In this document: one piece after another, positions 1 to 64,000 of the stretch | Position numbering within the stretch: position 1 is the stretch's first letter | Layout of the letters: every line of letters begins with the position of its first letter | Assembly (NCBI GenBank): GCA_045114455.1 | Contig: JBGUKN010000078.1 | Coordinates: 7,085 to 71,084 of the forward strand | Reading direction: 5' to 3' | Length of the DNA stretch: 64,000 nt | Source: Victivallales bacterium | GTDB taxonomy: Bacteria > Verrucomicrobiota > Lentisphaeria > Victivallales > UBA1829 | Notes under the pieces: generated by a model | What the model saw: only the letters and a program-made list of their open reading frames with translations | What the model was told of the DNA's origin: nothing | Databases searched by the model: none | Made by a program: the position numbers and the translations under genes

Positions 1-294
1 AGAAGGATCGTCTCCGCCGCCGATGTTGTATCGCGCGATGTTGAGTCCGAGTCCTTTTTCGGGATCGAAGAAAGCGTCCACCGCCGCGTCCGTGAGCTTG
101 TCGCTGTAGCCGATACGGTTCGCCCACCAGCAAAGAGAGGTGCCCCAGCCCTCGAAAACGCCGTCATTGAACGGGGAACTTTTTCCCGGATCGAGCTTAA
201 CCTGAATCTCCGTCTGAAGCGGGGACTGTCCGGAAAGAAGCGGGCAGAGCATAACTGAGCAAAGGATAAGACAGCGGACGATTTTTTCTTTCAT
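1..294 (-). CDS. GH30 glycoside hydrolase (endo-beta-1,6-galactanase-like), N-terminal part, runs off window start
   Basis: Not in ORF track. Reverse strand from ATG 294 reads MKEKIVRCLILCSVMLCPLLSG (signal-like)...FEGWGTSLCWWANRIG...GLGLNIARYNIGGGDDPS, typical GH30 N-terminal motifs; GGAGG upstream. Confidence 0.8.
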   Translation of the reverse strand, partial: MKEKIVRCLILCSVMLCPLLSGQSPLQTEIQVKLDPGKSSPFNDGVFEGWGTSLCWWANRIGYSDKLTDAAVDAFFDPEKGLGLNIARYNIGGGDDPS

Positions 295-317
295 GGGGCC
301 CGTCCTCCCGGGAAAAA

Positions 318-656
318 TCAGCGGATTTCCTGACCGTTTTCGTCAATGGTGCGGGCGCTGATGACCTCGCATTCGATCGCATCGTCGCCAGATGAAGCCC
401 TTTCGTCCGCGTTCCCGCCCCGCGGAGCGTGGTCCCGCTCCTGAATGCTGGAAGAGGCGTCCTTCCGGCCGGAAAACGAGGAGAAAAAACCGCCGGAAAT
501 GCCGCGGACAAGCCAGCAGGCCACAACGATGAGGAGGAACGGCACCACGATGACTGCGAGAACGACCGTGAGAAGAGCCAGCAGGATGGTCATTCCGATT
601 GACAGATTCGTGCGTATAAACTTCATGTGCGTGTTATCCTGTTTTGTTTCCGGCAT
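318..656 (-). CDS. small membrane protein, unknown function
   Basis: Long hydrophobic stretch (ILLALLTVVLAVIVVPFLLIVVACWLV) and charged tail; 11 bp downstream of the GT2 stop on the same strand. Confidence 0.65.
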   Translation of the reverse strand: MPETKQDNTHMKFIRTNLSIGMTILLALLTVVLAVIVVPFLLIVVACWLVRGISGGFFSSFSGRKDASSSIQERDHAPRGGNADERASSGDDAIECEVISARTIDENGQEIR

Positions 657-667
657 CCGGCATGGCG

Positions 668-1387
668 TCAGAGCCGGAAGAGACCGTACTGGAGAATGCA
701 GCGGAACGCTGACACGCCGTCTTTCCAGTTGATCTTCTTGCCTTGCTGATAGTTTCTCGGATAGTAGGAGACGGGCACCTGCCAGACGCGCGGATGGAGC
801 CGGGCGATTTTGAGCGTGAATTCAGGTTCGAAACCGAACCGTTTTTCCCTGAGCGTAATCTTTTGAAGGAAATCGCGCCGGACCATCTTGTAGCAGCATT
901 CCATGTCGAAAAGCGAGAGGTCCGAAAAAATGTTGCAGAAGTGCGTGAGGATCTCGTTGATCCTGGAATGCCAGAAGGACATGACCTGGAGGCTTCCAGG
1001 CGCCCGCATGATCGGTTTGCGCGCGCCGAAGACGACGTCGGCCTGTCCGTCGAGAATGGGCTGAAGCACGGATGGAAGCTCCTCCGGGCAGTACTCGAAA
1101 TCGGCGTCCTGGATCGTGACGACGCTGCCCGTCGCCATGGCAAAACCCGCATGGAGCGCCGCGCCCTTTCCTCCGTTTGCCTCACGGCGCTTGATCCTGA
1201 CGCCGCGTGTCTCCCAGAGCTGAAGATGTTCCCATGTCTTGTCCGTGGAATGATCGTCCACTGCGATGTATTCCACCTCGACGCCCGGCTGGAAACGGAC
1301 GGCGCAGACGCGTTCGAGGATGGAGTCGATATATTTTTCCTCGTTGTAAACGGGTATCACGATTGAGAGCTTGATGTTGTCTGACAT
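668..1387 (-). CDS. GT2 glycosyltransferase (polyprenol-phosphate glycosyltransferase/DPM1-like)
   Basis: LSIVIPVYNEE, VDDHSTD, NGGKGAAL, IQDADFEY (DxD), FGFEPE, GKKINWKDG motifs. Confidence 0.92.
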   Translation of the reverse strand: MSDNIKLSIVIPVYNEEKYIDSILERVCAVRFQPGVEVEYIAVDDHSTDKTWEHLQLWETRGVRIKRREANGGKGAALHAGFAMATGSVVTIQDADFEYCPEELPSVLQPILDGQADVVFGARKPIMRAPGSLQVMSFWHSRINEILTHFCNIFSDLSLFDMECCYKMVRRDFLQKITLREKRFGFEPEFTLKIARLHPRVWQVPVSYYPRNYQQGKKINWKDGVSAFRCILQYGLFRL

Positions 1388-1631
1388 GGATATCTTTCAA
1401 TATTGAACAGGTGTTTTCCCGCCGGACAGGAACATGGGGCGGAGGACAAACACTTTTTTTAAAATAGTTTTACCGTTTATAAAATACGCCCGAAATGCTT
1501 TTTTTCAAGTCCGGGAGTATTTTTTTTCAAAATCCGCTTGATTTTCTCCCGTTTCCGAGTTAAATTTTTACGATATTTTCTTTTTTTTCAAAATAATCAA
1601 AAGACATGACCATCCGAAAGGCAAAATCGAC

Positions 1632-2258
1632 ATGAAACATCTTTTTTTCTCCGTCGTCCTTCTTGGCATTCTCTGTTCCTGCCGCACTACTGAAGAACCT
1701 CCTCTGTATTCCTGCCGGTTCCATGCGGAAAAAGACGCGTATATGCCGAACGGCTGGCGTTTCAGCGAGGACGGGTTCTTTTCCAAACCCGAATTCTTTC
1801 AGCTGAAACCGAACGGTGACAAATACGACGATTCCGCGAATCTTTTCACCGTGAAGACCGCCGGGACTCCGGCGATGAACTATTATTGCGGGTATTATGA
1901 CATCAAGGACGATTCGATCGTCGACGTCGTAGCGGACGCCAACGGAACCGGCTCCTTTTCGCTCGGCGTTGTTTTCTGCGACGCCGACCGGAATTATATC
2001 GGCGAACGTCACCAGGGATTCAATCTCCTCCCCGTCAAGAGCGACAAGGACTTCAAGAACTACCGCTTCCGCCTGTTTTTCCTTGCCAATGAAAACAGCA
2101 AGGCCCGCTTTGTGCGCCTCATGTACACCGTCGATCCCTCCTCGACGCTGACACTCAAAAACATTTCGATCAACATCTCGCCTTACGAGATCGAGCACGA
2201 AGACAGCACTTACCTCAAGTTCAAGAAACAGGAAAAGAAGGAAGGATACCGGAAATAA
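1632..2258 (+). CDS. lipoprotein, possible carbohydrate-binding beta-sandwich domain
   Basis: MKH + hydrophobic stretch + lipobox LCSC; beta-strand-rich, aromatic-rich body. Confidence 0.7.
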   Translation: MKHLFFSVVLLGILCSCRTTEEPPLYSCRFHAEKDAYMPNGWRFSEDGFFSKPEFFQLKPNGDKYDDSANLFTVKTAGTPAMNYYCGYYDIKDDSIVDVVADANGTGSFSLGVVFCDADRNYIGERHQGFNLLPVKSDKDFKNYRFRLFFLANENSKARFVRLMYTVDPSSTLTLKNISINISPYEIEHEDSTYLKFKKQEKKEGYRK

Positions 2259-2325
2259 CCTCCGGCATCGTTTCCGTTTTTCCTTCGCGTCCGTCCGGAC
2301 CATCCATTTTCAGGAGTAATCATTT

Positions 2326-2814
2326 ATGCGTTGCCCACGATGCGGCTGCCAGGAAGACCGCGTGATCGATTCCCGCGCCTCGAAAGACGGCGCCGCCGTG
2401 CGCCGCCGCCGCGAATGTACGGCATGCGGGCACAGGTTCACCACGCACGAAGAGATCATCCAGGCGGAGCTGAAGGTCGTGAAACGCGACAACTCGCGGG
2501 AGGATTTCGACCCGAACAAGATCCGCGCCGGGATCGAGAAAGCCTGCTGGAAACGTGACGTGAAACCGGAGGCGATCGACATGATCGTGTCGCAGGTCAC
2601 GAGCGGCCTGGAGGCGGACTATGAACGCGAAGTGCCGTCCAATGAAGTCGGCAACCGCACGATGGAGGCGCTCCGCCAGGTCGACAAGGTCGCGTATGTG
2701 CGGTTTGCCTCCGTGTACCGCGATTTCAAGGATATCGACGAGTTCATCGACGAGATCCGGAGCATGGGCAGCAACCGCGGGAACAAGACTCCCCGCGGCG
2801 GAAAGAGCAACTGA
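2326..2814 (+). CDS. nrdR: transcriptional repressor NrdR
   Basis: MRCPRCG..DRVIDSR..VRRRRECTACGHRFTT zinc ribbon, ATP cone, VAYVRFASVYRDF; AGGAG RBS. Confidence 0.98.
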   Translation: MRCPRCGCQEDRVIDSRASKDGAAVRRRRECTACGHRFTTHEEIIQAELKVVKRDNSREDFDPNKIRAGIEKACWKRDVKPEAIDMIVSQVTSGLEADYEREVPSNEVGNRTMEALRQVDKVAYVRFASVYRDFKDIDEFIDEIRSMGSNRGNKTPRGGKSN

Positions 2815-2831
2815 AAGAAAGCCCGTCCGTC

Positions 2832-4637
2832 ATGCGTTTTTCCTTCTTTTCGTGGCTTCACGGCCGTTTTCTCCGCATCGTCAATCCGTTCCAGAAGACG
2901 CTCGGCGAACAGAACTACATCATCCTGCTGAGCGTTCTGGTCGGCCTGCTGTCCGGCGTGGCCGGGGCGCTGATGAAGACCGTGGAGCATTCCGTGCAGT
3001 CGCTCGTGGCGCTGATCCCTGCGGACGCGTCCTGGGCGATGTGGGTCCTGCCCGCCACGCCCGCGCTCGGCGTATTCTTCTGCATTTTCGTGACGCAGGT
3101 CATCATGCGCGGCAAGTACGAACGCGGGCTGGCCGGGGTCATCATGAGCGTGAAGAACCGCACGGGCGCGGTCCCGCTCCACAAGACGTTTTCCCATATC
3201 ATCACCAGCGGCGTCAGCGTCGGGTTCGGCGTGTCCGCCGGTCTTGAGGCCCCCGTGGCGCAGACGGGTGCGGCAATCGGCAGCAATGTCGCCCGAAGCC
3301 TGCTCCTGAACCATGAAAACCGCATCCTGCTGCTGGCGTGCGGCGGCGCGGCAGGCATCTCCGCGATGTTCAATACGCCCGTCGCAGGGGCGTTCTTCGC
3401 CATGGAGATACTTCTCCCGAAAACCGCAAGCGCGATCCCGGCGATCATTCCCCTGATTCTGTCGTCCGCGACCGCTCTGCTGGTGTCGCAGCAGATTTAC
3501 CCGCCGCGCCTCTACGCGTTCGACCTTCTTCAATGGAACATGCGCGCCGTGCCGTACTATGTGATCCTCGGCGCGGCCGCGGGACTTGTTTCCGTGTTCG
3601 TCATCAAGATGTACACGCGGATTTCGAAGCGGTACGGGCGCATGCGGAATCCGTGGGCGAGGGGGCTGATCGGAAGCGCGATCCTGTACTTTGCGATCCT
3701 GCTGTTTCCGGCGTTGCGCGGAGACGGCTATCACTTCATCAGCCGTCTGCTGTCCGAACCGGAGGCTCTGTACGGATCAAGTCCGCTTTCAACGGTCTTC
3801 TCGAATCCGTGGATATTCCTGCTCCTGACGTTCCTGCTGGTGTTTCTGAAGGCGATGACGTCGATCTCGAGCTTGGAAAGCGGCGCGGACGGCGGCATCT
3901 TCGCACCCTCGATGTTTATCGGCGCCTTCCTGGGCTACTCCATCTCGAGATTCATCCATATGGCCGGACTGCCTTTGGGTGGCTACATCAGCGAACTGAA
4001 CTTCCTCGCCATCGGGATGGGCGGCGTGCTGGCGGGCGTGATGCACGCGCCGCTGACCGGCATCTTCCTGATCGCCGAGCTGACGGGCGGCTACCGGCTC
4101 TTCATCCCGCTGATGATCGTCTCCGCTCTCTCCACGTTCGTCTGCCGCAAGCTCTGCACGCACAACGTCTACAAGACGATGATCCTCTTTCACGGCGGCG
4201 ATCCGGACGGCACGCGCGACGCCGACGCGCTCACGCGGGCGATCCCGGACGACCTGATCGAAAAAGACTGGCTGCCGCTGTCCGAATCCGACTCCATGCG
4301 GACCGTGCTGCATTCCGTCATGAAAACGCATCAGAACGTGTTCCCCGTGCTCGACAACGACGGACGTCTGGCGGGCGTCGTCTCGCTCGACAACATCCGC
4401 CACTACCTGCTCGAAACGTCGCTCTACGACGTCGCGCTGGTCTTCGATATCATGCGTCCCCCCGAAGCCGTGCTGAAGCCGGGCGACACGCTCGGCCGCG
4501 CGATTGCCATATTCGAGAAACATCACGAGACGGCTGTGCCCGTGGTGCGCGACAGCGTATGCCTCGGATTCGTCACCAAGGACCGCGTGCTGGACCGCTA
4601 CCGTTACCTGATCGAAACGAAACCCGAACTTTTCTGA
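2832..4637 (+). CDS. ClC chloride channel/H+ antiporter with C-terminal CBS pair
   Basis: SAGLEAPVAQTGA, GISAMFNTPVAG, GGIFAPSMFIGA motifs; C-terminal CBS domains (FPVLDNDGRLAGVV). Confidence 0.93.
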   Translation: MRFSFFSWLHGRFLRIVNPFQKTLGEQNYIILLSVLVGLLSGVAGALMKTVEHSVQSLVALIPADASWAMWVLPATPALGVFFCIFVTQVIMRGKYERGLAGVIMSVKNRTGAVPLHKTFSHIITSGVSVGFGVSAGLEAPVAQTGAAIGSNVARSLLLNHENRILLLACGGAAGISAMFNTPVAGAFFAMEILLPKTASAIPAIIPLILSSATALLVSQQIYPPRLYAFDLLQWNMRAVPYYVILGAAAGLVSVFVIKMYTRISKRYGRMRNPWARGLIGSAILYFAILLFPALRGDGYHFISRLLSEPEALYGSSPLSTVFSNPWIFLLLTFLLVFLKAMTSISSLESGADGGIFAPSMFIGAFLGYSISRFIHMAGLPLGGYISELNFLAIGMGGVLAGVMHAPLTGIFLIAELTGGYRLFIPLMIVSALSTFVCRKLCTHNVYKTMILFHGGDPDGTRDADALTRAIPDDLIEKDWLPLSESDSMRTVLHSVMKTHQNVFPVLDNDGRLAGVVSLDNIRHYLLETSLYDVALVFDIMRPPEAVLKPGDTLGRAIAIFEKHHETAVPVVRDSVCLGFVTKDRVLDRYRYLIETKPELF

Positions 4638-4660
4638 ACGGAGAACGAGGAGCCGACGAC

Positions 4661-5647
4661 ATGATCGAACTTTCCGCACAGGCGATCTTCCTTCAGGATT
4701 CGCACGGATGCGCCGCGCCGTTCGACGCGGACGACCTCGCCGCCCGAATCCGGTCCGTCCTGCCCGGAAACGGAGCGGAATCCGATGCGCTCGCCCGCGA
4801 CGCCGTCAGCGCGGTGGAATACGCCCTGCGCCACGCCGGAAAGCCGAAGTCCGGCCCGCTGCATGTGAAAGCGTCCGCGGTCGATGCGATGATCGCGAAC
4901 ATCCTTCAATCGGTCGGGTTCGACGAGGCCGCCGCGGCCTACGGACGCACGAAACGGATCGACAGCGAATCGGACCGTTTTCAGGACGCCCGGACCGCCG
5001 CGCTCCTGCATGAACATCTTTCCCTGAATGGCGAACGCCTCGCCGCAGTCGCGCGGAAAGTCGCCAATACGCTGCGTTCCATCGGCGCGGACGTCTCCTC
5101 CACCGAACTTGTGCTGGAACTTGCGAAGCATTTCGCCGGTTCGCTCGACGCGGTCGGCGCGGTGAATCTTGCTCTCCCGGAACCGGGCTGGAACGACAGG
5201 GGGTTCATCCTGCCGCCGGAGGAATTCGCGTGCCGGATTTCGGCATCGTCCGCGCGTCTGCTGGAGTCGCAGTGCCGCGCCGTGAAGGTCCAGCCGGTCG
5301 ACCTGCGCGTGTTCCCCGCGCTCCGCGTTGAACTCCGCTTCTTCCCGCTTCTGCGCGGCTCCGGGCTGGAAACGCCTGTTACGGAACTGGCGTTCGCCCC
5401 GCTTCTGGGGCCTGTCGCGGCCTGCGTGGATGAGCTCTGCATCGCGGCGGACGGCGCCTGCGCCCGCCATGGCGCCGATGCCGTGACGCCACTGAAACTC
5501 CTGCTGCACTTCGCCGACGCCGAATCGTTCGCGACCGAGGCGATGGGCTGCGCCGGACGGAAAGCCGCCGGAGAAATTCTGAACGGCCTGGCGGCGTTTT
5601 TCACCGGCATGATCACGCGCCGCCCCGAAAAGATCACCTGCGGCTGA
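4661..5647 (+). CDS. hypothetical protein with two degenerate ATP-cone-like segments
   Basis: Real start is ATG 4661 (GAGGAG upstream); the ORF-track 769 aa version overlaps ClC. Segments LQDSHGCAAPFDADDLAARIRSVL and LLHEHLSLNGERLAAVARKVANTLRSIGADVSSTELVLEL resemble ATP cones. Confidence 0.7.
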   Translation: MIELSAQAIFLQDSHGCAAPFDADDLAARIRSVLPGNGAESDALARDAVSAVEYALRHAGKPKSGPLHVKASAVDAMIANILQSVGFDEAAAAYGRTKRIDSESDRFQDARTAALLHEHLSLNGERLAAVARKVANTLRSIGADVSSTELVLELAKHFAGSLDAVGAVNLALPEPGWNDRGFILPPEEFACRISASSARLLESQCRAVKVQPVDLRVFPALRVELRFFPLLRGSGLETPVTELAFAPLLGPVAACVDELCIAADGACARHGADAVTPLKLLLHFADAESFATEAMGCAGRKAAGEILNGLAAFFTGMITRRPEKITCG

Positions 5648-5728
5648 CGGCCGATCCGTTTCCCTTTTCTTCGTTCCTTATAGATTCCGGCGGGGCAGGG
5701 CGGATGCTGCCGTCCGCCGATCACCCGG

Positions 5729-7252
5729 TCACTTCGTCTCGTGATAATCCCGCTCGGCGTTGACGTTCCAGACCGACGCCTTGTCTGTCTCTCCGAGCAG
5801 CGCACGGACAGCTTCGATGCCGCACATCATGGAGTGGTCCATGTTGTTGTAACGGTGCTGGCCGTTGCGTCCGATGCAGTAGAGGTTCGGGAATCCGTCG
5901 AGCCATTCGCGGACCCTGCCGAACTCCGCGTAACTGCCGAAATAGGCGGGATACGCCTTCTTCACTTTGATGCGGACGCTCCTGTGCACCGGTTCGTTTT
6001 CGGTGAGGATGCCGATTTGCCGCAGCTCCATTGTCGCCATGTCGACGAACGCCGCATCGCTCATGGTCCAGAGTTCGTCGCCCTCCGTGCAGAAGTATTC
6101 CAGGCCGATCCAGACATGTTTCGTGATGTCGTCGACCATATAGGGCGACCAGTTGTTGAATATCTGGATTCTGCCGATCCGGACGTCCCGTTCCTGAACA
6201 TAGATCCAGGTGTCGGGCACGATGTCCCGTACGGTCTTCAGTGCGGTCGCGTTTTTGATGGCGAGTTTGTCCACGAGGAGCCCGACCGTGATGAAGTCGC
6301 GATAGGGCAGACCGGATGCGATCCGCGAGACATCATCCGGGACCGCGCCGAACGCCGCGACCAAGTCCTTGACGGACATGGATGAAAACACCGCGTCGCA
6401 GGGGATCCGCGATCCGTCGGCGAGGATGACGGCCGAAATGCTTCCCCGGTCGGTTCTGATCCCGGTCACGCAGGCGTTCATCCTGACCTCGATGTCCTCG
6501 TCCTGAAGCCGGGCGGCAAGCGTTTCCCAGAACTGTCCCGGACCGCGTTTGGGGTAGCTGAACTCCTCGATGAGAGACGTCTCTCTTTGTTCCTTCTGCG
6601 GGATAAAAACGCTGAGAAGCGCCTTCCCGAGCGAGAGCCCCTTGACGCGCTGGGCGCCCCATTCGGGCGATATCTCCGACGGGTGAACGCCCCATATCTT
6701 CCGTGTGTAGTCCTCGAAGAACATGGAGTAGAGGACCCTGCCGAACCGGTTGATGTAGAAGTCCTCCAGCGATTTCTCCTGTCGCTTGAAGACCGCGCTG
6801 TAGAGATAGCTGCATCCGGCCTTCACTGTCCGGGCAAGTCCCATGGCCAGAAACGTCGCGGGCTTGACGGAGATGGGGTAGTCGAAGAAATGGCGGAGAT
6901 AGTAAATCCGGCTGACCCTGTGGCGGGACAGCATCACGACGTCTTCTGTTTCGGGGTCGGGACCGCCCGGGTTGAGATGGCATGCGCGGTTGAGGATGAT
7001 GTCGTCTTTCGCGGGCTTGCCCTGGAGCGGCATGACCTCGTTCCATATCTCGTTGATCCGCGGCGACTGGGAGAAGAAGCGGTGCCCGCCGATGTCGATG
7101 CGGCAACCTTCATGGACCGCCGTGCGGGAAATGCCGCCGATCTCCGCGGATTCCTCCAAGACAATGATCCTCCAGTCGTTTGACCTGCGGCGGAGTTCAT
7201 AGGCCGCGGTCAGTCCCGCGGGGCCGGCGCCGATGACGATGGCTGTTTTCAT
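5729..7252 (-). CDS. NAD(P)/FAD-dependent oxidoreductase, UDP-galactopyranose-mutase/HemY-like family
   Basis: MKTAIVIGAGPAGLTAA dinucleotide fold, DIGGHRFFS, CIGRNGQHRYNNMDHSM; start trimmed to MKTAIV. Confidence 0.88.
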   Translation of the reverse strand: MKTAIVIGAGPAGLTAAYELRRRSNDWRIIVLEESAEIGGISRTAVHEGCRIDIGGHRFFSQSPRINEIWNEVMPLQGKPAKDDIILNRACHLNPGGPDPETEDVVMLSRHRVSRIYYLRHFFDYPISVKPATFLAMGLARTVKAGCSYLYSAVFKRQEKSLEDFYINRFGRVLYSMFFEDYTRKIWGVHPSEISPEWGAQRVKGLSLGKALLSVFIPQKEQRETSLIEEFSYPKRGPGQFWETLAARLQDEDIEVRMNACVTGIRTDRGSISAVILADGSRIPCDAVFSSMSVKDLVAAFGAVPDDVSRIASGLPYRDFITVGLLVDKLAIKNATALKTVRDIVPDTWIYVQERDVRIGRIQIFNNWSPYMVDDITKHVWIGLEYFCTEGDELWTMSDAAFVDMATMELRQIGILTENEPVHRSVRIKVKKAYPAYFGSYAEFGRVREWLDGFPNLYCIGRNGQHRYNNMDHSMMCGIEAVRALLGETDKASVWNVNAERDYHETK

Positions 7253-7291
7253 GGGATACGGATCGTTTGTTTGTCTTGTTCGTATCAAACA

Positions 7292-7317
7292 GATCCGCCG
7301 GAGCGGTGCGGCGGATC
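7292..7317 (-). terminator. probable intrinsic terminator after trxB
   Basis: 9 bp stem GATCCGCCG/CGGCGGATC followed on the minus strand by TGTTT. Confidence 0.5.
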
Positions 7318-7333
7318 CGTCTGTTTCGGGAGA

Positions 7334-8248
7334 TCAGAACGTGAGCGAGTTCAGGTAGCGGCAGGCGGCGAGCGCGGCGGTCGCGCCGTCGCCGATGGCG
7401 GTCGCGATCTGACGCACGCCCTTGGTGCGGCAGTCGCCCGCGACGAATACGCCCGGAGTCTTCGTGAGGCAGGCCTCGTCCGCGGTGATGAATCCGCCCG
7501 TATCGAGGTCGCAGACGCCCTGGAACGGCTTGTTGTCGGGCATCTGGCCGATGGCGACGAACACGCCGTCGAGCGTGAGCGTGGACTCCTCGTTGGCGGC
7601 GGTGTTTTTGACCTTGATCCCCGTGAGCTCGGAATCTCCGAGAAGCTCGGTCACGACCGTGTTGTAAATGATCTTCACGTTCGGGCGCGACTTCAGAATC
7701 TGGGCGAGGCTGGCCTCGCCCGTGAGCTTGGGAAGGTTCTGGACGATCGTGACAGTCTTCGCGGTCTCGGAGAGCAGGACGGCATCCTGGAGCGCGGTAT
7801 TGCCGCCGCCGATGACCGCGATGTCCTTGTCCTTGTAGAAATCGCCGTCGCAGAGCGCGCAGTAGGAGATGCCGTGCCCGACGAGCTCATCCTCTCGGGA
7901 GAGTCCGAGAGGTCTGTGGCGGGACCCGGCGGCAACGATGACGGTCTTGCAGAGGTACTGCGTCCGCGTCGTGACGACGGACTTGATCCTGCCGTTGTCG
8001 TGGATGGCCGTGACTTCGTCGAGTTCAAGTTCCGCGCCGTGGTGGATCGCCTGGTCGACGAGCTTTTCACCGAACTCGCTGCCGGAAAGCGCGAGGAATC
8101 CGGGGTAGTTCTCGACCTTGGGCGAATAGACGATCTGCCCGCCGAAGGATTCGCGTTCCAGGACCATGACTGAACGGCCCGCGCGGCGCGCATAGACGGC
8201 GGCGGTGAGGCCGGCCGGGCCGGCTCCGACGATGATGATGTCGACCAT
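7334..8248 (-). CDS. trxB: thioredoxin reductase-like flavoprotein
   Basis: IVGAGPAGLTAA, GISYCALCDG redox CxxC, VIGGGNTA, PGVFVAGDC..RQIATAIGDG. Confidence 0.93.
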   Translation of the reverse strand: MVDIIIVGAGPAGLTAAVYARRAGRSVMVLERESFGGQIVYSPKVENYPGFLALSGSEFGEKLVDQAIHHGAELELDEVTAIHDNGRIKSVVTTRTQYLCKTVIVAAGSRHRPLGLSREDELVGHGISYCALCDGDFYKDKDIAVIGGGNTALQDAVLLSETAKTVTIVQNLPKLTGEASLAQILKSRPNVKIIYNTVVTELLGDSELTGIKVKNTAANEESTLTLDGVFVAIGQMPDNKPFQGVCDLDTGGFITADEACLTKTPGVFVAGDCRTKGVRQIATAIGDGATAALAACRYLNSLTF

Positions 8249-8269
8249 AGCGGAAACCGCTCCTTCCCG

Positions 8270-10675
8270 TTACTGTGCCACGGCGGCGGATTCTTCGATG
8301 AAACGGCGGATGTTGGAGACGTTCTCGAACTTCTCCATCTTGCCGCCGCGGATCACGACGAGCGTGGGGGCCTGGCGGATGTCGTACAGGTCGACGGATG
8401 CGACGTCCTCGTTTGCGAGGATGATGTCGTAGGCGATCGAAGCCTGGTCGAGGAAGCGTTTCGCCATCTTGCAGTTCGGGCAGGTGCTCGTGGCGAAGAG
8501 GATCACGCGGTCGGGGCCGCCGGCGGGCGCGGGCTTCTCGACGGGGTGCGCCGGGTCTTCATGTACGGGACCGTCGTGATGCGTGACGGCGTGGTGCATG
8601 GACTTGCCGATGTCGTAGGTCTTGCGGTCCTTGTATTCCTGCGACTTGCCGTCGTTCCAGTTCTGGACGGGACGGTAGTAGCCGGTGATGCGGCTGTAGA
8701 CTTCGGTCTTCTCGCCGCACTTGGAGCAGGTGTTCTTCTCCCCGGAGATGTAGCCGTGGTTCTTGCAGACGGAGTAGGTCGGGGACAGCGTGTAGTACGG
8801 GAGACGGTAGTTCTCGGCGATCTTGCGGACGAGGTTCGCGGCGCTCTTCCAGTCCGGAAGCTTCTCGCCGAGGAAGGCGTGGAAGACGGTGCCGGAGGTG
8901 TAGAGAGTCTGGAGCTTGTCCTGGATGTCGAGCGCGGAGAAGATGTCGTCCGTGTAGCCGACGGGCAGGTGGGAGCTGTTCGTGTAGTACGGGGCGTCGT
9001 CGTCGCCCTTGGACGCCGTGATGATTTCCGGGAAACGCTTGCGGTCGTGTTTGGCGAGACGGTAGGCGGTGGATTCGGCGGGCGTGGCTTCGAGGTTATA
9101 CAGGTCGCCGTACTTCTCCTGATAGTCGGAGAGGCGTTCGCGCATGTGGTTGAGGACCTTCGCGGTGAAGTCCTGCGCCGCGGCGTCGGTGAGGTCGCGG
9201 CGGACCCAGTTCGCATTGAGGCAGGCCTCGTTCATGCCGACGAGCCCGATGGTGGAGAAGTGGTTGTCGAACTTGCCGAGGTAGCGTTTCGTGTAGGGAT
9301 AGAGTCCTTCGTCGAGGAGACGCGTGATGACCTCGCGCTTGATCTTCAGCGAGCGCGCCGCGATGTCCATCATGTGGTCGAGGCGCTTGAAGAAGTCCTC
9401 TTCGTCCGTGGCGAGGTAGGCGATGCGCGGCATGTTGATGGTCACGACGCCGATGCTGCCGGTGCTTTCGCCGCTGCCGAAGAAGCCGCCGGATTTCTTG
9501 CGGAGTTCGCGGAGGTCGAGGCGGAGGCGGCAGCACATGCTTCGGATGTCGCTCGGCTCCATGTCGCTGTTCACATAGTTGGAAAAATACGGCGTGCCAT
9601 ACTTGGAGGTCATTTCGAAGAGGAGGCGGTTGTTCTCGGTCTCGCTCCAGTCGAAGTCGCGGGTGATGGAGTAGGTCGGGATCGGGTACTGGAAGCCGCG
9701 TCCGTTGGCGTCGCCCTCGATCATGGTCTCGATGAACGCCTTGTTGATGAGGTCCATTTCGGCCTTGCAGTCCTTGTACTTGAACGGCATTTCCTTGCCG
9801 CCGACGATGGCGGGCAGTTCGGCGAGGTCGTTCGGCACGGTCCAGTCGAGCGTGATGTTGGAGAAGGGCGCCTGCGTGCCCCAGCGGGACGGCGTGTTCA
9901 CACCGAAGATGAACGACTCGATGCACTTCTTGACCTGGTTGTAGTCCAGATTGTCGGCCTTCACGAACGGCGCGAGGTAGGTGTCGAAGGAGGAGAACGC
10001 CTGCGCGCCCGCCCATTCGTTCTGCATGATACCGAGGAAGTTCACCATCTGGTTGCAGAGCGTGGCGAGGTGGGACGCGGGGGCGCTGGTGATCTTGCCG
10101 GGGACGCCGCCGAGTCCTTCCTGAATGAGCTGTTTGAGGGACCAGCCGGCGCAGTAGCCTGTGAGCATGGAGAGGTCGTGCAGGTGCAGGTCGGCGTTGC
10201 GGTGCGCGTTCGCGATTTCGTCGTCATAGATTTCGGAGAGCCAGTAGTTGGCGGTGAGCGCGCCGGAGTTGGAGAGGATGAGGCCGCCGACGGAGTAGGT
10301 CACAGTGGAGTTTTCCTTCACGCGCCAGTCGTTGATCTTCAGGTAGTCGTCGATGGTGGTCTTGAAGTCGATGATCGTGTTGGCGGTGTTGCGCAGTTTT
10401 TCGCGCTGGCGGCGGTACAGGATGTACGCCTTCGCGACGTCGGCGTAGCCCGCCTGCACGAGCACGGATTCGACGCAGTCCTGGATGTCCTCAACGGCGA
10501 TCAGCCCTTCCTTGATCTTCGGTTCGAATTCGGCGGTGACCTTCAGCGCGAGAAAGTCGATGACGGACGGGTGGTAGTTCTTCTCCTGCGCCTCGAAAGC
10601 CAGCTTGATCGCGTTCGAAATCTTCTGGATGTCGAAATCGATGACTTTGCCGTTGCGTTTCTGGACTTGATACAT
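8270..10675 (-). CDS. nrdD: class III anaerobic ribonucleoside-triphosphate reductase with N-terminal ATP cone and fused C-terminal glutaredoxin/NrdH-like domain
   Basis: KRNG..FD ATP cone, GYCAGW, SMCCRL, CKNH..CSKC Zn ribbon, SRITGYYRPV glycyl radical loop, then TCPNCK redoxin domain. Confidence 0.97.
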   Translation of the reverse strand: MYQVQKRNGKVIDFDIQKISNAIKLAFEAQEKNYHPSVIDFLALKVTAEFEPKIKEGLIAVEDIQDCVESVLVQAGYADVAKAYILYRRQREKLRNTANTIIDFKTTIDDYLKINDWRVKENSTVTYSVGGLILSNSGALTANYWLSEIYDDEIANAHRNADLHLHDLSMLTGYCAGWSLKQLIQEGLGGVPGKITSAPASHLATLCNQMVNFLGIMQNEWAGAQAFSSFDTYLAPFVKADNLDYNQVKKCIESFIFGVNTPSRWGTQAPFSNITLDWTVPNDLAELPAIVGGKEMPFKYKDCKAEMDLINKAFIETMIEGDANGRGFQYPIPTYSITRDFDWSETENNRLLFEMTSKYGTPYFSNYVNSDMEPSDIRSMCCRLRLDLRELRKKSGGFFGSGESTGSIGVVTINMPRIAYLATDEEDFFKRLDHMMDIAARSLKIKREVITRLLDEGLYPYTKRYLGKFDNHFSTIGLVGMNEACLNANWVRRDLTDAAAQDFTAKVLNHMRERLSDYQEKYGDLYNLEATPAESTAYRLAKHDRKRFPEIITASKGDDDAPYYTNSSHLPVGYTDDIFSALDIQDKLQTLYTSGTVFHAFLGEKLPDWKSAANLVRKIAENYRLPYYTLSPTYSVCKNHGYISGEKNTCSKCGEKTEVYSRITGYYRPVQNWNDGKSQEYKDRKTYDIGKSMHHAVTHHDGPVHEDPAHPVEKPAPAGGPDRVILFATSTCPNCKMAKRFLDQASIAYDIILANEDVASVDLYDIRQAPTLVVIRGGKMEKFENVSNIRRFIEESAAVAQ

Positions 10676-10721
10676 GGTTCTTGCTGCTCCTGATTTGAAG
10701 ATGTTATAAGGAAAAAATGGT

Positions 10722-11447
10722 TTAGGAATCCGTTTCCGTTGTTTCGACGCCGCGAAGCTGCGCGTTCGGGATGAACTCCCGGACGGCCTCCAGCGCGAGC
10801 GCCATTTCGTCGTCCGGCATCGCGCTCAGCCCTGCGCCGAGCAGGTCGCCGGAGTCCTTGAATTTCTGGAGGAAATAATGCTCGACTCCGGCATGCTCGC
10901 GGGCAAGCCCGGCCAGGTCGTCCACGGTGTGGAACTGGCGGACGACCGTCGTGCGGAGTTCGTAGTAGTCCAGCGGGGCGGTCTTGAGGTAGGCTGCGCT
11001 TTCCGCGACGCGTCCCGCCATGCCGGTCACCCCGGTCGTCTCGTCGTACTTCGCATAAGTGTTTTTCACGTCCATTGCCACGGCGTCTACGAGGCGGCGT
11101 TCCACAACATCCTGCAGACGGTCAGGGAAGGAACCGTTCGTATCGAGCTTGATGAGGAGCCTGTACGAGCGGAGAAGTTCCAGCAGCTCGGCGAGGTCGG
11201 GACGCATCACAGGTTCGCCGCCCGTGATGCATGCACCGTCCAGGATCTTTCCCCGCTTCGACAGGAAATCCTTCAGTTCGTCGAGCGTGAGCATGGCGGA
11301 CTGCTCCTGCGGGACCACCACGAGCGAGGCGTTGTGGCAGAACGGGCAGCGGAAGTTGCATCCGTGCAGGAAAATGGTGCACGCGACCTTGCCGGGGTAA
11401 TCCAGCAGAGTGAGCTTTTGCAGTCCAAAACGGGAGTCGGCGTTCAT
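10722..11447 (-). CDS. nrdG: anaerobic RNR activating radical SAM enzyme
   Basis: LDYPGKVACTIFLHGCNFRCPFCHN (CxxxCxxC), ITGGEP, KLDTNGS; start trimmed to MNADS. Confidence 0.95.
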   Translation of the reverse strand: MNADSRFGLQKLTLLDYPGKVACTIFLHGCNFRCPFCHNASLVVVPQEQSAMLTLDELKDFLSKRGKILDGACITGGEPVMRPDLAELLELLRSYRLLIKLDTNGSFPDRLQDVVERRLVDAVAMDVKNTYAKYDETTGVTGMAGRVAESAAYLKTAPLDYYELRTTVVRQFHTVDDLAGLAREHAGVEHYFLQKFKDSGDLLGAGLSAMPDDEMALALEAVREFIPNAQLRGVETTETDS

Positions 11448-11490
11448 TTGAGCGGTGGTAGTGGTTGATGGCGGTAAAACAGCAGAAAAA

Positions 11491-11506
11491 CCACAACATC
11501 TTGTGG
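11491..11506. promoter_or_regulatory. NrdR box 1
   Basis: CCACAACATCTTGTGG, near-palindrome matching acaCwAtATaTwGtg, 44 bp upstream of nrdG start. Confidence 0.85.
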
Positions 11507-11517
11507 TGTTCCGGTAT

Positions 11518-11545
11518 AATATAATCAACACCTTGATAAATGCAA
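11518..11545 (-). promoter_or_regulatory. sigma70-type promoter of nrdG-nrdD-trxB
   Basis: Minus strand TTGCAT-N16-TATATT (or N18-TATTAT); NrdR box 2 fills the spacer. Confidence 0.6.
11523..11538. promoter_or_regulatory. NrdR box 2
   Basis: AATCAACACCTTGATA; core CAACAnCTTG repeated exactly 32 bp from box 1. Confidence 0.65.
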
Positions 11546-11764
11546 TGCCGAAACGGAAAAATTTTCTCAAAAATTTTTCCAATATTTATTTATAATTTTC
11601 ATTGTGCCGGAACGATATGTCCCGCCCGTCCCTTTTGAAATTATGAATATATTGATAATCAGCAAGATATGGATAGAATTAGTATCGAAGATATTTTCCG
11701 CAAAAAAAAAGGAAAAATGACTTGAAAAACAGGAAAGGCATGTCAGACGGCGAAAAAGCGCACG

Positions 11765-12991
11765 TCAGCCTTCGGGAACTCCGCGGGATGCGAGTCCCTT
11801 GTGGCGGGGCAGATATCCGAACTTGTAGTACAGGAGGCATGCGAGCATAAGCGCGGGGAAGAACGCGGCCGCGAGGAGCCCGGTTTTGAGGTCTCCGCCG
11901 AAGAACGATGCGATCTTTCCGACATATACCGGTCCAAGTCCGCAGCCGAAGTCGCCGGGCAGGGCGAGCAGCGCGAACATGGCGGTCCCTCCGAGGGGGA
12001 TCGCGACCGATGCCGTGCTGAATACGCCGGCCCAGAGGATGCCCGCCGACCAGCCGACAAGCGCGCATCCGGCGAGCGCGAGGGCGGGATGCGGCGCAAA
12101 GACGGCGGTGAGGTAGGCGATGATGCTGAGCGTGCAGCTCGCGATGAGGCAGTTGACGAGGTTGAGACGCGTGCTGAAGACTGCGTAGAGCGTGCGGGAA
12201 AGCCCCATGAGGAATGCGAAGAGGCATGGTCCGGCGAGGTCGCCGACGCTTTTCCTGATGTTCAAAGTCGATTCCGCGAACGTTGACGCCCACTGGGTCA
12301 TGCAGTGTTCGGCCGCGCCCGCGCAGAGCATCATCACGGACATGAGCCAGAAGACCGGGTGTTTGAACAGAGCGAGGATGCCGAGTCCTCGTTTTTCTCC
12401 GGCGATCAGCGGGCGCATCGGCACGAACATGAAGTAGATCCCGTCGAGGAGCGGGACGGCGGCCCAGATCAGCGCAAGGAATCGCCAGTTGTCCAGCCCG
12501 AAGCGGCGGAAGAAGAAGGTCGAACCGAGCACGACGATCATCAGTCCCCAGCAGTAGAAGGAATGCACCAGACTCATCGCGGCGGCTTTCCGTTTGAACG
12601 GGCATGCCTCGACCACGGGGCTGGTGACCGCTTCCACGACGCCGCCTCCGACTGCGTACAGAGCGACCGCGCAGGTCAGTCCGGCGAGCGGAGACGGCAT
12701 GAGTTCGGGCAGGACGGTCATGAGCGCGAGTCCGGCGGCGGAGCAGAACTGCCCGATGACGAGCGTGAGGCGGCAGGAGATCATGTCCGCGAGTTTGGCG
12801 CAGGCGAACGCCACACACATCTGAATCCAGAAGTTTCCGAGGATCACGGGCCAGAGCTGTTCGCGTTCCAGTCCGTATGCGTCGTTGAACCACAGGAAGA
12901 GCAGCGGCGCGAATCCGTTGACGATGGCCTGCGTGACGTAGCTGATGTTGCACGCATGGAGCGTGTGAATATAATTGTCCCGGATGCTCAT
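11765..12991 (-). CDS. MFS transporter (fucose-permease-like)
   Basis: About 12 hydrophobic segments, AAAMSLVHSFYCWG; start MSIRDNY overlaps the upstream stop (ATGA). Confidence 0.88.
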   Translation of the reverse strand: MSIRDNYIHTLHACNISYVTQAIVNGFAPLLFLWFNDAYGLEREQLWPVILGNFWIQMCVAFACAKLADMISCRLTLVIGQFCSAAGLALMTVLPELMPSPLAGLTCAVALYAVGGGVVEAVTSPVVEACPFKRKAAAMSLVHSFYCWGLMIVVLGSTFFFRRFGLDNWRFLALIWAAVPLLDGIYFMFVPMRPLIAGEKRGLGILALFKHPVFWLMSVMMLCAGAAEHCMTQWASTFAESTLNIRKSVGDLAGPCLFAFLMGLSRTLYAVFSTRLNLVNCLIASCTLSIIAYLTAVFAPHPALALAGCALVGWSAGILWAGVFSTASVAIPLGGTAMFALLALPGDFGCGLGPVYVGKIASFFGGDLKTGLLAAAFFPALMLACLLYYKFGYLPRHKGLASRGVPEG

Positions 12992-13596
12992 GGCAGAATG
13001 CTTCTGATCCAGCTGAAACAGTCCATGCCGTCGGGGACCTCGAAGGACTCCACGCCGTTTTGAGCTTGTTCGAACAGGAAGGCGGCGGCGAATTCCATCG
13101 ATTCGAGGCCGAGCAGTTTCATAGTGCGGTCGGCGAACGGAGAGCGTTCTTCCGTCAGGATCACAATGACCCGTTCGGCGTCTCCCGCAGTCAGGACGGC
13201 ATTCGCAAGCGAGAAGACGCGTTCGGGAAGGCGGTCGAATCCGGCCAGGGAGAAGATCGGGACTTTCATCCCGAAGTGGATGGAGGCGGTGCCGGGGACG
13301 GCGTTGTGGACGGAGCACGAGAACGAAATGGGGCCGATCTGGTCTTCCGGGAAGTCGATCAGGTCGTTCTGGAGCGCGGTGATGCGACTCTGCACGCCGA
13401 GCATGCTGCCGAACAGGAGCGGCACGTCGCCGGGGCGGCCTTCGAGCCGGTCGAGCGCGGAGAGGACTGCCGCGGTCATGCGGTCGGACCGCCGTCCGAG
13501 TCCGAGGCGGGCGCGTTCGGCGCGGAGAAAATTATCGTCCCAGCGCAAATCGGCGCCTGGCGAGGTGAAGGAGGATGCAAGCAGATGAAGCGCCAT
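12988..13596 (-). CDS. beta-ketoacyl synthase chain-length factor (Ketoacyl-synt_2, ApeC-like)
   Basis: GPISFSCSVHNAVPGTASI motif; lacks KS catalytic triad; directly after a KS gene. Confidence 0.82.
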   Translation of the reverse strand: MALHLLASSFTSPGADLRWDDNFLRAERARLGLGRRSDRMTAAVLSALDRLEGRPGDVPLLFGSMLGVQSRITALQNDLIDFPEDQIGPISFSCSVHNAVPGTASIHFGMKVPIFSLAGFDRLPERVFSLANAVLTAGDAERVIVILTEERSPFADRTMKLLGLESMEFAAAFLFEQAQNGVESFEVPDGMDCFSWIRSILP

Positions 13597-13599
13597 GAT

Positions 13600-14811
13600 T
13601 CAACCCAGCCTTTCCGCGATGAGAACTGCGTCTGTGCCGCCGAACGCAAGCGAGGTCGAAGCCGCGAAACGCGTTTCCGCGGGAAGATCCAGCGGCGAGA
13701 CCAACGGTGCGCAAGCGAGCGCGGGATCGGGCGTTTTGCAGCCCGGACTGGCCGGGACGAAACCGTCCCGCAGCATGAGCATGGCGAAGATGAATTCGAG
13801 CGTGCCGGCGGCGCCGAGCGTGTGTCCGGTGAAACGTTTCGTGGAGAGGAACGGTGGCGCGGCGAACCCGGCTTCTTCCGCCAGTCCGGCGAACGCCGCG
13901 GCCTCGCACCGGTCGTTCAGGACTGTTCCCGTGCCGTGCGCGTTGATAAAAGCGATGTCGCCAAGCGTAAGTCCGGCACGGACCAAAGCGTCCCTGAATG
14001 CGCGTCTCATTCCGTTTCCGGTTGCGTCCGGCGCGGTAATGTGCGATGCGTCGCATGACATGCCGAAACCGCGCAGGGCGAATTCCGGCTTCCCTCCGTG
14101 TTTCCGGGCACATTCGGGCGTTTCCAAAATCACGACGCCTACACCTTCGCCGAGGTTCAGTCCGGCGCGTGCGGAGTCGAACGGACGGCACGGGAAGGGC
14201 GAGGTCACGCCGAGTACGTGGAACCCGGCGACCGGGGTGCGGTGGAGTTCGTCCGCGCCGATCACGATCATGCGTTCGCACTGGCCGGAAAGAAGGCAGA
14301 GCGCGGCGATGGAAATGGCATCCGCGCCGGAGGAACATGCATTGGAGACCGTGTGCAGGGGGCCGGTCAGTCCGTATTCGCGGGCGACCGCCTCCGCCGG
14401 GTTGGAGTTCAGGAAGCGTTCCACCGGGGCATTTTCCTCCATGTCCGGGGCTTCCCTCAGCCGTGCGTAGTAGGCCGTATCCGTGAACTGCTGGGCAATC
14501 GTCGTGCCGACGACGCATCCCGTCACGGTCTCGCGGAGCATGCCGGGCGTGAGTCCGGCTGCCTCCAACGCCCGCGGCACGACGGCGCGGATCATGGAGA
14601 GCGTGCGCAGTTCGTCCTGCGCGTTTTGAAAGGAATCGACGAAAAACACCTGGTCGCGGATCGCCGAGTCGATCAGATCGCACGCGGGACGCGGCGTTTC
14701 AGGCGCCCGTTCGCCCCGGAACAGAGCGATCGCGTCCGCGTCGGTCTGCCCGGCACAGGAAAGATGTGCGAAGCCCGTCACGACAGGATCAAAAGCCATT
14801 CTGCGGATCAT
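13600..14811 (-). CDS. beta-ketoacyl-ACP synthase (KS3, ApeO-like)
   Basis: SNACSSG, NAHGTGT, GHTLGAAG (Cys-His-His intact); start at ATGA overlap 14811. Confidence 0.92.
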   Translation of the reverse strand: MIRRMAFDPVVTGFAHLSCAGQTDADAIALFRGERAPETPRPACDLIDSAIRDQVFFVDSFQNAQDELRTLSMIRAVVPRALEAAGLTPGMLRETVTGCVVGTTIAQQFTDTAYYARLREAPDMEENAPVERFLNSNPAEAVAREYGLTGPLHTVSNACSSGADAISIAALCLLSGQCERMIVIGADELHRTPVAGFHVLGVTSPFPCRPFDSARAGLNLGEGVGVVILETPECARKHGGKPEFALRGFGMSCDASHITAPDATGNGMRRAFRDALVRAGLTLGDIAFINAHGTGTVLNDRCEAAAFAGLAEEAGFAAPPFLSTKRFTGHTLGAAGTLEFIFAMLMLRDGFVPASPGCKTPDPALACAPLVSPLDLPAETRFAASTSLAFGGTDAVLIAERLG

Positions 14812-15716
14812 GCGCGGTCCTCCCATACGTTTTCAAACAGGAAACAATCATAAGGATGCCGCATGGCCATGCGTTCGAGCGTATCGGCATAAGCCTGGAC
14901 ATCCGCCTGAAACTTGATCCCGCCGCGCGCGCGGCGTTCGGGGCGCACGATGGTTCCGAATTCGAGCAGAAGCTCGCGATAGGACTTTCCCCGCGTCAGG
15001 AAGAACGGCACGACCGGAGCATGCGCCTTCGCCGCCAGGAAAAACGCCGCCGCGGGGAAATGCGCGGTCTCCCCGAAAAAGCGAACCGGCACGGAGCCGG
15101 ACTCCAGGCAGCGGTCGCCCATAAGCCCGACCGCGCCGCCCGATTCGAGCGTTTCGAACGCCTCCAGCAGCCCGCCGAAAGCGCCCGCGGTGTCGATGAT
15201 GTGCATCGGGGCGGCTTCGCCGCCGCTGAACGCCCTGCTTTTGTCGACGTCTGCGTTCCGGTCCGGCCTCGCGACGAACGCGACCTCTCGTCTTCCGGCG
15301 TTCACGCAGTGCATGGCGGCCTGCCATGCGCCGAAATGGGAGCAGAGGAAGACGAGTCCGCCGGGTGCATTCCGGCAAGGCAGAAAAACATCGGGATTCG
15401 TTTCCCGGACTTTCGCCTGACCGTTGGCAAGCGCCAGCGCCATGACAAGCGCCTCGCCCTGCGAGGTGAAGAGCCGCCAGACATGGCGTTTCATGCGGAA
15501 TCCGCGTGCCTCGGGAAAACGGTGTTTCAGATAGGGCAGGGCGCGCTGCTGCGCCTGGCTGTCCGTGAGCGCATAGACGAGCGCGATGAACTTGACGAGG
15601 AAGCATGCGGCGCCCGGACCGAAGACGGACAGGATCCCGCGTACGATCGCGGAGCCCAGCTTCGTTCCTCGCGTGTCGCTCAGGTTTGCGGCGGGCTGTG
15701 CGGATGCGCGGTTCAT
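14808..15716 (-). CDS. lipid A lauroyltransferase-like (LpxL family) acyltransferase
   Basis: LCSHFGAWQ, LMGDR, VRFFGETAHFP; start MNRAS overlaps GT stop (ATGA). Confidence 0.82.
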   Translation of the reverse strand: MNRASAQPAANLSDTRGTKLGSAIVRGILSVFGPGAACFLVKFIALVYALTDSQAQQRALPYLKHRFPEARGFRMKRHVWRLFTSQGEALVMALALANGQAKVRETNPDVFLPCRNAPGGLVFLCSHFGAWQAAMHCVNAGRREVAFVARPDRNADVDKSRAFSGGEAAPMHIIDTAGAFGGLLEAFETLESGGAVGLMGDRCLESGSVPVRFFGETAHFPAAAFFLAAKAHAPVVPFFLTRGKSYRELLLEFGTIVRPERRARGGIKFQADVQAYADTLERMAMRHPYDCFLFENVWEDRA

Positions 15717-16888
15717 GTGCGGACGCTCCTTCTGCGGATGACAGCGCGGCAGAGTTCGGCGGAACAATAAACGATGACGGCGAAGATCGCGGCGAATACC
15801 GGAGCGAGGATGATGCTGCCGAGAAGCCACTCGAACCAGCGCAGATGAATCTCCCTGACCGTGCTGTGGAAATTCAGGTCTTCCGGGAGCAGGAACCTGC
15901 CGTGCCGCAGGAAATAGCCAAGTTCGATGCAGAGGACCGGGCAGACCGGCGGCATGAACGGATGCTGCGCCATGACCGCCATCGCTTTGTTGAGGTGAAG
16001 GCGTGCGGCGACATAAAGGATCAGGATCGTGCAGAAGCCGTACGTCGGATACACGGCGAGGAGCGCGCCGACGAACGCGGAAAAAGCGAGACCGAGCGAG
16101 GACGTATTTTCCTTGACGAGCCATGCCCAGAGCTCTTTCGGTTTCCAGAGCCGCGGATATTCGCGGGGCGTCTCCCTGAGTCTTCTGACGCCGAACGGGA
16201 CGAGGCGGCGGAGCACGAGGCGCGTGTGAAGCCAGGTCATGCGCCAGTTGTCGCGGAAGGGATGAAAATGCGAGACGCGTTCGCCGGGTGGGTCGTAGTG
16301 CGTGGAGATCGGGACTTCGGCGAGTTCGAGGCCGGCCCACATGCAGCGCGTGAGCAGTTCGGTCTCGAAGGTGTAATGAAGCGAAGAGCACCTGATCTGC
16401 GAGATATACTTGAGCGGGTAGGCGCGGAACCCGCTCTGCGAGTCGGAAATCTTCTTCCCTGTTTCGACTAGGAACCAGAAGTTGGAGAACATACGGCCGA
16501 ATTTGCTTCGTCCGGGCACGTTCGGCACGGAAAAATCGCGGACTCCCGCGACAAGCGTCCAGTCGTTCCGTTCCAGCAGGGGCAGGAAACGCGGGATGTC
16601 CTCCGGATCGTGCTGGGCGTCGGCGTCGAGCGTGATCATGTAGTCGTAACCGCGCGGCGCGAGCGTGCGGATCGCGGTAAGGAGAGCCGCTCCCTTTCCC
16701 ATGTTATGCGGATGCCGGATGACTTCGATGCCCGTTCCGGCAAAGTGTTCCGCGAGATTAAGGTCTTCCGATCCGTCGTCGATCACGAGGACATCCGGCA
16801 TGACGGCGCGCGTCCGTTCGATCACGGCGGGGGCCGTAGAAGCATGGTTGAAAACGGGGATCACGCAGCAGCAGCGCATAGCGGGCAC
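15713..16888 (-). CDS. GT2 glycosyltransferase fused to DUF2062 membrane domain
   Basis: VIPVFNH, DDGSED, NMGKGAAL, TLDADAQH, DSQSGFRAYP; hydrophobic C-terminal domain. GTG 16888 or ATG 16879 start. Confidence 0.88.
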   Translation of the reverse strand: MPAMRCCCVIPVFNHASTAPAVIERTRAVMPDVLVIDDGSEDLNLAEHFAGTGIEVIRHPHNMGKGAALLTAIRTLAPRGYDYMITLDADAQHDPEDIPRFLPLLERNDWTLVAGVRDFSVPNVPGRSKFGRMFSNFWFLVETGKKISDSQSGFRAYPLKYISQIRCSSLHYTFETELLTRCMWAGLELAEVPISTHYDPPGERVSHFHPFRDNWRMTWLHTRLVLRRLVPFGVRRLRETPREYPRLWKPKELWAWLVKENTSSLGLAFSAFVGALLAVYPTYGFCTILILYVAARLHLNKAMAVMAQHPFMPPVCPVLCIELGYFLRHGRFLLPEDLNFHSTVREIHLRWFEWLLGSIILAPVFAAIFAVIVYCSAELCRAVIRRRSVRT

Positions 16889-16909
16889 CTCTGACTCGTC
16901 CCCCCAGCG

Positions 16910-17539
16910 TCAATCGGCTCGGAAGACGCGCCGGGCGAGCGATTCGGGGTCGGAATCGTCCGGGATCTCAAGCGTTCCGCCGGGTTCCGCCAGAAGAACG
17001 GTCAGTTTGCCGGATCCGTAGTGGCAGATCATGACGCGCCGGATGCCGGGCATTTCGAAGAAGTTGGAGACTTCGTCCCAGAGAACGGGGAAACGTCCGA
17101 GTGTGTCCATGTAGAAGCACGGCCCCGTGAGCTTGAGGGAAATCGCGGCTTCGCACGGCGGCGTGGTCGGGAGCGTGCCGACGAAAAGATGTCCACGCCC
17201 GAGGTGGCGTCCGTGTTCGCGGTAGTCGTTGAAGTAGTTCAGGTTCTGTTCGTGGCAGCCTTCCCGTCCGAAGTCGACGATGGCTGTTTCCCTGATCGAA
17301 TCGACTTCCGCGTCGCGGTGCGCGAGGACGGCGGCAAGAATGTAGGTGCGGACTTTCGCGTCGCCGCGCCGGAAATTGTCGAGCCCGTAGACGTGCGGGA
17401 AATCGTCCTGGACAGCCGAGACTTTCGCCTTGGCGTCCTGCGTATCCTCCGCCGTACAGACGAGGCCGCGGCGCCAGGTGCGGAAAGAAAGCCCTTCTGC
17501 CGTGACGCCTCCGATGATATGCCAGGGGTATGCGCTCAT
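16910..17539 (-). CDS. degenerate KS / chain-length-factor-like protein
   Basis: FVGTLPTTPPCEAAISLKLTGP resembles the CLF motif F..TLPN...EIAI...GP; start overlaps KS2 stop (ATGA). Confidence 0.68.
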   Translation of the reverse strand: MSAYPWHIIGGVTAEGLSFRTWRRGLVCTAEDTQDAKAKVSAVQDDFPHVYGLDNFRRGDAKVRTYILAAVLAHRDAEVDSIRETAIVDFGREGCHEQNLNYFNDYREHGRHLGRGHLFVGTLPTTPPCEAAISLKLTGPCFYMDTLGRFPVLWDEVSNFFEMPGIRRVMICHYGSGKLTVLLAEPGGTLEIPDDSDPESLARRVFRAD

Positions 17540-18645
17540 GATACGGCCTCCAGGATGATGACGGCGTTCAGGCCTCCGAAACCGGAGTTCATGCACAGGA
17601 CGCGAGGTTTTTCGAGTTTGCGGATTTCGGTGGAGACATAGCGGGCGGCTTCCGGTTCGGGCGTAACGAGCGACGTCTGAGGCGGGATCAGACCTGTCTC
17701 CAGCATGCGGACGCCGACCACGGCTTCCACAAGCCCGGCGCCGGCGAGCGTATGTCCGTTTGCGCCCTTCACGGAAAGCATCGGCACGGAACGTTCGCCG
17801 AAGACGCGGTGGATCGCCTGAAGCTCCATGTCGTCGTTGTAGCGCGTCCCCGTGCCGTGCCCGATGACCGCGCCGATGTCGTCCGGCGTGAGTCCTGCTT
17901 CGTTGAGGGCGTGGACGATGGCTTCGGAAAGCGCTTCGCCGTGTGGCATGGGCGCCGTGATATGGACCGCGTCGCAGCTCATGCCGCCGGACGCCAGGAT
18001 CGCGCGCGGTTTCAGGCCGAGTTCGGCGGCCTTTTTCGCGGAACAGATGTTCACGATGGACGCGGCGTCGCCAAGCAGAAGCCCGTCGCGGTTGCGGTCG
18101 TACGGACGGGCAATCGTGCGGGCAAGGGCGCGAAGCGTGGCGAACCCGGAGAAAATGAATTCGCTGACGTAATCGGTGCCGATCACGACCGCGGAGTCGA
18201 GGCGGCCGCTGCGGATGTGGCGGTTCAGCGAGACGAACGCGGAGTTCGAGGACGCGCAGGCGGCGGACACGATGCGGCCGCGTTCCTTGTCGCAGACCTT
18301 CAGGGCGCGTTCCAGCAGCATGTCGCAGGTGCAGCGGCGTTCGGGGTTGTCGATGTATTCGATCTCGCCGACCGTACTGGCGAGAAAAAGTTCGGCGTCG
18401 CGCGGCATCTTCTTCGCGGTCGGGGCGAGATAGTCCAGGAAGAATCCGGGAATCTCCTGCGTGCCGTTGACGTCCGCGCCGGGCGCCATTGCCGCCAGGG
18501 CGGTGGAAAATTTCTCGTTGTGGAACCGGGAGCAGTCGGAGAATGCGGCATGATTGTTCAGAAGCCCGTCCCAGCATGCCTCCACGCCGGGCCCGAACGC
18601 GGTGTACAGGTCGCAGCCGACGATCACGGGAGTACGGTCATCCAT
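17536..18645 (-). CDS. beta-ketoacyl-ACP synthase (KS2)
   Basis: SAACASS, GHGTGT, GHTLAGAG catalytic motifs. Confidence 0.92.
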   Translation of the reverse strand: MDDRTPVIVGCDLYTAFGPGVEACWDGLLNNHAAFSDCSRFHNEKFSTALAAMAPGADVNGTQEIPGFFLDYLAPTAKKMPRDAELFLASTVGEIEYIDNPERRCTCDMLLERALKVCDKERGRIVSAACASSNSAFVSLNRHIRSGRLDSAVVIGTDYVSEFIFSGFATLRALARTIARPYDRNRDGLLLGDAASIVNICSAKKAAELGLKPRAILASGGMSCDAVHITAPMPHGEALSEAIVHALNEAGLTPDDIGAVIGHGTGTRYNDDMELQAIHRVFGERSVPMLSVKGANGHTLAGAGLVEAVVGVRMLETGLIPPQTSLVTPEPEAARYVSTEIRKLEKPRVLCMNSGFGGLNAVIILEAVS

Positions 18646-19120
18646 GATGGTATGCTCCTTCTTTCCAGCGTTTCAGAAACTCTTCCCAGAACAGCGGGAC
18701 ATGCCAGAGCGGCGTGAAGTCGCGGGCGTCGATGAAGACCTGCGTGGTGCATCCGGTCGCGGCAATGCGGCCGTCTTCCAGCCGGATCGCATATTCGATG
18801 TTGATACGCGGAGCATCGGTCCAGATGAGGGACGCCGAGGTGTGGAACAGGGCGTCGCAGGGAAGCGGGATGCGGTAGTCGTATTCGTCGTGGTAGAAGA
18901 GCGCGGAGACGTGTTCCGCCTCCAGACGGTCGTTGTCGAATCCGAAGCTGTGCGAAAGCTCGGTGTAGGCAGCCTCGAAAAACTTCGCGTAGTTGCCGTG
19001 CCAGGCGATTTTCAGCGGATCGGATTCGCTGAACTGGAGACGGCGCGCGACGCTGACTTCAAGCGGCTGAGGAGAACCGGGGGTGCGTTCAAAATACTGC
19101 TTGAACTCGGAATGTCTCAT
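18638..19120 (-). CDS. hotdog-fold acyl-CoA/ACP thioesterase (4HBT/YbgC-like)
   Basis: FSESDPLKIAWHGNYAKFFE motif. Confidence 0.85.
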   Translation of the reverse strand: MRHSEFKQYFERTPGSPQPLEVSVARRLQFSESDPLKIAWHGNYAKFFEAAYTELSHSFGFDNDRLEAEHVSALFYHDEYDYRIPLPCDALFHTSASLIWTDAPRINIEYAIRLEDGRIAATGCTTQVFIDARDFTPLWHVPLFWEEFLKRWKEGAYHHG

Positions 19121-19500
19121 GATGCGCTTTCTTTGGGAGCGAGAACCAGTTTCGCGGCAGAGACGCGTCCGCCCTCTTCGTTCACAAATGAGGCGTTTGC
19201 CGCCCAGATACCTTCAGTTTCTCCTGGCTCAAGCTCCAGCGTGAGCGTGACCGGCATATCCGGCGTGATCAGGCGGAGATACTTGATGCGGCGGACGCCG
19301 GCAAGACGGAGCGGACGACCGAGGCGGCGTTCCGCCAGACGGCGAATGAAGGAAAGCTGGACGATTCCGGGCAGAATCGGATTGCCGGGGAAATGTCCGC
19401 GGTAGCCGGAGAATGTGCCGGGAACGGAGAACGTGCAGGGGCCTTCGCCGTTTTCTCCGGCCTGATTGTAGATCGAATCGATTTCATCCCAGATGCTCAT
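19117..19500 (-). CDS. 3-hydroxyacyl-ACP dehydratase (ApeI/FabZ-like)
   Basis: YRGHFPGNPILPGIVQL motif. Confidence 0.85.
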   Translation of the reverse strand: MSIWDEIDSIYNQAGENGEGPCTFSVPGTFSGYRGHFPGNPILPGIVQLSFIRRLAERRLGRPLRLAGVRRIKYLRLITPDMPVTLTLELEPGETEGIWAANASFVNEEGGRVSAAKLVLAPKESAS

Positions 19501-19512
19501 GGTTCGCTGTCC

Positions 19513-22500
19513 TCAAAAAAGCTCCGATACCGACAGGATCAGCCGGTATCCGTGTTTATTATTGTCGTAGACGATGATTTCAGGAAAAAAAGTCGTATCT
19601 AATATAATATACCGGAAATACCAGGATTGCCAGTCAATAGTTTTGTTTTTAAAGTAATATTTGCTCATAACGGGCAATTTCGGCCCCCAAAACTCGCTGA
19701 CGATCTCTCCGCCGTCGTCGCCGAAGGGTTCCCGGCGGATGATTTTGCTGTCGTCTTTTACAATTTCTGTCGCGCCGGGTTTTGTGCCGCGCCAAGGTTC
19801 CAGCCCTCCGAAAATGTTGAAAAAGTCTTCCAGGATGAATCCGGCCGCCTCCTGTTCGTGTCCTTCAAGGAAGTCGATCGGCATGAACCAGTAATCCGCG
19901 AGCTCGTCCGCTGTGCCAGCCAGTTCGAAGATCTTTCCGCCCGACGGAGAAAACGCCGCCACGCGCAGTTCGCCGGATTCGTCGTAGGAAACGGCGCAGA
20001 GCGTGGCCTGGGAGAAGAATCTGTATTCGAATGTGACGCGACCCTGGAATGCGAACGGCTGCATCGGCGCGGCAGGCGGCTGGACGGCGTCGCGGTAAAG
20101 CGGCCAGTCGGTTTCCGTCAGGGGCGGGATCGGGTCATATTCGTAGGGGAGGGAATGGCAGGCGGAAACATTGAGCAAAAGGAAGACGGGGGCCAGGGCG
20201 AAAAGGAGTGTTTTGAGCGGAGCGGCGGGTCTGTCTTTCGCGATTCCGCGGCGGATGGACGGCAGGAGCAGGGCGGCGGCGCCCCAGGCGGCAAGCACCC
20301 CTGGGACCAGGGCGAATCCGGCTTCGTGCAGGAGCGGATGCCCCGCGAACGCGACGGTGAGGCCGCCGGCGGCGGTCGTGAGCGCGGAGGCTGAGATCGC
20401 GCGGAAGACATACGGATTCGCCGCGGAACGTTCGCTGCCGATCACGAAGACGCCGTAGTCGATGGCGAGGCCGGATAGCAGAACCAGCGCGATTTCGGCG
20501 GCGAGATTCAGAGGTTTGCCGCAGACAGCGTACACGGCGCAGACGGCCAGGAGCGCCATCGCCACGGGGATCATCGCGCAGAGGCTGTCCCGGATGCCGC
20601 GGAAGAAGAGGAACGCGATCGCGAAGACCGAGAGAATGGCGAGGATCACGGGGAGCGTCGCGGCGGATTTCATATCGGACACGATCTGAGCGGGGATGTC
20701 CGCTCGGGAAATGGCGACGGCTCCTAAGATGTTGTACGGGACAGGCTGCCTGTTTCCGACTCCGGGTTGATGTTTGGCGAGTGCCAATTGCGGCAGGAAG
20801 ATCGCCGCGTACCAGCCGTTGCCGTCCGCCGCCGGGCGCAGGATGCGGTTCAGTACGGGCGTAAAGACTTCGGGATAGGAATCAAGGTCGGGCGATTCGA
20901 GGCCGCGTTTGAGCGAGGTGAGGAACGGATCGAATGCGTCCGGTTCGAATCCTTCGTCTTCCGCGGCGGCACGGAGCGATTCCGCAAACTTGTCATAATC
21001 GAAGCCCTCGCGCCAGGAAGCAAGATGGATCTCTCGAATACTTTTCGCCGGAATCAGAAAAGACGGGGAGAACATCCTGCCCTCAAGCCCGGGATCCTTC
21101 ACGAGAAAATCGTCGCAGATCAGGCTGGCGAACATCAGCGCTGTGTCCGCATCCTTGCCGGGCACGGCAAGCACGCTCTGCGCCGGGCCGTCGAGGAAGA
21201 GGCGTTCCACAGCGTCAGCCGTTTCGCTGAGCTTCTCCTGTGCGGCGTCGAACTGGCGGAGATCGGTGCGGACCGTGAGCCGCAGGATCGCGAGTGCGGC
21301 GAACATCGCCATGATGCCGAAGCAAATGCCGGATGCGAGTTTCGGGGAGATCGTTTTCAGGGGATGCGGTTTCGGCAGGGGCTTTTTCGTGCGGATCAGG
21401 ATCGACGGGAACAGCAGAAGTGTGAGAAACAGGCTGGCGAGCAGGCTGGTCCCGATGAACACGCCGAACTGCCGCACGCCGGGGATCGGAGTCAGCGCGA
21501 GCAGAAGAAAGACGGCAGCCGAGGTCGCGGCACCCGTCAGCAGGGACGGCGCGATGCGGATCAGACGGCGCACGGGGCAGGGCGTCTGCATGGTCATGTA
21601 CACATGGACGCCGTAATCGACTGCCAGCCCGATCACGAGCCCGCCGGTGGCCGTCACGAAGAGCAGGACGGGTTCACCGGGGATCGCGAGGAGTCCGACG
21701 GCGGCGAACGAGACGACCGCCGGGAAGACGGGGATCGCCAGCGCGCGCAGGTCGCGGCGGAACAGCAGCAGGATCGCGGGCAGGAAGAACAGGACAGAAA
21801 GGATGCACGCGAGTTTCACGTCCGATTTGATGACGCGTTCGTTTTCGATGGAGTGGGCGTGGGCGAGCAGAAGGTCGGCGCGGATGCCGGACAGGGGATG
21901 CTTCGCGAGGATGGCATCAAGATCGCCCATGAGCCGCCGTCCGCCCGCGGTATCCGCGGCGGAAACGTCCGTTTCGAGCAGAAGAAGCCGGTGGAGGCCG
22001 TCCGGGGAGACGATGGCCGTTTCGCCGTCCTTCAGCCGGAACGATGCGGCGGAGCGGAACTGTTCGAGCACGGCGAGTTTCGACGCGGCGAAGCCGGTCG
22101 GGTCGGCAAGCACAAGCGAGGCAAAGCCGCCAAGCAGAATCTTTCGCTTGACAGAAGATGCGATCGAGGCGGAATCAAGAGGTTCATAAGGCTGAAACTG
22201 CGGCAGCCATTCGGGAAGCGAAGAAAGGACCGCGGCAATGTCGTCCGGCAGAAAGCGGTTGTCGACGCGCGTCACGCCGGGGACGGACGCGATTTCGGAG
22301 GCAATGAGGTCGATTTCCGGAGACGCGGCATCCAGCTGTTCCGTTTTGTCGGCGGAGAAGAGGACGGCGGACTGATTGAAGAGACCGGAGTTCAGGAGCA
22401 CGGCGCAGGCGCGTTCGGACTTGCTGCCGGAGGGGAGCATGCGCGTGATGTCGGCGCTGAACGACGCAAAGAGGAGCGGAAGGGCTGCGAGGACGAGCGC

Positions 22501-22575
22501 GAGAAGCGACAGGAACGCCGCGAGGACCGGGCGCCGAAGACCGAACAGAATGACGCGCCGCAAAAAGGATTTCAT
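19513..22575 (-). CDS. MMPL/RND-type lipid exporter fused to C-terminal lipoprotein-like (DUF3261-like) domain
   Basis: Start MKSFLRR at ATGA overlap; two TM bundles with GLAVDYGVH and GLAIDYGVF; continuous frame into VSAC-containing soluble domain. Confidence 0.85.
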   Translation of the reverse strand: MKSFLRRVILFGLRRPVLAAFLSLLALVLAALPLLFASFSADITRMLPSGSKSERACAVLLNSGLFNQSAVLFSADKTEQLDAASPEIDLIASEIASVPGVTRVDNRFLPDDIAAVLSSLPEWLPQFQPYEPLDSASIASSVKRKILLGGFASLVLADPTGFAASKLAVLEQFRSAASFRLKDGETAIVSPDGLHRLLLLETDVSAADTAGGRRLMGDLDAILAKHPLSGIRADLLLAHAHSIENERVIKSDVKLACILSVLFFLPAILLLFRRDLRALAIPVFPAVVSFAAVGLLAIPGEPVLLFVTATGGLVIGLAVDYGVHVYMTMQTPCPVRRLIRIAPSLLTGAATSAAVFLLLALTPIPGVRQFGVFIGTSLLASLFLTLLLFPSILIRTKKPLPKPHPLKTISPKLASGICFGIMAMFAALAILRLTVRTDLRQFDAAQEKLSETADAVERLFLDGPAQSVLAVPGKDADTALMFASLICDDFLVKDPGLEGRMFSPSFLIPAKSIREIHLASWREGFDYDKFAESLRAAAEDEGFEPDAFDPFLTSLKRGLESPDLDSYPEVFTPVLNRILRPAADGNGWYAAIFLPQLALAKHQPGVGNRQPVPYNILGAVAISRADIPAQIVSDMKSAATLPVILAILSVFAIAFLFFRGIRDSLCAMIPVAMALLAVCAVYAVCGKPLNLAAEIALVLLSGLAIDYGVFVIGSERSAANPYVFRAISASALTTAAGGLTVAFAGHPLLHEAGFALVPGVLAAWGAAALLLPSIRRGIAKDRPAAPLKTLLFALAPVFLLLNVSACHSLPYEYDPIPPLTETDWPLYRDAVQPPAAPMQPFAFQGRVTFEYRFFSQATLCAVSYDESGELRVAAFSPSGGKIFELAGTADELADYWFMPIDFLEGHEQEAAGFILEDFFNIFGGLEPWRGTKPGATEIVKDDSKIIRREPFGDDGGEIVSEFWGPKLPVMSKYYFKNKTIDWQSWYFRYIILDTTFFPEIIVYDNNKHGYRLILSVSELF

Positions 22576-23252
22576 TTTTTCTGCTTCGCCTGCCAGAGAT
22601 CGTCTGGGATATCGGAGTCGAAGACGGAATCGGAGTAGACGAGCTCGGTCACGTCGCCGTTTTTCTCGGATGCGCGGACTTTCACGATCTTCGTTTTCGA
22701 GTCGTCGAGCGCGAGTTCGACTTCGGTGATGAGCGAAGCTGCGAAACGTTCGGAACGCGGCTTCAGGACGACCGTGCCGTCCTTGCCCTGCGCCGCCTCG
22801 AAATCCTTCTCCAGCGCCTTCACGTCGCCGGACGCAAAAGCAGTCATGGCGTCGGACAGCATTTCCAGCATCGGATATTTGGAGAACGGCACGGAGACGG
22901 TCCTGTCGGAATCGGCGTCCCACTGGGTGAGCTTGCCGTCTGCGATGATGCAGGAATATTTGAGCGGTTTTTCAACGTGCCAGGCGAACCGCTTTCCGGG
23001 ACGGTCGAGGCAGAGTTCGCCGTTCAGGACCATTGGCTTTTTGAAGGATTTGAGGTGTTTCGTCTGTACGAATTTCGTACGGAGCGTCCTGAAGTTCGCG
23101 ATGTTCGCCAGGAGCTCCGCCGTGTCGCTGCCGGCAGGCCGTTCCGCCGCGGGTTCCGCATGGACTGGAGCCGCGGACTCCTCCGCGAAGACAGAGAAGA
23201 CGCAGGCGGACAGAGCCGCCGTCAAAATTCGAAGGAAGGACGAAAACCTCAT
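22572..23252 (-). CDS. LolA-family outer-membrane lipoprotein carrier
   Basis: Signal peptide MRFSSFLRILTAA; FVQTKHLKSFKKPMVLNG, FAWHVEKP, KNGDVTEL. Confidence 0.85.
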   Translation of the reverse strand: MRFSSFLRILTAALSACVFSVFAEESAAPVHAEPAAERPAGSDTAELLANIANFRTLRTKFVQTKHLKSFKKPMVLNGELCLDRPGKRFAWHVEKPLKYSCIIADGKLTQWDADSDRTVSVPFSKYPMLEMLSDAMTAFASGDVKALEKDFEAAQGKDGTVVLKPRSERFAASLITEVELALDDSKTKIVKVRASEKNGDVTELVYSDSVFDSDIPDDLWQAKQKK

Positions 23253-23728
23253 TTCTCGTAGTTGGTCAGAAACAGTTTCAGCGTGCCTTTCGCAGCGGGC
23301 TTCCCGTTGACGGATGCCTCGTACCCGATGCCGCGCCATTTGCCGAGGTCGTACTGGACATTGATCAGGATGTCTATCTTGTCGCCGACATGCGGGACGG
23401 CGGTGTACTCGGAGTCGACGACTTCGACCAGAAGTCCGCCGAAGGATTTGTCCTGCCGCTGGTAGGCGTCGAGCGCGGCTGCGGACTGGGCGGCGTATTC
23501 GATGAACGTTTCCGCGCCGGTGGAGCCGTCCGCGCCCGCCAGAGGATGGTCTGGATGCACCACGGAAGACGTCTTCCCGCCCTGGTCCCATTCATCGACG
23601 ATCGTATCGATCAGCGCAAACGGTTCGCCGTGCGGGAGCAGTCCGGCGGCGGGGTAGGGCAGCTTGGCACGCAGTTCTTCGTGATTCAGGGGCGGCTTGT
23701 TTGTTTTCGGAGTTTCGGATTCGGCCAT
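23249..23728 (-). CDS. hotdog dehydratase (ApeP-like)
   Basis: LLPHGEPFALID and IEYAAQSAAA motifs. Confidence 0.8.
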   Translation of the reverse strand: MAESETPKTNKPPLNHEELRAKLPYPAAGLLPHGEPFALIDTIVDEWDQGGKTSSVVHPDHPLAGADGSTGAETFIEYAAQSAAALDAYQRQDKSFGGLLVEVVDSEYTAVPHVGDKIDILINVQYDLGKWRGIGYEASVNGKPAAKGTLKLFLTNYEK

Positions 23729-23763
23729 GATGATGGAATTCCTTATGTGCTGATATGTTATGT

Positions 23764-24555
23764 TCAAGTTGATTTTGCGGAAGAAAGAAAAAACGGATAG
23801 CGGCGTTCCTGTTTCCATGCGTCGATCTCGCGGTCGAGCGCGGCAGTCTCCTCTTCGAGGATGTGATGCACTTCCCGCTGGATGCGGAAATGCGGCTCGG
23901 AGGCGATGCGTTCCTGCGGGACCGGCTTCAGGACGCGCATGATGACGCGGCCGGGACGCATGCGGAAGGAACGGTCCGGGCAGTTCTCGTTGCCTGCGAT
24001 GGCGACCGGGATCAGCGGGGCGCCGAGTTCCTTTGCGGCACGGAAGAACGCGCTGTGGAAAGGCGCCATGGTACGGGATCCGGAGCGCGTTCCTTCCGGG
24101 AAGACGTAGATGGTGCCGGAATTGCTCAGGGCACGCCGGGTCTGCTCCACGATCTGCTCGTAGGTGAGGTTGTTCACGTCGATGAAGCCGCCCATGCGCG
24201 CGAAAACGCCGAAGAACGGCATATGCAGCGCCCAGCCTTTCGCGGCGGCCATCGCGGCGCCCGCGGCGGGGATGATGGAGACCAGGAAGGGATCGGAAGA
24301 GGAACGGTGGTTCACGACGAAAATGCCGTGGTTTGCGCCGCCGGAGAAGTCGTCGAGACGGACCGGGACGTAGACGCCGTACCAGCAATGGACCATGAAG
24401 CGGCCGAAGGTGCGGATGAATTTCAGGACCGCGACGTTGAACGGCCTCCCTGTGAGGAGACAGAATATCCCCGCGATCAGGAAAAACGGCGAGGCCAGAA
24501 TGCAGTAGAGCATGATGCAGACGACCATGTGCGTGTAAACGATCAGGGAGAACAT
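23764..24555 (-). CDS. PlsC-like lysophospholipid acyltransferase
   Basis: NHRSSSD (HX4D), VFPEGTRS, N-terminal TM helix. Confidence 0.9.
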   Translation of the reverse strand: MFSLIVYTHMVVCIMLYCILASPFFLIAGIFCLLTGRPFNVAVLKFIRTFGRFMVHCWYGVYVPVRLDDFSGGANHGIFVVNHRSSSDPFLVSIIPAAGAAMAAAKGWALHMPFFGVFARMGGFIDVNNLTYEQIVEQTRRALSNSGTIYVFPEGTRSGSRTMAPFHSAFFRAAKELGAPLIPVAIAGNENCPDRSFRMRPGRVIMRVLKPVPQERIASEPHFRIQREVHHILEEETAALDREIDAWKQERRYPFFLSSAKST

Positions 24556-24599
24556 CTCCGGCTCCTGTGTGGTGCTGGGCGGGGCAGATTGAATGCGGG

Positions 24600-24932
24600 T
24601 TATTGTCCGGGTTCCTGCGGAGGCTGTGCGGAGGCCGCCTGCGCCGCGGCCGCTTTCGCGGCTTCGGCCTGCGCCGTGAGCATCGCCTGGTTCCTCTCGA
24701 AGAAATCGTAGACGTCTCCGAGCGTGCGGACCTGTTTGATCTCCTCGTTGTCGCGGAGAGAGATGCCGAATTTGCGCTGGAGCCCGATCATGAGGTCGAC
24801 CATGTCGAGGCTGTCGAGCCCGAGGTCCTCGAAAAAGGTCTTTTCGGGGGCGAGGTCGGCGGGGTCGAGTTCCATTTCGTTGACGAGGGCGCCGTTGACG
24901 GCCTCGATGATTTCGTCGCGTGTCAGATTCAT
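24600..24932 (-). CDS. acyl carrier protein with Ala-rich C-terminal tail
   Basis: EDLGLDSLDMVDL phosphopantetheine site; GGAGG upstream of ATG 24932. Confidence 0.93.
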   Translation of the reverse strand: MNLTRDEIIEAVNGALVNEMELDPADLAPEKTFFEDLGLDSLDMVDLMIGLQRKFGISLRDNEEIKQVRTLGDVYDFFERNQAMLTAQAEAAKAAAAQAASAQPPQEPGQ

Positions 24933-24958
24933 ATCAGGATTCCTCCGGGGAAGGTTGT

Positions 24959-26185
24959 TTATACGTTGAGCTTGCAGATCAGGGAGGCGTTGATGCCCCC
25001 GAACGCAAAGGAGTTTTTGAAGAAAATGCGGATTCGCTTTTCGCACGGGGCGGTCACATGGTCGATTCCGGCGCAGGCGGGGTCGACGTCGACGAGATTT
25101 CGGGTCGGGATCAGGATCCCGTGTCGCGCCATTTCGAAGACGGCGGCCATTTCCAGCGGACCGGACGCGCCGAGCGTGTGCCCGAGGTGGCCTTTGAGGC
25201 TGGATACGGGGACGTTCGCGCCGAACACTTCGCGGATGGCCGCGGCTTCGGCGGCGTCTCCCTGGAGCGTGGATGTGGCATGCGCGCTGATGTAGTCGAT
25301 GTCCGTCGGCGCGATCCCGGCGGACTTGCAGGTGTCGTTCATGCATCGGGCGATGGCGGGCGCATCGGACTGGCTGAGGCCGTTTCCGCCGCTGTTCGAG
25401 GAATAACCGATGATCTCGCCGTAAATTATCGCACCGCGCCGGAGCGCATGCTCATATTCCTCCAGGCAGAAGACCGCGGCGCCCTCTCCGCAGACCAGCC
25501 CCTTGCGGTGCGCGGAGAAAGGCTGTGAACTTTCCGTCGGATCGCCTTCCGCGGGGGCGTGTGCGTACATCAGGGCGAACGACCCGGAGACTTCGGAGCC
25601 GGTCTCGTCCGCGCCGCCGCAGAACATGACCGTTTCCTGTCCGGCAGCGATGAGCGCGGCGCCGAGCCCCATGGACTGAAGCCCGGAGGCGCATGCGGAA
25701 CACGGCGAGTAGATCGCGCCGTTGAGCCCGAGCGTGCGGGCGAGGTTGAATGCCGTGGTATGGGAGGCGCATTTGAAGAAGTGCATCGGGGAGAGCCTGT
25801 CGCTCTGCCCGAAAAGGACAAGGCCATAGCCTTCGCGCAGGGTGCTGACGGACCCCATGGTGGACCCGACCGCGCATCCGGCGTTCAGTTCGATCAATTC
25901 ATCCTGCGTGAGCCCGGAGTCCCGCATGGCGGCAAGCCCGGCCATCGCAGTAAAACACGCAGCGGGAGCCATGGCGCGGCGGAGCGTGCGGGGAAGGACG
26001 CGGAAGCGTTCGGGATCGCGCGGGGCAGGGGCGGTCGGCAGGAAGTTTTCTTCTTTGCCGGCGGAGACGGCGGCGCTTTTTCCTGCGGCAAGATTGTCGA
26101 AAAGCTCGCCGGGGGTAAAGCCGAGCGCGCTGTAGATACCGCTTCCCGTGATGACGACTCGTTTCAGACCGTTCATGCGCCGCAT
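24959..26185 (-). CDS. beta-ketoacyl-ACP synthase (KS1, FabF/ApeR-like)
   Basis: SACASG, AHATST, GHTLGASG, NSFAFGGINA; alternative start 26176. Confidence 0.93.
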   Translation of the reverse strand: MRRMNGLKRVVITGSGIYSALGFTPGELFDNLAAGKSAAVSAGKEENFLPTAPAPRDPERFRVLPRTLRRAMAPAACFTAMAGLAAMRDSGLTQDELIELNAGCAVGSTMGSVSTLREGYGLVLFGQSDRLSPMHFFKCASHTTAFNLARTLGLNGAIYSPCSACASGLQSMGLGAALIAAGQETVMFCGGADETGSEVSGSFALMYAHAPAEGDPTESSQPFSAHRKGLVCGEGAAVFCLEEYEHALRRGAIIYGEIIGYSSNSGGNGLSQSDAPAIARCMNDTCKSAGIAPTDIDYISAHATSTLQGDAAEAAAIREVFGANVPVSSLKGHLGHTLGASGPLEMAAVFEMARHGILIPTRNLVDVDPACAGIDHVTAPCEKRIRIFFKNSFAFGGINASLICKLNV

Positions 26186-26207
26186 CCCCCGTGAATCGTG
26201 AAATGAC

Positions 26208-26936
26208 TCAGCATACGAGACCTCCGTTGACGCCGATCACCTGCCCGGTGATGTAGGCGGAATACGGTCCGGCAAGGAAGGACACGACGGACGCGACTTC
26301 CTCCGGTGCGCCTTTCCGTCCGAGGGGAATCAGCGGCAGGAGCTTTGCCATGTCCAGGTCGCGCGTCATTTCCGTGTCGATGACGCCGGGCGCGACGGCA
26401 TTCACAAGGATGCTTCTGCGCCCAAGCTCTCCGGCGAGCGCCTTGACGGCGCCGATAAGCCCGGCTTTCGCGGCGGAATAATTGACCTGTCCGGGTCGTC
26501 CGACCTGGCCCGACGCGCTGCTGATGACGATGATGCGGCCCCGTTTCGCGGAGATCAGCGGCTGGACCAGCGGCTGGATGCAGTTGTAGAAACCGTCAAG
26601 CCCGGTCCGGATCACGTCATCCCATTCCGCGGAGGTCATCCAGGCAAAAAGGTCGTCTCTGGATATTCCGGCGTTGTAGACGACCGCATAGGGCGGCCTG
26701 TCGGAGAAAAGCTCCGTTATGGTGCGAATGCTTTCCGTCCGGTCGGTCACATCGAGCGAAACCGGCAGAAAGGACCGTCCCAGCGACTCGATCTGTTTGC
26801 GCAGGCCGTCGAGACGGGCCGTGTCGCCGCGGCATGAGGCCGCGACGTCGAAGCCGTCCTGAGCCAGACGCAAAGCCGTCGCGTAGCCGATGCCGCGCGA
26901 CGCCCCGATGACAAAAGCGAGACGATCCGATGACAT
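26208..26936 (-). CDS. fabG: 3-oxoacyl-ACP reductase (FabG/ApeQ-like), first gene of cluster
   Basis: GASRGIG, NAG, NYSAAKAG (YxxxK), VNAVAPGVIDTEM; start trimmed to MSSDRL. Confidence 0.92.
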   Translation of the reverse strand: MSSDRLAFVIGASRGIGYATALRLAQDGFDVAASCRGDTARLDGLRKQIESLGRSFLPVSLDVTDRTESIRTITELFSDRPPYAVVYNAGISRDDLFAWMTSAEWDDVIRTGLDGFYNCIQPLVQPLISAKRGRIIVISSASGQVGRPGQVNYSAAKAGLIGAVKALAGELGRRSILVNAVAPGVIDTEMTRDLDMAKLLPLIPLGRKGAPEEVASVVSFLAGPYSAYITGQVIGVNGGLVC

Positions 26937-27170
26937 AAAACGATATAAACTCCTGAGAAGAAGAGGATTTGCATGAGATTCCGGCTGTGTGCCGCGCCGG
27001 ACGTTCCATACTTTTTTATCTATATACTGTATCATGCTTTTCGTTTTTTTCAACCGGAATACGCGGAAATCTTTCGTGTCTTTTCGGGAGAAAAAGCCGA
27101 AGTCATGTTGCGGGACGGCCGACCGGTTTGCACGAACGGAACAAGAGTGCGAAAAAGCTGTGTTTCCTGC

Positions 27171-27199
27171 TTGATTTTCGGTCCTGTTCGTGGTATATT
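27171..27199 (+). promoter_or_regulatory. sigma70-type promoter of pEtN transferase gene
   Basis: TTGATT-N17-TATATT. Confidence 0.55.
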
Positions 27200-27307
27200 A
27201 ATTATTTCATTCGTTTCGGATCTAAAGAAACCAGCCGTTTTGACAGCCTTTTTCTTGAACCCGTTTTCAACCCCGTCACCTTATCCGGAAATGCCCTGGC
27301 TGCATCC

Positions 27308-28957
27308 ATGGACAACGATAACATCTTAAAAAACCGTGCCGAAAAGATCTTTTCGAACATCTGGATCTGTCTGGCCGCATATCTGATCCTGATCGCCGGG
27401 CCGGACTATCTGCCGCACCTTTTCGTGCATCACAATCAGGCGCCGCTGGAATGGGGCACTGCATTGTCCGCGTTTGCCGGATATCTCTTTCCTTTCGCGC
27501 CGCTGTTTCTTCTGCGCGGGATGTATTTCCGCATCTATGCCGCGGCGCTGATGTTTTTTGCCGCGCTCTGCTTCTTCGTCAGCGGTTATGTGGTCATGAG
27601 ATTTCACATGCCGTTGCAGGCCGGCACCCTGCATCTGCTCTCCACGACCTCCTGGCGCGAGTCCCGCGAGTTCCTGCTGAGGGAAATAACTTCCCTTTCC
27701 GTCCTTTATTACGTCTTTGCGACCGCGGCGGGGCTTCTTCTTTTCCGCTTTTTCGGATTCCGGGTGAAACCTCTCTCAAACCGGAAAGTCTCCTCCGTCG
27801 CCGCCGTGCTCTGCGTCCTGCCGATGGCATGGGTCTATTTCTACTACTCGTGGATCGACTCTGATCCGGTCCAGCGGGAATCCGCCGCGTGGTTCGCCCT
27901 CCTTCCCAACCAGCTGGCGGACTCCCGAAAACAGATGGATGTCCTGCACGAATGCCTCGCATACCCGCAGATCCCGCAGGACCTGACCTGTGAAGGGCAC
28001 GCGGACACGGCTGTGATCGTAATCGGCGAAAGCGCCGCCCGCGCCCACCTGTCACTTTACGGTTACGACCGCGAAACGACGCCGGAACTTGAGAAGAACC
28101 GGACGGAACTCGTCGTGTTCAGAAACGTGATCGCCGCGATGCCCGTCACGAACTATTCGCTGTACTATACCCTGACTTTCAAGACGCTGTCCGATCAGAT
28201 GCATCCGCGGGCCACGATCATGTCCGTGCTTGACAGAGCGGGCTATCACATCGATGCCTTCTCCACGCAGGAAAATTTCGGCGAGAATTCCGTTTCCGCG
28301 CTTTTTGCGCAGTGGCATCCGAAATACCATGAAAACGAATTCGACGCCTGCCTGATCGACGATGTCCGCGAGGCACTGGCGAACAGGAAAGGACCGACTC
28401 TGATCATCCTTCACATCATGGGAAGCCACATCACTTACCGGAACCGTTATCCCGAGTCTTTCAACTATTTTTCCCAGGAAAAAAATGTCATTTCCGGGAA
28501 GGAGATCAATCCGCTTTTCCTGGAAAATATCAACACCTACGACAACTCCATCCGTTATACGGACTTCGTGCTCGGAAGCATCATCGAGGAATTGAAAAAG
28601 ACTGGCGGGAAAAACCTGCTTTTCTATTTTTCGGATCATGGCGAAAACGTCGAAACGAGTTTCCTCCAGAACTACCGCGACGCGGAAAAACGCGATTCCT
28701 ACGAGGTTCCTTTCCTCTTCTGGTTCTCGCCGGAATACCGGGAAACCTACCCGGACCGTGTCGCCGCCGCGGAGGCCGCGGTCGATAAGCCGATCCAGCT
28801 GGACCGCGCCGCCGAGGGTATCCTGTCCGTCTTCGGCGTCTCCTCGCGGCTTTACCCGGCGTCCGAAAACTTCCTTCTGCCGGACTTCGCCATCAAGCCG
28901 CGTTACATGATGGAAGGCCGCATCCTTTACCGGGAAGAAGACGTGCAATCCCTGTGA
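27308..28957 (+). CDS. phosphoethanolamine transferase (EptA/CptA-like, sulfatase fold)
   Basis: N-terminal TM helices; VIGESAARAHLSLYGYDRETTP, catalytic Thr region (PVTNYS), HIMGSH, YDNSIRYTD, YFSDHGE. Start uncertain. Confidence 0.87.
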   Translation: MDNDNILKNRAEKIFSNIWICLAAYLILIAGPDYLPHLFVHHNQAPLEWGTALSAFAGYLFPFAPLFLLRGMYFRIYAAALMFFAALCFFVSGYVVMRFHMPLQAGTLHLLSTTSWRESREFLLREITSLSVLYYVFATAAGLLLFRFFGFRVKPLSNRKVSSVAAVLCVLPMAWVYFYYSWIDSDPVQRESAAWFALLPNQLADSRKQMDVLHECLAYPQIPQDLTCEGHADTAVIVIGESAARAHLSLYGYDRETTPELEKNRTELVVFRNVIAAMPVTNYSLYYTLTFKTLSDQMHPRATIMSVLDRAGYHIDAFSTQENFGENSVSALFAQWHPKYHENEFDACLIDDVREALANRKGPTLIILHIMGSHITYRNRYPESFNYFSQEKNVISGKEINPLFLENINTYDNSIRYTDFVLGSIIEELKKTGGKNLLFYFSDHGENVETSFLQNYRDAEKRDSYEVPFLFWFSPEYRETYPDRVAAAEAAVDKPIQLDRAAEGILSVFGVSSRLYPASENFLLPDFAIKPRYMMEGRILYREEDVQSL

Positions 28958-29058
28958 TTCGCGATCCTTTCCGTTCCGTTCAAATAGTCCCGTTTTATGT
29001 CCGGACTGAGTGATAATGTCTTTTTTGCCGCAATTTATGTGTTTTTTTTAATATCAGC

Positions 29059-29086
29059 TTGAATTTCGCGCGCGAAATGCTATATT
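29059..29086 (+). promoter_or_regulatory. promoter with perfect 16 bp palindrome in the spacer
   Basis: TTGAAT-N16-TATATT; ATTTCGCGCGCGAAAT at 29063-29078. Confidence 0.55.
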
Positions 29087-29189
29087 ATTTCAAGCGCGAA
29101 TATGAGCGCGCACTTTACATGAATTTCAACAGACAGACACGGGGGAAGTTTTCCCGTTGTCCGTCGAATTTCAGAAAAAGGATTTTGTC

Positions 29190-32100
29190 ATGGCCGACGA
29201 ATTCAAAGACTACATCTTTGAAAATAAACGCGAGACAAGCAATGATTTTGCTCTTGCGAACGGAGAGGTGACTTCCGTTCTCAGGAGAATCAGATACAAC
29301 ACGCCCTTTGCGTCTTTCGGAAAGCATCCTTCCTATACTTGGAACGGCACATCGGCAAAACGCTTGTGCTCCGTGGCAGGCGGACTTGCCGTTCTCCCGC
29401 AGGCTAAGACCGTTGAGCGCGAATGGAACAATCCTCTTTCCGTTTCGGGGCTTTCGTTCCCAGGAAAGGATGCGAAATCCGTCGGCATGCCGGTTTTCTC
29501 CTCTGCCGCCGGACGCAATTCCTCGAACGGCGAAGATTTGGATCTGAAAGCGCGGGAGACGCCTGTTTTCAGCGGACTTTTTGCAAAGCACGACCAGCCC
29601 GGTTCTTCCTCGCATGGAAACGGCAAGGCCTCCGTCATGCCCCCGGACGGTTTCACGCTTCCAACGGATGCTTCCTCAATAAAAACCACCGTGGCAGGAA
29701 ACGGCATCGACCTTTCCGTGCTGTCCCATGGCGATTCCGAGCAGGATTCTTCCTCTGCCGCATCGTCGCGGAGAGCGGTCCGCCGCACGCTGACGGTCGG
29801 CGCCGACGACATGGCGAACTGCAGGACCTATCAGGTCGGCTATGATATCGAAGCCGGGGATTCCGGGATGGCGGCGCATTCCGCGGCGCACAACGGAACG
29901 TCGTATGACGGCGTTTCGGTGTCCGGGAAGAATTCCTGCTATGCGCCCGGACAGGATGCCGGCTTTATCCGTCCGGTCGGCGGCGATGTCATCACCATCG
30001 ACGATCCCGAAATCGGCGGCTGGATCGGGATCCCGGAACGTCCCATCGGCGGCTGGATCGGGATCCCGGAACGTCCCATTGGCGGCTGGATCATCGTCGA
30101 TCCCGTCGTCCCGTATCCGTTCGACGGATACGAATTCTTCGAAGAATATGACATTTTCGAGGAATACGGCATCGACCTGTCGAGCGACTGGACCGAATAC
30201 ACGGATTCCGATTTTTCGAAGATCGACCTGGCATACAGCTCGAAACTGAGCTTTACGGTCAGCGCCACGAATGCGGCGACGTTCACGGTCTACCGGTGCA
30301 TCCAGGATGCGAACGGCGGATATACGCTGAAGGCGCTTCAGACGACCTCGCTCGTATTGAACGCGGAGAGCGGAGATTACGAGGCGACGACGAAGGCGCT
30401 CCTGCTGGAGGCCGGCCAGTACTGCCTCTACGTGCAGTCCGACGACCCGGTCAGTTCGGGCGATCCCGCCGCGTCCTACAAGTTCGATCTGAATCGCGAA
30501 GACAGCGACATTTTTGTGGACGGCGACAACTCGGACGACTGGACCGACCTTGGGACCGAGGGCGAATCCGGAGAAGTGGCCGATGCGGGCACACTGGACG
30601 AATCCAGCTTCGACGTTTTCAGCGACTGGGTCGGATTCGGCGACGAGATCGACTATGCCGGATTCACGCTCGACAGCACGGCGAAACTCAGTTTTTCGAT
30701 CAATTCCACCGACGCGGCGAAATTCACGATCTACAAGCTCGTTCAGGACAGGAACGGCAAATACTCCCTGAAGGCGCTTCAGACGACCTCGCTGTCCTAC
30801 GACAAGGAATTCGAAGAATACGACGCGAACACGAAATCGCTTCTTCTGGAGGCGGGCGAGTATTATTTCTCCGTTCAGTCGACCAATGCCGCGCAGGGCG
30901 GCAGCGCGTACTACGACATTTATGTCAATGAGGAAGACGACGCCACCGTGTTCTTTACGGAAGGCGACAATTCGGACGACTGGACCGACCTCAAGACCGA
31001 GGGCGCGGCGGGGCAGGTCGGAGACGTCGGCGTCATCGACGGAAACAGTTTCGACATCTGTACGAACTGGGTCGGCTTCGGCGACGAATTCGATTATGCG
31101 AAATTCACGCTGAACAGCGCGGCAAGTCTGAGCTTCACGATCGATGCCGACGGCGCGGCGAAGTTCACGATCTACAAACTCGTCCAGGACAAGAACGGCA
31201 AATACTCCCTGAAGACCCTTCAGACGACAAAGCTTTCCTACGACAGCGATTTCGAGGAATACGACGCGAACACGAAATCGCTTTTCCTGGAAGCGGGCGA
31301 GTATTATTTCTCCGTGCAGTCGACCGATGCCGCGCAGGGCGGCAGCGCGCACTACGACATCTACCTCAATCAGGAGGAAGAGGATTCCACCGTATTCTAT
31401 ACGGACGGCGACAATTCGGACGACTGGACCGACCTCGAAACGGAAGGCGAGTACGGCGCGGTCGCATACGCCGGGCTCGTCGATGAAACCAGATTCGATC
31501 TTCTCAGCGACTGGGTCGGCTTCGGCGACAGAATCGACTATGCCGGATTCACGCTCGACACCGCGGCGAGCCTGAGCTTCACGGTCAGCGCCGACGGCGC
31601 GGCGAAGTTCACGATCTACCAGCTCGTTCAGGACAAGAACGGCAAATACTCCCTGAAAACACTTCAGACGACCTCGCTGTCCTATGACAAGGAGTTCGGG
31701 GAATACGACGCGAACACGAAATCGCTGTTCCTCGCGCAGGGCGACTACTACATTTCCATGCAGTCGACCGATGCCGCAAAGGGCGGCGGCGCATGGTATA
31801 ATATTTATATCAACAGCGACGACAGCACGTTCTTCACGTCCGGCGACGACTGGTCCGACCTTGAGACGCTCGGACCGGACGGATCGGTCGGAGACCTCGG
31901 CTTCGTGGACGAATTCAGCACGGAACTGACGACCGGCCAGGTCGGCGGAAAGGCCGCCGACTATGCGAAGATCACGCTGTTCGATGCCGCGAAGATCAGC
32001 TTCCTGCTCAATGCCGACGGCGCGGCGAAGTTCGCGATCTACCGGCTGGTCCAGGGCAAGAACGGAAAGTATTCCCTCGACACGCTCCAAGCGACCTCGC

Positions 32101-33842
32101 TGACGGTCAACGGACAGACCGGGGAATACGACGCGGCCACGAAGGCGCTCCTGCTCGAAGCGGGCGAATACTACATCTCGATGCAGTCCGCCGACGCCTC
32201 GCGGAGCGTCGAATACGGCATCTCCCTCAACGGAGACGGCAGCACGTTCTTCACCGAAGGCTGGAACTATGACGACTGGACCGACCTCAAGACTGCGGGC
32301 GAACTCGGAGAGGTCGGCTTCGTCGGCACGGTCAACGAATACGGCGGGGAGCTTCTCAGCGACTGGGTCGGCTTCGGCGACGAGATCGACTACATGGGAT
32401 TCACGCTCGACAGCGCCGCGTCCCTGCGGTTCACGCTCGAAGCCACCGATGCGGCGACGTTCACGATCTACAGCCTCACGAAGACGAAGAGCGGGAAATA
32501 CAAGCTGAATCCGATCCTGACGACCGCGCTGTCCCTGAACGGCTCTTCGGGAGAATACGAAGCGGTCACGAAGGCGCTCCTGCTCGAAGCGGGCGATTAC
32601 TATTTCTCTGTTCAGTCGACCAATGCCGCACAGGGCGGAAACGCGTACTACAATGTGAGCGTGGATCCGTCCGACTGCGTCTTCTATACGCAGGGCAACA
32701 AATGCGATGACTGGACCGACCTCAAGACCGCTGGCGAATCCGGCATGGTCGGCTATGCCGGAGTGATCGACGAGAACACCATGGAACTCGTCGACGACTG
32801 GGTCGGCTTCGGCGATGCGATCGACTACGCCGGATTCACTCTGTTCAACGCCGCGAAACTCAGCTTCTCCATCTCCGCGGGCGATGCGACGACGTTCACG
32901 GTCTACCGTCTTGTCCAGGACAAGAACGGGATGTACTCCCTGAAGACGCTTCAGACGGCCGCGCTTGCGTTCAACAGGCAGACCGGGGAATACGATGCGG
33001 TCACGAAGGGACTCCTGCTCGAGGCGGGCGAATACTATTTCTCCGTCCGGTCGACGAATGCGGACCGGGGCGGCAGCGCGGTCTATCGAATCGAACTCAA
33101 CGCAGGCGGCAGCCAGTTCTATACGGAAGGCGAGAATTACGACGACTGGACCGACCTCGAAACGGCCGGCATGTACGGCGAAGTCGGCAACATCGGCTAT
33201 GTGGACAAATACAGCTCCGAACTTGCTTCCGGCTGGGTCGGATTCGGCGACGAAGTCGATTACGCGGGCTTCTCGCTTTTCGACGACGCGGATCTGAGCT
33301 TCTCGGTCGAGGCCGACGGCGCGGCGACGTTCACGGTCTACAGCCTGACCGAAGCCCGGAACGGCACGTTCAAGCTGAAAACGCTCCAGACGACCACACT
33401 CGTTTTTGATAAACAGTCGCAGAAATATGTCGCGGATACGAAAGCACTTTCGCTGGAAGCGGACGACTATTACTTCTCCATCCGCTCGGACGACGCGGGA
33501 CAGGGCGGCGGCGCGCATTACAAGCTGAGCCTGAACGAAACCAGCGAATTCTTCCCGGACGACTCCGCCGGAGACGAAAACTGGGGCGCGATCGAATATG
33601 AGCCGGAGCCGATCTGCGGCGGCGACACGGTGCTGCCCGTCGAGTGGACCTGGACCTGCGGCTATCCCGCCTGCGACGCGCCGGAGCCGGTCATGGCCGC
33701 CGGAACGCCTGTCGACGACGTGCTGGCGTACACGACGAATGCCGCGGTTGCGGCGAACGGCGGTTCCGCCGGACTTGCCATATCTGAACTGACCGAAAAC
33801 AAGCAGACAGATGTGCTGAAGGAGCTTTCCTCCCTCGCGTGA
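29190..33842 (+). CDS. large acidic repeat protein (7 full + 1 partial PPC-like beta-sandwich repeats), probably extracellular
   Basis: AAAGGA before ATG 29190; recurring DDWTDL..WVGFGD.IDY.GFTL..LEAGEYYFSVQS; no N-terminal signal peptide visible. Confidence 0.85.
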   Translation: MADEFKDYIFENKRETSNDFALANGEVTSVLRRIRYNTPFASFGKHPSYTWNGTSAKRLCSVAGGLAVLPQAKTVEREWNNPLSVSGLSFPGKDAKSVGMPVFSSAAGRNSSNGEDLDLKARETPVFSGLFAKHDQPGSSSHGNGKASVMPPDGFTLPTDASSIKTTVAGNGIDLSVLSHGDSEQDSSSAASSRRAVRRTLTVGADDMANCRTYQVGYDIEAGDSGMAAHSAAHNGTSYDGVSVSGKNSCYAPGQDAGFIRPVGGDVITIDDPEIGGWIGIPERPIGGWIGIPERPIGGWIIVDPVVPYPFDGYEFFEEYDIFEEYGIDLSSDWTEYTDSDFSKIDLAYSSKLSFTVSATNAATFTVYRCIQDANGGYTLKALQTTSLVLNAESGDYEATTKALLLEAGQYCLYVQSDDPVSSGDPAASYKFDLNREDSDIFVDGDNSDDWTDLGTEGESGEVADAGTLDESSFDVFSDWVGFGDEIDYAGFTLDSTAKLSFSINSTDAAKFTIYKLVQDRNGKYSLKALQTTSLSYDKEFEEYDANTKSLLLEAGEYYFSVQSTNAAQGGSAYYDIYVNEEDDATVFFTEGDNSDDWTDLKTEGAAGQVGDVGVIDGNSFDICTNWVGFGDEFDYAKFTLNSAASLSFTIDADGAAKFTIYKLVQDKNGKYSLKTLQTTKLSYDSDFEEYDANTKSLFLEAGEYYFSVQSTDAAQGGSAHYDIYLNQEEEDSTVFYTDGDNSDDWTDLETEGEYGAVAYAGLVDETRFDLLSDWVGFGDRIDYAGFTLDTAASLSFTVSADGAAKFTIYQLVQDKNGKYSLKTLQTTSLSYDKEFGEYDANTKSLFLAQGDYYISMQSTDAAKGGGAWYNIYINSDDSTFFTSGDDWSDLETLGPDGSVGDLGFVDEFSTELTTGQVGGKAADYAKITLFDAAKISFLLNADGAAKFAIYRLVQGKNGKYSLDTLQATSLTVNGQTGEYDAATKALLLEAGEYYISMQSADASRSVEYGISLNGDGSTFFTEGWNYDDWTDLKTAGELGEVGFVGTVNEYGGELLSDWVGFGDEIDYMGFTLDSAASLRFTLEATDAATFTIYSLTKTKSGKYKLNPILTTALSLNGSSGEYEAVTKALLLEAGDYYFSVQSTNAAQGGNAYYNVSVDPSDCVFYTQGNKCDDWTDLKTAGESGMVGYAGVIDENTMELVDDWVGFGDAIDYAGFTLFNAAKLSFSISAGDATTFTVYRLVQDKNGMYSLKTLQTAALAFNRQTGEYDAVTKGLLLEAGEYYFSVRSTNADRGGSAVYRIELNAGGSQFYTEGENYDDWTDLETAGMYGEVGNIGYVDKYSSELASGWVGFGDEVDYAGFSLFDDADLSFSVEADGAATFTVYSLTEARNGTFKLKTLQTTTLVFDKQSQKYVADTKALSLEADDYYFSIRSDDAGQGGGAHYKLSLNETSEFFPDDSAGDENWGAIEYEPEPICGGDTVLPVEWTWTCGYPACDAPEPVMAAGTPVDDVLAYTTNAAVAANGGSAGLAISELTENKQTDVLKELSSLA
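30012..30092 (+). repeat. in-frame 33 bp tandem repeat x2.5 (IGGWIGIPERP)
   Basis: ATCGGCGGCTGGATCGGGATCCCGGAACGTCCC identical at 30012 and 30045, partial at 30078. Confidence 0.97.
30534..33555 (+). repeat. tandem domain repeats of 426-444 bp
   Basis: DDW(T/S)DL codons start at 30534, 30975, 31419, 31845, 32271, 32706, 33141. Confidence 0.95.
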
Positions 33843-33875
33843 TCCGGCGAAAGCATAAACGGTTCAGGACAGCAC

Positions 33876-33909
33876 GCCTCCGGTTCCTTTGCGGGCCGGA
33901 GGCTTTTTT
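33876..33909 (+). terminator. intrinsic terminator
   Basis: GCCTCCGG...CCGGAGGC stem then TTTTTT. Confidence 0.85.
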
Positions 33910-34017
33910 GCTGTTTCGTTGGTGCACGGTTCCTTTTCCGCTTGCATTCTCCGCGGAAAGATGTATTGTAATACCGGACAATGCCGTCTGACACAACAGA
34001 AAGAAAGGATGCTAGCC

Positions 34018-34365
34018 ATGACGAAACAGGAACTCATCGAAACCGCAAAAGCCATGATCGCCGCGCCGTCCTGCTGCCAGGACCTGAAGACCGTCGCGCA
34101 GGCGTGGATCGACGCCGTCGGGACCGCCGGAGAGAAGGCCGCCGCGGACGCCCTGCTGGCGGAACTGAAGGAAGACGTCTGCACGATCGACGACGTGATC
34201 CCGTTCTTCGAATCGCCGCGCGCGGTGCAGTATTTCGGCGAGGAGAAAGCCAAAGAGCTCGCCGCGCTCGCGCACAAGGTGAAGGCGGACGGCGGCAAGT
34301 GGTGTTTCTGCGAAGCCTGCGCCGCAGGCGCGAAACTGATCGAGAACGAAGCCTCGTTCTTCTGA
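34018..34365 (+). CDS. small Cys-rich helical protein, putative metal-binding
   Basis: AAGGA RBS; APSCC...EDVCT...WCFCEAC; own promoter-like TTGCAT-N16-TATTGT and terminator. Confidence 0.8.
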   Translation: MTKQELIETAKAMIAAPSCCQDLKTVAQAWIDAVGTAGEKAAADALLAELKEDVCTIDDVIPFFESPRAVQYFGEEKAKELAALAHKVKADGGKWCFCEACAAGAKLIENEASFF

Positions 34366-34401
34366 TCCGCGCCGACTGGACTGAGTCTGTTATTTGTTCC
34401 G

Positions 34402-34437
34402 CAGGGGAAACGGTTCATGCCGTTCCCCTGTTTTTTT
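34402..34437 (+). terminator. intrinsic terminator
   Basis: CAGGGGAAACGG/CCGTTCCCCTG stem then 7 T. Confidence 0.85.
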
Positions 34438-34503
34438 ACGCCCTGAACCGTCTCATTTTCGTGTTCGACATACTTGCAGCCCTTTCAAGATGTTACTGAT
34501 GGC

Positions 34504-35619
34504 TCACTTCTTTTCCCCGTCGAGAAGCTCCTGAAGCTCCTCCTTGATCAAATCGCGCATCTTTATATCGGAAAGCGTCGTATCTTTGAGCGTTTCCAGC
34601 AAGAGTATGTTCGCCTGAACCTTCAGGTCATCCTTGACGTCGCGGGGGATCAGTTCGTCGGCCGGCCGGCAGAACTTGACGAACATGTTGAAATGCTCCT
34701 TGTCCCGGTCCACGAACCTGTGGTTCGCCTCGTCCCATTCCTCCACCAGGATCAGGTTCGAAGTATGCGTGCGCTCTGCGAACGAATCCGTCTCGAAATA
34801 CAGCCGGAACGCCTTTTCCCCCTCGGGATCGTACAGCTCCACGATGGAGCCGGGGTCCCCGTCCGTGTACACGGTTTCATAGAACAGTTTTCCGTTCGGG
34901 TGATACGCCTCCATCGGGCCGTCGGGACGCCCCGTTTTCCGGTTCATCGTGAACTTGCGGAAGATGCCGTCTTCTCCCGCGACCTCGATTCGGTTGAAAC
35001 CGTCATCCCGTTTATCGACGGAAAGGACTCTTGTCCCGTCCCGGTCGAAGAGTTCGGTCCGTTCGTTTTCGGCTGTCCTGCAGCGGTATTTCAGGTAGAA
35101 ACACTTGTCCTTCCGTTCGAAGAAGTTGTCGTTGGAGATCTCGGTCTTGACGTTGTCCCGGAGCAGGTAGATGGAAACCGTGGTGACGCCCTGCCGTTTT
35201 TTCGTTTCCCAGATGGCGGAATACTTCGGGACATACTTGGACCGCAGGTAATTCCCCGACAAAGACCTCCCGTCTTTATAATACAAGAAGAAGCGGGTGT
35301 TTTCCCCCGGCCCCGGAAACGGGTTTTTGTCCGCCGGCAAATCCAGATCTTCCCCCGTCTCCCACACATAACCGGTGTACGGCTGGTCCTCGCCCGCCTT
35401 GTACGCCCGGCCGTCCTTCACGACCAGCCGGGCGAAGGGCATGTAGGAAAACGTTTCCTTCGCGAGCTTCGGCGGCTTCACGGCATTTGCCGTTTTCTTC
35501 TTCGAAGCCGAAGTGTTTGATTCCTGCGCGGACAACCATCCGATCCCGCCGAAAAGGAAGACGGCAACGGTGATCGCGATGAATGCAGAAGCTTTTCGTC
35601 TCGTTTTCGTGTTCGACAT
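34504..35619 (-). CDS. exported MORN-variant/YwqK-like repeat protein
   Basis: Signal/TM (AFIAITVAVFLFGGIGWLSA); DGRAYKAGEDQPYTG and DGPMEAYHPNGKLFYE repeats. Start uncertain. Confidence 0.65.
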   Translation of the reverse strand: MSNTKTRRKASAFIAITVAVFLFGGIGWLSAQESNTSASKKKTANAVKPPKLAKETFSYMPFARLVVKDGRAYKAGEDQPYTGYVWETGEDLDLPADKNPFPGPGENTRFFLYYKDGRSLSGNYLRSKYVPKYSAIWETKKRQGVTTVSIYLLRDNVKTEISNDNFFERKDKCFYLKYRCRTAENERTELFDRDGTRVLSVDKRDDGFNRIEVAGEDGIFRKFTMNRKTGRPDGPMEAYHPNGKLFYETVYTDGDPGSIVELYDPEGEKAFRLYFETDSFAERTHTSNLILVEEWDEANHRFVDRDKEHFNMFVKFCRPADELIPRDVKDDLKVQANILLLETLKDTTLSDIKMRDLIKEELQELLDGEKK

Positions 35620-35766
35620 GAGTTCAGGCCTTTCGTGGTGCTGGCGATGAAATGGACGGATCCGATCGTTCATAGAAATACTATAGTCCCATAGAAGAAA
35701 AAAACAAATGAAAAAGATACGAAAAGAAGAAAACAGGACCAATAGGACCGATAGAAAAAAGCGATG

Positions 35767-35794
35767 AAAAAAGCCTGTCCTTTGCAGAACAGGC
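35767..35794 (-). terminator. intrinsic terminator after alpha-2-macroglobulin
   Basis: Minus strand GCCTGT...ACAGGC then TTTTTT. Confidence 0.8.
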
Positions 35795-35888
35795 CACACA
35801 GTGTGTGTCGGGTAGTGCTTGGCTTCGCTCAAGCACGTGCTCAAGCGAAGCTGAGAGCACTGCAGCAGTGGAGGCTCCGCCTCCTTAC
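35795..35888. repeat. REP-like multi-hairpin element, copy A
   Basis: GTAG+TGCTTG..CAAGCA hairpin on plus; GTAA+GGAGGC-GGA-GCCTCC-ACTGC-T-GCAGTG on minus overlapping the A2M stop; shares blocks with copies B and C. Confidence 0.7.
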
Positions 35889-38800
35889 TCGGAGATCACG
35901 AAGATGTGCTGGTCGGAGTTGCACTTGAGTTCGGGAGCGTAGACGCCGCTGCCGCCAGCGGGGAGGGCGATGAAGCGTCCGGGGAGCTGCGCCCGCATCC
36001 GGTAGAACACGTTGGAATCGCCGCGCGCCATATTGCGGAGGTAGAACTTGGCGCCGCGTTCGCGGTATTCGCGGTAGATGGGGGCCTTTCCGGTCCAGTC
36101 ATAGCCGCTGACGGGTTTTTCGAACTCGAATCCGGCGGGCATGCTGTCGGCGAAGCAGACGTAGTCGTAGTCGTTCTTCGCGGTGGAGATGAGCTCGACT
36201 TCGACGAGTTCGCCAGGGCGGATCACGTCGCCGGACTTCAGCGGGACGCGTTTGTACTTATCGCGCTTGAGGGTCTGGACGGAGCCCTGGAGGCCGGCTG
36301 CGAGCGCTTCCTGCACTTCGGGGACCAGGCGGTAGTAGTTGCGCTTGATCTTCATCTCGAGTCCGGCGGGCTCGATCTCGTCCTCCAGCGTGAAGTAGTT
36401 CAGCATGGAGTTCATGTAGAGGACGCCGGGTCCGTCGATGGAGATTTCGAGCTTGTGGTCGCCGGTTCCGAGGGCATCGGGCTTCGCGAGCGCGACGAAC
36501 GGGCTGTCCCACATGGAGGTCTTGTCGACGTGGAAGTTCTTGATCTCCTTGCCGTCGAGGCAGACCTTCACGTTCATGTCGGGCGCGTCTTCGCCTGCGG
36601 TCCTGATGTAGCGGGCGAGGGAACGGACGACCGCGCCGAGTTCGCGGTTGCTGTTGCGCCACGGCGAATTGCGGATGTTCGTGACCAGGTAGTTCGCGAG
36701 CTTGCGGGCGTTCGGGTCGGACGGATCGCTGTCGAGCAGGAGGTCGAGGTAGGCGGCGTTCGTTTCGTTCTCGCTGCCGTACCAGAAGAACCTGCACGAG
36801 GTCGGGATGTTCAGGTAGGAGGTCTGGTTCTCGTCGTCGACCATGCGGAACTGCGTGAGGTTGCGGACGACCATGGCGCGTTCCTCGGACTTGGGATCGA
36901 GGGCGAGGCCGAGCATGGAGAGACCGTAGGGCGCGAGCTGGCTGCGGAGTTCGTAGAGGAATCCGTTCAGCTCCTTGTTGGGCTTTCCGGCCTTGGCGAG
37001 GACGCGTGCGACGAGGGCGTCGGTGTTGGAGACGCCTTTGAGCTTGCGGATATCGACGAGGCGTTCCTCGGCGTGTGCCTGGAGCCAGCCGATGCCGCGG
37101 TTCATGGCGCCGTCGACGGTCTTGTCGCCGAACGCGCTGACGTCCAGCAGGGCGTCGACCACATAGGCGGTGGTGTCGGGGAAGGAGTGTTCGCGGTAGC
37201 CGCCGAACCAGCCCCAGCCGCCGTCGGCATTGACCATGGTGAGGATCATCTTCAGGTTTTCCGCCATCACGCGGTTGAACGTCTTGGCGTCGAACGACGG
37301 ATCGACCTTGCCGTCCTTCCAGCAGTATTTCTCCATATATTCGGTATAGAGCTTGTCGCGGGAAGTCTTCGCCGGGTGGACGTCATCGAAACTGACGCCG
37401 AGCTTGTTGAGGGCGTTCTTCGCGGCCATGGACGGCACGAAGCGGTTCACGACGCCGAACACGGTGGCTTCGCCGTCGGCGGCGAGGTAGGGCAGGAGTT
37501 CGACCATCGCCATCGCCGCGCCGGGGGCGAGGTTCACGGTGAGGAACGTCGTTTCGGGCTTGCGCTGTTCCGGGACCTTCAGCGTGACAGTAGCGGACTT
37601 GTTGTCCTTGTCGAGGTAGGCGAAGTTGTTCACCTGCTTGTCGATGCCCTTCACGAGGACGGGCAGGGCGAGCTGGAGCGCGTCGTCCTCGTCGCCGGCC
37701 TTCACGGAGAGCGTGATCTTGCTTTCGCCGACTGCCTTCGCGTTCAGAGTGAACGGGCAGGCGGTGTGGCTTCCGGCCTTGACGGTGATGGTCGCGGCGT
37801 TCTTCGCGGCGCCGACGGTGTCACCGTCGACGGTGAGCGTAACGTTCGCGGTGACGTCCTTTTCGGTGTAGTTGTGGACGTTCGCGACGGCGTTGACCGT
37901 GTCGCCGTTCACCAGGAAGCGCGGGAGCTCCAGGCGGGCGATGAGGTCCTTGCTGACGACGAATTCGGAATCGCCTTCGCCGACCGACGTGTCGGCAGTG
38001 AGGGACCACACGTGGACCTTCCATGTGGTGAGGTTGTCGGGAGCCGGGACGTCGATGGTGGTCTGGCCGTTCTCGTCAAGCTTCACGAGCCCGGCGAAGT
38101 ACGCGGCGTCGAGGAAGTTGGAGCGGACGAAGGAATCGCCGCCGCCAATGCCGCCGTTCATGCCGCCGCCCATTTCCATTTCGACGGCCTCTTCCGCCAT
38201 CGCCATGTCGGCGCTTGCGGCTTTCATCGCCATGCGGGCACCGCCGGGCGCCGCAGTGGGAGCGGCTTCCATGACGGCGTCGTCCATGCTGTTCATGGCA
38301 GCGCCGAAACTCATGACCGCGCCGCCTGCGCCGCCGCCGAAACCGCCCATACCGCCACCGAAGCCGCGGGACATGGCGCTGCTGCTTTTGCGGACGATGC
38401 CTCCGTCGAAGTAGACGCTTTCGCCGTAGCCGAGATTGAACGGGAAGATGTGTCCGCTCATGGAGAGGTTGTCGTTCATGAAGTGGATCCCGCGTGCGGG
38501 ATTGTTGTGGAGGCTGGTCCCCTGGTCGAGGTTCACGGTCCAGTCGGCGTAGTGCGAACGCTTCCAGTTCCAGAAGAAGGAATTGATCGCCGGGATGCGG
38601 CTGGACGCGATGGCGTCGAGGGACTTGTCATAGACCGTGAGCGTGACCGCGCCGGAGACGGGCTTGCCGGTGCCGTCCTTCACGGTGATCGTCATCGGGA
38701 CGTTCTGGCGCGGCTTGACGGGCTTCTTCGGGCCCGCGATGTCGACGTCGAGCATCTTGGAGACCGGCGGGACGGCGATCATCTTGGAAAGGCGCTGGAC

Positions 38801-41800
38801 TTCGCCGTTTCCGACCGCGATCACGGAGACATAGGTGTTCGGGCGGTCGCCGGGGAGGAAGTCCATCTTGAACTCGTGCGAGTATTCCTTGTCGCCGAGG
38901 GTGACGCATTCGTACTGCGTCTCGCGTTCCTGGCGCGTGAAGAAGTAGAGGGTGGCGCCGGGCTTCTTCATGGAGACGAGGATGCCGGCGGATTCGCCGG
39001 GCATGTACTCGCTCTTGTCGGTGGTGATCTCGAGCGGGAGCTGGCTGAAGAGGTCGCCGGACTTGTCGAACCCGGCCACGAAGAGCGGATAGGAGCCTTC
39101 GCAGGTCACGGGATCTTTGCCGCCGTTCGCCTTCAGCGAGGCGTCGGAGGTGATGCTGGAGACGACTTCGTAGACGCCCTGGCGGTCGATCACGAAGCTC
39201 ACGCCGTTCTCGTCGCCCGCGGTCACGTCCATGACTTTCACGGGCTGGCCGACGCGGTGCGGCACGCCGTCCTTGTCGAGGTCGCGGAGATAGATGGAGA
39301 CGGTTCCCTTGCCCGCGACGGGCTTGCCGTCCGGGGTGGTGGCCTTCACGACGAGCGTGACGGGCTTGCCGGTGCGTGCGAATCCGGTCTTGGCGGACGA
39401 GGAGACGTAGAACGGCTGGGCGGCGGTCACGACGGAGCCGGAGCCGTTGACCACGCGGTTGGATTCGTCGGAGACTTCGGCGTCGATGATGTAGCGGAAG
39501 TCGAGGTTGCCGAAGCGGCGGAGCGCATCGCCCGTGTCGATCGGCACGGTCAGGCAGCCGTCGTCGTCCGCGACGCCCTCGGCCTGCGTGATGAGGTCGC
39601 GTCCATAGGTGACCTGGCGGATGCTCTCGTCGCGGTAGGCGGTGGAGCAGATCCAGTAGCCTTCGCCGAAGAGCCAGTCGAAGCGGCCGCGGAACGGGAA
39701 GATGCGGCGTGCCTGTTCGCGGTGGACGGTGTACTTGATCTTCGCGCCGGACATGGGCGCGCCGAAATAGTATTTCGCCTTGATCTTCGCCTCGAAGATG
39801 CCGCCGGTCTTCACCTGCGTCTCGGGCATTTCCACGTCAAGCAGATATTCGGGCTTCTTGTATTCCTCGACGGAGAACGAGACGCCGCCGTTGCCGGTGC
39901 TCAGGCTGAAGCTTCCGAGTGAGACGTCGTCCGGGAGCTTGAACTCCTCGGTGGCGGCGGCCAGCATCGGGTCGCCGGAGATGTTCTGCTCGTACAGCTT
40001 CTTGCCGCGGGCGTCGGTGCCGGTGAGCTTCAGCTTGTATTCCGTCCGCTTCTGCGGTTCCTTCTCGTCGTAGGAGGCGCGGCGAGTGTAGACGGTGTAT
40101 TTCACCGTGTCGCCGGGACGGTACACGGGGCGGTCGGTGATGATGTAGTCGCGGTCGCGTTCGTAGAAACGGCCCGCGTTGATGGTGGAGTAGTAGGCGT
40201 GCGGAAGGAAGGTGAGCCCGTCCTCGGATTCGGAGAGGATGAGCGTGCGGTCGTTGAGTTTTTCGGGGAAGATGACCGCGCCGTCCTTGCCGGTCGTGAC
40301 CTCGAATTCCTTCACGATGATGCGGTAGCGACGTCCGCCGAACTCGTTCTGGTTGCGGTTGTTCGCGTATTCCGTCCGGTAGTTCATGATCTTGAGCTTG
40401 CGATCGGCGAGCGGTTCGCCGGTCTTCGAGTCGTTGAGCGTGAGGAAACGGCCCTTGGTGACGGATTCCTTCGAGAGGATCTCCGGGGTGATCCAGACCA
40501 GATTTTCATACCAGGAATCCCTGGAGTAGGTGCCTTCCGTGCCTTCGGGCAGGGTACGGACGATGTACGCGCCGGGCTCGGTGATGGGCAGCGTGACCTC
40601 GGTGTCGGTCTCCCAGTGGTGCGGCTTCGGCGTCACGTCGAACGTGAATTCGGAAATCTTTTCCTTGATTGCGGGGCCCCAGCCCTTGAACCCGGTGTTC
40701 AGCTGGTAGGCGTTGTCGGTCTCATAGGAGCGGTCGCCGCCCTCGCGGAGGCTCTTCAGCATGATCTCGACGGCGGTCTTCGCGTCGGCCTTCGTGACGA
40801 CCGCGCGGACCTTCGTGGTGTTGCGGCTGCGGTACGCCAGGACGGGCTTCGTACCGTACGGGACGACCTGGATGCCCTGCGTGGAGCCCCAGTTGCAGAG
40901 GATCTGCTGGACCATCTCGTTTTCATTGGCCTTCTTGAACCAGTCGGCGGCGGATTCGTACTGCATGCGGGCGAGGTAGAGGTAACCGAGCTGCAGCGCG
41001 GACTGCTGTTTGTAGAGGCCTGCCTTGTCGTCATTGGCGAGTTCCTTGAAGATGCGGAAATAGCTGAACTCCTCGGGGAGCGCGATCTTGCGGACGCCGT
41101 CCGCGAGCTCGGCGACGGTCTCGACGTCCTTCAGTTCATAGAGATAATCGCGGTACTTGTCGGAGGTCTGGTATTCGTTCTTGACGCTCCAGTCGATCTG
41201 CGAGAAATCGAACTCGTTGGCGAGGAAGGACGCCCAGTCGTATTTGCTCTGATAATCGCCGAGCGCGATGGCCTGTTCCAGCGCCCAGCGGAAGCGTTCG
41301 CCGTCGCACTTCGCGGACGCGAAATCCTTCGGGCAGGAATAGAGGACCGGGGAGCCGTCCTTGTTCACCGGCGGACGCGAGGAGCTGCCGAAATCGCCGT
41401 CGTCGTAGTCAGGCAGGACGGTCAGATCGGTGAGCGACTGGAGCTTGTAGGACTGTCCGCCTGTCTGGTTGCGACAGAGCAGGGAGGCGAGGGCGCGGTA
41501 GTATTTGATCTGAAGCGGCTTCGAAACGTTCTTCGCCTCTTCGGACGCGGACGCCATGAACCGAAGGTTTTCGACGCGGTCGCGGGCGGTGCTGTTCACG
41601 CGACGTCCGGCGTTGCCGCGGTTGGAACCGCGCGTGAAGGAGTTGTTGAAGAAGAAGCCGTAGCTGGTGACGTTGGCGTTCAGCTCGGCGGCCAGCGAGA
41701 CGTTCTTCGGGAAGCGCGCGGTCACGAAGGCGAACGCCTCGTCGTATTCCTTCACGCGGTTGTTGCTGACGAGGCTGGCGCGGTAGCAGTTCCACAGCGG

Positions 41801-42043
41801 GCCGACGGCTTCGCTCTGGGACTTCGCGGGGATGGCTTCCAGCGCGGCGCGCGCGGCGTCGGCGGATTCCTTGAAGTTGCCTTCTTCCATGAGTCTGCGG
41901 ATCTTGGCGATCGTCTCTTTTTCAGCGGGGGTCTGCGCCGTTTCGGCAGACTGTTTTTCGTCCTGCGCCAACGCCGCCGGAAGGGCGAAGAACGCCGGGA
42001 GAACGGCCGCCGCGGTCAGGAGGAAGCGGATGTTTCGGTTCAT
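35885..42043 (-). CDS. bacterial alpha-2-macroglobulin family protein (thioester-less)
   Basis: Signal peptide MNRNIRFLL; YIITDRPVYRPGD, FSVEEYKKPEY, PDNLTTWKV, PRFLVNGD, NADGGWGWF; C-terminal A2M receptor-like domain. Confidence 0.92.
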   Translation of the reverse strand: MNRNIRFLLTAAAVLPAFFALPAALAQDEKQSAETAQTPAEKETIAKIRRLMEEGNFKESADAARAALEAIPAKSQSEAVGPLWNCYRASLVSNNRVKEYDEAFAFVTARFPKNVSLAAELNANVTSYGFFFNNSFTRGSNRGNAGRRVNSTARDRVENLRFMASASEEAKNVSKPLQIKYYRALASLLCRNQTGGQSYKLQSLTDLTVLPDYDDGDFGSSSRPPVNKDGSPVLYSCPKDFASAKCDGERFRWALEQAIALGDYQSKYDWASFLANEFDFSQIDWSVKNEYQTSDKYRDYLYELKDVETVAELADGVRKIALPEEFSYFRIFKELANDDKAGLYKQQSALQLGYLYLARMQYESAADWFKKANENEMVQQILCNWGSTQGIQVVPYGTKPVLAYRSRNTTKVRAVVTKADAKTAVEIMLKSLREGGDRSYETDNAYQLNTGFKGWGPAIKEKISEFTFDVTPKPHHWETDTEVTLPITEPGAYIVRTLPEGTEGTYSRDSWYENLVWITPEILSKESVTKGRFLTLNDSKTGEPLADRKLKIMNYRTEYANNRNQNEFGGRRYRIIVKEFEVTTGKDGAVIFPEKLNDRTLILSESEDGLTFLPHAYYSTINAGRFYERDRDYIITDRPVYRPGDTVKYTVYTRRASYDEKEPQKRTEYKLKLTGTDARGKKLYEQNISGDPMLAAATEEFKLPDDVSLGSFSLSTGNGGVSFSVEEYKKPEYLLDVEMPETQVKTGGIFEAKIKAKYYFGAPMSGAKIKYTVHREQARRIFPFRGRFDWLFGEGYWICSTAYRDESIRQVTYGRDLITQAEGVADDDGCLTVPIDTGDALRRFGNLDFRYIIDAEVSDESNRVVNGSGSVVTAAQPFYVSSSAKTGFARTGKPVTLVVKATTPDGKPVAGKGTVSIYLRDLDKDGVPHRVGQPVKVMDVTAGDENGVSFVIDRQGVYEVVSSITSDASLKANGGKDPVTCEGSYPLFVAGFDKSGDLFSQLPLEITTDKSEYMPGESAGILVSMKKPGATLYFFTRQERETQYECVTLGDKEYSHEFKMDFLPGDRPNTYVSVIAVGNGEVQRLSKMIAVPPVSKMLDVDIAGPKKPVKPRQNVPMTITVKDGTGKPVSGAVTLTVYDKSLDAIASSRIPAINSFFWNWKRSHYADWTVNLDQGTSLHNNPARGIHFMNDNLSMSGHIFPFNLGYGESVYFDGGIVRKSSSAMSRGFGGGMGGFGGGAGGAVMSFGAAMNSMDDAVMEAAPTAAPGGARMAMKAASADMAMAEEAVEMEMGGGMNGGIGGGDSFVRSNFLDAAYFAGLVKLDENGQTTIDVPAPDNLTTWKVHVWSLTADTSVGEGDSEFVVSKDLIARLELPRFLVNGDTVNAVANVHNYTEKDVTANVTLTVDGDTVGAAKNAATITVKAGSHTACPFTLNAKAVGESKITLSVKAGDEDDALQLALPVLVKGIDKQVNNFAYLDKDNKSATVTLKVPEQRKPETTFLTVNLAPGAAMAMVELLPYLAADGEATVFGVVNRFVPSMAAKNALNKLGVSFDDVHPAKTSRDKLYTEYMEKYCWKDGKVDPSFDAKTFNRVMAENLKMILTMVNADGGWGWFGGYREHSFPDTTAYVVDALLDVSAFGDKTVDGAMNRGIGWLQAHAEERLVDIRKLKGVSNTDALVARVLAKAGKPNKELNGFLYELRSQLAPYGLSMLGLALDPKSEERAMVVRNLTQFRMVDDENQTSYLNIPTSCRFFWYGSENETNAAYLDLLLDSDPSDPNARKLANYLVTNIRNSPWRNSNRELGAVVRSLARYIRTAGEDAPDMNVKVCLDGKEIKNFHVDKTSMWDSPFVALAKPDALGTGDHKLEISIDGPGVLYMNSMLNYFTLEDEIEPAGLEMKIKRNYYRLVPEVQEALAAGLQGSVQTLKRDKYKRVPLKSGDVIRPGELVEVELISTAKNDYDYVCFADSMPAGFEFEKPVSGYDWTGKAPIYREYRERGAKFYLRNMARGDSNVFYRMRAQLPGRFIALPAGGSGVYAPELKCNSDQHIFVISE

Positions 42044-42226
42044 GGGAAAATCCTTTCTCTGGTGGTCCGGGAGCGTTGACACGGCGGACAAAAATGAGCA
42101 GTCCGCCCCGCCGTATGCTTCCGGGCAATAAAAAAATGATTGTTGAATTCGTTCGTTTCTGACAATTTGACGCGGGACGGAAGAATATCTTAGCGAAAAA
42201 AAGGAAGAACAATCTTTTTTTTCAGA

Positions 42227-42964
42227 TTATTCTTCGATTTCTTCACTTTCTTCTTCCGCATCGTCATCCGCGTTGTCGTCCGCGTTATCGTCCGACTCTT
42301 CATGAGGCTCTTCGCCGGCGGAACGCAGAATCCGGACGACGGTGTTCACGTCGCGCGGATCGAACATCAGGACGAGCGTGCCGCCGTCGCCGGGTTCGAT
42401 GCGTTTGAACGCCGAAAGCGCGGTGCGGACTTTTTCCCGGCTCATCGCATCCTTCTCGACCCATCGCGCCATTTTTTCCATAGCGCGCTGCGACATCGGG
42501 AGTTTGCCGATGGAGCCGGAACCGGGAACGATCGAGAGTTGACCGTCGTCGACGTACGGCGTCAGCTCGGCGAAGAGGTTTGCGGCCTTGCCGAATCTGA
42601 GCGAACCGGAGAAAAAGAGCCTGATTTTGCCGTCCTCCCAGATTGCGGCGTAGGGGACCGTCTCCGGCGCGTTCGGCCGGTCGTCGCGCATCATGGCGTT
42701 CAGGAGCGTCTGCACTTCGTTCTGCGTAAGATGAAGTTCGGCGGTCTCGACCACGCGGCCCTCCTTGTCGACCAGCGAACGCGCCAGACGGGTGATGACG
42801 CCCGCCATCACGCCTTTGTCGCGGCCGTCGAACGTCGGGGCGGGATAGGACACCGGATTGCCGATCGCGAGCAGGACGAGCACGATCAGGAGGACGATCA
42901 GGAGGATCAGAAGGACAAGGAACGATTTCAGCAGTCTGATGAAACAGCCTTTTTTCGATGCCAT
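42227..42964 (-). CDS. membrane-anchored hypothetical protein with acidic tail
   Basis: N-terminal TM (FLVLLILLIVLLIVLVLLAI), D/E-rich C-terminus; GGAGG RBS. Confidence 0.75.
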   Translation of the reverse strand: MASKKGCFIRLLKSFLVLLILLIVLLIVLVLLAIGNPVSYPAPTFDGRDKGVMAGVITRLARSLVDKEGRVVETAELHLTQNEVQTLLNAMMRDDRPNAPETVPYAAIWEDGKIRLFFSGSLRFGKAANLFAELTPYVDDGQLSIVPGSGSIGKLPMSQRAMEKMARWVEKDAMSREKVRTALSAFKRIEPGDGGTLVLMFDPRDVNTVVRILRSAGEEPHEESDDNADDNADDDAEEESEEIEE

Positions 42965-42985
42965 GGCGATCCTCCCGTCAAACGG

Positions 42986-43879
42986 TCAGTCGTTGTCGTC
43001 GTCGAGACGCATGGACCAGTAGTTGCCCGCGTTCCAGCGGCTGAGCCCCTGGTCCTTGCGGATGGTGGCGCGCGGATACATGATCTTCACATGGCCGTCG
43101 GCGAACGCGTAGTTCCACATGCTGCTGTGAAGCGTGGTGGTCGCCTTGTCGAAGGAGGACGATCCTCCGGCCGACTCGTCGCCGCCCCAGGCTTCGGACT
43201 GCTGGGATGGGCAGGAAATGGTGGACCACCAGGCGGAGAAGAATCCCGTGCGTGTGGAACGGCTGTGGTTTGCGCTGGGAACATATTCCACGAAATAGAT
43301 CATGCGCGACGGCATCGGTATCTTGCCGTATTTCAGGCCGACCCAGTGGCCGTTTCCGGTGTTGCTGTCGTTGCAGATGGATTTTCCGCTTTCCGATCCG
43401 GGCTCGCCGACTTTTTCCTCGTTGCCGGTTCCGCCGCCAGGGGAATGGTTCATGGCGTAGGTGCGGATCGGAAGCCCCTCGGCATTCGGACCGCGCGGTT
43501 CCTTGTCGGCGGGGCACTGGAAGAATTTCAGTGAGGCGAATTCCTTTTTGCTTTTGCAGGGCGGAACGCCGTGAGTCCCGACCTCGAAATTGCTGTGCGG
43601 CGTGTAGCGCAGGAGGAGGCGTTCCCACAGGGAACCGTAGTCGCCGCCGCCCGACTTCGCAGGCGTGACGAATGTCGTGTCATGGGCATACTGAAGCGCG
43701 CAGACCATCATCTGCTTCATGTTGCTGGCGCAGAGGGCCGTGTAGGCGGTGCGTTTCGCGGACTGGAGCGCGGGCAGAAGAAGCGATGCAAGGATCGCGA
43801 TGATCGCGATGACGATCAGAAGTTCGATCAGGGTGAAGCCTCGGAACGTGCAAATGGTATTGCTGTTTGTGCGTTTCAT
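42986..43879 (-). CDS. prepilin-type N-terminal cleavage/methylation protein with H-X9-DG motif (DUF1559-like)
   Basis: [32 protein letters not shown]; [15 protein letters not shown]. Confidence 0.92.
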
Positions 43880-44136
43880 GGGGGGTGCCTCCTCGGTTAT
43901 TTTACCTATTTCACTATAATCTAAAACTTGCCGGAAGAAAAATCAAGATGACGAATCGGGAAAACGGGGAAAAATAGCGTTACTTAACGAAAAGAGACGT
44001 TAATAACGTAAAACAAGCTCAAAAAAGATCATGTCCGGAAAAAAAAGAAAGCAATTGAGGATGTCGGCGATTTGTCGAAATAAAAAACGGCCTTTGCCGT
44101 TCCGTGCTTTTTCCGGCTTTTTTTCGAAAAAAAAGC

Positions 44137-44166
44137 TTGACAGGAAGCGCAACCATGTGCTATGGT
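44137..44166 (+). promoter_or_regulatory. sigma70-type promoter of aldo/keto reductase
   Basis: TTGACA-N18-TATGGT with TGn extension. Confidence 0.55.
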
Positions 44167-44223
44167 AAGTAAGAGACTCTCCCGAAGCCACCCCTACACC
44201 CCAGCAACACAGGAGCAATACCT

Positions 44224-45369
44224 ATGGGACACTATCTCGGCGAAGAAATCCGCAAACTCGGATTCGGCATGATGCGTCTGCCGAAAAACGGCGAAGCGAT
44301 CGACATCGAAACGACCAAGATCATGGTCGACAAGTTTCTGGCCGCAGGCTTTACCTATTTCGATACGGCGTGGATTTATCAAGGCAGCGAGGATGCCACG
44401 CGGCAGGCCCTGGTGGAACGCTATCCGCGGGAGAGTTTCCAGCTCGCGACGAAGAACGCCGCATGGTGCGAATGCAAGACGCGCGAGGACGCGATCGCCC
44501 AGTTCGAAACGTCGCTGAAGCGGCTCGGGACCGATTATATCGACTTCTATCTGCTCCACAACCTCGGCGACAAGCGCACGGAGGTGTTCGAGGATTTCGA
44601 TCTGTGGAATTTCGCGCTGGAACAGAAAAAGCTCGGCAGGATCCGGCACGTCGGATTCTCGTTCCACTCCACCGCCGACCAGCTCGACGAAATCCTCACG
44701 AAACATCCGGAGACGGAATTCGTCCAGCTTCAGATCAACTACGCCGACTGGGACCACAAGTTCATCCAGTCGCGCCTGAACTACGAAACCTGCCGCAAGC
44801 ACAATGTGCCCGTCATCATCATGGAACCCGTGAAGGGCGGCATGCTGGCGACGCCGCCGGAATCCGTCGTGAAGATCTTCCGCGACGCGAATCCCGACCT
44901 GTCCCCGGCGGCCTGGGCGATCCGGTTCAACGCGAGCCTGCCGGGCGTGATCACGGTCCTGTCCGGAATGAGCACGCCGGAACAGATGGACGACAATCTG
45001 AAGTCGATGAAGGATTTCCATGCGCTGACCGACGCGGAGAAGGAGACCGTGTTCAAGGCGCAGGAAGCGCTCGCCAAAGTCCCGATGATCCCCTGTACCT
45101 CCTGCGACTACTGCGCGAAGGTCTGCCCGATGAACATCGGCATCTCCGGCTCGTTCAACGGACGGAACCTGCTGACGCTGTACAGCAACGTCGAGAGCGC
45201 GAAGGTCCAGATTTTCTGGGCGGTCGCGAACATGGGCAAGAAGGACGCCATCGAGTGCATCGGCTGCGGCAAGTGCGAGGAAGTCTGCCCGCAGCACCTC
45301 GAAATCCGCAAGCTCTTGGCGGAAACAGCGAAAGCCTTCGATCAGAAGAAATCCACCCCAGAGGGGTGA
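44224..45369 (+). CDS. aldo/keto reductase with C-terminal 4Fe-4S dicluster domain
   Basis: LGFGMMRLP, YFDTAWIY, YIDFYLLHN, MEPVKGG; CTSCDYCAKVCP and CIGCGKCEEVCP. Confidence 0.93.
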   Translation: MGHYLGEEIRKLGFGMMRLPKNGEAIDIETTKIMVDKFLAAGFTYFDTAWIYQGSEDATRQALVERYPRESFQLATKNAAWCECKTREDAIAQFETSLKRLGTDYIDFYLLHNLGDKRTEVFEDFDLWNFALEQKKLGRIRHVGFSFHSTADQLDEILTKHPETEFVQLQINYADWDHKFIQSRLNYETCRKHNVPVIIMEPVKGGMLATPPESVVKIFRDANPDLSPAAWAIRFNASLPGVITVLSGMSTPEQMDDNLKSMKDFHALTDAEKETVFKAQEALAKVPMIPCTSCDYCAKVCPMNIGISGSFNGRNLLTLYSNVESAKVQIFWAVANMGKKDAIECIGCGKCEEVCPQHLEIRKLLAETAKAFDQKKSTPEG

Positions 45370-45395
45370 CGTGCTGCGCGACGGCGCGATGTCTG

Positions 45396-46145
45396 TTATC
45401 GGGCTAAAAAAGCTTTGCGTTCCGGCTCGGGATAATGTTCGATCGCGTACCGGAGCGTCGTGCGGGACATGACCGCCTTGTTTTTCTGCAAGTAGTCGGT
45501 CAGGGCGGCGCGGTCGCGTTTGCCGATCTCGCGGAGCATCCAGCCGCATGCCTTATGCATGAGGTCGTGCGGATGCTCCAGGAACCGGTCGACCATGCGG
45601 AACGGTTCGTCCAGCTGCTTCGTGCGGATGAACGGGAACATGGAGAGGACGGCGATACGTTCCTCCCAAAGATGTCCGGATGAAATGAAGCGTTCCAGCG
45701 TGTCTGCACCGTGTTCGAACGCATAGGCTCCGGTGATATCGGGCGCGGTCAGGTCGACCAGGTCCCAGTTATTCACGAATCCGCGCCGGGCAAGTTCGGC
45801 GTACTGTTCGAAAATGGCGGCGCGCTCTTTCTCTCCGGTCTTTTTCGACTGATATTTGTCCGTCAGGATGAGCAGGGCGCAGAGGCGTATCTCATGCCAT
45901 TCGGAATGCGCGGCGCGGACGGCTTCCAGGACGGGAATATTCCGAAACGCCTTCGCCGTGCGGCGGGTCACCGGGTTTTTGCAGCCGAGGAACCTGTCGC
46001 CTTCGCCATACTGGCCCGGTCCGGTCTTGAAGAAACGCTGAAGGATTTCGGCGTCGGCGGGATTCGCCTGCGCGAGCATGGCGCGTTCGAGGTCGGCGGC
46101 GGTGGCGTTTGCGCCGGAATCGGCGGGGAAAACAGGGGTATTCAT
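45396..46145 (-). CDS. DNA alkylation repair protein (AlkD-like)
   Basis: FFKTGPGQYGEGDRFLG, VNNWDLVD, DLMHKACGWMLREIGK, RTTLRYAIE. Confidence 0.9.
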   Translation of the reverse strand: MNTPVFPADSGANATAADLERAMLAQANPADAEILQRFFKTGPGQYGEGDRFLGCKNPVTRRTAKAFRNIPVLEAVRAAHSEWHEIRLCALLILTDKYQSKKTGEKERAAIFEQYAELARRGFVNNWDLVDLTAPDITGAYAFEHGADTLERFISSGHLWEERIAVLSMFPFIRTKQLDEPFRMVDRFLEHPHDLMHKACGWMLREIGKRDRAALTDYLQKNKAVMSRTTLRYAIEHYPEPERKAFLAR

Positions 46146-46873
46146 GCGGTCTGCCCTGTGGATGCGAGGCGTCCGGCGAGGAACGACAGCGCGAATTCTA
46201 CGCGGAGGATGTGCGGGCCGAACGTGACGGGCGCATAGCCGTTGGTGCGGAACACGGCGACCTCATCGGGGGTGAAACCGCCCTCGGGCCCGATCGCGAG
46301 GACCACTTTGCCGGGGAGGGCGACGGGGCAGGGCGCGGCGTCGACGGGATGCCCGATGATCGCGGTCGCATCCCTCGTGAGCTCGGTGGAGAGTCCCGAG
46401 TTGAAGAACTCGCGGAGAGACCGTACGAATGTGAGCTCCGGCAGAATGGTCGTGCAGCCCTGTTCCAGCCCCTCGATCAGCACGGACCGGATCGCGTCCT
46501 GTGCCATGCACGAGCTGGTCCAGTAGCTTTTTTCGGTCTTCGCGGCATGGAAAAACACGGCGCGGCGAATGCCGGACGATGCGATGAAGTGAAGCGTCTT
46601 CTTGAAACTCTGCGGACGGGGCAGGGCGATGACGGGGAGAATGTTCGAAGGCGGGGGAGGCGGATTGGACGTGTCTTCCAGCCGGAGCCGGGCGGAATGC
46701 CGGGACGTTTCGAGGATGCGCGCCGTACCGATGCCACCGCCGAGGATCCCGGCGCGAATGGTGTCGCCGGGCTTCGCGTGAAGGATGCAGAAGATGTGTT
46801 CGGCGTGATCGTCGCCAACCGTGAATTCGCGTTCGGGCGACAGGTCGCGTTCCTCGACGATCAGCAGGTTCAT
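46142..46873 (-). CDS. rsmE: 16S rRNA m3U1498 methyltransferase
   Basis: EQGCTTILP, LAIGPEGGF, FGPHILRVE; start MNLLIV overlaps coaC stop. Confidence 0.88.
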   Translation of the reverse strand: MNLLIVEERDLSPEREFTVGDDHAEHIFCILHAKPGDTIRAGILGGGIGTARILETSRHSARLRLEDTSNPPPPPSNILPVIALPRPQSFKKTLHFIASSGIRRAVFFHAAKTEKSYWTSSCMAQDAIRSVLIEGLEQGCTTILPELTFVRSLREFFNSGLSTELTRDATAIIGHPVDAAPCPVALPGKVVLAIGPEGGFTPDEVAVFRTNGYAPVTFGPHILRVEFALSFLAGRLASTGQTA

Positions 46874-47409
46874 GCGGAGAACGCCCGGATCGCTTCGAGG
46901 ATGTCGGCGGGCTCGGCCATGCGTCCCTTGCCGGACGTGCCGCAGGCGAGGTGTCCGGTGTCGGGGCCGACGGTGCGGACGCCGAGCTTTTCCGCGAGCT
47001 TCGCGAGGTTGTCCTGCACGATCGGGCTGTTCCACATATGTTCGTTCATGGCGGGCGCGAGCAGAACGGGCCCGCGGAACGCCAACGCCGTGGTGGACAG
47101 CGCATCGTCTGCGATGCCGGACGCGTACTTGCCGATGAAGTTCGCGGTGGCGGGCGCGACGGCGAGGAGATCGGCCCATTCCGCCCAGTCGACATGTTCC
47201 GGGCGCGGCTGATACTCTTCGAACAGGTCGGTCAGCACGCGGTTTTTCGAGAGCGTGAGGAATATCTGCGAGGAGATGAGCCGGAGCGCGTTTGCAGTCA
47301 TGACGACGCGCACGTCGTATCCGGCGGAAACGAGTTTGGAGCAGAGGTCGGCGGATTTGTAGACGGCGATGCCGCCCGTGACGCCGAGGATGATGTTTTT
47401 TCCGTTCAT
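46870..47409 (-). CDS. coaC: stand-alone phosphopantothenoylcysteine decarboxylase (CoaC domain only)
   Basis: LGVTGGIAVYK, APATAN, GIADD, APAMNEHMW, LACG..GKGRM; ends where CoaB would begin. Confidence 0.9.
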   Translation of the reverse strand: MNGKNIILGVTGGIAVYKSADLCSKLVSAGYDVRVVMTANALRLISSQIFLTLSKNRVLTDLFEEYQPRPEHVDWAEWADLLAVAPATANFIGKYASGIADDALSTTALAFRGPVLLAPAMNEHMWNSPIVQDNLAKLAEKLGVRTVGPDTGHLACGTSGKGRMAEPADILEAIRAFSA

Positions 47410-47430
47410 GTACATACTCCGGGGTGGTGG

Positions 47431-48066
47431 TCAGATATTGGATGTGCGTTTCGGATCGTTGCGGAGACCGAGGATCAGGTCGGTGAATTCCCGTGCAGCC
47501 CGCGCGAGGTCGTCGTTCACGATGATATGGTCGTATTCATGCGCGTGCTCCATTTCGCCCTTTGCGTTGGCGAGACGGCGGAGGATGGACTCCTCGGTTT
47601 CCGTGCCGCGCGTGCGGAGACGCCGTTCGAGTTCCTCGAAAGATGGCGGCATGATGAAGATGAACTCGCATGCCTCGCAGAATTCGGGGGAGTCGGAACA
47701 GAGCGCGCGGAGCTGCGCGGCGCCCTGGACGTCGATATCGAGCAGGACGTCGATCCCGCGCCGGATGCGGTCGAGGAGTTCGGTCTTGAGCGTGCCGTAG
47801 CAGTTGCCGTGTACCTCGGCATGTTCCGCGAAGGCGTTTTCCGCGACGAGTGCATCGAACTTCTCCCGGGAGATGAAGTAATAGTCTTTTCCGTCGACCT
47901 CGCCGGGACGCGGCTGCCGCGTGGTGCAGGACACGGAGAATTCGATGCCGCCGAGGTCGCCGATGGCGGCTTTGTAAATGGAGGATTTTCCCGAGCCGCT
48001 GGGACCGGAGAGGATCAGGATCATGCCGGTGCGGCCCGGCTGTTCTGCTGCGGGTGCGGTGTTCAT
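47431..48066 (-). CDS. gmk: guanylate kinase
   Basis: LSGPSGSGKS, SVSCTTRQPRPGEVDGKDYYF, LDIDVQG. Confidence 0.97.
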   Translation of the reverse strand: MNTAPAAEQPGRTGMILILSGPSGSGKSSIYKAAIGDLGGIEFSVSCTTRQPRPGEVDGKDYYFISREKFDALVAENAFAEHAEVHGNCYGTLKTELLDRIRRGIDVLLDIDVQGAAQLRALCSDSPEFCEACEFIFIMPPSFEELERRLRTRGTETEESILRRLANAKGEMEHAHEYDHIIVNDDLARAAREFTDLILGLRNDPKRTSNI

Positions 48067-49199
48067 GAGCGTGCGCTGTGTTGGAAAAGCCTGGCGGCAT
48101 TGACCGCCGTGAAGTAAAGGTCGTCAGCGGCGGCCGCCATGGCTTCGTCGAGCGTGCGGCGTCCTGTGGACGAACTGAAAGCGAAATCGTAGGTCTTTGC
48201 GATCTCTTCCGGGGCGCCCTCAATCGCGCCGGAGAGCAGCAGAACGGGGACATTCTCGCGGTGTGCGGCCTGCGCGACCGCACAGCAGAGCTTGCCTTCC
48301 GCAGTCTGGGAGTCGGTCCGGCCTTCGCCCGTCACGACAAGGTCGGCGTCCGCGATCTGGCGCCGGAAGGAAATGGCGTCGAGGATGAGCTCCGCGCCGG
48401 ATTTCGGCTGTGCGCCGCAGAAGGCGCGGAGACCTGCGCCGAGCCCGCCCGCCGCGCCGTCGCCGGGCATTTCCTTCGGCAGGAGCATGGACTGGCGTTC
48501 CCAGACTGCAACGAGGTGGCGGAGATTGTGGTCGAGCTTCGCGACCATGTCGGGCGTGGCGCCCTTCTGCGGTCCGTAGACCTGCGCCGCGCCGAACGGG
48601 CCGGAAAGCGGGTTGCGGACGTCGCATGCGGTCGTGATGCGCGTTTCCTGAAGGCGCGGATCCGCTCCGGCGATGGCGATGCGCGACAGCATATGAAGCG
48701 AGCCGCCGCCCCGGGGGAGTTCGCGTCCGCGCGGGTCGAGCAGGCTGTAGCCGAGCGCCTGCGCCATGCCCGCGCCGCCGTCGACCGTGGCGGACCCGCC
48801 GAGTCCGATCAGAATATCGCGGACGCCGAGGTCCAGGATGGCGCGGATGACTTCGCCCGTGCCGTAAGTCGTGGCGGTCATCGGGTCGCGCTTGATCGGT
48901 TGGACCAGATAAAGTCCGCTGGCGGACGCCATTTCGAATACGGCGGTCAGGCCGTTGTTGATGAGGGCGAACTCGGCTTCGACGGAATTGCCGTCCGGGC
49001 CGGTAACCCTGACCGTGTGGATCTCCCCGTGCAGGGCGTCGGCCAGTGCGCGCGTCATGCCTTCGCCGCCGTCGGAAACCGGAACTGAAACGAGTTCGGC
49101 GTCCGGGAAGACGGTGCGGAAAGCCTTCTGCATGACACGGCAGACCGTGGAGCTTTTCATGCACATCTTGAATTTGTCGGGCGCGAACACGATTTTCAT
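48063..49199 (-). CDS. glxK: glycerate kinase
   Basis: APDKFK, DGGEG, GLGGSATVDGG, GAAGGLG, TGEGRTD..GK. Confidence 0.95.
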   Translation of the reverse strand: MKIVFAPDKFKMCMKSSTVCRVMQKAFRTVFPDAELVSVPVSDGGEGMTRALADALHGEIHTVRVTGPDGNSVEAEFALINNGLTAVFEMASASGLYLVQPIKRDPMTATTYGTGEVIRAILDLGVRDILIGLGGSATVDGGAGMAQALGYSLLDPRGRELPRGGGSLHMLSRIAIAGADPRLQETRITTACDVRNPLSGPFGAAQVYGPQKGATPDMVAKLDHNLRHLVAVWERQSMLLPKEMPGDGAAGGLGAGLRAFCGAQPKSGAELILDAISFRRQIADADLVVTGEGRTDSQTAEGKLCCAVAQAAHRENVPVLLLSGAIEGAPEEIAKTYDFAFSSSTGRRTLDEAMAAAADDLYFTAVNAARLFQHSARS

Positions 49200-49201
49200 G
49201 G

Positions 49202-50410
49202 TCAGAGCTCCTTTTTCAGAATTCCCGAGATGATCTTCGCGGCGGATTCCGCGGGGACCGGACGCGGCGCGGAAGCGAGCTTCATCGGATTCTTGACCGC
49301 GTCGGCCGCGATCTTGTCGACCATGGCGGCGTTGAAGCAGGAAAGCGCGGAGAGTTTCGGGACGCCGGCATATTGCGCGATGAAAGCCGCAGCGGCATTC
49401 ACGACGTCGTCCGGGGTCTTCTGCGGCGCCTCCGACGGGAAGACGCCGGCGAGCAGCATGGTGCGTTCCGCGACGGCCTTTTCCGCGAGGTAATAACGCC
49501 AGAATGGCGGAAGGAGCATGGCTGCGGCGATCCCGTGCGGGACTTTGCCGTAGAACGAGAAACTGCCGAGGTGCGGAAGCGAGGTCGGACGGTCGGCGAT
49601 CTGCATGCCGCCGATGGTCGCTGCGGCGCAGAGGCGTTCGCGGACGTTCACGTCATTCGGATCGCGGAATACGAGCGGCAGATTCCCGACGATGAGGCGG
49701 ACTGCGCACACGGCGTTTTGGTTCGTGGCGAACTTCGTTTCCGGCGCGCCCGTGTTCAGCATGGATTCGATGTTGTGCGTGAGGGCGTCAAGCGCGGTTG
49801 CGGCGGTGAGGCTGTCCGGCATGGAGCGTCCGTAATACGGATCGATGAGCGCCATGCGCGGAACGATCTGTTTGTCGGCGATAAGCCGTTTGACGCCTGC
49901 GGCGCGGTCAACGATGTTCGAATACGGCGTGACCTCGGAACCGGTGCCCGCGGTGGTCGGAACCGCGATGATGCGTTTGAACTCTTTCCCGGGGAACTTC
50001 TCCGAAATCCTGCCGGACCCGAAGAGTTCGGAGACGTCGAGCCCGGTCTGATGCGCGATCCAGGCGGCTTTCGCGGCGTCGATGACGCTGCCGCCGCCGA
50101 TGGCGACGACTTCCGACGAACCGCTCTGTTCGATGGCCTCGCGGATGCGGGCGACGTCGTCCAGGTCGGGTTCGGCGGGGATGTCGCACACGATGCGGGA
50201 CTCGAATTCATAATGGAGCACCATGTTCGTCATGTCGGCCCGCGCGCCGGATTTCGTGATGGACTTGTTTCCGATCACGAACGTGACGACGGGTTTTTCA
50301 TCGGAGAGCAGGAACTCCGCGGAAAGGTCGGTGAGAACGCCCGGCCCGAGGTCGATGCAGACCGGCTCGTACTGTTCGAACAGTTCAATGTAATCTTGTT
50401 CGCTGGTCAT
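49202..50410 (-). CDS. iron-containing alcohol dehydrogenase
   Basis: GGGSVIDAAK, PTTAGTGSE, DALTH, PH..PHG metal ligands. Confidence 0.88.
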   Translation of the reverse strand: MTSEQDYIELFEQYEPVCIDLGPGVLTDLSAEFLLSDEKPVVTFVIGNKSITKSGARADMTNMVLHYEFESRIVCDIPAEPDLDDVARIREAIEQSGSSEVVAIGGGSVIDAAKAAWIAHQTGLDVSELFGSGRISEKFPGKEFKRIIAVPTTAGTGSEVTPYSNIVDRAAGVKRLIADKQIVPRMALIDPYYGRSMPDSLTAATALDALTHNIESMLNTGAPETKFATNQNAVCAVRLIVGNLPLVFRDPNDVNVRERLCAAATIGGMQIADRPTSLPHLGSFSFYGKVPHGIAAAMLLPPFWRYYLAEKAVAERTMLLAGVFPSEAPQKTPDDVVNAAAAFIAQYAGVPKLSALSCFNAAMVDKIAADAVKNPMKLASAPRPVPAESAAKIISGILKKEL

Positions 50411-50417
50411 GGGATGT

Positions 50418-52976
50418 TCACTTTGCTACGATGTTGACGAGGCGGCCAGGGACGGCGATGACCTTCACGACGGTCTTCCCCGCAAGCGCGGCGGAAACGG
50501 CGGAATCCTCCAGAGCCTTCTTCTGCATTTCCTCGGCGGAGAGGGAGGCGGGCATCATGATGCGCGCCTTCGGCTTGCCGCAGACCTGCACGAGGATCTC
50601 GTGTTCCTCGACCTGCAAATGGGCTTCGTCGACGGACGGCCACTGTGCCAGGGAGACGGGCGCCTGTTTTCCGAGCCCTTCCCACATTTCCTCCGCGATG
50701 TGCGGGGCGTAGGGGGCGAGCAGCAGGACGTATGTTTCGGCGGCTTCGCGCGGCATCTTTTCGAGCTTGGAGAAGTCGTTGAGGAAGATCATCATCTGGC
50801 TGATGGCGGTATTGAAGTTGAGCGTGTCCGTGTCTTCCGTGACTTTCTTGATCGTGGCGTGGAGCAGGCGGCGGAGATTGGCGGGAACGGGCTCGTCCAC
50901 GACCGGCGTCTGCATGATCATGCGCCAGGATCGTTTGAGGAACCGGAAGACGCCTTCGACGCCGCGGGTGTTCCACGGCTTGACGGCCTCCAGCGGCCCC
51001 ATGAACATTTCATAGAGGCGCATGCTGTCGGCGCCGTATTCGCGGATCACGTCGTCGGGGTTGACGACGTTGCGGAGCGATTTGGACATCTTTGCGGGGA
51101 ATTCGACGAGCTTCTCGCCGGTCTCCTTGTGCTTCGGTTCGGGTCCTGTGAGGTCGACGAGGTTGGTCGGGACCAGCGCGCCGCGGGCGTCCTTGTAGGA
51201 CGTGCCGAGGATCATGCCCTGGTTGACGAGCTTCTGGAACGGTTCCTTCGTGGAGACGAGCCCCAGATCGAAGAGGACCTTGTGCCAGAACCGGGCGTAA
51301 AGCAGATGCAGCACGGCATGTTCCGCACCGCCGACATACAGGTCGACCGGCATCCAGTATTTTTCCTTCGCCGGGTCGATGAACGCCTGGTCGTTGTGCG
51401 GGTCGATGTAGCGGAGGTAGTACCAGCAGGAACCGGCCCACTGCGGCATGGTGTTGGTCTCGCGGCGGCCGTGTTCGCCGGTCTTCGGATCGACGTAGTC
51501 CACCCAGTCCTTCGCGTTCGCGAGCGGGGATTCGCCGTTTCCGGAGGGCTTGAAGTCCTTCATTTCGGGGAGGGTGAGCGGGAGTTCGTCTTCCGGGACC
51601 ATGCGGATCTCGCCGCTGTCCATGATGATGATCGGGAAGGGCTCGCCCCAGTAACGCTGGCGGCTGAAGAGCCAGTCGCGGAGCTTGTAGTTCACGGTGC
51701 GCTTGCCGATGCCCTTCGATTCCAGCCAGTCGATGATGCGCTTCTTTGCGGCGTCCACATGCAGGCCGTTCAGATCGAGGCCGTCGGCGTTCGCGGAATT
51801 CATGAGCGGACCGTCGCCGATCCAGCAGACTTTGCCCGCGAGCACGCCGTCGATGTCGACCTTGTCCTTCGCGGCGGCGGCCTCGTCGGGACGGATCACG
51901 CAGATAACCGGGATATTGAACTTCTGCGCGAACGCGAAGTCGCGGTCGTCGTGCGCGGGGACCGCCATGATCGCACCCGTGCCGTAGGAAGCCAGCACAT
52001 AGTCGGAGATCCAGATCGGGATGCGCGCGCCGTTCACCGGGTCGATGGCGTATGCGCCGGTGAACGCGCCGGTCTTCTCGTTGTTGAGCCCGGTGCGCTC
52101 GAGGTCGCTCATGGATGCCGTGCGCTTCTTGTAGGCGGCGACTTCCTCGGCGTGCTCCGGCGTGGTGATCTCGTCGACGAGCTCGTGCTCGGGGCAGAGG
52201 ACCATGTAGGTCGCACCGAAGAGCGTGTCCGGGCGCGTGGTGAACACGGTCAGGGACTTGCCGGGATGTCCGTCGAGCTGGAACACGACCTCGGCGCCTT
52301 CGCTGCGGCCGATCCAGTTCCGCTGCATTTCCTTGATGCCCTCCGGCCAGTCGAGGCCGTCGAGGTCGGCGAGGAGGCGTTCGGCATAGGCGGTGATCTT
52401 CAGGACCCACTGCTTCATGGGGCGGCGGATGACCGGATGGTTGCCGCGTTCGCTTCGGCCGTCGATGACCTCTTCGTTCGCAAGCACGGTCCCGAGCGCG
52501 GGACACCAGTTCACGGGCACTTCGTCGATGTAGGCGAGTCCCTTCTTGTAGAGCTGAAGGAAGATCCACTGGGTCCAGCGGAAGTATTTCGGATCGGTGG
52601 TGTTGATCTCGCGACTCCAGTCATAGCTGAAACCGAGCGATTTGATCTGGCGTTTGAAGTTCGCGACGTTCTTCGCGGTCGTCACGGACGGATGCGTGCC
52701 GGTCTCGATGGCGAACTGTTCGGCGGGGAGTCCGAACGCGTCCCAGCCCATCGGGTGCAGGACGTTGAAGCCGTTCATGCGTTTGAAGCGCGAATAGATG
52801 TCCGTGGCGGTGTATCCTTCCGGGTGACCGACGTGAAGTCCGGCGCCGCTGGGATAGGGGAACATGTCTAGGACATAGAGTTTCTTTTTCGAGGGGTCTT
52901 CTTTCGCCTGGAACGTCTGATGTTCGTCCCAGTATTTCTGCCATTTCGATTCGATGGCGGTAAAATCGTAGTCCAT
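50418..52976 (-). CDS. leuS: leucine--tRNA ligase
   Basis: MFPYPSG.GLHVGH (HIGH), [19 protein letters not shown]; start trimmed to MDYDF. Confidence 0.98.
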
Positions 52977-53027
52977 GATTCGGGGATTCTCCGTTTCTGT
53001 GTGATTCTTGGTAAAAAAGTCCATCTA

Positions 53028-53056
53028 AATATAAAGCACATGCGCGCGTTTTGCAA
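53028..53056 (-). promoter_or_regulatory. sigma70-type promoter of leuS operon
   Basis: Minus strand TTGCAA-N17-TATATT. Confidence 0.6.
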
Positions 53057-53164
53057 GCGGGCGAGGCTTTTTTTCCGCAAAAAGGAGGGCAGGCCCGACG
53101 AAAACGGACCGCCCTCAAAGCGGCGACACGCGTACATGCCGCCGGAAGGTGTGACGTGGAAAGG

Positions 53165-55267
53165 TTACTTCGCGAGTTTGAGCGTAAGGACTTTCGATGC
53201 CAGCGTACGGCTGTCGTGCCCGAAGAAGATCTCGACGTCGTCCTTCGGCATGAACCAGCGTCCCTGCGCGTCGACGAGCTGGAACGCCTCGGCGGGAATC
53301 TCGAACGACACGCGGGCGGTCCCGCCTTTTTCGAGATGGATCCGTTTGAACCCCTTCAATTCGACAAGCGGGGCTTCCACGCCGGGGTCCGTGTGGCTGA
53401 TGTACAGCTGGACCACCTCGTCGCCCGCGCAGTCGCCGACGTTCGTGACTGTCGCGGAAACGGTCGCGCGCCTCTTCTTCGCCAGGGAATCGACGACGCG
53501 GGCGTTGGAATACGCGAACTCGGTGTAGCTGAGTCCGAACCCGAACGGGAAAAGGATGTTGTCCTTCATGTAGCGGTAGGTGCGGTTCGCCATGCTGTAG
53601 TCGTGGTAATCCGGGAGTTTTTTCGGGTTCTTCGGGATGGTGAACGGGAGACGGCCCGAGGGGCAGGTTTTTCCGAAGAGGACTTCGGCTATGGCCGTTC
53701 CGCCCGCCTCGCCGGGATAGGAGGCGTACACGATTGCCGCAGCCTTCTTCAAGTCTTCGCGGAGGTCGATGGGAGAGCCGGCCATAACGACGAGGACGAC
53801 TTGGAAGCCTTCCTTGTAAAGGTAGTCGAGCATGGACCGCTGGGAGGCGGGCAGGGCGATGGAGTTGCGTTCGGTGCTGTCGCTTTCCTCGCCCTCGATG
53901 GACTCGTCGAGCCCGACGACCGCGATGACCGGATATTTTTTGTCGTAGAGCCAGCTCCGGGTGGAGAGGTCGACTGCGGGCCCGTTCAGGGGCACGCTGT
54001 TGCGCGGCTCGAAGCTGGTGGCGGGATCGGCGTTGGCGGCGATGCCTTCCAGGACGGTGGTCATATGGTCGGAAAAGCCGTTGTAGTTGCCCCAGAGCGC
54101 GGGCAGGCTGGTCAGATTAGGACCGGTGAGATTGAGTTTCGCCGTGGACTTGAGCGGGAGGATGCCGTCGTTTTTGAGGAGGACGACGGACTTCCGCGCG
54201 GCCTCGAGCGCAATGGCGCGGTGTTCGGCGCAGTGGACCTTCGAGATCGGCATCTTCGCCAGCGGCACAAGCTCGTCGCGGTCGAAACAGCCGAGTTTCA
54301 TGCGGGTCATCAGCACATGGCGCAGGGCATCGTCGAGGTCGGATTCCCGGATCATTTTCTTCTCGTATGCGTCGAGGAGCTTTTCGTAGGAGCAGCCGCA
54401 GTTGAGATTGCAGCCGTTCTTCAGCGCGTAGGCGGCGGAGGCGGTCTGGTCGGACGTGACCTTGTGGTGCTGGTGGAAGTCCATGATGGCCCAGCAGTCG
54501 GAGACGAAATGTCCCCGGAAGCCCCATTTCTTGCGGAGGAGTTCCTTGATGTACTTCGCGCTGCCGCAGCAAACCTGTCCGTTGGTGCGGTTATATGCGC
54601 CCATGACGGATTCGACTTTCGCCTCGGTCACGAGCTTTTTGAACGCGGGCAGATAGGTCTGCGCGGCGTCGCGCTTGCTGATCTTCGCATCGAATTGATG
54701 GCGTTCGGATTCGGGTCCGCTGTGCCCCCAGAAATGTTTCGCGCAGGCTGCCAGCTTGAGGTATTTCGGATCGTCGCCCTGAAGTGCGCGGACGAACACG
54801 GCGCCCATTTCCCCGGTCAGATACGGGTCCTCGCCGAAGGTTTCCTGCCCGCGTCCCCAGCGCGGATCGCGGAAGATGTTGATGTTCGGACTCCAGAAAG
54901 TCAGCCCGCGGTAGATCGGGGTGCTGCCGTCGCCGGAGAACCTGCGCGAAGCGGCATTTTTCGCGCGCGCCTCGACGGCGATCGCGCACCCCATGCGGTA
55001 CTCCAGGTCGGTATCGAACGTGGCGGCCATGCCGATGGCCTGCGGAAACACCGTCGCCATGCCGGCTCGGGCGACGCCGTGCAGACATTCGCTCCAGTAG
55101 TTATAGGCGGGAATGCCGAGGCGTTCGACTGCCGGGGCGTCGTGAAGCAGCTGGCTGACCTTTTCCTTTACGGTCATGGCCCTGATGATCGCTTCCACGC
55201 GCTCCTCGAACGGGAGGCTGTCGTCGTACCACACGAATTTACTGCGTTTCGCCTGAAGTTTGTTCAT
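53165..55267 (-). CDS. GH3 beta-xylosidase/glucosidase with Fn3-like C-terminus, no signal peptide
   Basis: WSECLHG, WGRGQET.GEDP, CAKHF, FVSDCWAI (nucleophile Asp), YPFGFGLSY-type motif, EVVQLY; start trimmed to MNKLQ. Confidence 0.95.
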   Translation of the reverse strand: MNKLQAKRSKFVWYDDSLPFEERVEAIIRAMTVKEKVSQLLHDAPAVERLGIPAYNYWSECLHGVARAGMATVFPQAIGMAATFDTDLEYRMGCAIAVEARAKNAASRRFSGDGSTPIYRGLTFWSPNINIFRDPRWGRGQETFGEDPYLTGEMGAVFVRALQGDDPKYLKLAACAKHFWGHSGPESERHQFDAKISKRDAAQTYLPAFKKLVTEAKVESVMGAYNRTNGQVCCGSAKYIKELLRKKWGFRGHFVSDCWAIMDFHQHHKVTSDQTASAAYALKNGCNLNCGCSYEKLLDAYEKKMIRESDLDDALRHVLMTRMKLGCFDRDELVPLAKMPISKVHCAEHRAIALEAARKSVVLLKNDGILPLKSTAKLNLTGPNLTSLPALWGNYNGFSDHMTTVLEGIAANADPATSFEPRNSVPLNGPAVDLSTRSWLYDKKYPVIAVVGLDESIEGEESDSTERNSIALPASQRSMLDYLYKEGFQVVLVVMAGSPIDLREDLKKAAAIVYASYPGEAGGTAIAEVLFGKTCPSGRLPFTIPKNPKKLPDYHDYSMANRTYRYMKDNILFPFGFGLSYTEFAYSNARVVDSLAKKRRATVSATVTNVGDCAGDEVVQLYISHTDPGVEAPLVELKGFKRIHLEKGGTARVSFEIPAEAFQLVDAQGRWFMPKDDVEIFFGHDSRTLASKVLTLKLAK

Positions 55268-55470
55268 GGTCTTTCTCCTGATGGGCGAGTTCCGAACGAA
55301 ACATGCTGATGTTCCGTCTTTGTTGCATGGGGATAATCCGGAAAGGAAATCAAAATAATATATGCTGTGCTCCGCCGGTTGCAACCCGTTTTCTCAAAAA
55401 AGACGCAGGATTTTTTACTGAAAAACTTTTCTGATCGCATGACACGATTTCGCGGTTGTCAGAAGAATAC

Positions 55471-55502
55471 AAAAAGGCCGGCGGATGTGCGATCCGCCAG
55501 CC
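55471..55502 (-). terminator. intrinsic terminator after DUF3047 gene
   Basis: Minus strand GGCTGGCGGAT/ATCCGCCGGCC stem then TTTTT. Confidence 0.75.
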
Positions 55503-55539
55503 TGAAAAGTTATAATCCCGAGGGAAGAACGAACAGAAG

Positions 55540-56295
55540 TTACTTGTCTTTCTTCTCGTCTTTCTTCTCGTCCTTCTTCGCATCGCCGGACTTCTTTTCG
55601 GCGAACTCGACGTAGTCCAGATAAACGTCGGCTTTCGACGCAGTGTACTGGCTGTTCGAGGAAATGCTGAGAGCCCAGCCGGACGGGATCTTCTTGAAGA
55701 TCTTCTTCATGTCGTCGCGGACGTTGACTTCCTCCTCGAACCATGTGTCCATCTTGTCGTTCTTGTCGCGCAGGGTGAACCAGTCGACATCAACGACCCA
55801 GTTGTAGGTGGAACTGCCGGATTTCCCCTTTGGGGTCTCGGTCTGCCAGTTGTAGGAGATGCTGCTCTGCGTGAGCTTGCCGTATCCGACGTAGACGGCG
55901 ATGCCCTGGTCGTCCTTGGACTTGACCGTGGCGTCCGCGCCGGTGGGAAGCGTGACTGCTTTCCAGCGCCAGCGCATGATCGGGTATTTCTCCAGATCGA
56001 CGTCGGAGCAGTCGACCATGATGACGCCGGACGCCTTGTCGGAGGTGATGTGCAGGACCTTGTGTTTCAGCTCCTTGTCCTCGACGATCTCATACTTCAC
56101 GTCGGGGGTGCCGGGTTTGCCGCGGTAGCTCCAGCCGTCCGGGATCTTGTCGCTGTCGAGTTTCGAATTCTGGAAATCCCAGTGGCGTACGGGCTCTTTG
56201 TCCTTTGCGTCCAGTCCTGAGGAGAGGAACACACAGGGGGCGAGCAGGGCAGCGAGCAGGGCGGGGGATTTCATCAGGCGGAAACGTTTGTTCAT
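55540..56295 (-). CDS. DUF3047-family exported protein
   Basis: Signal peptide; YPIMRWRWK, DDQGIAVYV, EEEVNVRDD pattern; start overlaps SLT stop (ATGA). Confidence 0.75.
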   Translation of the reverse strand: MNKRFRLMKSPALLAALLAPCVFLSSGLDAKDKEPVRHWDFQNSKLDSDKIPDGWSYRGKPGTPDVKYEIVEDKELKHKVLHITSDKASGVIMVDCSDVDLEKYPIMRWRWKAVTLPTGADATVKSKDDQGIAVYVGYGKLTQSSISYNWQTETPKGKSGSSTYNWVVDVDWFTLRDKNDKMDTWFEEEVNVRDDMKKIFKKIPSGWALSISSNSQYTASKADVYLDYVEFAEKKSGDAKKDEKKDEKKDK

Positions 56296-56975
56296 TTGAG
56301 TTTCTCCCATTTCCAGTCATGTTCATATTGTTCGCGCCGTTCGAGGATATCCCGGACGTATTTGCGCGTGGATTCGATGTCGATGTTCGGCAGGACCTTG
56401 CCGTCGTGCAGAAGCGGCTTCCACGATTCGGCGCGCTGGATGCCTGCATTGTATTCGCAGAGCGCGAGCGCTTCCGCCTCGTTGTAGTCTTTCCATCTGT
56501 CCAGCGCACGGCCGAGGAACCATGAACCGATCTCGATGTTCAGTTCGGGATCCATCAGCGCACCGTCGGACGGCACATGGCGGTGAAACGTGTTCTCCCA
56601 GTCCTTCACGGCGGACTGCGGCATGACCTGCATCAGCCCGATCTCACCCTTGCTGCCGCGGGCCGAGGCGTCGAACCTGCTTTCCTTCCAGATGACTGCC
56701 TTCAGAAGAGGCGGATACACGCCGTTTCGGCGTCCGGCGTTCACGATCAGCTTGTCGTAGCGGGTGGCCCGGTCCGAGTAGTTGAGCAGGAAAGAGCCTG
56801 CCTTCCAGACGCCGATGCCCATCAGGATGCCGATCAGGGCAAACAGCAGGAGCAGGAAGACCGCCTGCGTCCGGTGGACGGAAATCTGCAGCGTGCTGCG
56901 CTGCGGATTCGTCTTTTTGGACTTTTGTCCGGCGGTTTTCCGCTTGATGGTCTGTTTCGTCCTTTTGGCTGGCAT
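56292..56975 (-). CDS. lytic transglycosylase (SLT domain, GH23) with N-terminal TM anchor
   Basis: AVIWKESRF, GLMQVMP, YNAG motifs. Confidence 0.92.
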   Translation of the reverse strand: MPAKRTKQTIKRKTAGQKSKKTNPQRSTLQISVHRTQAVFLLLLFALIGILMGIGVWKAGSFLLNYSDRATRYDKLIVNAGRRNGVYPPLLKAVIWKESRFDASARGSKGEIGLMQVMPQSAVKDWENTFHRHVPSDGALMDPELNIEIGSWFLGRALDRWKDYNEAEALALCEYNAGIQRAESWKPLLHDGKVLPNIDIESTRKYVRDILERREQYEHDWKWEKLK

Positions 56976-57020
56976 GCCGGTCCTCCGTTGTTGCGGCAGG
57001 GCAGGCGGCCCGGGGCGGGT

Positions 57021-58910
57021 TCAGTTCTGCTCCGGAGCCGCGGATGCGTTCATGGCGGCGGCAGCTGCTTCCGCGGCGCGGATGCGTTCTGCTTCCGCCA
57101 GGAGTTTCTTGAAGGTCTCTTCGTATTTGAGCTCCTGCGGGACGGGGATCACGCGGAGTTCGCGCAGCTGTTTCATGTCGACTGCCGCCGGGGCGTTCAT
57201 CATCAGGTCTTCGGCCTGCTGGTTGAACGGGAAGGCGATGACTTCGCGGATGTTCGGGGCATCGGCGAGGAGCATGGCCATGCGGTCGACGCCGGGGGCG
57301 ATGCCTCCGTGCGGCGGCGCGCCGAGCTTGAACGCGCGGATCATGCCGCCGAACTTGTCGTCGACGACCTCGCGGGTGTAGCCGCACATCTCGAAGAGCT
57401 TGTACATGAGTTCGGGCTGGTGGTTGCGGATCGCGCCGGAGGAGAGTTCGATGCCATTGCACACGATGTCGTACTGATACGCCACGATGTCCAGCGGGTC
57501 CTGCGTTTCGACGGCCTTCATCCCGCCCTGCGGCATGGAGAAGGGGTTGTGGCAGAAGATCAGCGCGCCGGTCTCCTCGTCGGTCTCGAACATCGGGAAA
57601 TCGACGATCCAGCAGAACTTGAAGACGTTCGGGTCGATGAGGCCGAGGCGGCGTCCGAGTTCGCCGATCACCTTGCCGCCCACGGAGTTCACGAGGGCGC
57701 GCTTGTCGGCAAGGAAGAACAGCACGTCGCCGTCCTGGATGCCTGCCTTTTCGGCGAGCGCGGGCAGTTCGTTCCCGGTGAGGAACTTCACGATCGGGCT
57801 CTTCGTCTCGCCCGCGCTCCAGATGATGTACGCCATGCCCTTCGCGCCGCATTCCTGCGCGAACGCGATCATTTCGTCGTAGAAACGGCGCGGCTGCGGA
57901 TTGTCCGCCTTCGCGATGCCGGAGACCTTGATCGCCTTCACGACGCCGCCCGCGGCGACCGTCTTGGAGAACGCCTGGAATCCGCTGTCCTTGAAGACGT
58001 CGGTGACGTCGATCATTTCAAGCGGGTTGCGGAGGTCGGGCTTGTCCGTGCCGTAGCGTTCCATGGATTCGCGGAACGGAATGCGCGGGAACGGGGCGGG
58101 GCTGATCTGCTTATCCGTGAACTTCGGGAAGATGTCCGTGAGGAGGTCTTCCAGGATCGCGAAGATGTCGTCCTGCGTGGCATAGCTCATCTCGATGTCG
58201 AGCTGGTAGAACTCGCCAGGGGAACGGTCGGCACGCGCGTCTTCGTCGCGGAAGCACGGCGCGATCTGGAAATAGCGATCGAACCCGGCGACCATCAGAA
58301 GCTGCTTGAACTGCTGCGGAGCCTGGGGCAGGGCGTAGAACTTGCCGGGGTGAACGCGGCTCGGCACGAGGTAGTCGCGCGCGCCTTCCGGGGAGCTGCT
58401 GGTCAGGATCGGGGTCTGGTACTCGGTAAACCCGAGGTCCCACATCTTGCGGCGCAGGGACTCGATGAGCTTGGCACGCATCACGATGTGGTTGTGGAGC
58501 TCGTCGCGGCGGAGGTCCAGAAAACGGTATTTGAGGCGGAGCGCTTCCGGCGCGTCCTCGTCTTTCGCCACGAGGAACGGCAGCTGCTCGGTCTCGCCGA
58601 GCACGGTCATTTCATCGGCCACGAGTTCGATCTCGCCGGTCGAGATCTTCGGATTCACGGTTTCCGGCGTGCGGGCCACGACTTTGCCCGTGAAGCACAC
58701 GACCGTCTCGACGCGCCAGCGTTCGAGTTCCTGATAGAAATCCTTGGTCGGGTCGATCACGACCTGGGTCTTGCCGTAATGGTCGCGCAGGTCGATGAAG
58801 ATGATGCCGCCGTGGTCGCGCACGCTGTGGATCCAGCCGGAAAGGCGTGCATTGATTCCGACGTCGCTTTTTCTCAGTTCTCCGCAGGTATGCGTTCTGA
58901 ACTCATGCAT
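57021..58910 (-). CDS. aspS: aspartate--tRNA ligase
   Basis: RTHTCGEL, RDHGG, LKYRFLDLRR, CFRDED.RADR, GAPPHGGIAPG; start trimmed to MHEFR. Confidence 0.97.
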   Translation of the reverse strand: MHEFRTHTCGELRKSDVGINARLSGWIHSVRDHGGIIFIDLRDHYGKTQVVIDPTKDFYQELERWRVETVVCFTGKVVARTPETVNPKISTGEIELVADEMTVLGETEQLPFLVAKDEDAPEALRLKYRFLDLRRDELHNHIVMRAKLIESLRRKMWDLGFTEYQTPILTSSSPEGARDYLVPSRVHPGKFYALPQAPQQFKQLLMVAGFDRYFQIAPCFRDEDARADRSPGEFYQLDIEMSYATQDDIFAILEDLLTDIFPKFTDKQISPAPFPRIPFRESMERYGTDKPDLRNPLEMIDVTDVFKDSGFQAFSKTVAAGGVVKAIKVSGIAKADNPQPRRFYDEMIAFAQECGAKGMAYIIWSAGETKSPIVKFLTGNELPALAEKAGIQDGDVLFFLADKRALVNSVGGKVIGELGRRLGLIDPNVFKFCWIVDFPMFETDEETGALIFCHNPFSMPQGGMKAVETQDPLDIVAYQYDIVCNGIELSSGAIRNHQPELMYKLFEMCGYTREVVDDKFGGMIRAFKLGAPPHGGIAPGVDRMAMLLADAPNIREVIAFPFNQQAEDLMMNAPAAVDMKQLRELRVIPVPQELKYEETFKKLLAEAERIRAAEAAAAAMNASAAPEQN

Positions 58911-58957
58911 GATAGGTTCTCCGTTGTATCTGAATGGTTTGAAAAAACGGGAAAACA

Positions 58958-59031
58958 TGGGCGATGACGGGTTCGAACCGCCGACATTCACGGTGTAAGC
59001 ATGACGCTCTAACCAGCTGAGCTAATCGCCC
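58958..59031 (-). tRNA. trnV: tRNA-Val(UAC), CCA not encoded
   Basis: Minus strand GGGCGATTAGCTCAGCTGGTTAGAGCG TCATG-CTTACAC-CGTGA ATGTCGGCGGTTCGAACCCGTCATCGCCCA cloverleaf. Confidence 0.96.
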
Positions 59032-59052
59032 ATAACATTTAACACAAATTAT

Positions 59053-59081
59053 AATATACCCCGCTGAACTGGAAAATGCAA
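59053..59081 (-). promoter_or_regulatory. sigma70 promoter of tRNA-Val/aspS
   Basis: Minus strand TTGCAT-N17-TATATT. Confidence 0.7.
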
Positions 59082-59145
59082 GCATGGCGCGGGATTTTTC
59101 TTTCATATGCGCAATCCAAAAAAAGCCGGACAAAACGTTTTCCGC

Positions 59146-59173
59146 TTGACTTTTGACCGGATCGATGTATAGT
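59146..59173 (+). promoter_or_regulatory. sigma70 promoter of GH2 gene
   Basis: TTGACT-N16-TATAGT. Confidence 0.55.
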
Positions 59174-59222
59174 CTGATAAAACGAATCACAGCGGCTCCT
59201 CTTTCAATCCGAAGGATATTCC

Positions 59223-62200
59223 ATGAAGCGGCATCCCCACCATCTCTTTGCTTTTGCTCCCGCCGGATCGAACTCGGCATCGCCCCGGCATTTCGCTGAT
59301 TTCCGAACCACCGGCGTCAACCGGGAACCGATGCATGCGCCCGTCTACGGGACGTTCTTCGATGAATCCTCTGCCGAAGCATACCGGATGACGCCGTCGA
59401 ACTACACGCTGGACCTGAACGGGACATGGAAATTTCAGCTGTTCGGCAGACCGGACGAAGCGCCGGACGGTTTCGTTCAAACTGAATTCGACGATGCGGA
59501 CTGGTTCGATATGGCCGTGCCGTCGAACTGGCAAAGCGACATGCGGATCCCGGACCGCGGCGTCTACCTCAACAACATCTACTTGTTCCAGAAGGAAGCG
59601 AATCCGCCGCTCCTGCCGGATGCCAATCCGACCGGATGCTACCGCCGCACGTTCGAGGTCCCGGAGGAGTGGCTGGAACGCGACGTGCGGATCGTGTTCG
59701 ACGGCGTGGACAGCGCGTACGACTTCTGGATCAACGGACAGTACGCGGGGTATGCGGAGGACAGCCGCCTGCCGTCCGAATTCGCCGTCACGAATCTCCT
59801 GAAGCCCGGCAGAAACATGCTCGCGGTGAAGGTGTACCGGTTCTCGACCGGGTCGTACCTGGAATGCCAGGACGTCTGGCGCATGAGCGGCATTTATCGC
59901 GGCGTCCGCCTGATGGCGCTGTCCCCGGTGCATCTGCGCGACTGGTCGGTCAGAACGACGTTCATCGACCCGGCGGAGAACGAACGGCACGGCAAATCCG
60001 ACGCGAATCTGGACATTACGGCCTATGTGGAGACGCGCGCCCTGCCGCGCCAGCCCGTCGGGGACGTCGCGACGTCATGGTATCCCGGCGTCCGCGTGAA
60101 GGCGCGTCTGCTGGACGCGGACAACAGGCTCGTCGCGGAGAGCGAACCGGTGAAGTTCTGCGGCCAGACCAGCATGTACGGACCGCCGACCGAACGCGGC
60201 GCGGCCGCGATCTCCATGAAGGTCGCCGCGCCCGAACAGTGGTCCCCGGATTCACCGTACCTTTACAAGCTCTTTCTGCATCTCGTCGATGACGAAGGCA
60301 TGACGATGGAAGTCCAGTATGTGCCGGTCGGATTCCGTCAGATCGAGATCCGGGGAAGGGACGTCCTGCTGAACGGGCGGCGGCTCATCGTGCGCGGCGT
60401 GGACCGCCACGATTTCAGCGCGAAGCACGCATTTGCCGTGACCGAGGAGGACATGCGTCTCGACATCAAGACGATGAAGAAACTCAACTTCAACGCCGTC
60501 CGCACCAGCCACTATCCGAACAACAACCGCTGGTACGAACTTTGCAACGAATACGGCCTGCTGCTCGCCGACGAGACCGACATCGAGACGCACGGCCTGG
60601 GCTCACAGCTCGCGAAAACCCCCGCCTGGGGGCCGGTCTTTCTGGAACGTGCCGAACGCATGGTGCTCCGCGACCGCAACAACCCGTGCGTCGGGTTCTG
60701 GTCGCTCGGCAACGAATCGGGCTGCGGCGCGAACCATGCCGCCATGGCGAACTGGATCCGCTTCACCGACCCGACCCGGCCCGTGCAGTACGAAAGCTGC
60801 AATCCGCCCCCGTCCGTCAGCGACATCCGCTGCCCCATGTATCCGCGCGTCGAACACGTCCGGGCGGTCATGGACGATCCGGACGAGACGCGTCCCTTCA
60901 TCATGTGCGAATACGCCTACGCGAAGGGCAACGCCACGGGCGACCTCTTCCAATACTGGGACCTCGTGCACGAAAACCGCGGATTCCACGGCGGATTCGT
61001 GTGGGACTGGGCGGACAAGGCGCTCCTGAACGTCATTGCGAAGACCGGCGAAGTTAACTACGGCTACGGAAACGACTTCTGTGAAAACTTCGACTATCCG
61101 GGCAACCGGCAGCATCCCACGCAGGTCCTGAACGGCATCGTGGATGCTTCCCTCAAGCCGCATCCCGGCGCACAGGAAGTCCGCGTGTGCCAGTCGCCAA
61201 TCCGCTTCAAGTTTGATGGAACGAAGCTGACCGTCATCAACGAACGCAACAACGCTTCGACCGCCGACCTGACATTCCGCTGGGAAGTCACGCGGAACGG
61301 CTATGTCGTCAGCTCCGGCGCGCTGGACGTCCCCGTGACCGATTGCTTCGAATCCTCGGTCGTAAATGCGCCGTTCCGGGATGAGATCGCAGACCGGGAG
61401 GACATGTGGTTCCTGAACCTCTACTGCGACGGACCGTCGCACGAGATCACGCGCGAACAGTTCCCGCTCAGCGATGCCGCCCGGAAGCTCGTCGCGCCCG
61501 CCCGGCTCAAAGGGAAATCCCGTTGGGTCGAATCAAAGATTTCCATGGAGGCGGCGGAGACGGAAGAAACTCTCACGATCGGGCAGTTCGCATGGTCCAA
61601 AAAGGACGGACGCCTGATCTCCCTGAATCGGCCTGACGGGACGGAACTGCTCGCCGCGCCCGCCGAAGAGATATTCTTCCGCGCGCCGACCTGCAACGAC
61701 CGGATGCTGGACGCGGACGGCACGTTCGCGAAGGACTGGGCACCACTCTATCATGCAAACCGCAAGCTATTGGAATTCAAATGGAAACAGACGCCCCGCG
61801 CCGGGGATTATCATGTTTATGTGACCACGCGCATCGCGGACCGGATCGACTCCCGGGTCGAATGGACCGTCTCCTCCGGGCAGAACAGGTTTCTGGAGTA
61901 TCAGCAGGAAGCGAGCTTCCGCGACGAGGACCTGCATTCCGTGGCGCGCGTCGGCATGATCTTCCCGCTCGTCGAGGGATTCGAAAAAGTGAAGTATTTC
62001 GGACGCGGCCCGTACGAGAATTACCCTGACCGTCAGCGCGCCTCGCTCGTCGGACGCTGGGAAACCGCCATATCCGCCATGCTCGAGAACTATCTCGTGC
62101 CGTCCGAATGCGGCGGGCGCGGAGACGTGTTCTCGCTGGAACTTTCCGGCGACGCGGCGAAGAAACTGCGCGTCGTATGCGGCGGGGGAATCCAGTTCTC

Positions 62201-62435
62201 CGCGCTGCACGTTTCTCCGTGGGACCTGATGGCCGCGGACCACAGCTGGGAGCTGAAACCCGGCAAAAGGACATGGCTGATTGTGGACGGCGCGCACATG
62301 GGCGTCGGCGGCGACGACGGCTGGACGGTCAACGTACACGAGGAATACCGGCTGGGGCCGGGAACTCATCATACGGAATTTACGCTCGATCTCCTCGGGA
62401 CGGAAGACGCGAAAGGCAATCTGCCGGAATCCTGA
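59223..62435 (+). CDS. GH2 beta-galactosidase family (LacZ-type architecture), no signal peptide
   Basis: VRTSHYP, WSLGNESG (acid/base), CEYA (nucleophile), GGFVWDWAD, Bgal_small_C region. Confidence 0.93.
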   Translation: MKRHPHHLFAFAPAGSNSASPRHFADFRTTGVNREPMHAPVYGTFFDESSAEAYRMTPSNYTLDLNGTWKFQLFGRPDEAPDGFVQTEFDDADWFDMAVPSNWQSDMRIPDRGVYLNNIYLFQKEANPPLLPDANPTGCYRRTFEVPEEWLERDVRIVFDGVDSAYDFWINGQYAGYAEDSRLPSEFAVTNLLKPGRNMLAVKVYRFSTGSYLECQDVWRMSGIYRGVRLMALSPVHLRDWSVRTTFIDPAENERHGKSDANLDITAYVETRALPRQPVGDVATSWYPGVRVKARLLDADNRLVAESEPVKFCGQTSMYGPPTERGAAAISMKVAAPEQWSPDSPYLYKLFLHLVDDEGMTMEVQYVPVGFRQIEIRGRDVLLNGRRLIVRGVDRHDFSAKHAFAVTEEDMRLDIKTMKKLNFNAVRTSHYPNNNRWYELCNEYGLLLADETDIETHGLGSQLAKTPAWGPVFLERAERMVLRDRNNPCVGFWSLGNESGCGANHAAMANWIRFTDPTRPVQYESCNPPPSVSDIRCPMYPRVEHVRAVMDDPDETRPFIMCEYAYAKGNATGDLFQYWDLVHENRGFHGGFVWDWADKALLNVIAKTGEVNYGYGNDFCENFDYPGNRQHPTQVLNGIVDASLKPHPGAQEVRVCQSPIRFKFDGTKLTVINERNNASTADLTFRWEVTRNGYVVSSGALDVPVTDCFESSVVNAPFRDEIADREDMWFLNLYCDGPSHEITREQFPLSDAARKLVAPARLKGKSRWVESKISMEAAETEETLTIGQFAWSKKDGRLISLNRPDGTELLAAPAEEIFFRAPTCNDRMLDADGTFAKDWAPLYHANRKLLEFKWKQTPRAGDYHVYVTTRIADRIDSRVEWTVSSGQNRFLEYQQEASFRDEDLHSVARVGMIFPLVEGFEKVKYFGRGPYENYPDRQRASLVGRWETAISAMLENYLVPSECGGRGDVFSLELSGDAAKKLRVVCGGGIQFSALHVSPWDLMAADHSWELKPGKRTWLIVDGAHMGVGGDDGWTVNVHEEYRLGPGTHHTEFTLDLLGTEDAKGNLPES

Positions 62436-62547
62436 TGCGGGGGAGGCTCCTCCTCACTGTACCGTTTCGGAGCCGGGCGCTGCTCAACACACTCCGTGTG
62501 TCCGAGCGCAGCCGGACACTGCCGCAGTGGAGACTTCGTTTCCCTAC
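62436..62547. repeat. REP-like multi-hairpin element, copy B, between convergent genes
   Basis: Minus strand GTAG(stop)-GGAAAC-GAA-GTCTCC-ACTGC-G-GCAGTG; related GGGAGG-CT-CCTCCTCACTG on plus after the GH2 stop; central ACACAC..GTGTGT hairpin. Confidence 0.6.
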
Positions 62548-63752
62548 TCTTCGAATCCGGCGGAAACGCAGGTCAGGTCGGTCAGGTAAAACGACCCGTC
62601 CGGCAGACGCATGGCGCTGCTCGCGGGCGCTTCGATCATCGCCTCGTCCAGCGTGCGCCAGAAGAACGCCGCATCGACGTTGCCCGAAGCCGGGGGCATC
62701 GATTCCAGTCCGGCGGGCAGAGGCTCCAGCCAGAGTTCGTCGGGGCGCGCGAACGCAGCGACACGACGGTGCCTGACCCGGAGCATCTGAAGATAGATGC
62801 TGCGCAGATAGAGACATTCCGCCTCTGCTTCGTCTTCCGCACGAAGGAGTTCGAATCCGGCGGCGGGCATCCCGTGCGCGGTGTCTTCCTTCGGGAGAAG
62901 CGGACGCCCCAGGGCATCTTTCCTCAGGAGCATCGTGCGGTCCGGGGCATCGGGATGGGGAAGGGCGTCGGCGAACTTCGGATATCCGCTCAGCGCCTGT
63001 CCGCTGCGTTTCTCCCAGGTCTCGATGAGATGCTGCGCCGTGCGCCGGATCTCGGCGAAAAAGAACGTTTCCGCTTCGGTATCCGTCTCCGCTGCGCCTA
63101 TTTCGCGGATGGCATGAAGCATCTGCGCACGGGTCAGGCCCTCGCGGAGCGTGACGATGCACCGGCTCATGAGTCTGCGGGCGGCAGGCTCGACGTGCCC
63201 CGGATGCTCGATCGCGATCAGGTCGACCCATGCGAGCGAATGCGTGCCGGAATTGTAGAGGATGTTTCCGAAATGGAGGTCGCCGTGATAGAATCCGGCG
63301 TCGAAAAACTTCTTCAGGAACGCCGCGATCTCCGACACAAGGACGTCGGCGTTCCCGCCGCCGTAGACGATCTGTTCGTAATAGTATTTGTCAAGCGGAA
63401 TATATCCGGGCAGGGCGCGCGTGATCAGCACGTTCGTGCCGCCGAGCTTGCCCCAGCCGAGACATTTCACAGCCGGGATCCCCGCCGCCGCCAGATTCAG
63501 CCCGATTTCGTATTCCACGCGCGACTTCTGGCGTATGCTTTTCCGGAAGGCCGACCAGAGATTCGGGGAACGCTCGAACTTCAGGTAATAGTCGCCGCAG
63601 CGGTATACGGAACGCACGGGCGTGCTTTTCACGAGGTGCGGAGCGGTCAGCACGAGCGAGCGGACGGCATCCGCCGTCTTTTCGGACGGGATGTGCCATT
63701 GCCAGCGTTTCGACTTAAGAAGATCCGGGGGCAGGGAAGCCGTTTTTTTCAT
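62544..63752 (-). CDS. LPS kinase (Kdo/WaaP/InaA-like) family protein
   Basis: YYLKFE, YHGDLHFGNIL catalytic loop, WVDL; second degenerate C-terminal region. Confidence 0.75.
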   Translation of the reverse strand: MKKTASLPPDLLKSKRWQWHIPSEKTADAVRSLVLTAPHLVKSTPVRSVYRCGDYYLKFERSPNLWSAFRKSIRQKSRVEYEIGLNLAAAGIPAVKCLGWGKLGGTNVLITRALPGYIPLDKYYYEQIVYGGGNADVLVSEIAAFLKKFFDAGFYHGDLHFGNILYNSGTHSLAWVDLIAIEHPGHVEPAARRLMSRCIVTLREGLTRAQMLHAIREIGAAETDTEAETFFFAEIRRTAQHLIETWEKRSGQALSGYPKFADALPHPDAPDRTMLLRKDALGRPLLPKEDTAHGMPAAGFELLRAEDEAEAECLYLRSIYLQMLRVRHRRVAAFARPDELWLEPLPAGLESMPPASGNVDAAFFWRTLDEAMIEAPASSAMRLPDGSFYLTDLTCVSAGFEE

Positions 63753-63847
63753 GGTATTCTGAATCCTGTATTGTTTCCTGCAAAAACTATAGCACCGGAA
63801 AGAGAAATATCAAGTACACAGACCTAAAAACAGATGTTGGAAACCAT

Positions 63848-63885
63848 AAAAAAACACCCTGTGCGGTTTTTCGCACAGAGTGTGT
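63848..63885 (-). terminator. intrinsic terminator after SGNH gene
   Basis: Minus strand ACACTCTGTGCG/CGCACAGGGTGT stem then 7 T. Confidence 0.75.
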
Positions 63886-63913
63886 CGGGTAGTGCCTTGC
63901 TTCTCAACGGCAC
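63874..63913. repeat. REP-like element, copy C
   Basis: CACAGAGTGTGTCGGGTAGTGCCTTGCTTC matches copy A at 27/30; GTAG followed by TGCC..GGCA hairpin. Confidence 0.75.
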
Positions 63914-63926
63914 AGGATTCAATCAA

Positions 63927-64000
63927 TCACTTGCAGTACTTCTCGAGGTAGGGACGGATGGCGTCCGCCCAGATCTGATAGCCCTTGGCGGTCGGATGCA
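63927..64000 (-). CDS. C-terminus of SGNH/GDSL hydrolase, runs off window end
   Basis: Minus strand HPTAKGYQIWADAIRPYLEKYCK*, matching the (DxL)HP..GY..WA block. Confidence 0.75.
   Translation of the reverse strand, partial: HPTAKGYQIWADAIRPYLEKYCK

Follow-up and report, generated by a model that had tools for sequence, protein, structure and literature searches.

A Victivallales gene cluster of the aryl polyene/flexirubin family without an aryl-starter module

The entire aryl-starter module (ApeH/FlxY-type ligase, ApeE-type acyl carrier protein, and methyltransferase) is absent from a 16-gene cluster in the window, the 64-kb stretch of DNA analyzed here. We regard it as somewhat more probable than all other readings together that the cluster encodes a Victivallales version of the aryl polyene (APE)/flexirubin pathway that operates without this module. 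Judged from gene content, the most likely product would be a glyco(phospho)lipid that bears a conjugated polyenoyl chain, has no aryl head, and is sent to the outer membrane.

Operon organization and host

The 16 genes are co-directional on the minus strand (Table 1). The cluster runs exactly from 26936, where the KR gene starts (ATG), to 11765, where the MFS gene stops. Their intergenic spacing is -8 to +44 bp, with literal ATGA overlaps at seven junctions and an 8-bp overlap at one further junction. The initial annotation had described a single minus-strand operon with a given gene order and many ATGA overlaps, and this description held for all 16 genes, the exact span, and the seven ATGA junctions. 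Its domain labels were borne out by Pfam and NCBIfam scans of the cluster proteins, or, for g05 and g11, by a profile and a structure model instead. The cluster had also been termed atypical in composition, which is untrue of base composition: its GC content is 62.6%, the remainder of the window stands at 60.1%, and values for single genes fall inside the range of neighboring genes. A candidate promoter sits in the ~370-bp divergent intergenic region; it is a consensus match and not functional evidence.

The organism is a rumen Victivallales. Those of its close relatives that are named to order or class are Victivallales/Lentisphaeria MAGs, mostly from rumen MAG sets, and the organism thus belongs to the PVC group. 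Next to the cluster lie nrdDG, genes for an anaerobic ribonucleotide reductase, in line with the earlier suggestion of a probably anaerobic PVC bacterium. The same cluster is kept in at least 12 related species.

Table 1. Features of the cluster and its upstream region.
Feature	Description	Length (aa)	Position	Strand	Basis
g01	KR, 3-ketoacyl-ACP reductase, ApeQ-like	242	26208..26936	-	Pfam adh_short_C2 2e-48
g02	KS1, ApeR-like FabB/F-type ketosynthase	408	24959..26185	-	Pfam ketoacyl-synt N and C domains
g03	ACP, ApeF-type, Ala/Gln-rich tail	110	24600..24932	-	PP-binding (Pfam); DSL motif
g04	PlsC-type lysophospholipid acyltransferase, ApeD-like	263	23764..24555	-	Pfam Acyltransferase 6.5e-19
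g05	Hot-dog dehydratase subunit, ApeP-like	159	23249..23728	-	Profile, motifs
g06	Periplasmic LolA-like carrier, ApeL-like, signal peptide	226	22572..23252	-	Pfam LolA 2.6e-12
g07	RND/MMPL transporter fused to LolB-like beta-barrel domain	1020	19513..22575	-	Profile and model
g08	Hot-dog dehydratase subunit, ApeI-like	127	19117..19500	-	ApeI-like and FabA Pfam matches, below cut-off
g09	4HBT/YbgC-type thioesterase, ApeK-like	160	18638..19120	-	Pfam 4HBT_2
g10	KS2, short ApeO-like ketosynthase	369	17536..18645	-	Pfam
g11	CLF-like partner of KS2, truncated ketosynthase fold		16910..17539	-	AlphaFold model
g12	GT2 glycosyltransferase with C-terminal DUF2062 membrane domain	388	15713..16879	-	Pfam GT2, DUF2062
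g13	LpxL-type acyltransferase	302	14808..15716	-	Pfam Lip_A_acyltrans 5e-19
g14	KS3, ApeO-like ketosynthase	403	13600..14811	-	Pfam
g15	Chain length factor, ApeC-like, partner of KS3	202	12988..13596	-	Pfam Ketoacyl-synt_2 6.5e-13
g16	MFS transporter		11765..12991	-	Pfam MFS_1; ATGA overlap
Promoter candidate	Sigma-70-like, TTGAAA-16-TGxTACAGT		27026..27053	-	Consensus scan only; ~90 bp upstream of g01

Chain-building enzymes and the absent starter module

By homology, the chain-building genes encode a dedicated machine of the type II PKS/FAS kind: an ApeQ-like KR, an ApeI/ApeP-like dehydratase pair, one ApeF-type ACP, an ApeR-like KS, and two ApeO-like KSs, each with a CLF-like protein encoded after it. 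Cluster proteins mostly score below the cut-offs of curated APE/flexirubin models in NCBIfam. The KR is 45% identical to E. coli ApeQ (E 1e-64); it just reaches the FabG equivalog cut-off (273.7 bits vs 273), with the FabG2 and FlxB models below theirs. KS1 is 37% identical to E. coli ApeR (E 4e-76), and its top model is PRK09116 (310 bits, under the cut-off of 470). KS2 and KS3 are 37% (7e-43) and 35% (8e-47) identical to ApeO, respectively. Against the AmcF model, KS2 scores 177 bits (cut-off 325) in a full-length match, and an alignment revealed a deletion that makes its N-terminal domain ~32 residues shorter than that of KS3, which scores 229 bits against PRK09185 (cut-off 407). The active-site Cys-His-His-Lys of FabF/B-type enzymes is kept in all three (g02, g10, and g14).

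Both ApeO-like enzymes precede a chain-length-factor-like protein. The partner of KS3 matches A. baumannii ApeC (PDB 7f28_A, E 0.002), and its family profile matches ApeC at 1.4e-4. The partner of KS2, g11, had no match in Pfam or NCBIfam scans. Its AF2 model (pLDDT 83.6) has another ApeC chain of A. baumannii as its top PDB match (7f28_C, E 9e-5, TM 0.44-0.46), and the remaining matches are all KS/CLF folds, including Iga12 and actinorhodin CLF chains. KS::g11 fusion proteins occur elsewhere, and distant members of the family match PF00109. On the basis of the model, g11 has a truncated ketosynthase fold and resembles chain length factors; its family lacks a Pfam model. The family is carried by 27 GTDB species, of which the named ones are all Victivallales/Lentisphaeria.

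The FabG score of the KR and the FabF/FabB type of the KSs would suit the organism's housekeeping type II fatty-acid synthase, an alternative raised by the initial annotation itself for the KSs. We consider this highly improbable. The cluster has no FabD, FabH, FabI/K/V, or Acc gene (nor are FabD or FabH among gene families elsewhere in the 64-kb window), all KSs score far under the FabF/FabB equivalog cut-offs and match APE-cluster families best, and the cluster includes CLF partners, a thioesterase, a glycosyltransferase, and dedicated LolA/MMPL export genes. Its gene content also varies among Victivallales.

The sole ACP of the cluster resembles ApeF (45% identity, 3e-18; gap-free alignment) far more than ApeE (only 3e-5), whose insertions and Gly-rich motif it lacks; it scores 63.3 bits against PRK05350 (cut-off 65). 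ApeH acts together with the starter ACP ApeE, and malonyl is carried by ApeF (PMC12624758). No AMP-binding protein, second ACP, or methyltransferase occurs in the cluster. A tblastn search of the 64-kb window with the ligases of relatives returned nothing, and its other called genes are not of ligase, ACP, or methyltransferase families. The search extended over up to about 20 kb per relative: in 12 species whose clusters are 80-97% identical, aryl-module genes are absent from the DNA reaching up to 10 kb from g11 in both directions, and the same holds for L004, where the 10 kb was measured from g07. The missing module, the most distinctive trait of the cluster, had been overlooked in the first reading.

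These absences bear on a tentative alternative, to which we give roughly half the weight of the preferred reading: that the cluster does make an aryl polyene or a pigment like flexirubin, with KS1 taking aryl-CoA directly or with the starter ligase, and perhaps the starter ACP, encoded elsewhere in the genome. A ligase could lie beyond the inspected DNA, which is a fraction of the genome, and same-order relatives do carry a FlxY-like aryl-acid ligase. In 10 more distant Victivallales loci this ligase is located at the AT/ApeP junction; the window has 35 bp there, with no ligase gene remnant. The ligase, ApeE-type ACP, and methyltransferase are jointly missing, consistently across about 13 species, and nothing aryl-related was found in the 64-kb window, which argues against an aryl product. 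KS1 has Phe at the position of AbApeR Tyr135, a residue said to stack against the aryl group; this Phe appears compatible with an aromatic substrate and counts against a non-aryl product. A second Phe, at Cys+38, is uninformative because it is invariant in all KSs compared.

The name 'aryl polyene' has itself been applied to Lentisphaerae MAGs, whose BGCs of this type were already counted by antiSMASH surveys (PMC9769736, PMC8863827). This favors the aryl alternative, and it also makes the earlier designation of a new biosynthetic system too strong, as does the standing of APE-type clusters as the most widespread BGC family. The cluster is unusual mainly for having no aromatic-starter loading enzyme and for its second KS/CLF pair.

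Returning to a non-aryl polyenoyl lipid, priming would probably use an ordinary acyl (or acetyl/malonyl-derived) starter, because all three parts of the aryl-starter module are absent. Malonyl units would be condensed, reduced, and dehydrated without enoyl reduction to a conjugated polyenoyl-ACP. Dehydration would fall to g05 and g08. Pfam scans gave no match for g05, although a precomputed table lists PF22817; a profile of its family, made without E. coli sequences, matches E. coli ApeP (E 8e-9), and the LPHxxP and ExxAQ motifs are conserved. The g08 protein is 32% identical to ApeI (3e-9; family profile 1.5e-13), contains an HFPGNPxxPG motif, and matches PDB sequences 3esi and 6qsr_A, the latter an X. 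doucetiae ApeI chain.

No enoyl reductase (ER) gene was found in the cluster or among gene families elsewhere in the 64-kb window. The polyene nature of the predicted chain is read solely from the lack of an ER in the cluster, and housekeeping FabI/FabK could act in trans. With the cell's own enoyl reductase, the machine might then make a (very) long-chain acyl group (saturated, mono-unsaturated, or 3-hydroxy) that goes into a special glycolipid or an envelope lipid resembling lipid A. The LpxL- and PlsC-type acyltransferases, GT2 enzyme, and Lol-like export genes suit any envelope glycolipid, and an antioxidant pigment is less obviously useful to an anaerobe. We nonetheless think such a product unlikely, since highly reducing type II PKSs that form polyenes are characterized by ApeI/ApeP heterodimer-type dehydratases and ApeO/ApeC-type KS-CLF pairs, the cluster has no ER, and APE-type clusters are reported for other gut-associated genomes as well, such as those of Prevotella and Treponema.

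Lipid assembly and export

The polyenoyl chain would be comparable to the conjugated fatty acyl half (26:5) of the APE lipids of Xenorhabdus. In these lipids, a second, non-aryl conjugated 26:5 acyl chain is placed by ApeD and is proposed to be built on ApeF, and ApeJ adds GalNAc first and then acylates it (bioRxiv 10.1101/2020.12.19.423268). The PlsC-like g04 has N-terminal TM segments and NHRSSSD and FPEGTR motifs, and its family profile matches ApeD at 3e-11. The two halves of ApeJ correspond to separate proteins: g12 to the N-terminal half (residues 8-261, 32% identity, 4e-35) and g13 to the C-terminal half (residues 246-550, 24% identity, 5e-9). The NCBIfam models closest to g12, all under cut-off, are the lipid-phosphate sugar transferases AglJ, PpgS, and ArnC. 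The PlsC-like enzyme may transfer the chain to a lysoglycerophospholipid, and the GT2 enzyme may add a sugar to the lipid phosphate. The LpxL-like enzyme may attach an acyl group to this sugar, and that group could be what the second KS/CLF pair makes. What each KS/CLF pair does, and in which order acyl and glycosyl groups are transferred, is extrapolated here from the preprint, which concerns a distant gammaproteobacterium. The thioesterase g09 is 30% identical to ApeK (1e-8).

An MMPL/LolA/LolB-like set would carry the lipid to the outer membrane. The LolA-like g06 scores 78.6 bits against LolA2_flexi (cut-off 125), and its family profile matches ApeL at 2.6e-14. Residues ~1-775 of g07 are ApeM-like (23% identity; family profile 1.7e-28), with a weak Pfam MMPL match and HAE3 and HpnN matches in NCBIfam. 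The joint between the halves is an internal lipoprotein-type signal (RRGIAKDR, a hydrophobic stretch, and NVSAC) with an invariant Cys806. The model of the C-terminal domain best matches LolB and LolA-superfamily structures (8cm1, E 8e-7), the domain has a weak profile match to ApeN, and a distant homologue (P0051) carries DUF3261. The protein is modeled as ApeM joined to a LolB-like domain in the role of ApeN.

The MFS gene g16 had been counted as the sixteenth member of the cluster. It is present and overlaps its neighbor; its membership in the pathway is doubtful, as it is missing from otherwise identical clusters in two close species (L009 and L014). Many homologues exist at ~52% identity, with the named ones from Clostridia, and in L038 the homologue adjoins nrdGD without any cluster genes. 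No similarity to LplT was found. This gene is co-transcribed but probably a neighbor rather than a pathway component.

Comparison with related systems

Membership in the APE/flexirubin family, as first proposed, is supported by reciprocal similarity to the ape genes of E. coli CFT073 and by the top NCBIfam models (PRK09116, PRK09185, PRK05350, FlxB, and LolA2_flexi). The apeA-R cluster of CFT073 and Xenorhabdus doucetiae makes aryl polyene lipids (APELs), and 13 of the 18 CFT073 Ape functions have counterparts here (ApeQ, R, F, D, P, L, M, I, K, O, C, J, and the N role), the ApeO and ApeC-like functions each twice. Both clusters lack an ER, combine a KS-CLF heterodimer and a FabB-like KS, have paired ApeI/ApeP dehydratases, and follow the same logic of lipid anchoring and Lol-like/RND export. 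However, the ApeH ligase, ApeE starter ACP, ApeB methyltransferase, ApeG, and ApeA have no counterpart. The Victivallales cluster instead has an extra KS/CLF pair whose CLF is from the family without a Pfam model, a split ApeJ whose GT half bears a DUF2062 membrane domain, and an ApeM fused to a LolB-like protein. Gene order differs and identities are 23-45%; the gene-for-gene match that would have undercut the initial annotation was thus not seen with E. coli ape, the only characterized cluster compared.

Likeness to the flexirubin (flx) clusters of Bacteroidota (Flavobacterium johnsoniae and Chitinophaga pinensis) lies in the best non-FabG model of the KR, FlxB (245 bits, under the cut-off of 340), and in LolA2_flexi, likewise under cut-off. 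GT2 and acyltransferase are separate genes in flexirubin clusters as well. FlxY, tyrosine ammonia-lyase, and the DarA/DarB dialkylresorcinol genes are absent here; a FlxY-like ligase and two ACPs occur in relatives and not in the window. The highly reducing type II PKSs of actinomycetes (ishigamide Iga11/Iga12) and the AmcF/AmcG cispentacin system also combine KS-CLF, KR, and DH with no ER, but they lack lipid-anchoring and outer-membrane export genes and belong to another phylum with other products.

Fuller Victivallales clusters (L006, L022, L028, L033, and L030/L032) are collinear with the window at protein identities of 31-77%, sharing the order ACP-AT-...-ApeP-LolA-MMPL-ApeI-TE-KS2-g11-GT-LpxL-KS3-CLF. 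They add the FlxY-like ligase and often a TIGR04072 B12/radical-SAM 'lipid biosynthesis' enzyme, both of which the window clade lacks, as it does the CrtD-like desaturase of L006 and L002 and the second ACP and second AMP-ligase of L006/L022. Unlike these fuller clusters, the window clade has the ApeR-like KS1 and KR at the 5' end.

Gene content, limits, and conservation of the cluster

Stop-to-stop ORFs with GC3, followed by start-codon placement, define 16 minus-strand genes (g01–g16 in order of transcription), in exact agreement with the genes, coordinates, and order of the initial annotation. Intergenic gaps range from −8 to +44 bp, and literal ATGA overlaps occur at seven junctions. Pfam and NCBIfam agree on a FabG-type ketoreductase (KR; g01), three FabF/B-type ketosynthases (KS1, KS2, and KS3; g02, g10, and g14), one ACP (g03), a PlsC-type acyltransferase (AT; g04), LolA (g06), a 1020-amino acid MMPL protein (g07), an ApeI-like hot-dog protein (g08), a 4HBT thioesterase (g09), GT2+DUF2062 (g12), an LpxL-type AT (g13), a Ketoacyl-synt_2 chain length factor (CLF; g15), and an MFS transporter (g16). 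These matches confirm the domain labels assigned earlier; g05 and g11 were settled separately.

Coordinates of features in the window and in loci of relatives
Sequence	Feature	Coordinates	Strand
Window	NrdR repressor	2326–2814	+
Window	301-amino acid protein, no family match	4604–5509	−
Window	Phytoene-desaturase-like Amino_oxidase gene	5729–7288	−
Window	nrdG-nrdD operon, then thioredoxin-reductase-like gene	7334–11582	−
Window	Cluster, g01 to g16	26936 down to 11765	−
Window	Hairpin with T-run	19526–19550	−
Window	Sulfatase-family gene (longest ORF from 26969)	27308–28957	+
Window	1561-amino acid protein	29157–33842	+
Window	Bacterial alpha-2-macroglobulin (2068 amino acids)	35885–42091	−
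Window	Protein with N-terminal methylation (pilin-like) motif	42986–43879	
Window	Longest aspartyl-tRNA synthetase ORF	57021–58991	
Window	tRNA-Val (TAC)	58957–59032	−
L002	ApeP-like dehydratase fused to radical SAM/SPASM domain	7933–9390	
L002	Phosphatidylserine decarboxylase	13253–14740	
L006	B12-binding radical SAM enzyme	10609–11946	
L008	Stand-alone KS2-like and g11-like pair	2007–3760	

The cluster had been described as being of atypical composition. Taken as base composition this does not hold, as the GC content is ordinary (62.6% in the cluster vs. 60.1% elsewhere). No compositional anomaly or horizontally acquired island was seen, and the flanks are housekeeping genes that are syntenic in relatives. 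The rest of the window is also housekeeping in character (LeuRS, AspRS, Gmk, NrdR, NrdDG, a CLC channel, glycoside hydrolases, and alpha-2-macroglobulin). Rfam and tRNA scans found no RNA elements within the cluster, and a terminator scan gave as many matches in shuffled as in real sequence. The strongest hairpin with a T-run in the region has a 9-bp stem and the tail GGAGCTTTTT, and occupies the final codons of g07, immediately 5' of g08. This hairpin might act as an attenuator within the operon, or as a site of RNA processing that divides it.

The last gene, g16, is joined to g15 by an ATGA overlap. It is absent from two otherwise identical clusters (L009 and L014), in which the next gene lies on the opposite strand. 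Many homologues of g16 share about 52% identity with it, and those with a name are from Clostridia; at another locus (L038), a 60% identical copy sits beside nrdG-nrdD-trxB with no cluster genes nearby. Searches of g16 against PDB and NCBIfam gave no match. An LplT-like role, with g16 transporting lysophospholipid for use by the PlsC-like enzyme, was rejected, as g16 has no similarity to E. coli LplT and is not found in L009 and L014. Together, its patchy presence, Clostridia homologues, setting in L038, and unlikeness to LplT argue against g16 as a pathway gene. All genes of the proposed 16-gene cluster are present, and we take 15 of them as its core.

Divergent from the cluster, across an intergenic region of ~370 bp, is a sulfatase-family gene for a membrane protein of LtaS/EptA/OpgB-like architecture, in which the Sulfatase domain is C-terminal. 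Its synteny is visible in only one close relative (L003/L004), and it is absent from the distant loci; it was considered as a possible cluster gene and left out of the gene set. The adjoining gene, also found in L003/L004, encodes a large protein with only a weak CarboxypepD_reg match.

The MMPL protein g07 has about 50 relatives at 72–89% identity, those named being Lentisphaeria MAGs. A scan of GTDB species genomes found the g11 family in 27 species, mostly from rumen MAG sets and in a few cases from the human gut; all those with an order- or class-level name are Victivallales/Lentisphaeria. Twelve of the 27 have the same gene set, with proteins 80–97% identical. In L003/L004 the flanks are syntenic with the window, having the sulfatase-family gene upstream and nrdG-nrdD downstream. 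The conserved gene set and housekeeping surroundings thus indicate that a clade of rumen Victivallales stably maintains the cluster on its chromosome. The adjoining anaerobic ribonucleotide reductase genes fit the suggestion that the host is probably anaerobic, and the set of NrdR, nrdG-nrdD, and the thioredoxin-reductase-like gene is consistent with such a lifestyle. The NrdD of the window has a C-terminal glutaredoxin-like segment.

Relationship to aryl-polyene, flexirubin, and fatty acid synthesis clusters

We compared all proteins of the E. coli CFT073 apeA-R region, which specifies an aryl polyene (APE), with those of the cluster.

Counterparts of cluster proteins in the E. coli CFT073 ape region
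Protein	Counterpart	Evidence
g01	ApeQ-type ketoreductase	45% identity to ApeQ
g02 (KS1)	ApeR-type, FabB-like ketosynthase	37% identity, E 4e-76; best NCBIfam PRK09116, 310 bits, cut-off of 470 not reached
g03	ApeF-type ACP	45% identity to ApeF; ApeE only 3e-5
g04	ApeD (LPLAT)	Profile 3e-11
g05	ApeP	Profile excluding E. coli sequences, 8e-9
g06	ApeL	Profile 2.6e-14
g07	ApeM	Profile 1.7e-28
g08	ApeI	32% identity, 3e-9; profile 1.5e-13; also PDB 6qsr_A match
g09	ApeK thioesterase	30% identity, 1e-8
g10 (KS2), g14 (KS3)	ApeO	37% and 35% identity, respectively
g12	ApeJ N-terminal GT2 half	32% identity, 4e-35
g13	ApeJ C-terminal acyltransferase half	24% identity, 5e-9
g15	ApeC, short chain length factor	PF13723 6.5e-13; PDB 7f28_A (ApeC) 0.002; profile 1.4e-4

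The cluster shares with the APE family ApeO-type and ApeR-type KSs, an ApeC CLF, the ApeI/ApeP pair, and an ApeQ KR without an enoyl reductase (ER), along with the ApeM/ApeL/LolB-like export set and the lipid-anchoring proteins ApeD, ApeJ, and ApeK. It differs from the E. coli ape cluster in gene order and in having no counterpart of ApeA, B, E, G, or H. This protein-by-protein comparison upholds the earlier classification of the cluster in the APE/flexirubin family. The Cys-His-His-Lys residues are kept in KS1, KS2, and KS3. KS2 is shortened, its N-terminal domain lacking ~32 residues relative to KS3, and the best NCBIfam match of KS3 is PRK09185, under its cut-off. For g05, hmmscan against Pfam yielded no family match even at E = 10, unlike a precomputed Pfam table, which gives PF22817 (ApeP-like) for the identical protein.

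Flexirubin clusters differ in several respects. The window contains no homologue of the FlxY ligase that goes with a tyrosine-derived starter, and no ammonia-lyase among its called genes. DarA/DarB-type dialkylresorcinol genes are not among the 16, and all KSs are FabF/B-type, with none KAS-III/DarB-like. The NCBIfam equivalogs for flexirubin were not reached (FlxB, 245.4 vs. a cut-off of 340; LolA2_flexi, 78.6 vs. 125). Neither the window nor its clade has the enzyme that marks TIGR04072-type ('ladderane-like') B12/radical-SAM lipid clusters.

That the cluster is housekeeping type II fatty acid synthesis (FASII) is very unlikely. It contains no FabD, FabH, or ER, and its KSs score 195–310 bits against FabF/FabB models with cut-offs of 494–630. 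Pfam detects no ER domain in any of the 16 proteins. A non-polyene product, made with the help of a housekeeping ER, is less likely but possible.

A CLF-like family and an MMPL-LolB-like fusion

The identity of g11 was settled by structure prediction and an exhaustive profile search, where sequence-only routes had failed. It has no match in Pfam or NCBIfam, and its family has no Pfam model; phmmer and profile searches against PDB sequences gave nothing meaningful, and hhalign found only a weak relation to the g15/ApeC alignment (probability 3%). The AlphaFold model (pLDDT 83.6) has A. baumannii ApeC as its best PDB match (E 9e-5), with a modest TM-score of 0.44–0.46, and the remaining matches are likewise to KS/CLF chains, among them Iga12, the actinorhodin CLF, and X. 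doucetiae ApeC. The exhaustive profile search placed 351 representative clusters in the family, which in named genomes is found in Victivallales only. Three distant members (P0299, P0314, and P0327) are fused to the C-terminus of a KS, another (P0240) is fused to GT2-DUF2062, and some have a weak match to PF00109. The ApeC-like model, KS fusions, and PF00109 matches point to g11 being a KS-derived, CLF-like partner of KS2, bearing out its provisional label of 'CLF-like'.

A stand-alone KS2-like and g11-like pair occurs in another locus (L008), adjoining a RiPP-like set of radical SAM/SPASM, ScmC, and C39-peptidase ABC transporter genes. Such pairs therefore also occur outside APE-type clusters.

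In the last 245 residues of g07, a positively charged stretch comes first, then a hydrophobic helix and NVSAC, in which Cys806 is invariant, and this segment forms a complete internal lipoprotein-type signal. The C-terminal domain that follows has no Pfam match. It was modeled with moderate confidence (mean pLDDT 67.8, with most of the core at 70–93) as a β-barrel with a helix, and the PDB structures it most resembles are those of LolB and LolA-superfamily proteins. By sequence the link to ApeN/DUF3261, which has been assigned a LolB-like role in the literature, is weak, consisting of a marginal profile match to E. coli ApeN and a weak DUF3261 match in a distant homologue (P0051). Cleavage at the internal lipobox may release the LolB-like domain as a lipoprotein. 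The MMPL-LolB-like fusion, with its intact internal lipoprotein signal, offers direct genetic support for the proposed ApeM/ApeN partnership.

The aryl-starter module and a proposed product

In A. baumannii, ApeE is the starter ACP, paired with the benzoyl-ACP synthetase ApeH, and ApeF is tuned for malonyl transfer (PMC12624758). The sole ACP of the cluster, g03, aligns to ApeF without gaps and lacks the insertions and Gly-rich motif of ApeE; the ApeE half of the dedicated ACP pair is thus missing. No AMP-binding enzyme or methyltransferase occurs within the cluster. In the 64-kb window, the ligases of relatives gave no tblastn match, no other called gene belongs to ligase or methyltransferase families, and no aryl-acid-activating enzyme of the ApeH or FlxY/4CL type was found. 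The DNA fetched around the cluster in about 13 close species likewise contains no such enzyme and no methyltransferase. It is nonetheless possible that an aryl starter is supplied in trans, as the window and the relatives' flanks cover part of the genome, and KS1 keeps a Phe at the position of Tyr135 in AbApeR.

More distant Victivallales loci do have a ligase, for which the best model is FlxY (364–390 bits for the two scored vs. a cut-off of 520). Two of these loci (L030 and L032) are collinear with the window cluster except for a FlxY-like ligase between AT and ApeP, where the window has a 35-bp gap. Other relatives have further enzymes not found in the window: a B12/radical-SAM enzyme, a CrtD-like desaturase, and a second ACP with a second AMP-ligase. 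Given the absence of the ligase and these other enzymes, the window clade has a reduced form of a Victivallales cluster family, in which the more complete clusters look like those for flexirubin.

In one such relative (L006), the B12-binding radical SAM enzyme matches TIGR04072 ('rSAM_ladder_B12, lipid biosynthesis'; 424 vs. a cut-off of 360 bits), with homologues of 38–84% identity in L022–L026, L028, L033, and L034. Its gene lies between those for the g11-like CLF and GT2-DUF2062, and the L006 cluster also has a CrtD-like desaturase, a FlxY-like ligase, and a second ACP/AMP-ligase set. The relatives bearing this enzyme represent a richer, unexplored Victivallales lipid pathway. A distant APE-like cluster (L002, sample ERR11029037) has an ApeP-like dehydratase fused to a radical SAM/SPASM domain, and a phosphatidylserine decarboxylase gene after the ApeI-like gene. 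The Amino_oxidase gene of the window, located with that of the 301-amino acid protein downstream of nrdDG and the trxB-like gene, was rejected as a displaced form of the relatives' CrtD-like desaturase (no tblastn similarity at E < 1e-3).

To our knowledge, the full lipid products of APE-type clusters are known from one organism, through one preprint. The Xenorhabdus APE lipid has a glycerol-phosphate-GalNAc backbone with three acyl groups: an aryl polyene that ApeJ attaches to the sugar; a non-aryl conjugated 26:5 3-hydroxy fatty acyl that ApeD places at sn-2 and whose assembly is proposed to take place on ApeF; and a saturated chain (bioRxiv 10.1101/2020.12.19.423268). By homology, the window cluster appears to keep all that is needed for the non-aryl branch and the scaffold. 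We tentatively propose, with somewhat less than even confidence, that in the rumen Victivallales clade a pathway of the aryl-polyene/flexirubin type has become aryl-free. One ApeF-type ACP and two distinct KS/CLF pairs would extend ordinary acyl starters into one or two conjugated polyenoyl chains, carried on a glycerophospho-sugar lipid that is exported by an MMPL protein fused to its own LolB-like receptor.

In the mechanism we consider most likely, KS1, both KS/CLF pairs (KS2 with g11 and KS3 with g15), KR, and the ApeI/P-like dehydratases, working without an ER, would convert an ordinary acyl starter to a conjugated polyenoyl-ACP. A lysoglycerophospholipid would then be acylated by g04 and its phosphate glycosylated by g12, for which the nearest models are polyprenyl-phosphate sugar transferases (e.g., PpgS and ArnC). 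The sugar would be acylated by g13, possibly with the product of the second KS/CLF pair, and the lipid delivered to the outer membrane via LolA-like g06 and MMPL/LolB-like g07. Of this scheme the homologies are established, and the starter, chain lengths, sugar, and order of steps are inferred.

The cluster had been put forward as a candidate new biosynthetic system. It is instead a variant of a very common, partly characterized family, and antiSMASH surveys already list Lentisphaerae clusters as 'aryl polyene' (65 BGCs in Caprinae gut MAGs, PMC9769736; a Victivallis-related human-gut genome, PMC8863827). Our literature search for aryl-free APE clusters or characterized Lentisphaerae clusters returned survey-level mentions only. 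If the aryl-free reading is true, the cluster would represent the first 'minimal' APE-lipid system seen in nature. It would separate out the half of the pathway concerned with conjugated fatty acids and the lipid anchor, which is poorly understood, and would do so in strict anaerobes, for which an antioxidant function, the usual rationale, is doubtful. A conserved variant that keeps the polyene, lipid-anchor, and export genes without the aryl module would be a clean system for studying the products of the non-aryl half and chain sorting, and could reveal the purpose of the second KS/CLF pair. It would also point to an uncharacterized outer-membrane lipid in abundant, uncultured rumen Victivallales, and would caution that clusters labeled 'arylpolyene' by antiSMASH in surveys of gut and rumen MAGs need not stand for aryl compounds.

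Elsewhere in the window, the alpha-2-macroglobulin has MG2, A2M, bait-region, and MG10 domains, and is followed by the protein with the pilin-like motif. The tRNA-Val gene overlaps the 5' end of the longest aspartyl-tRNA synthetase ORF, and the true start of the synthetase therefore lies further downstream.
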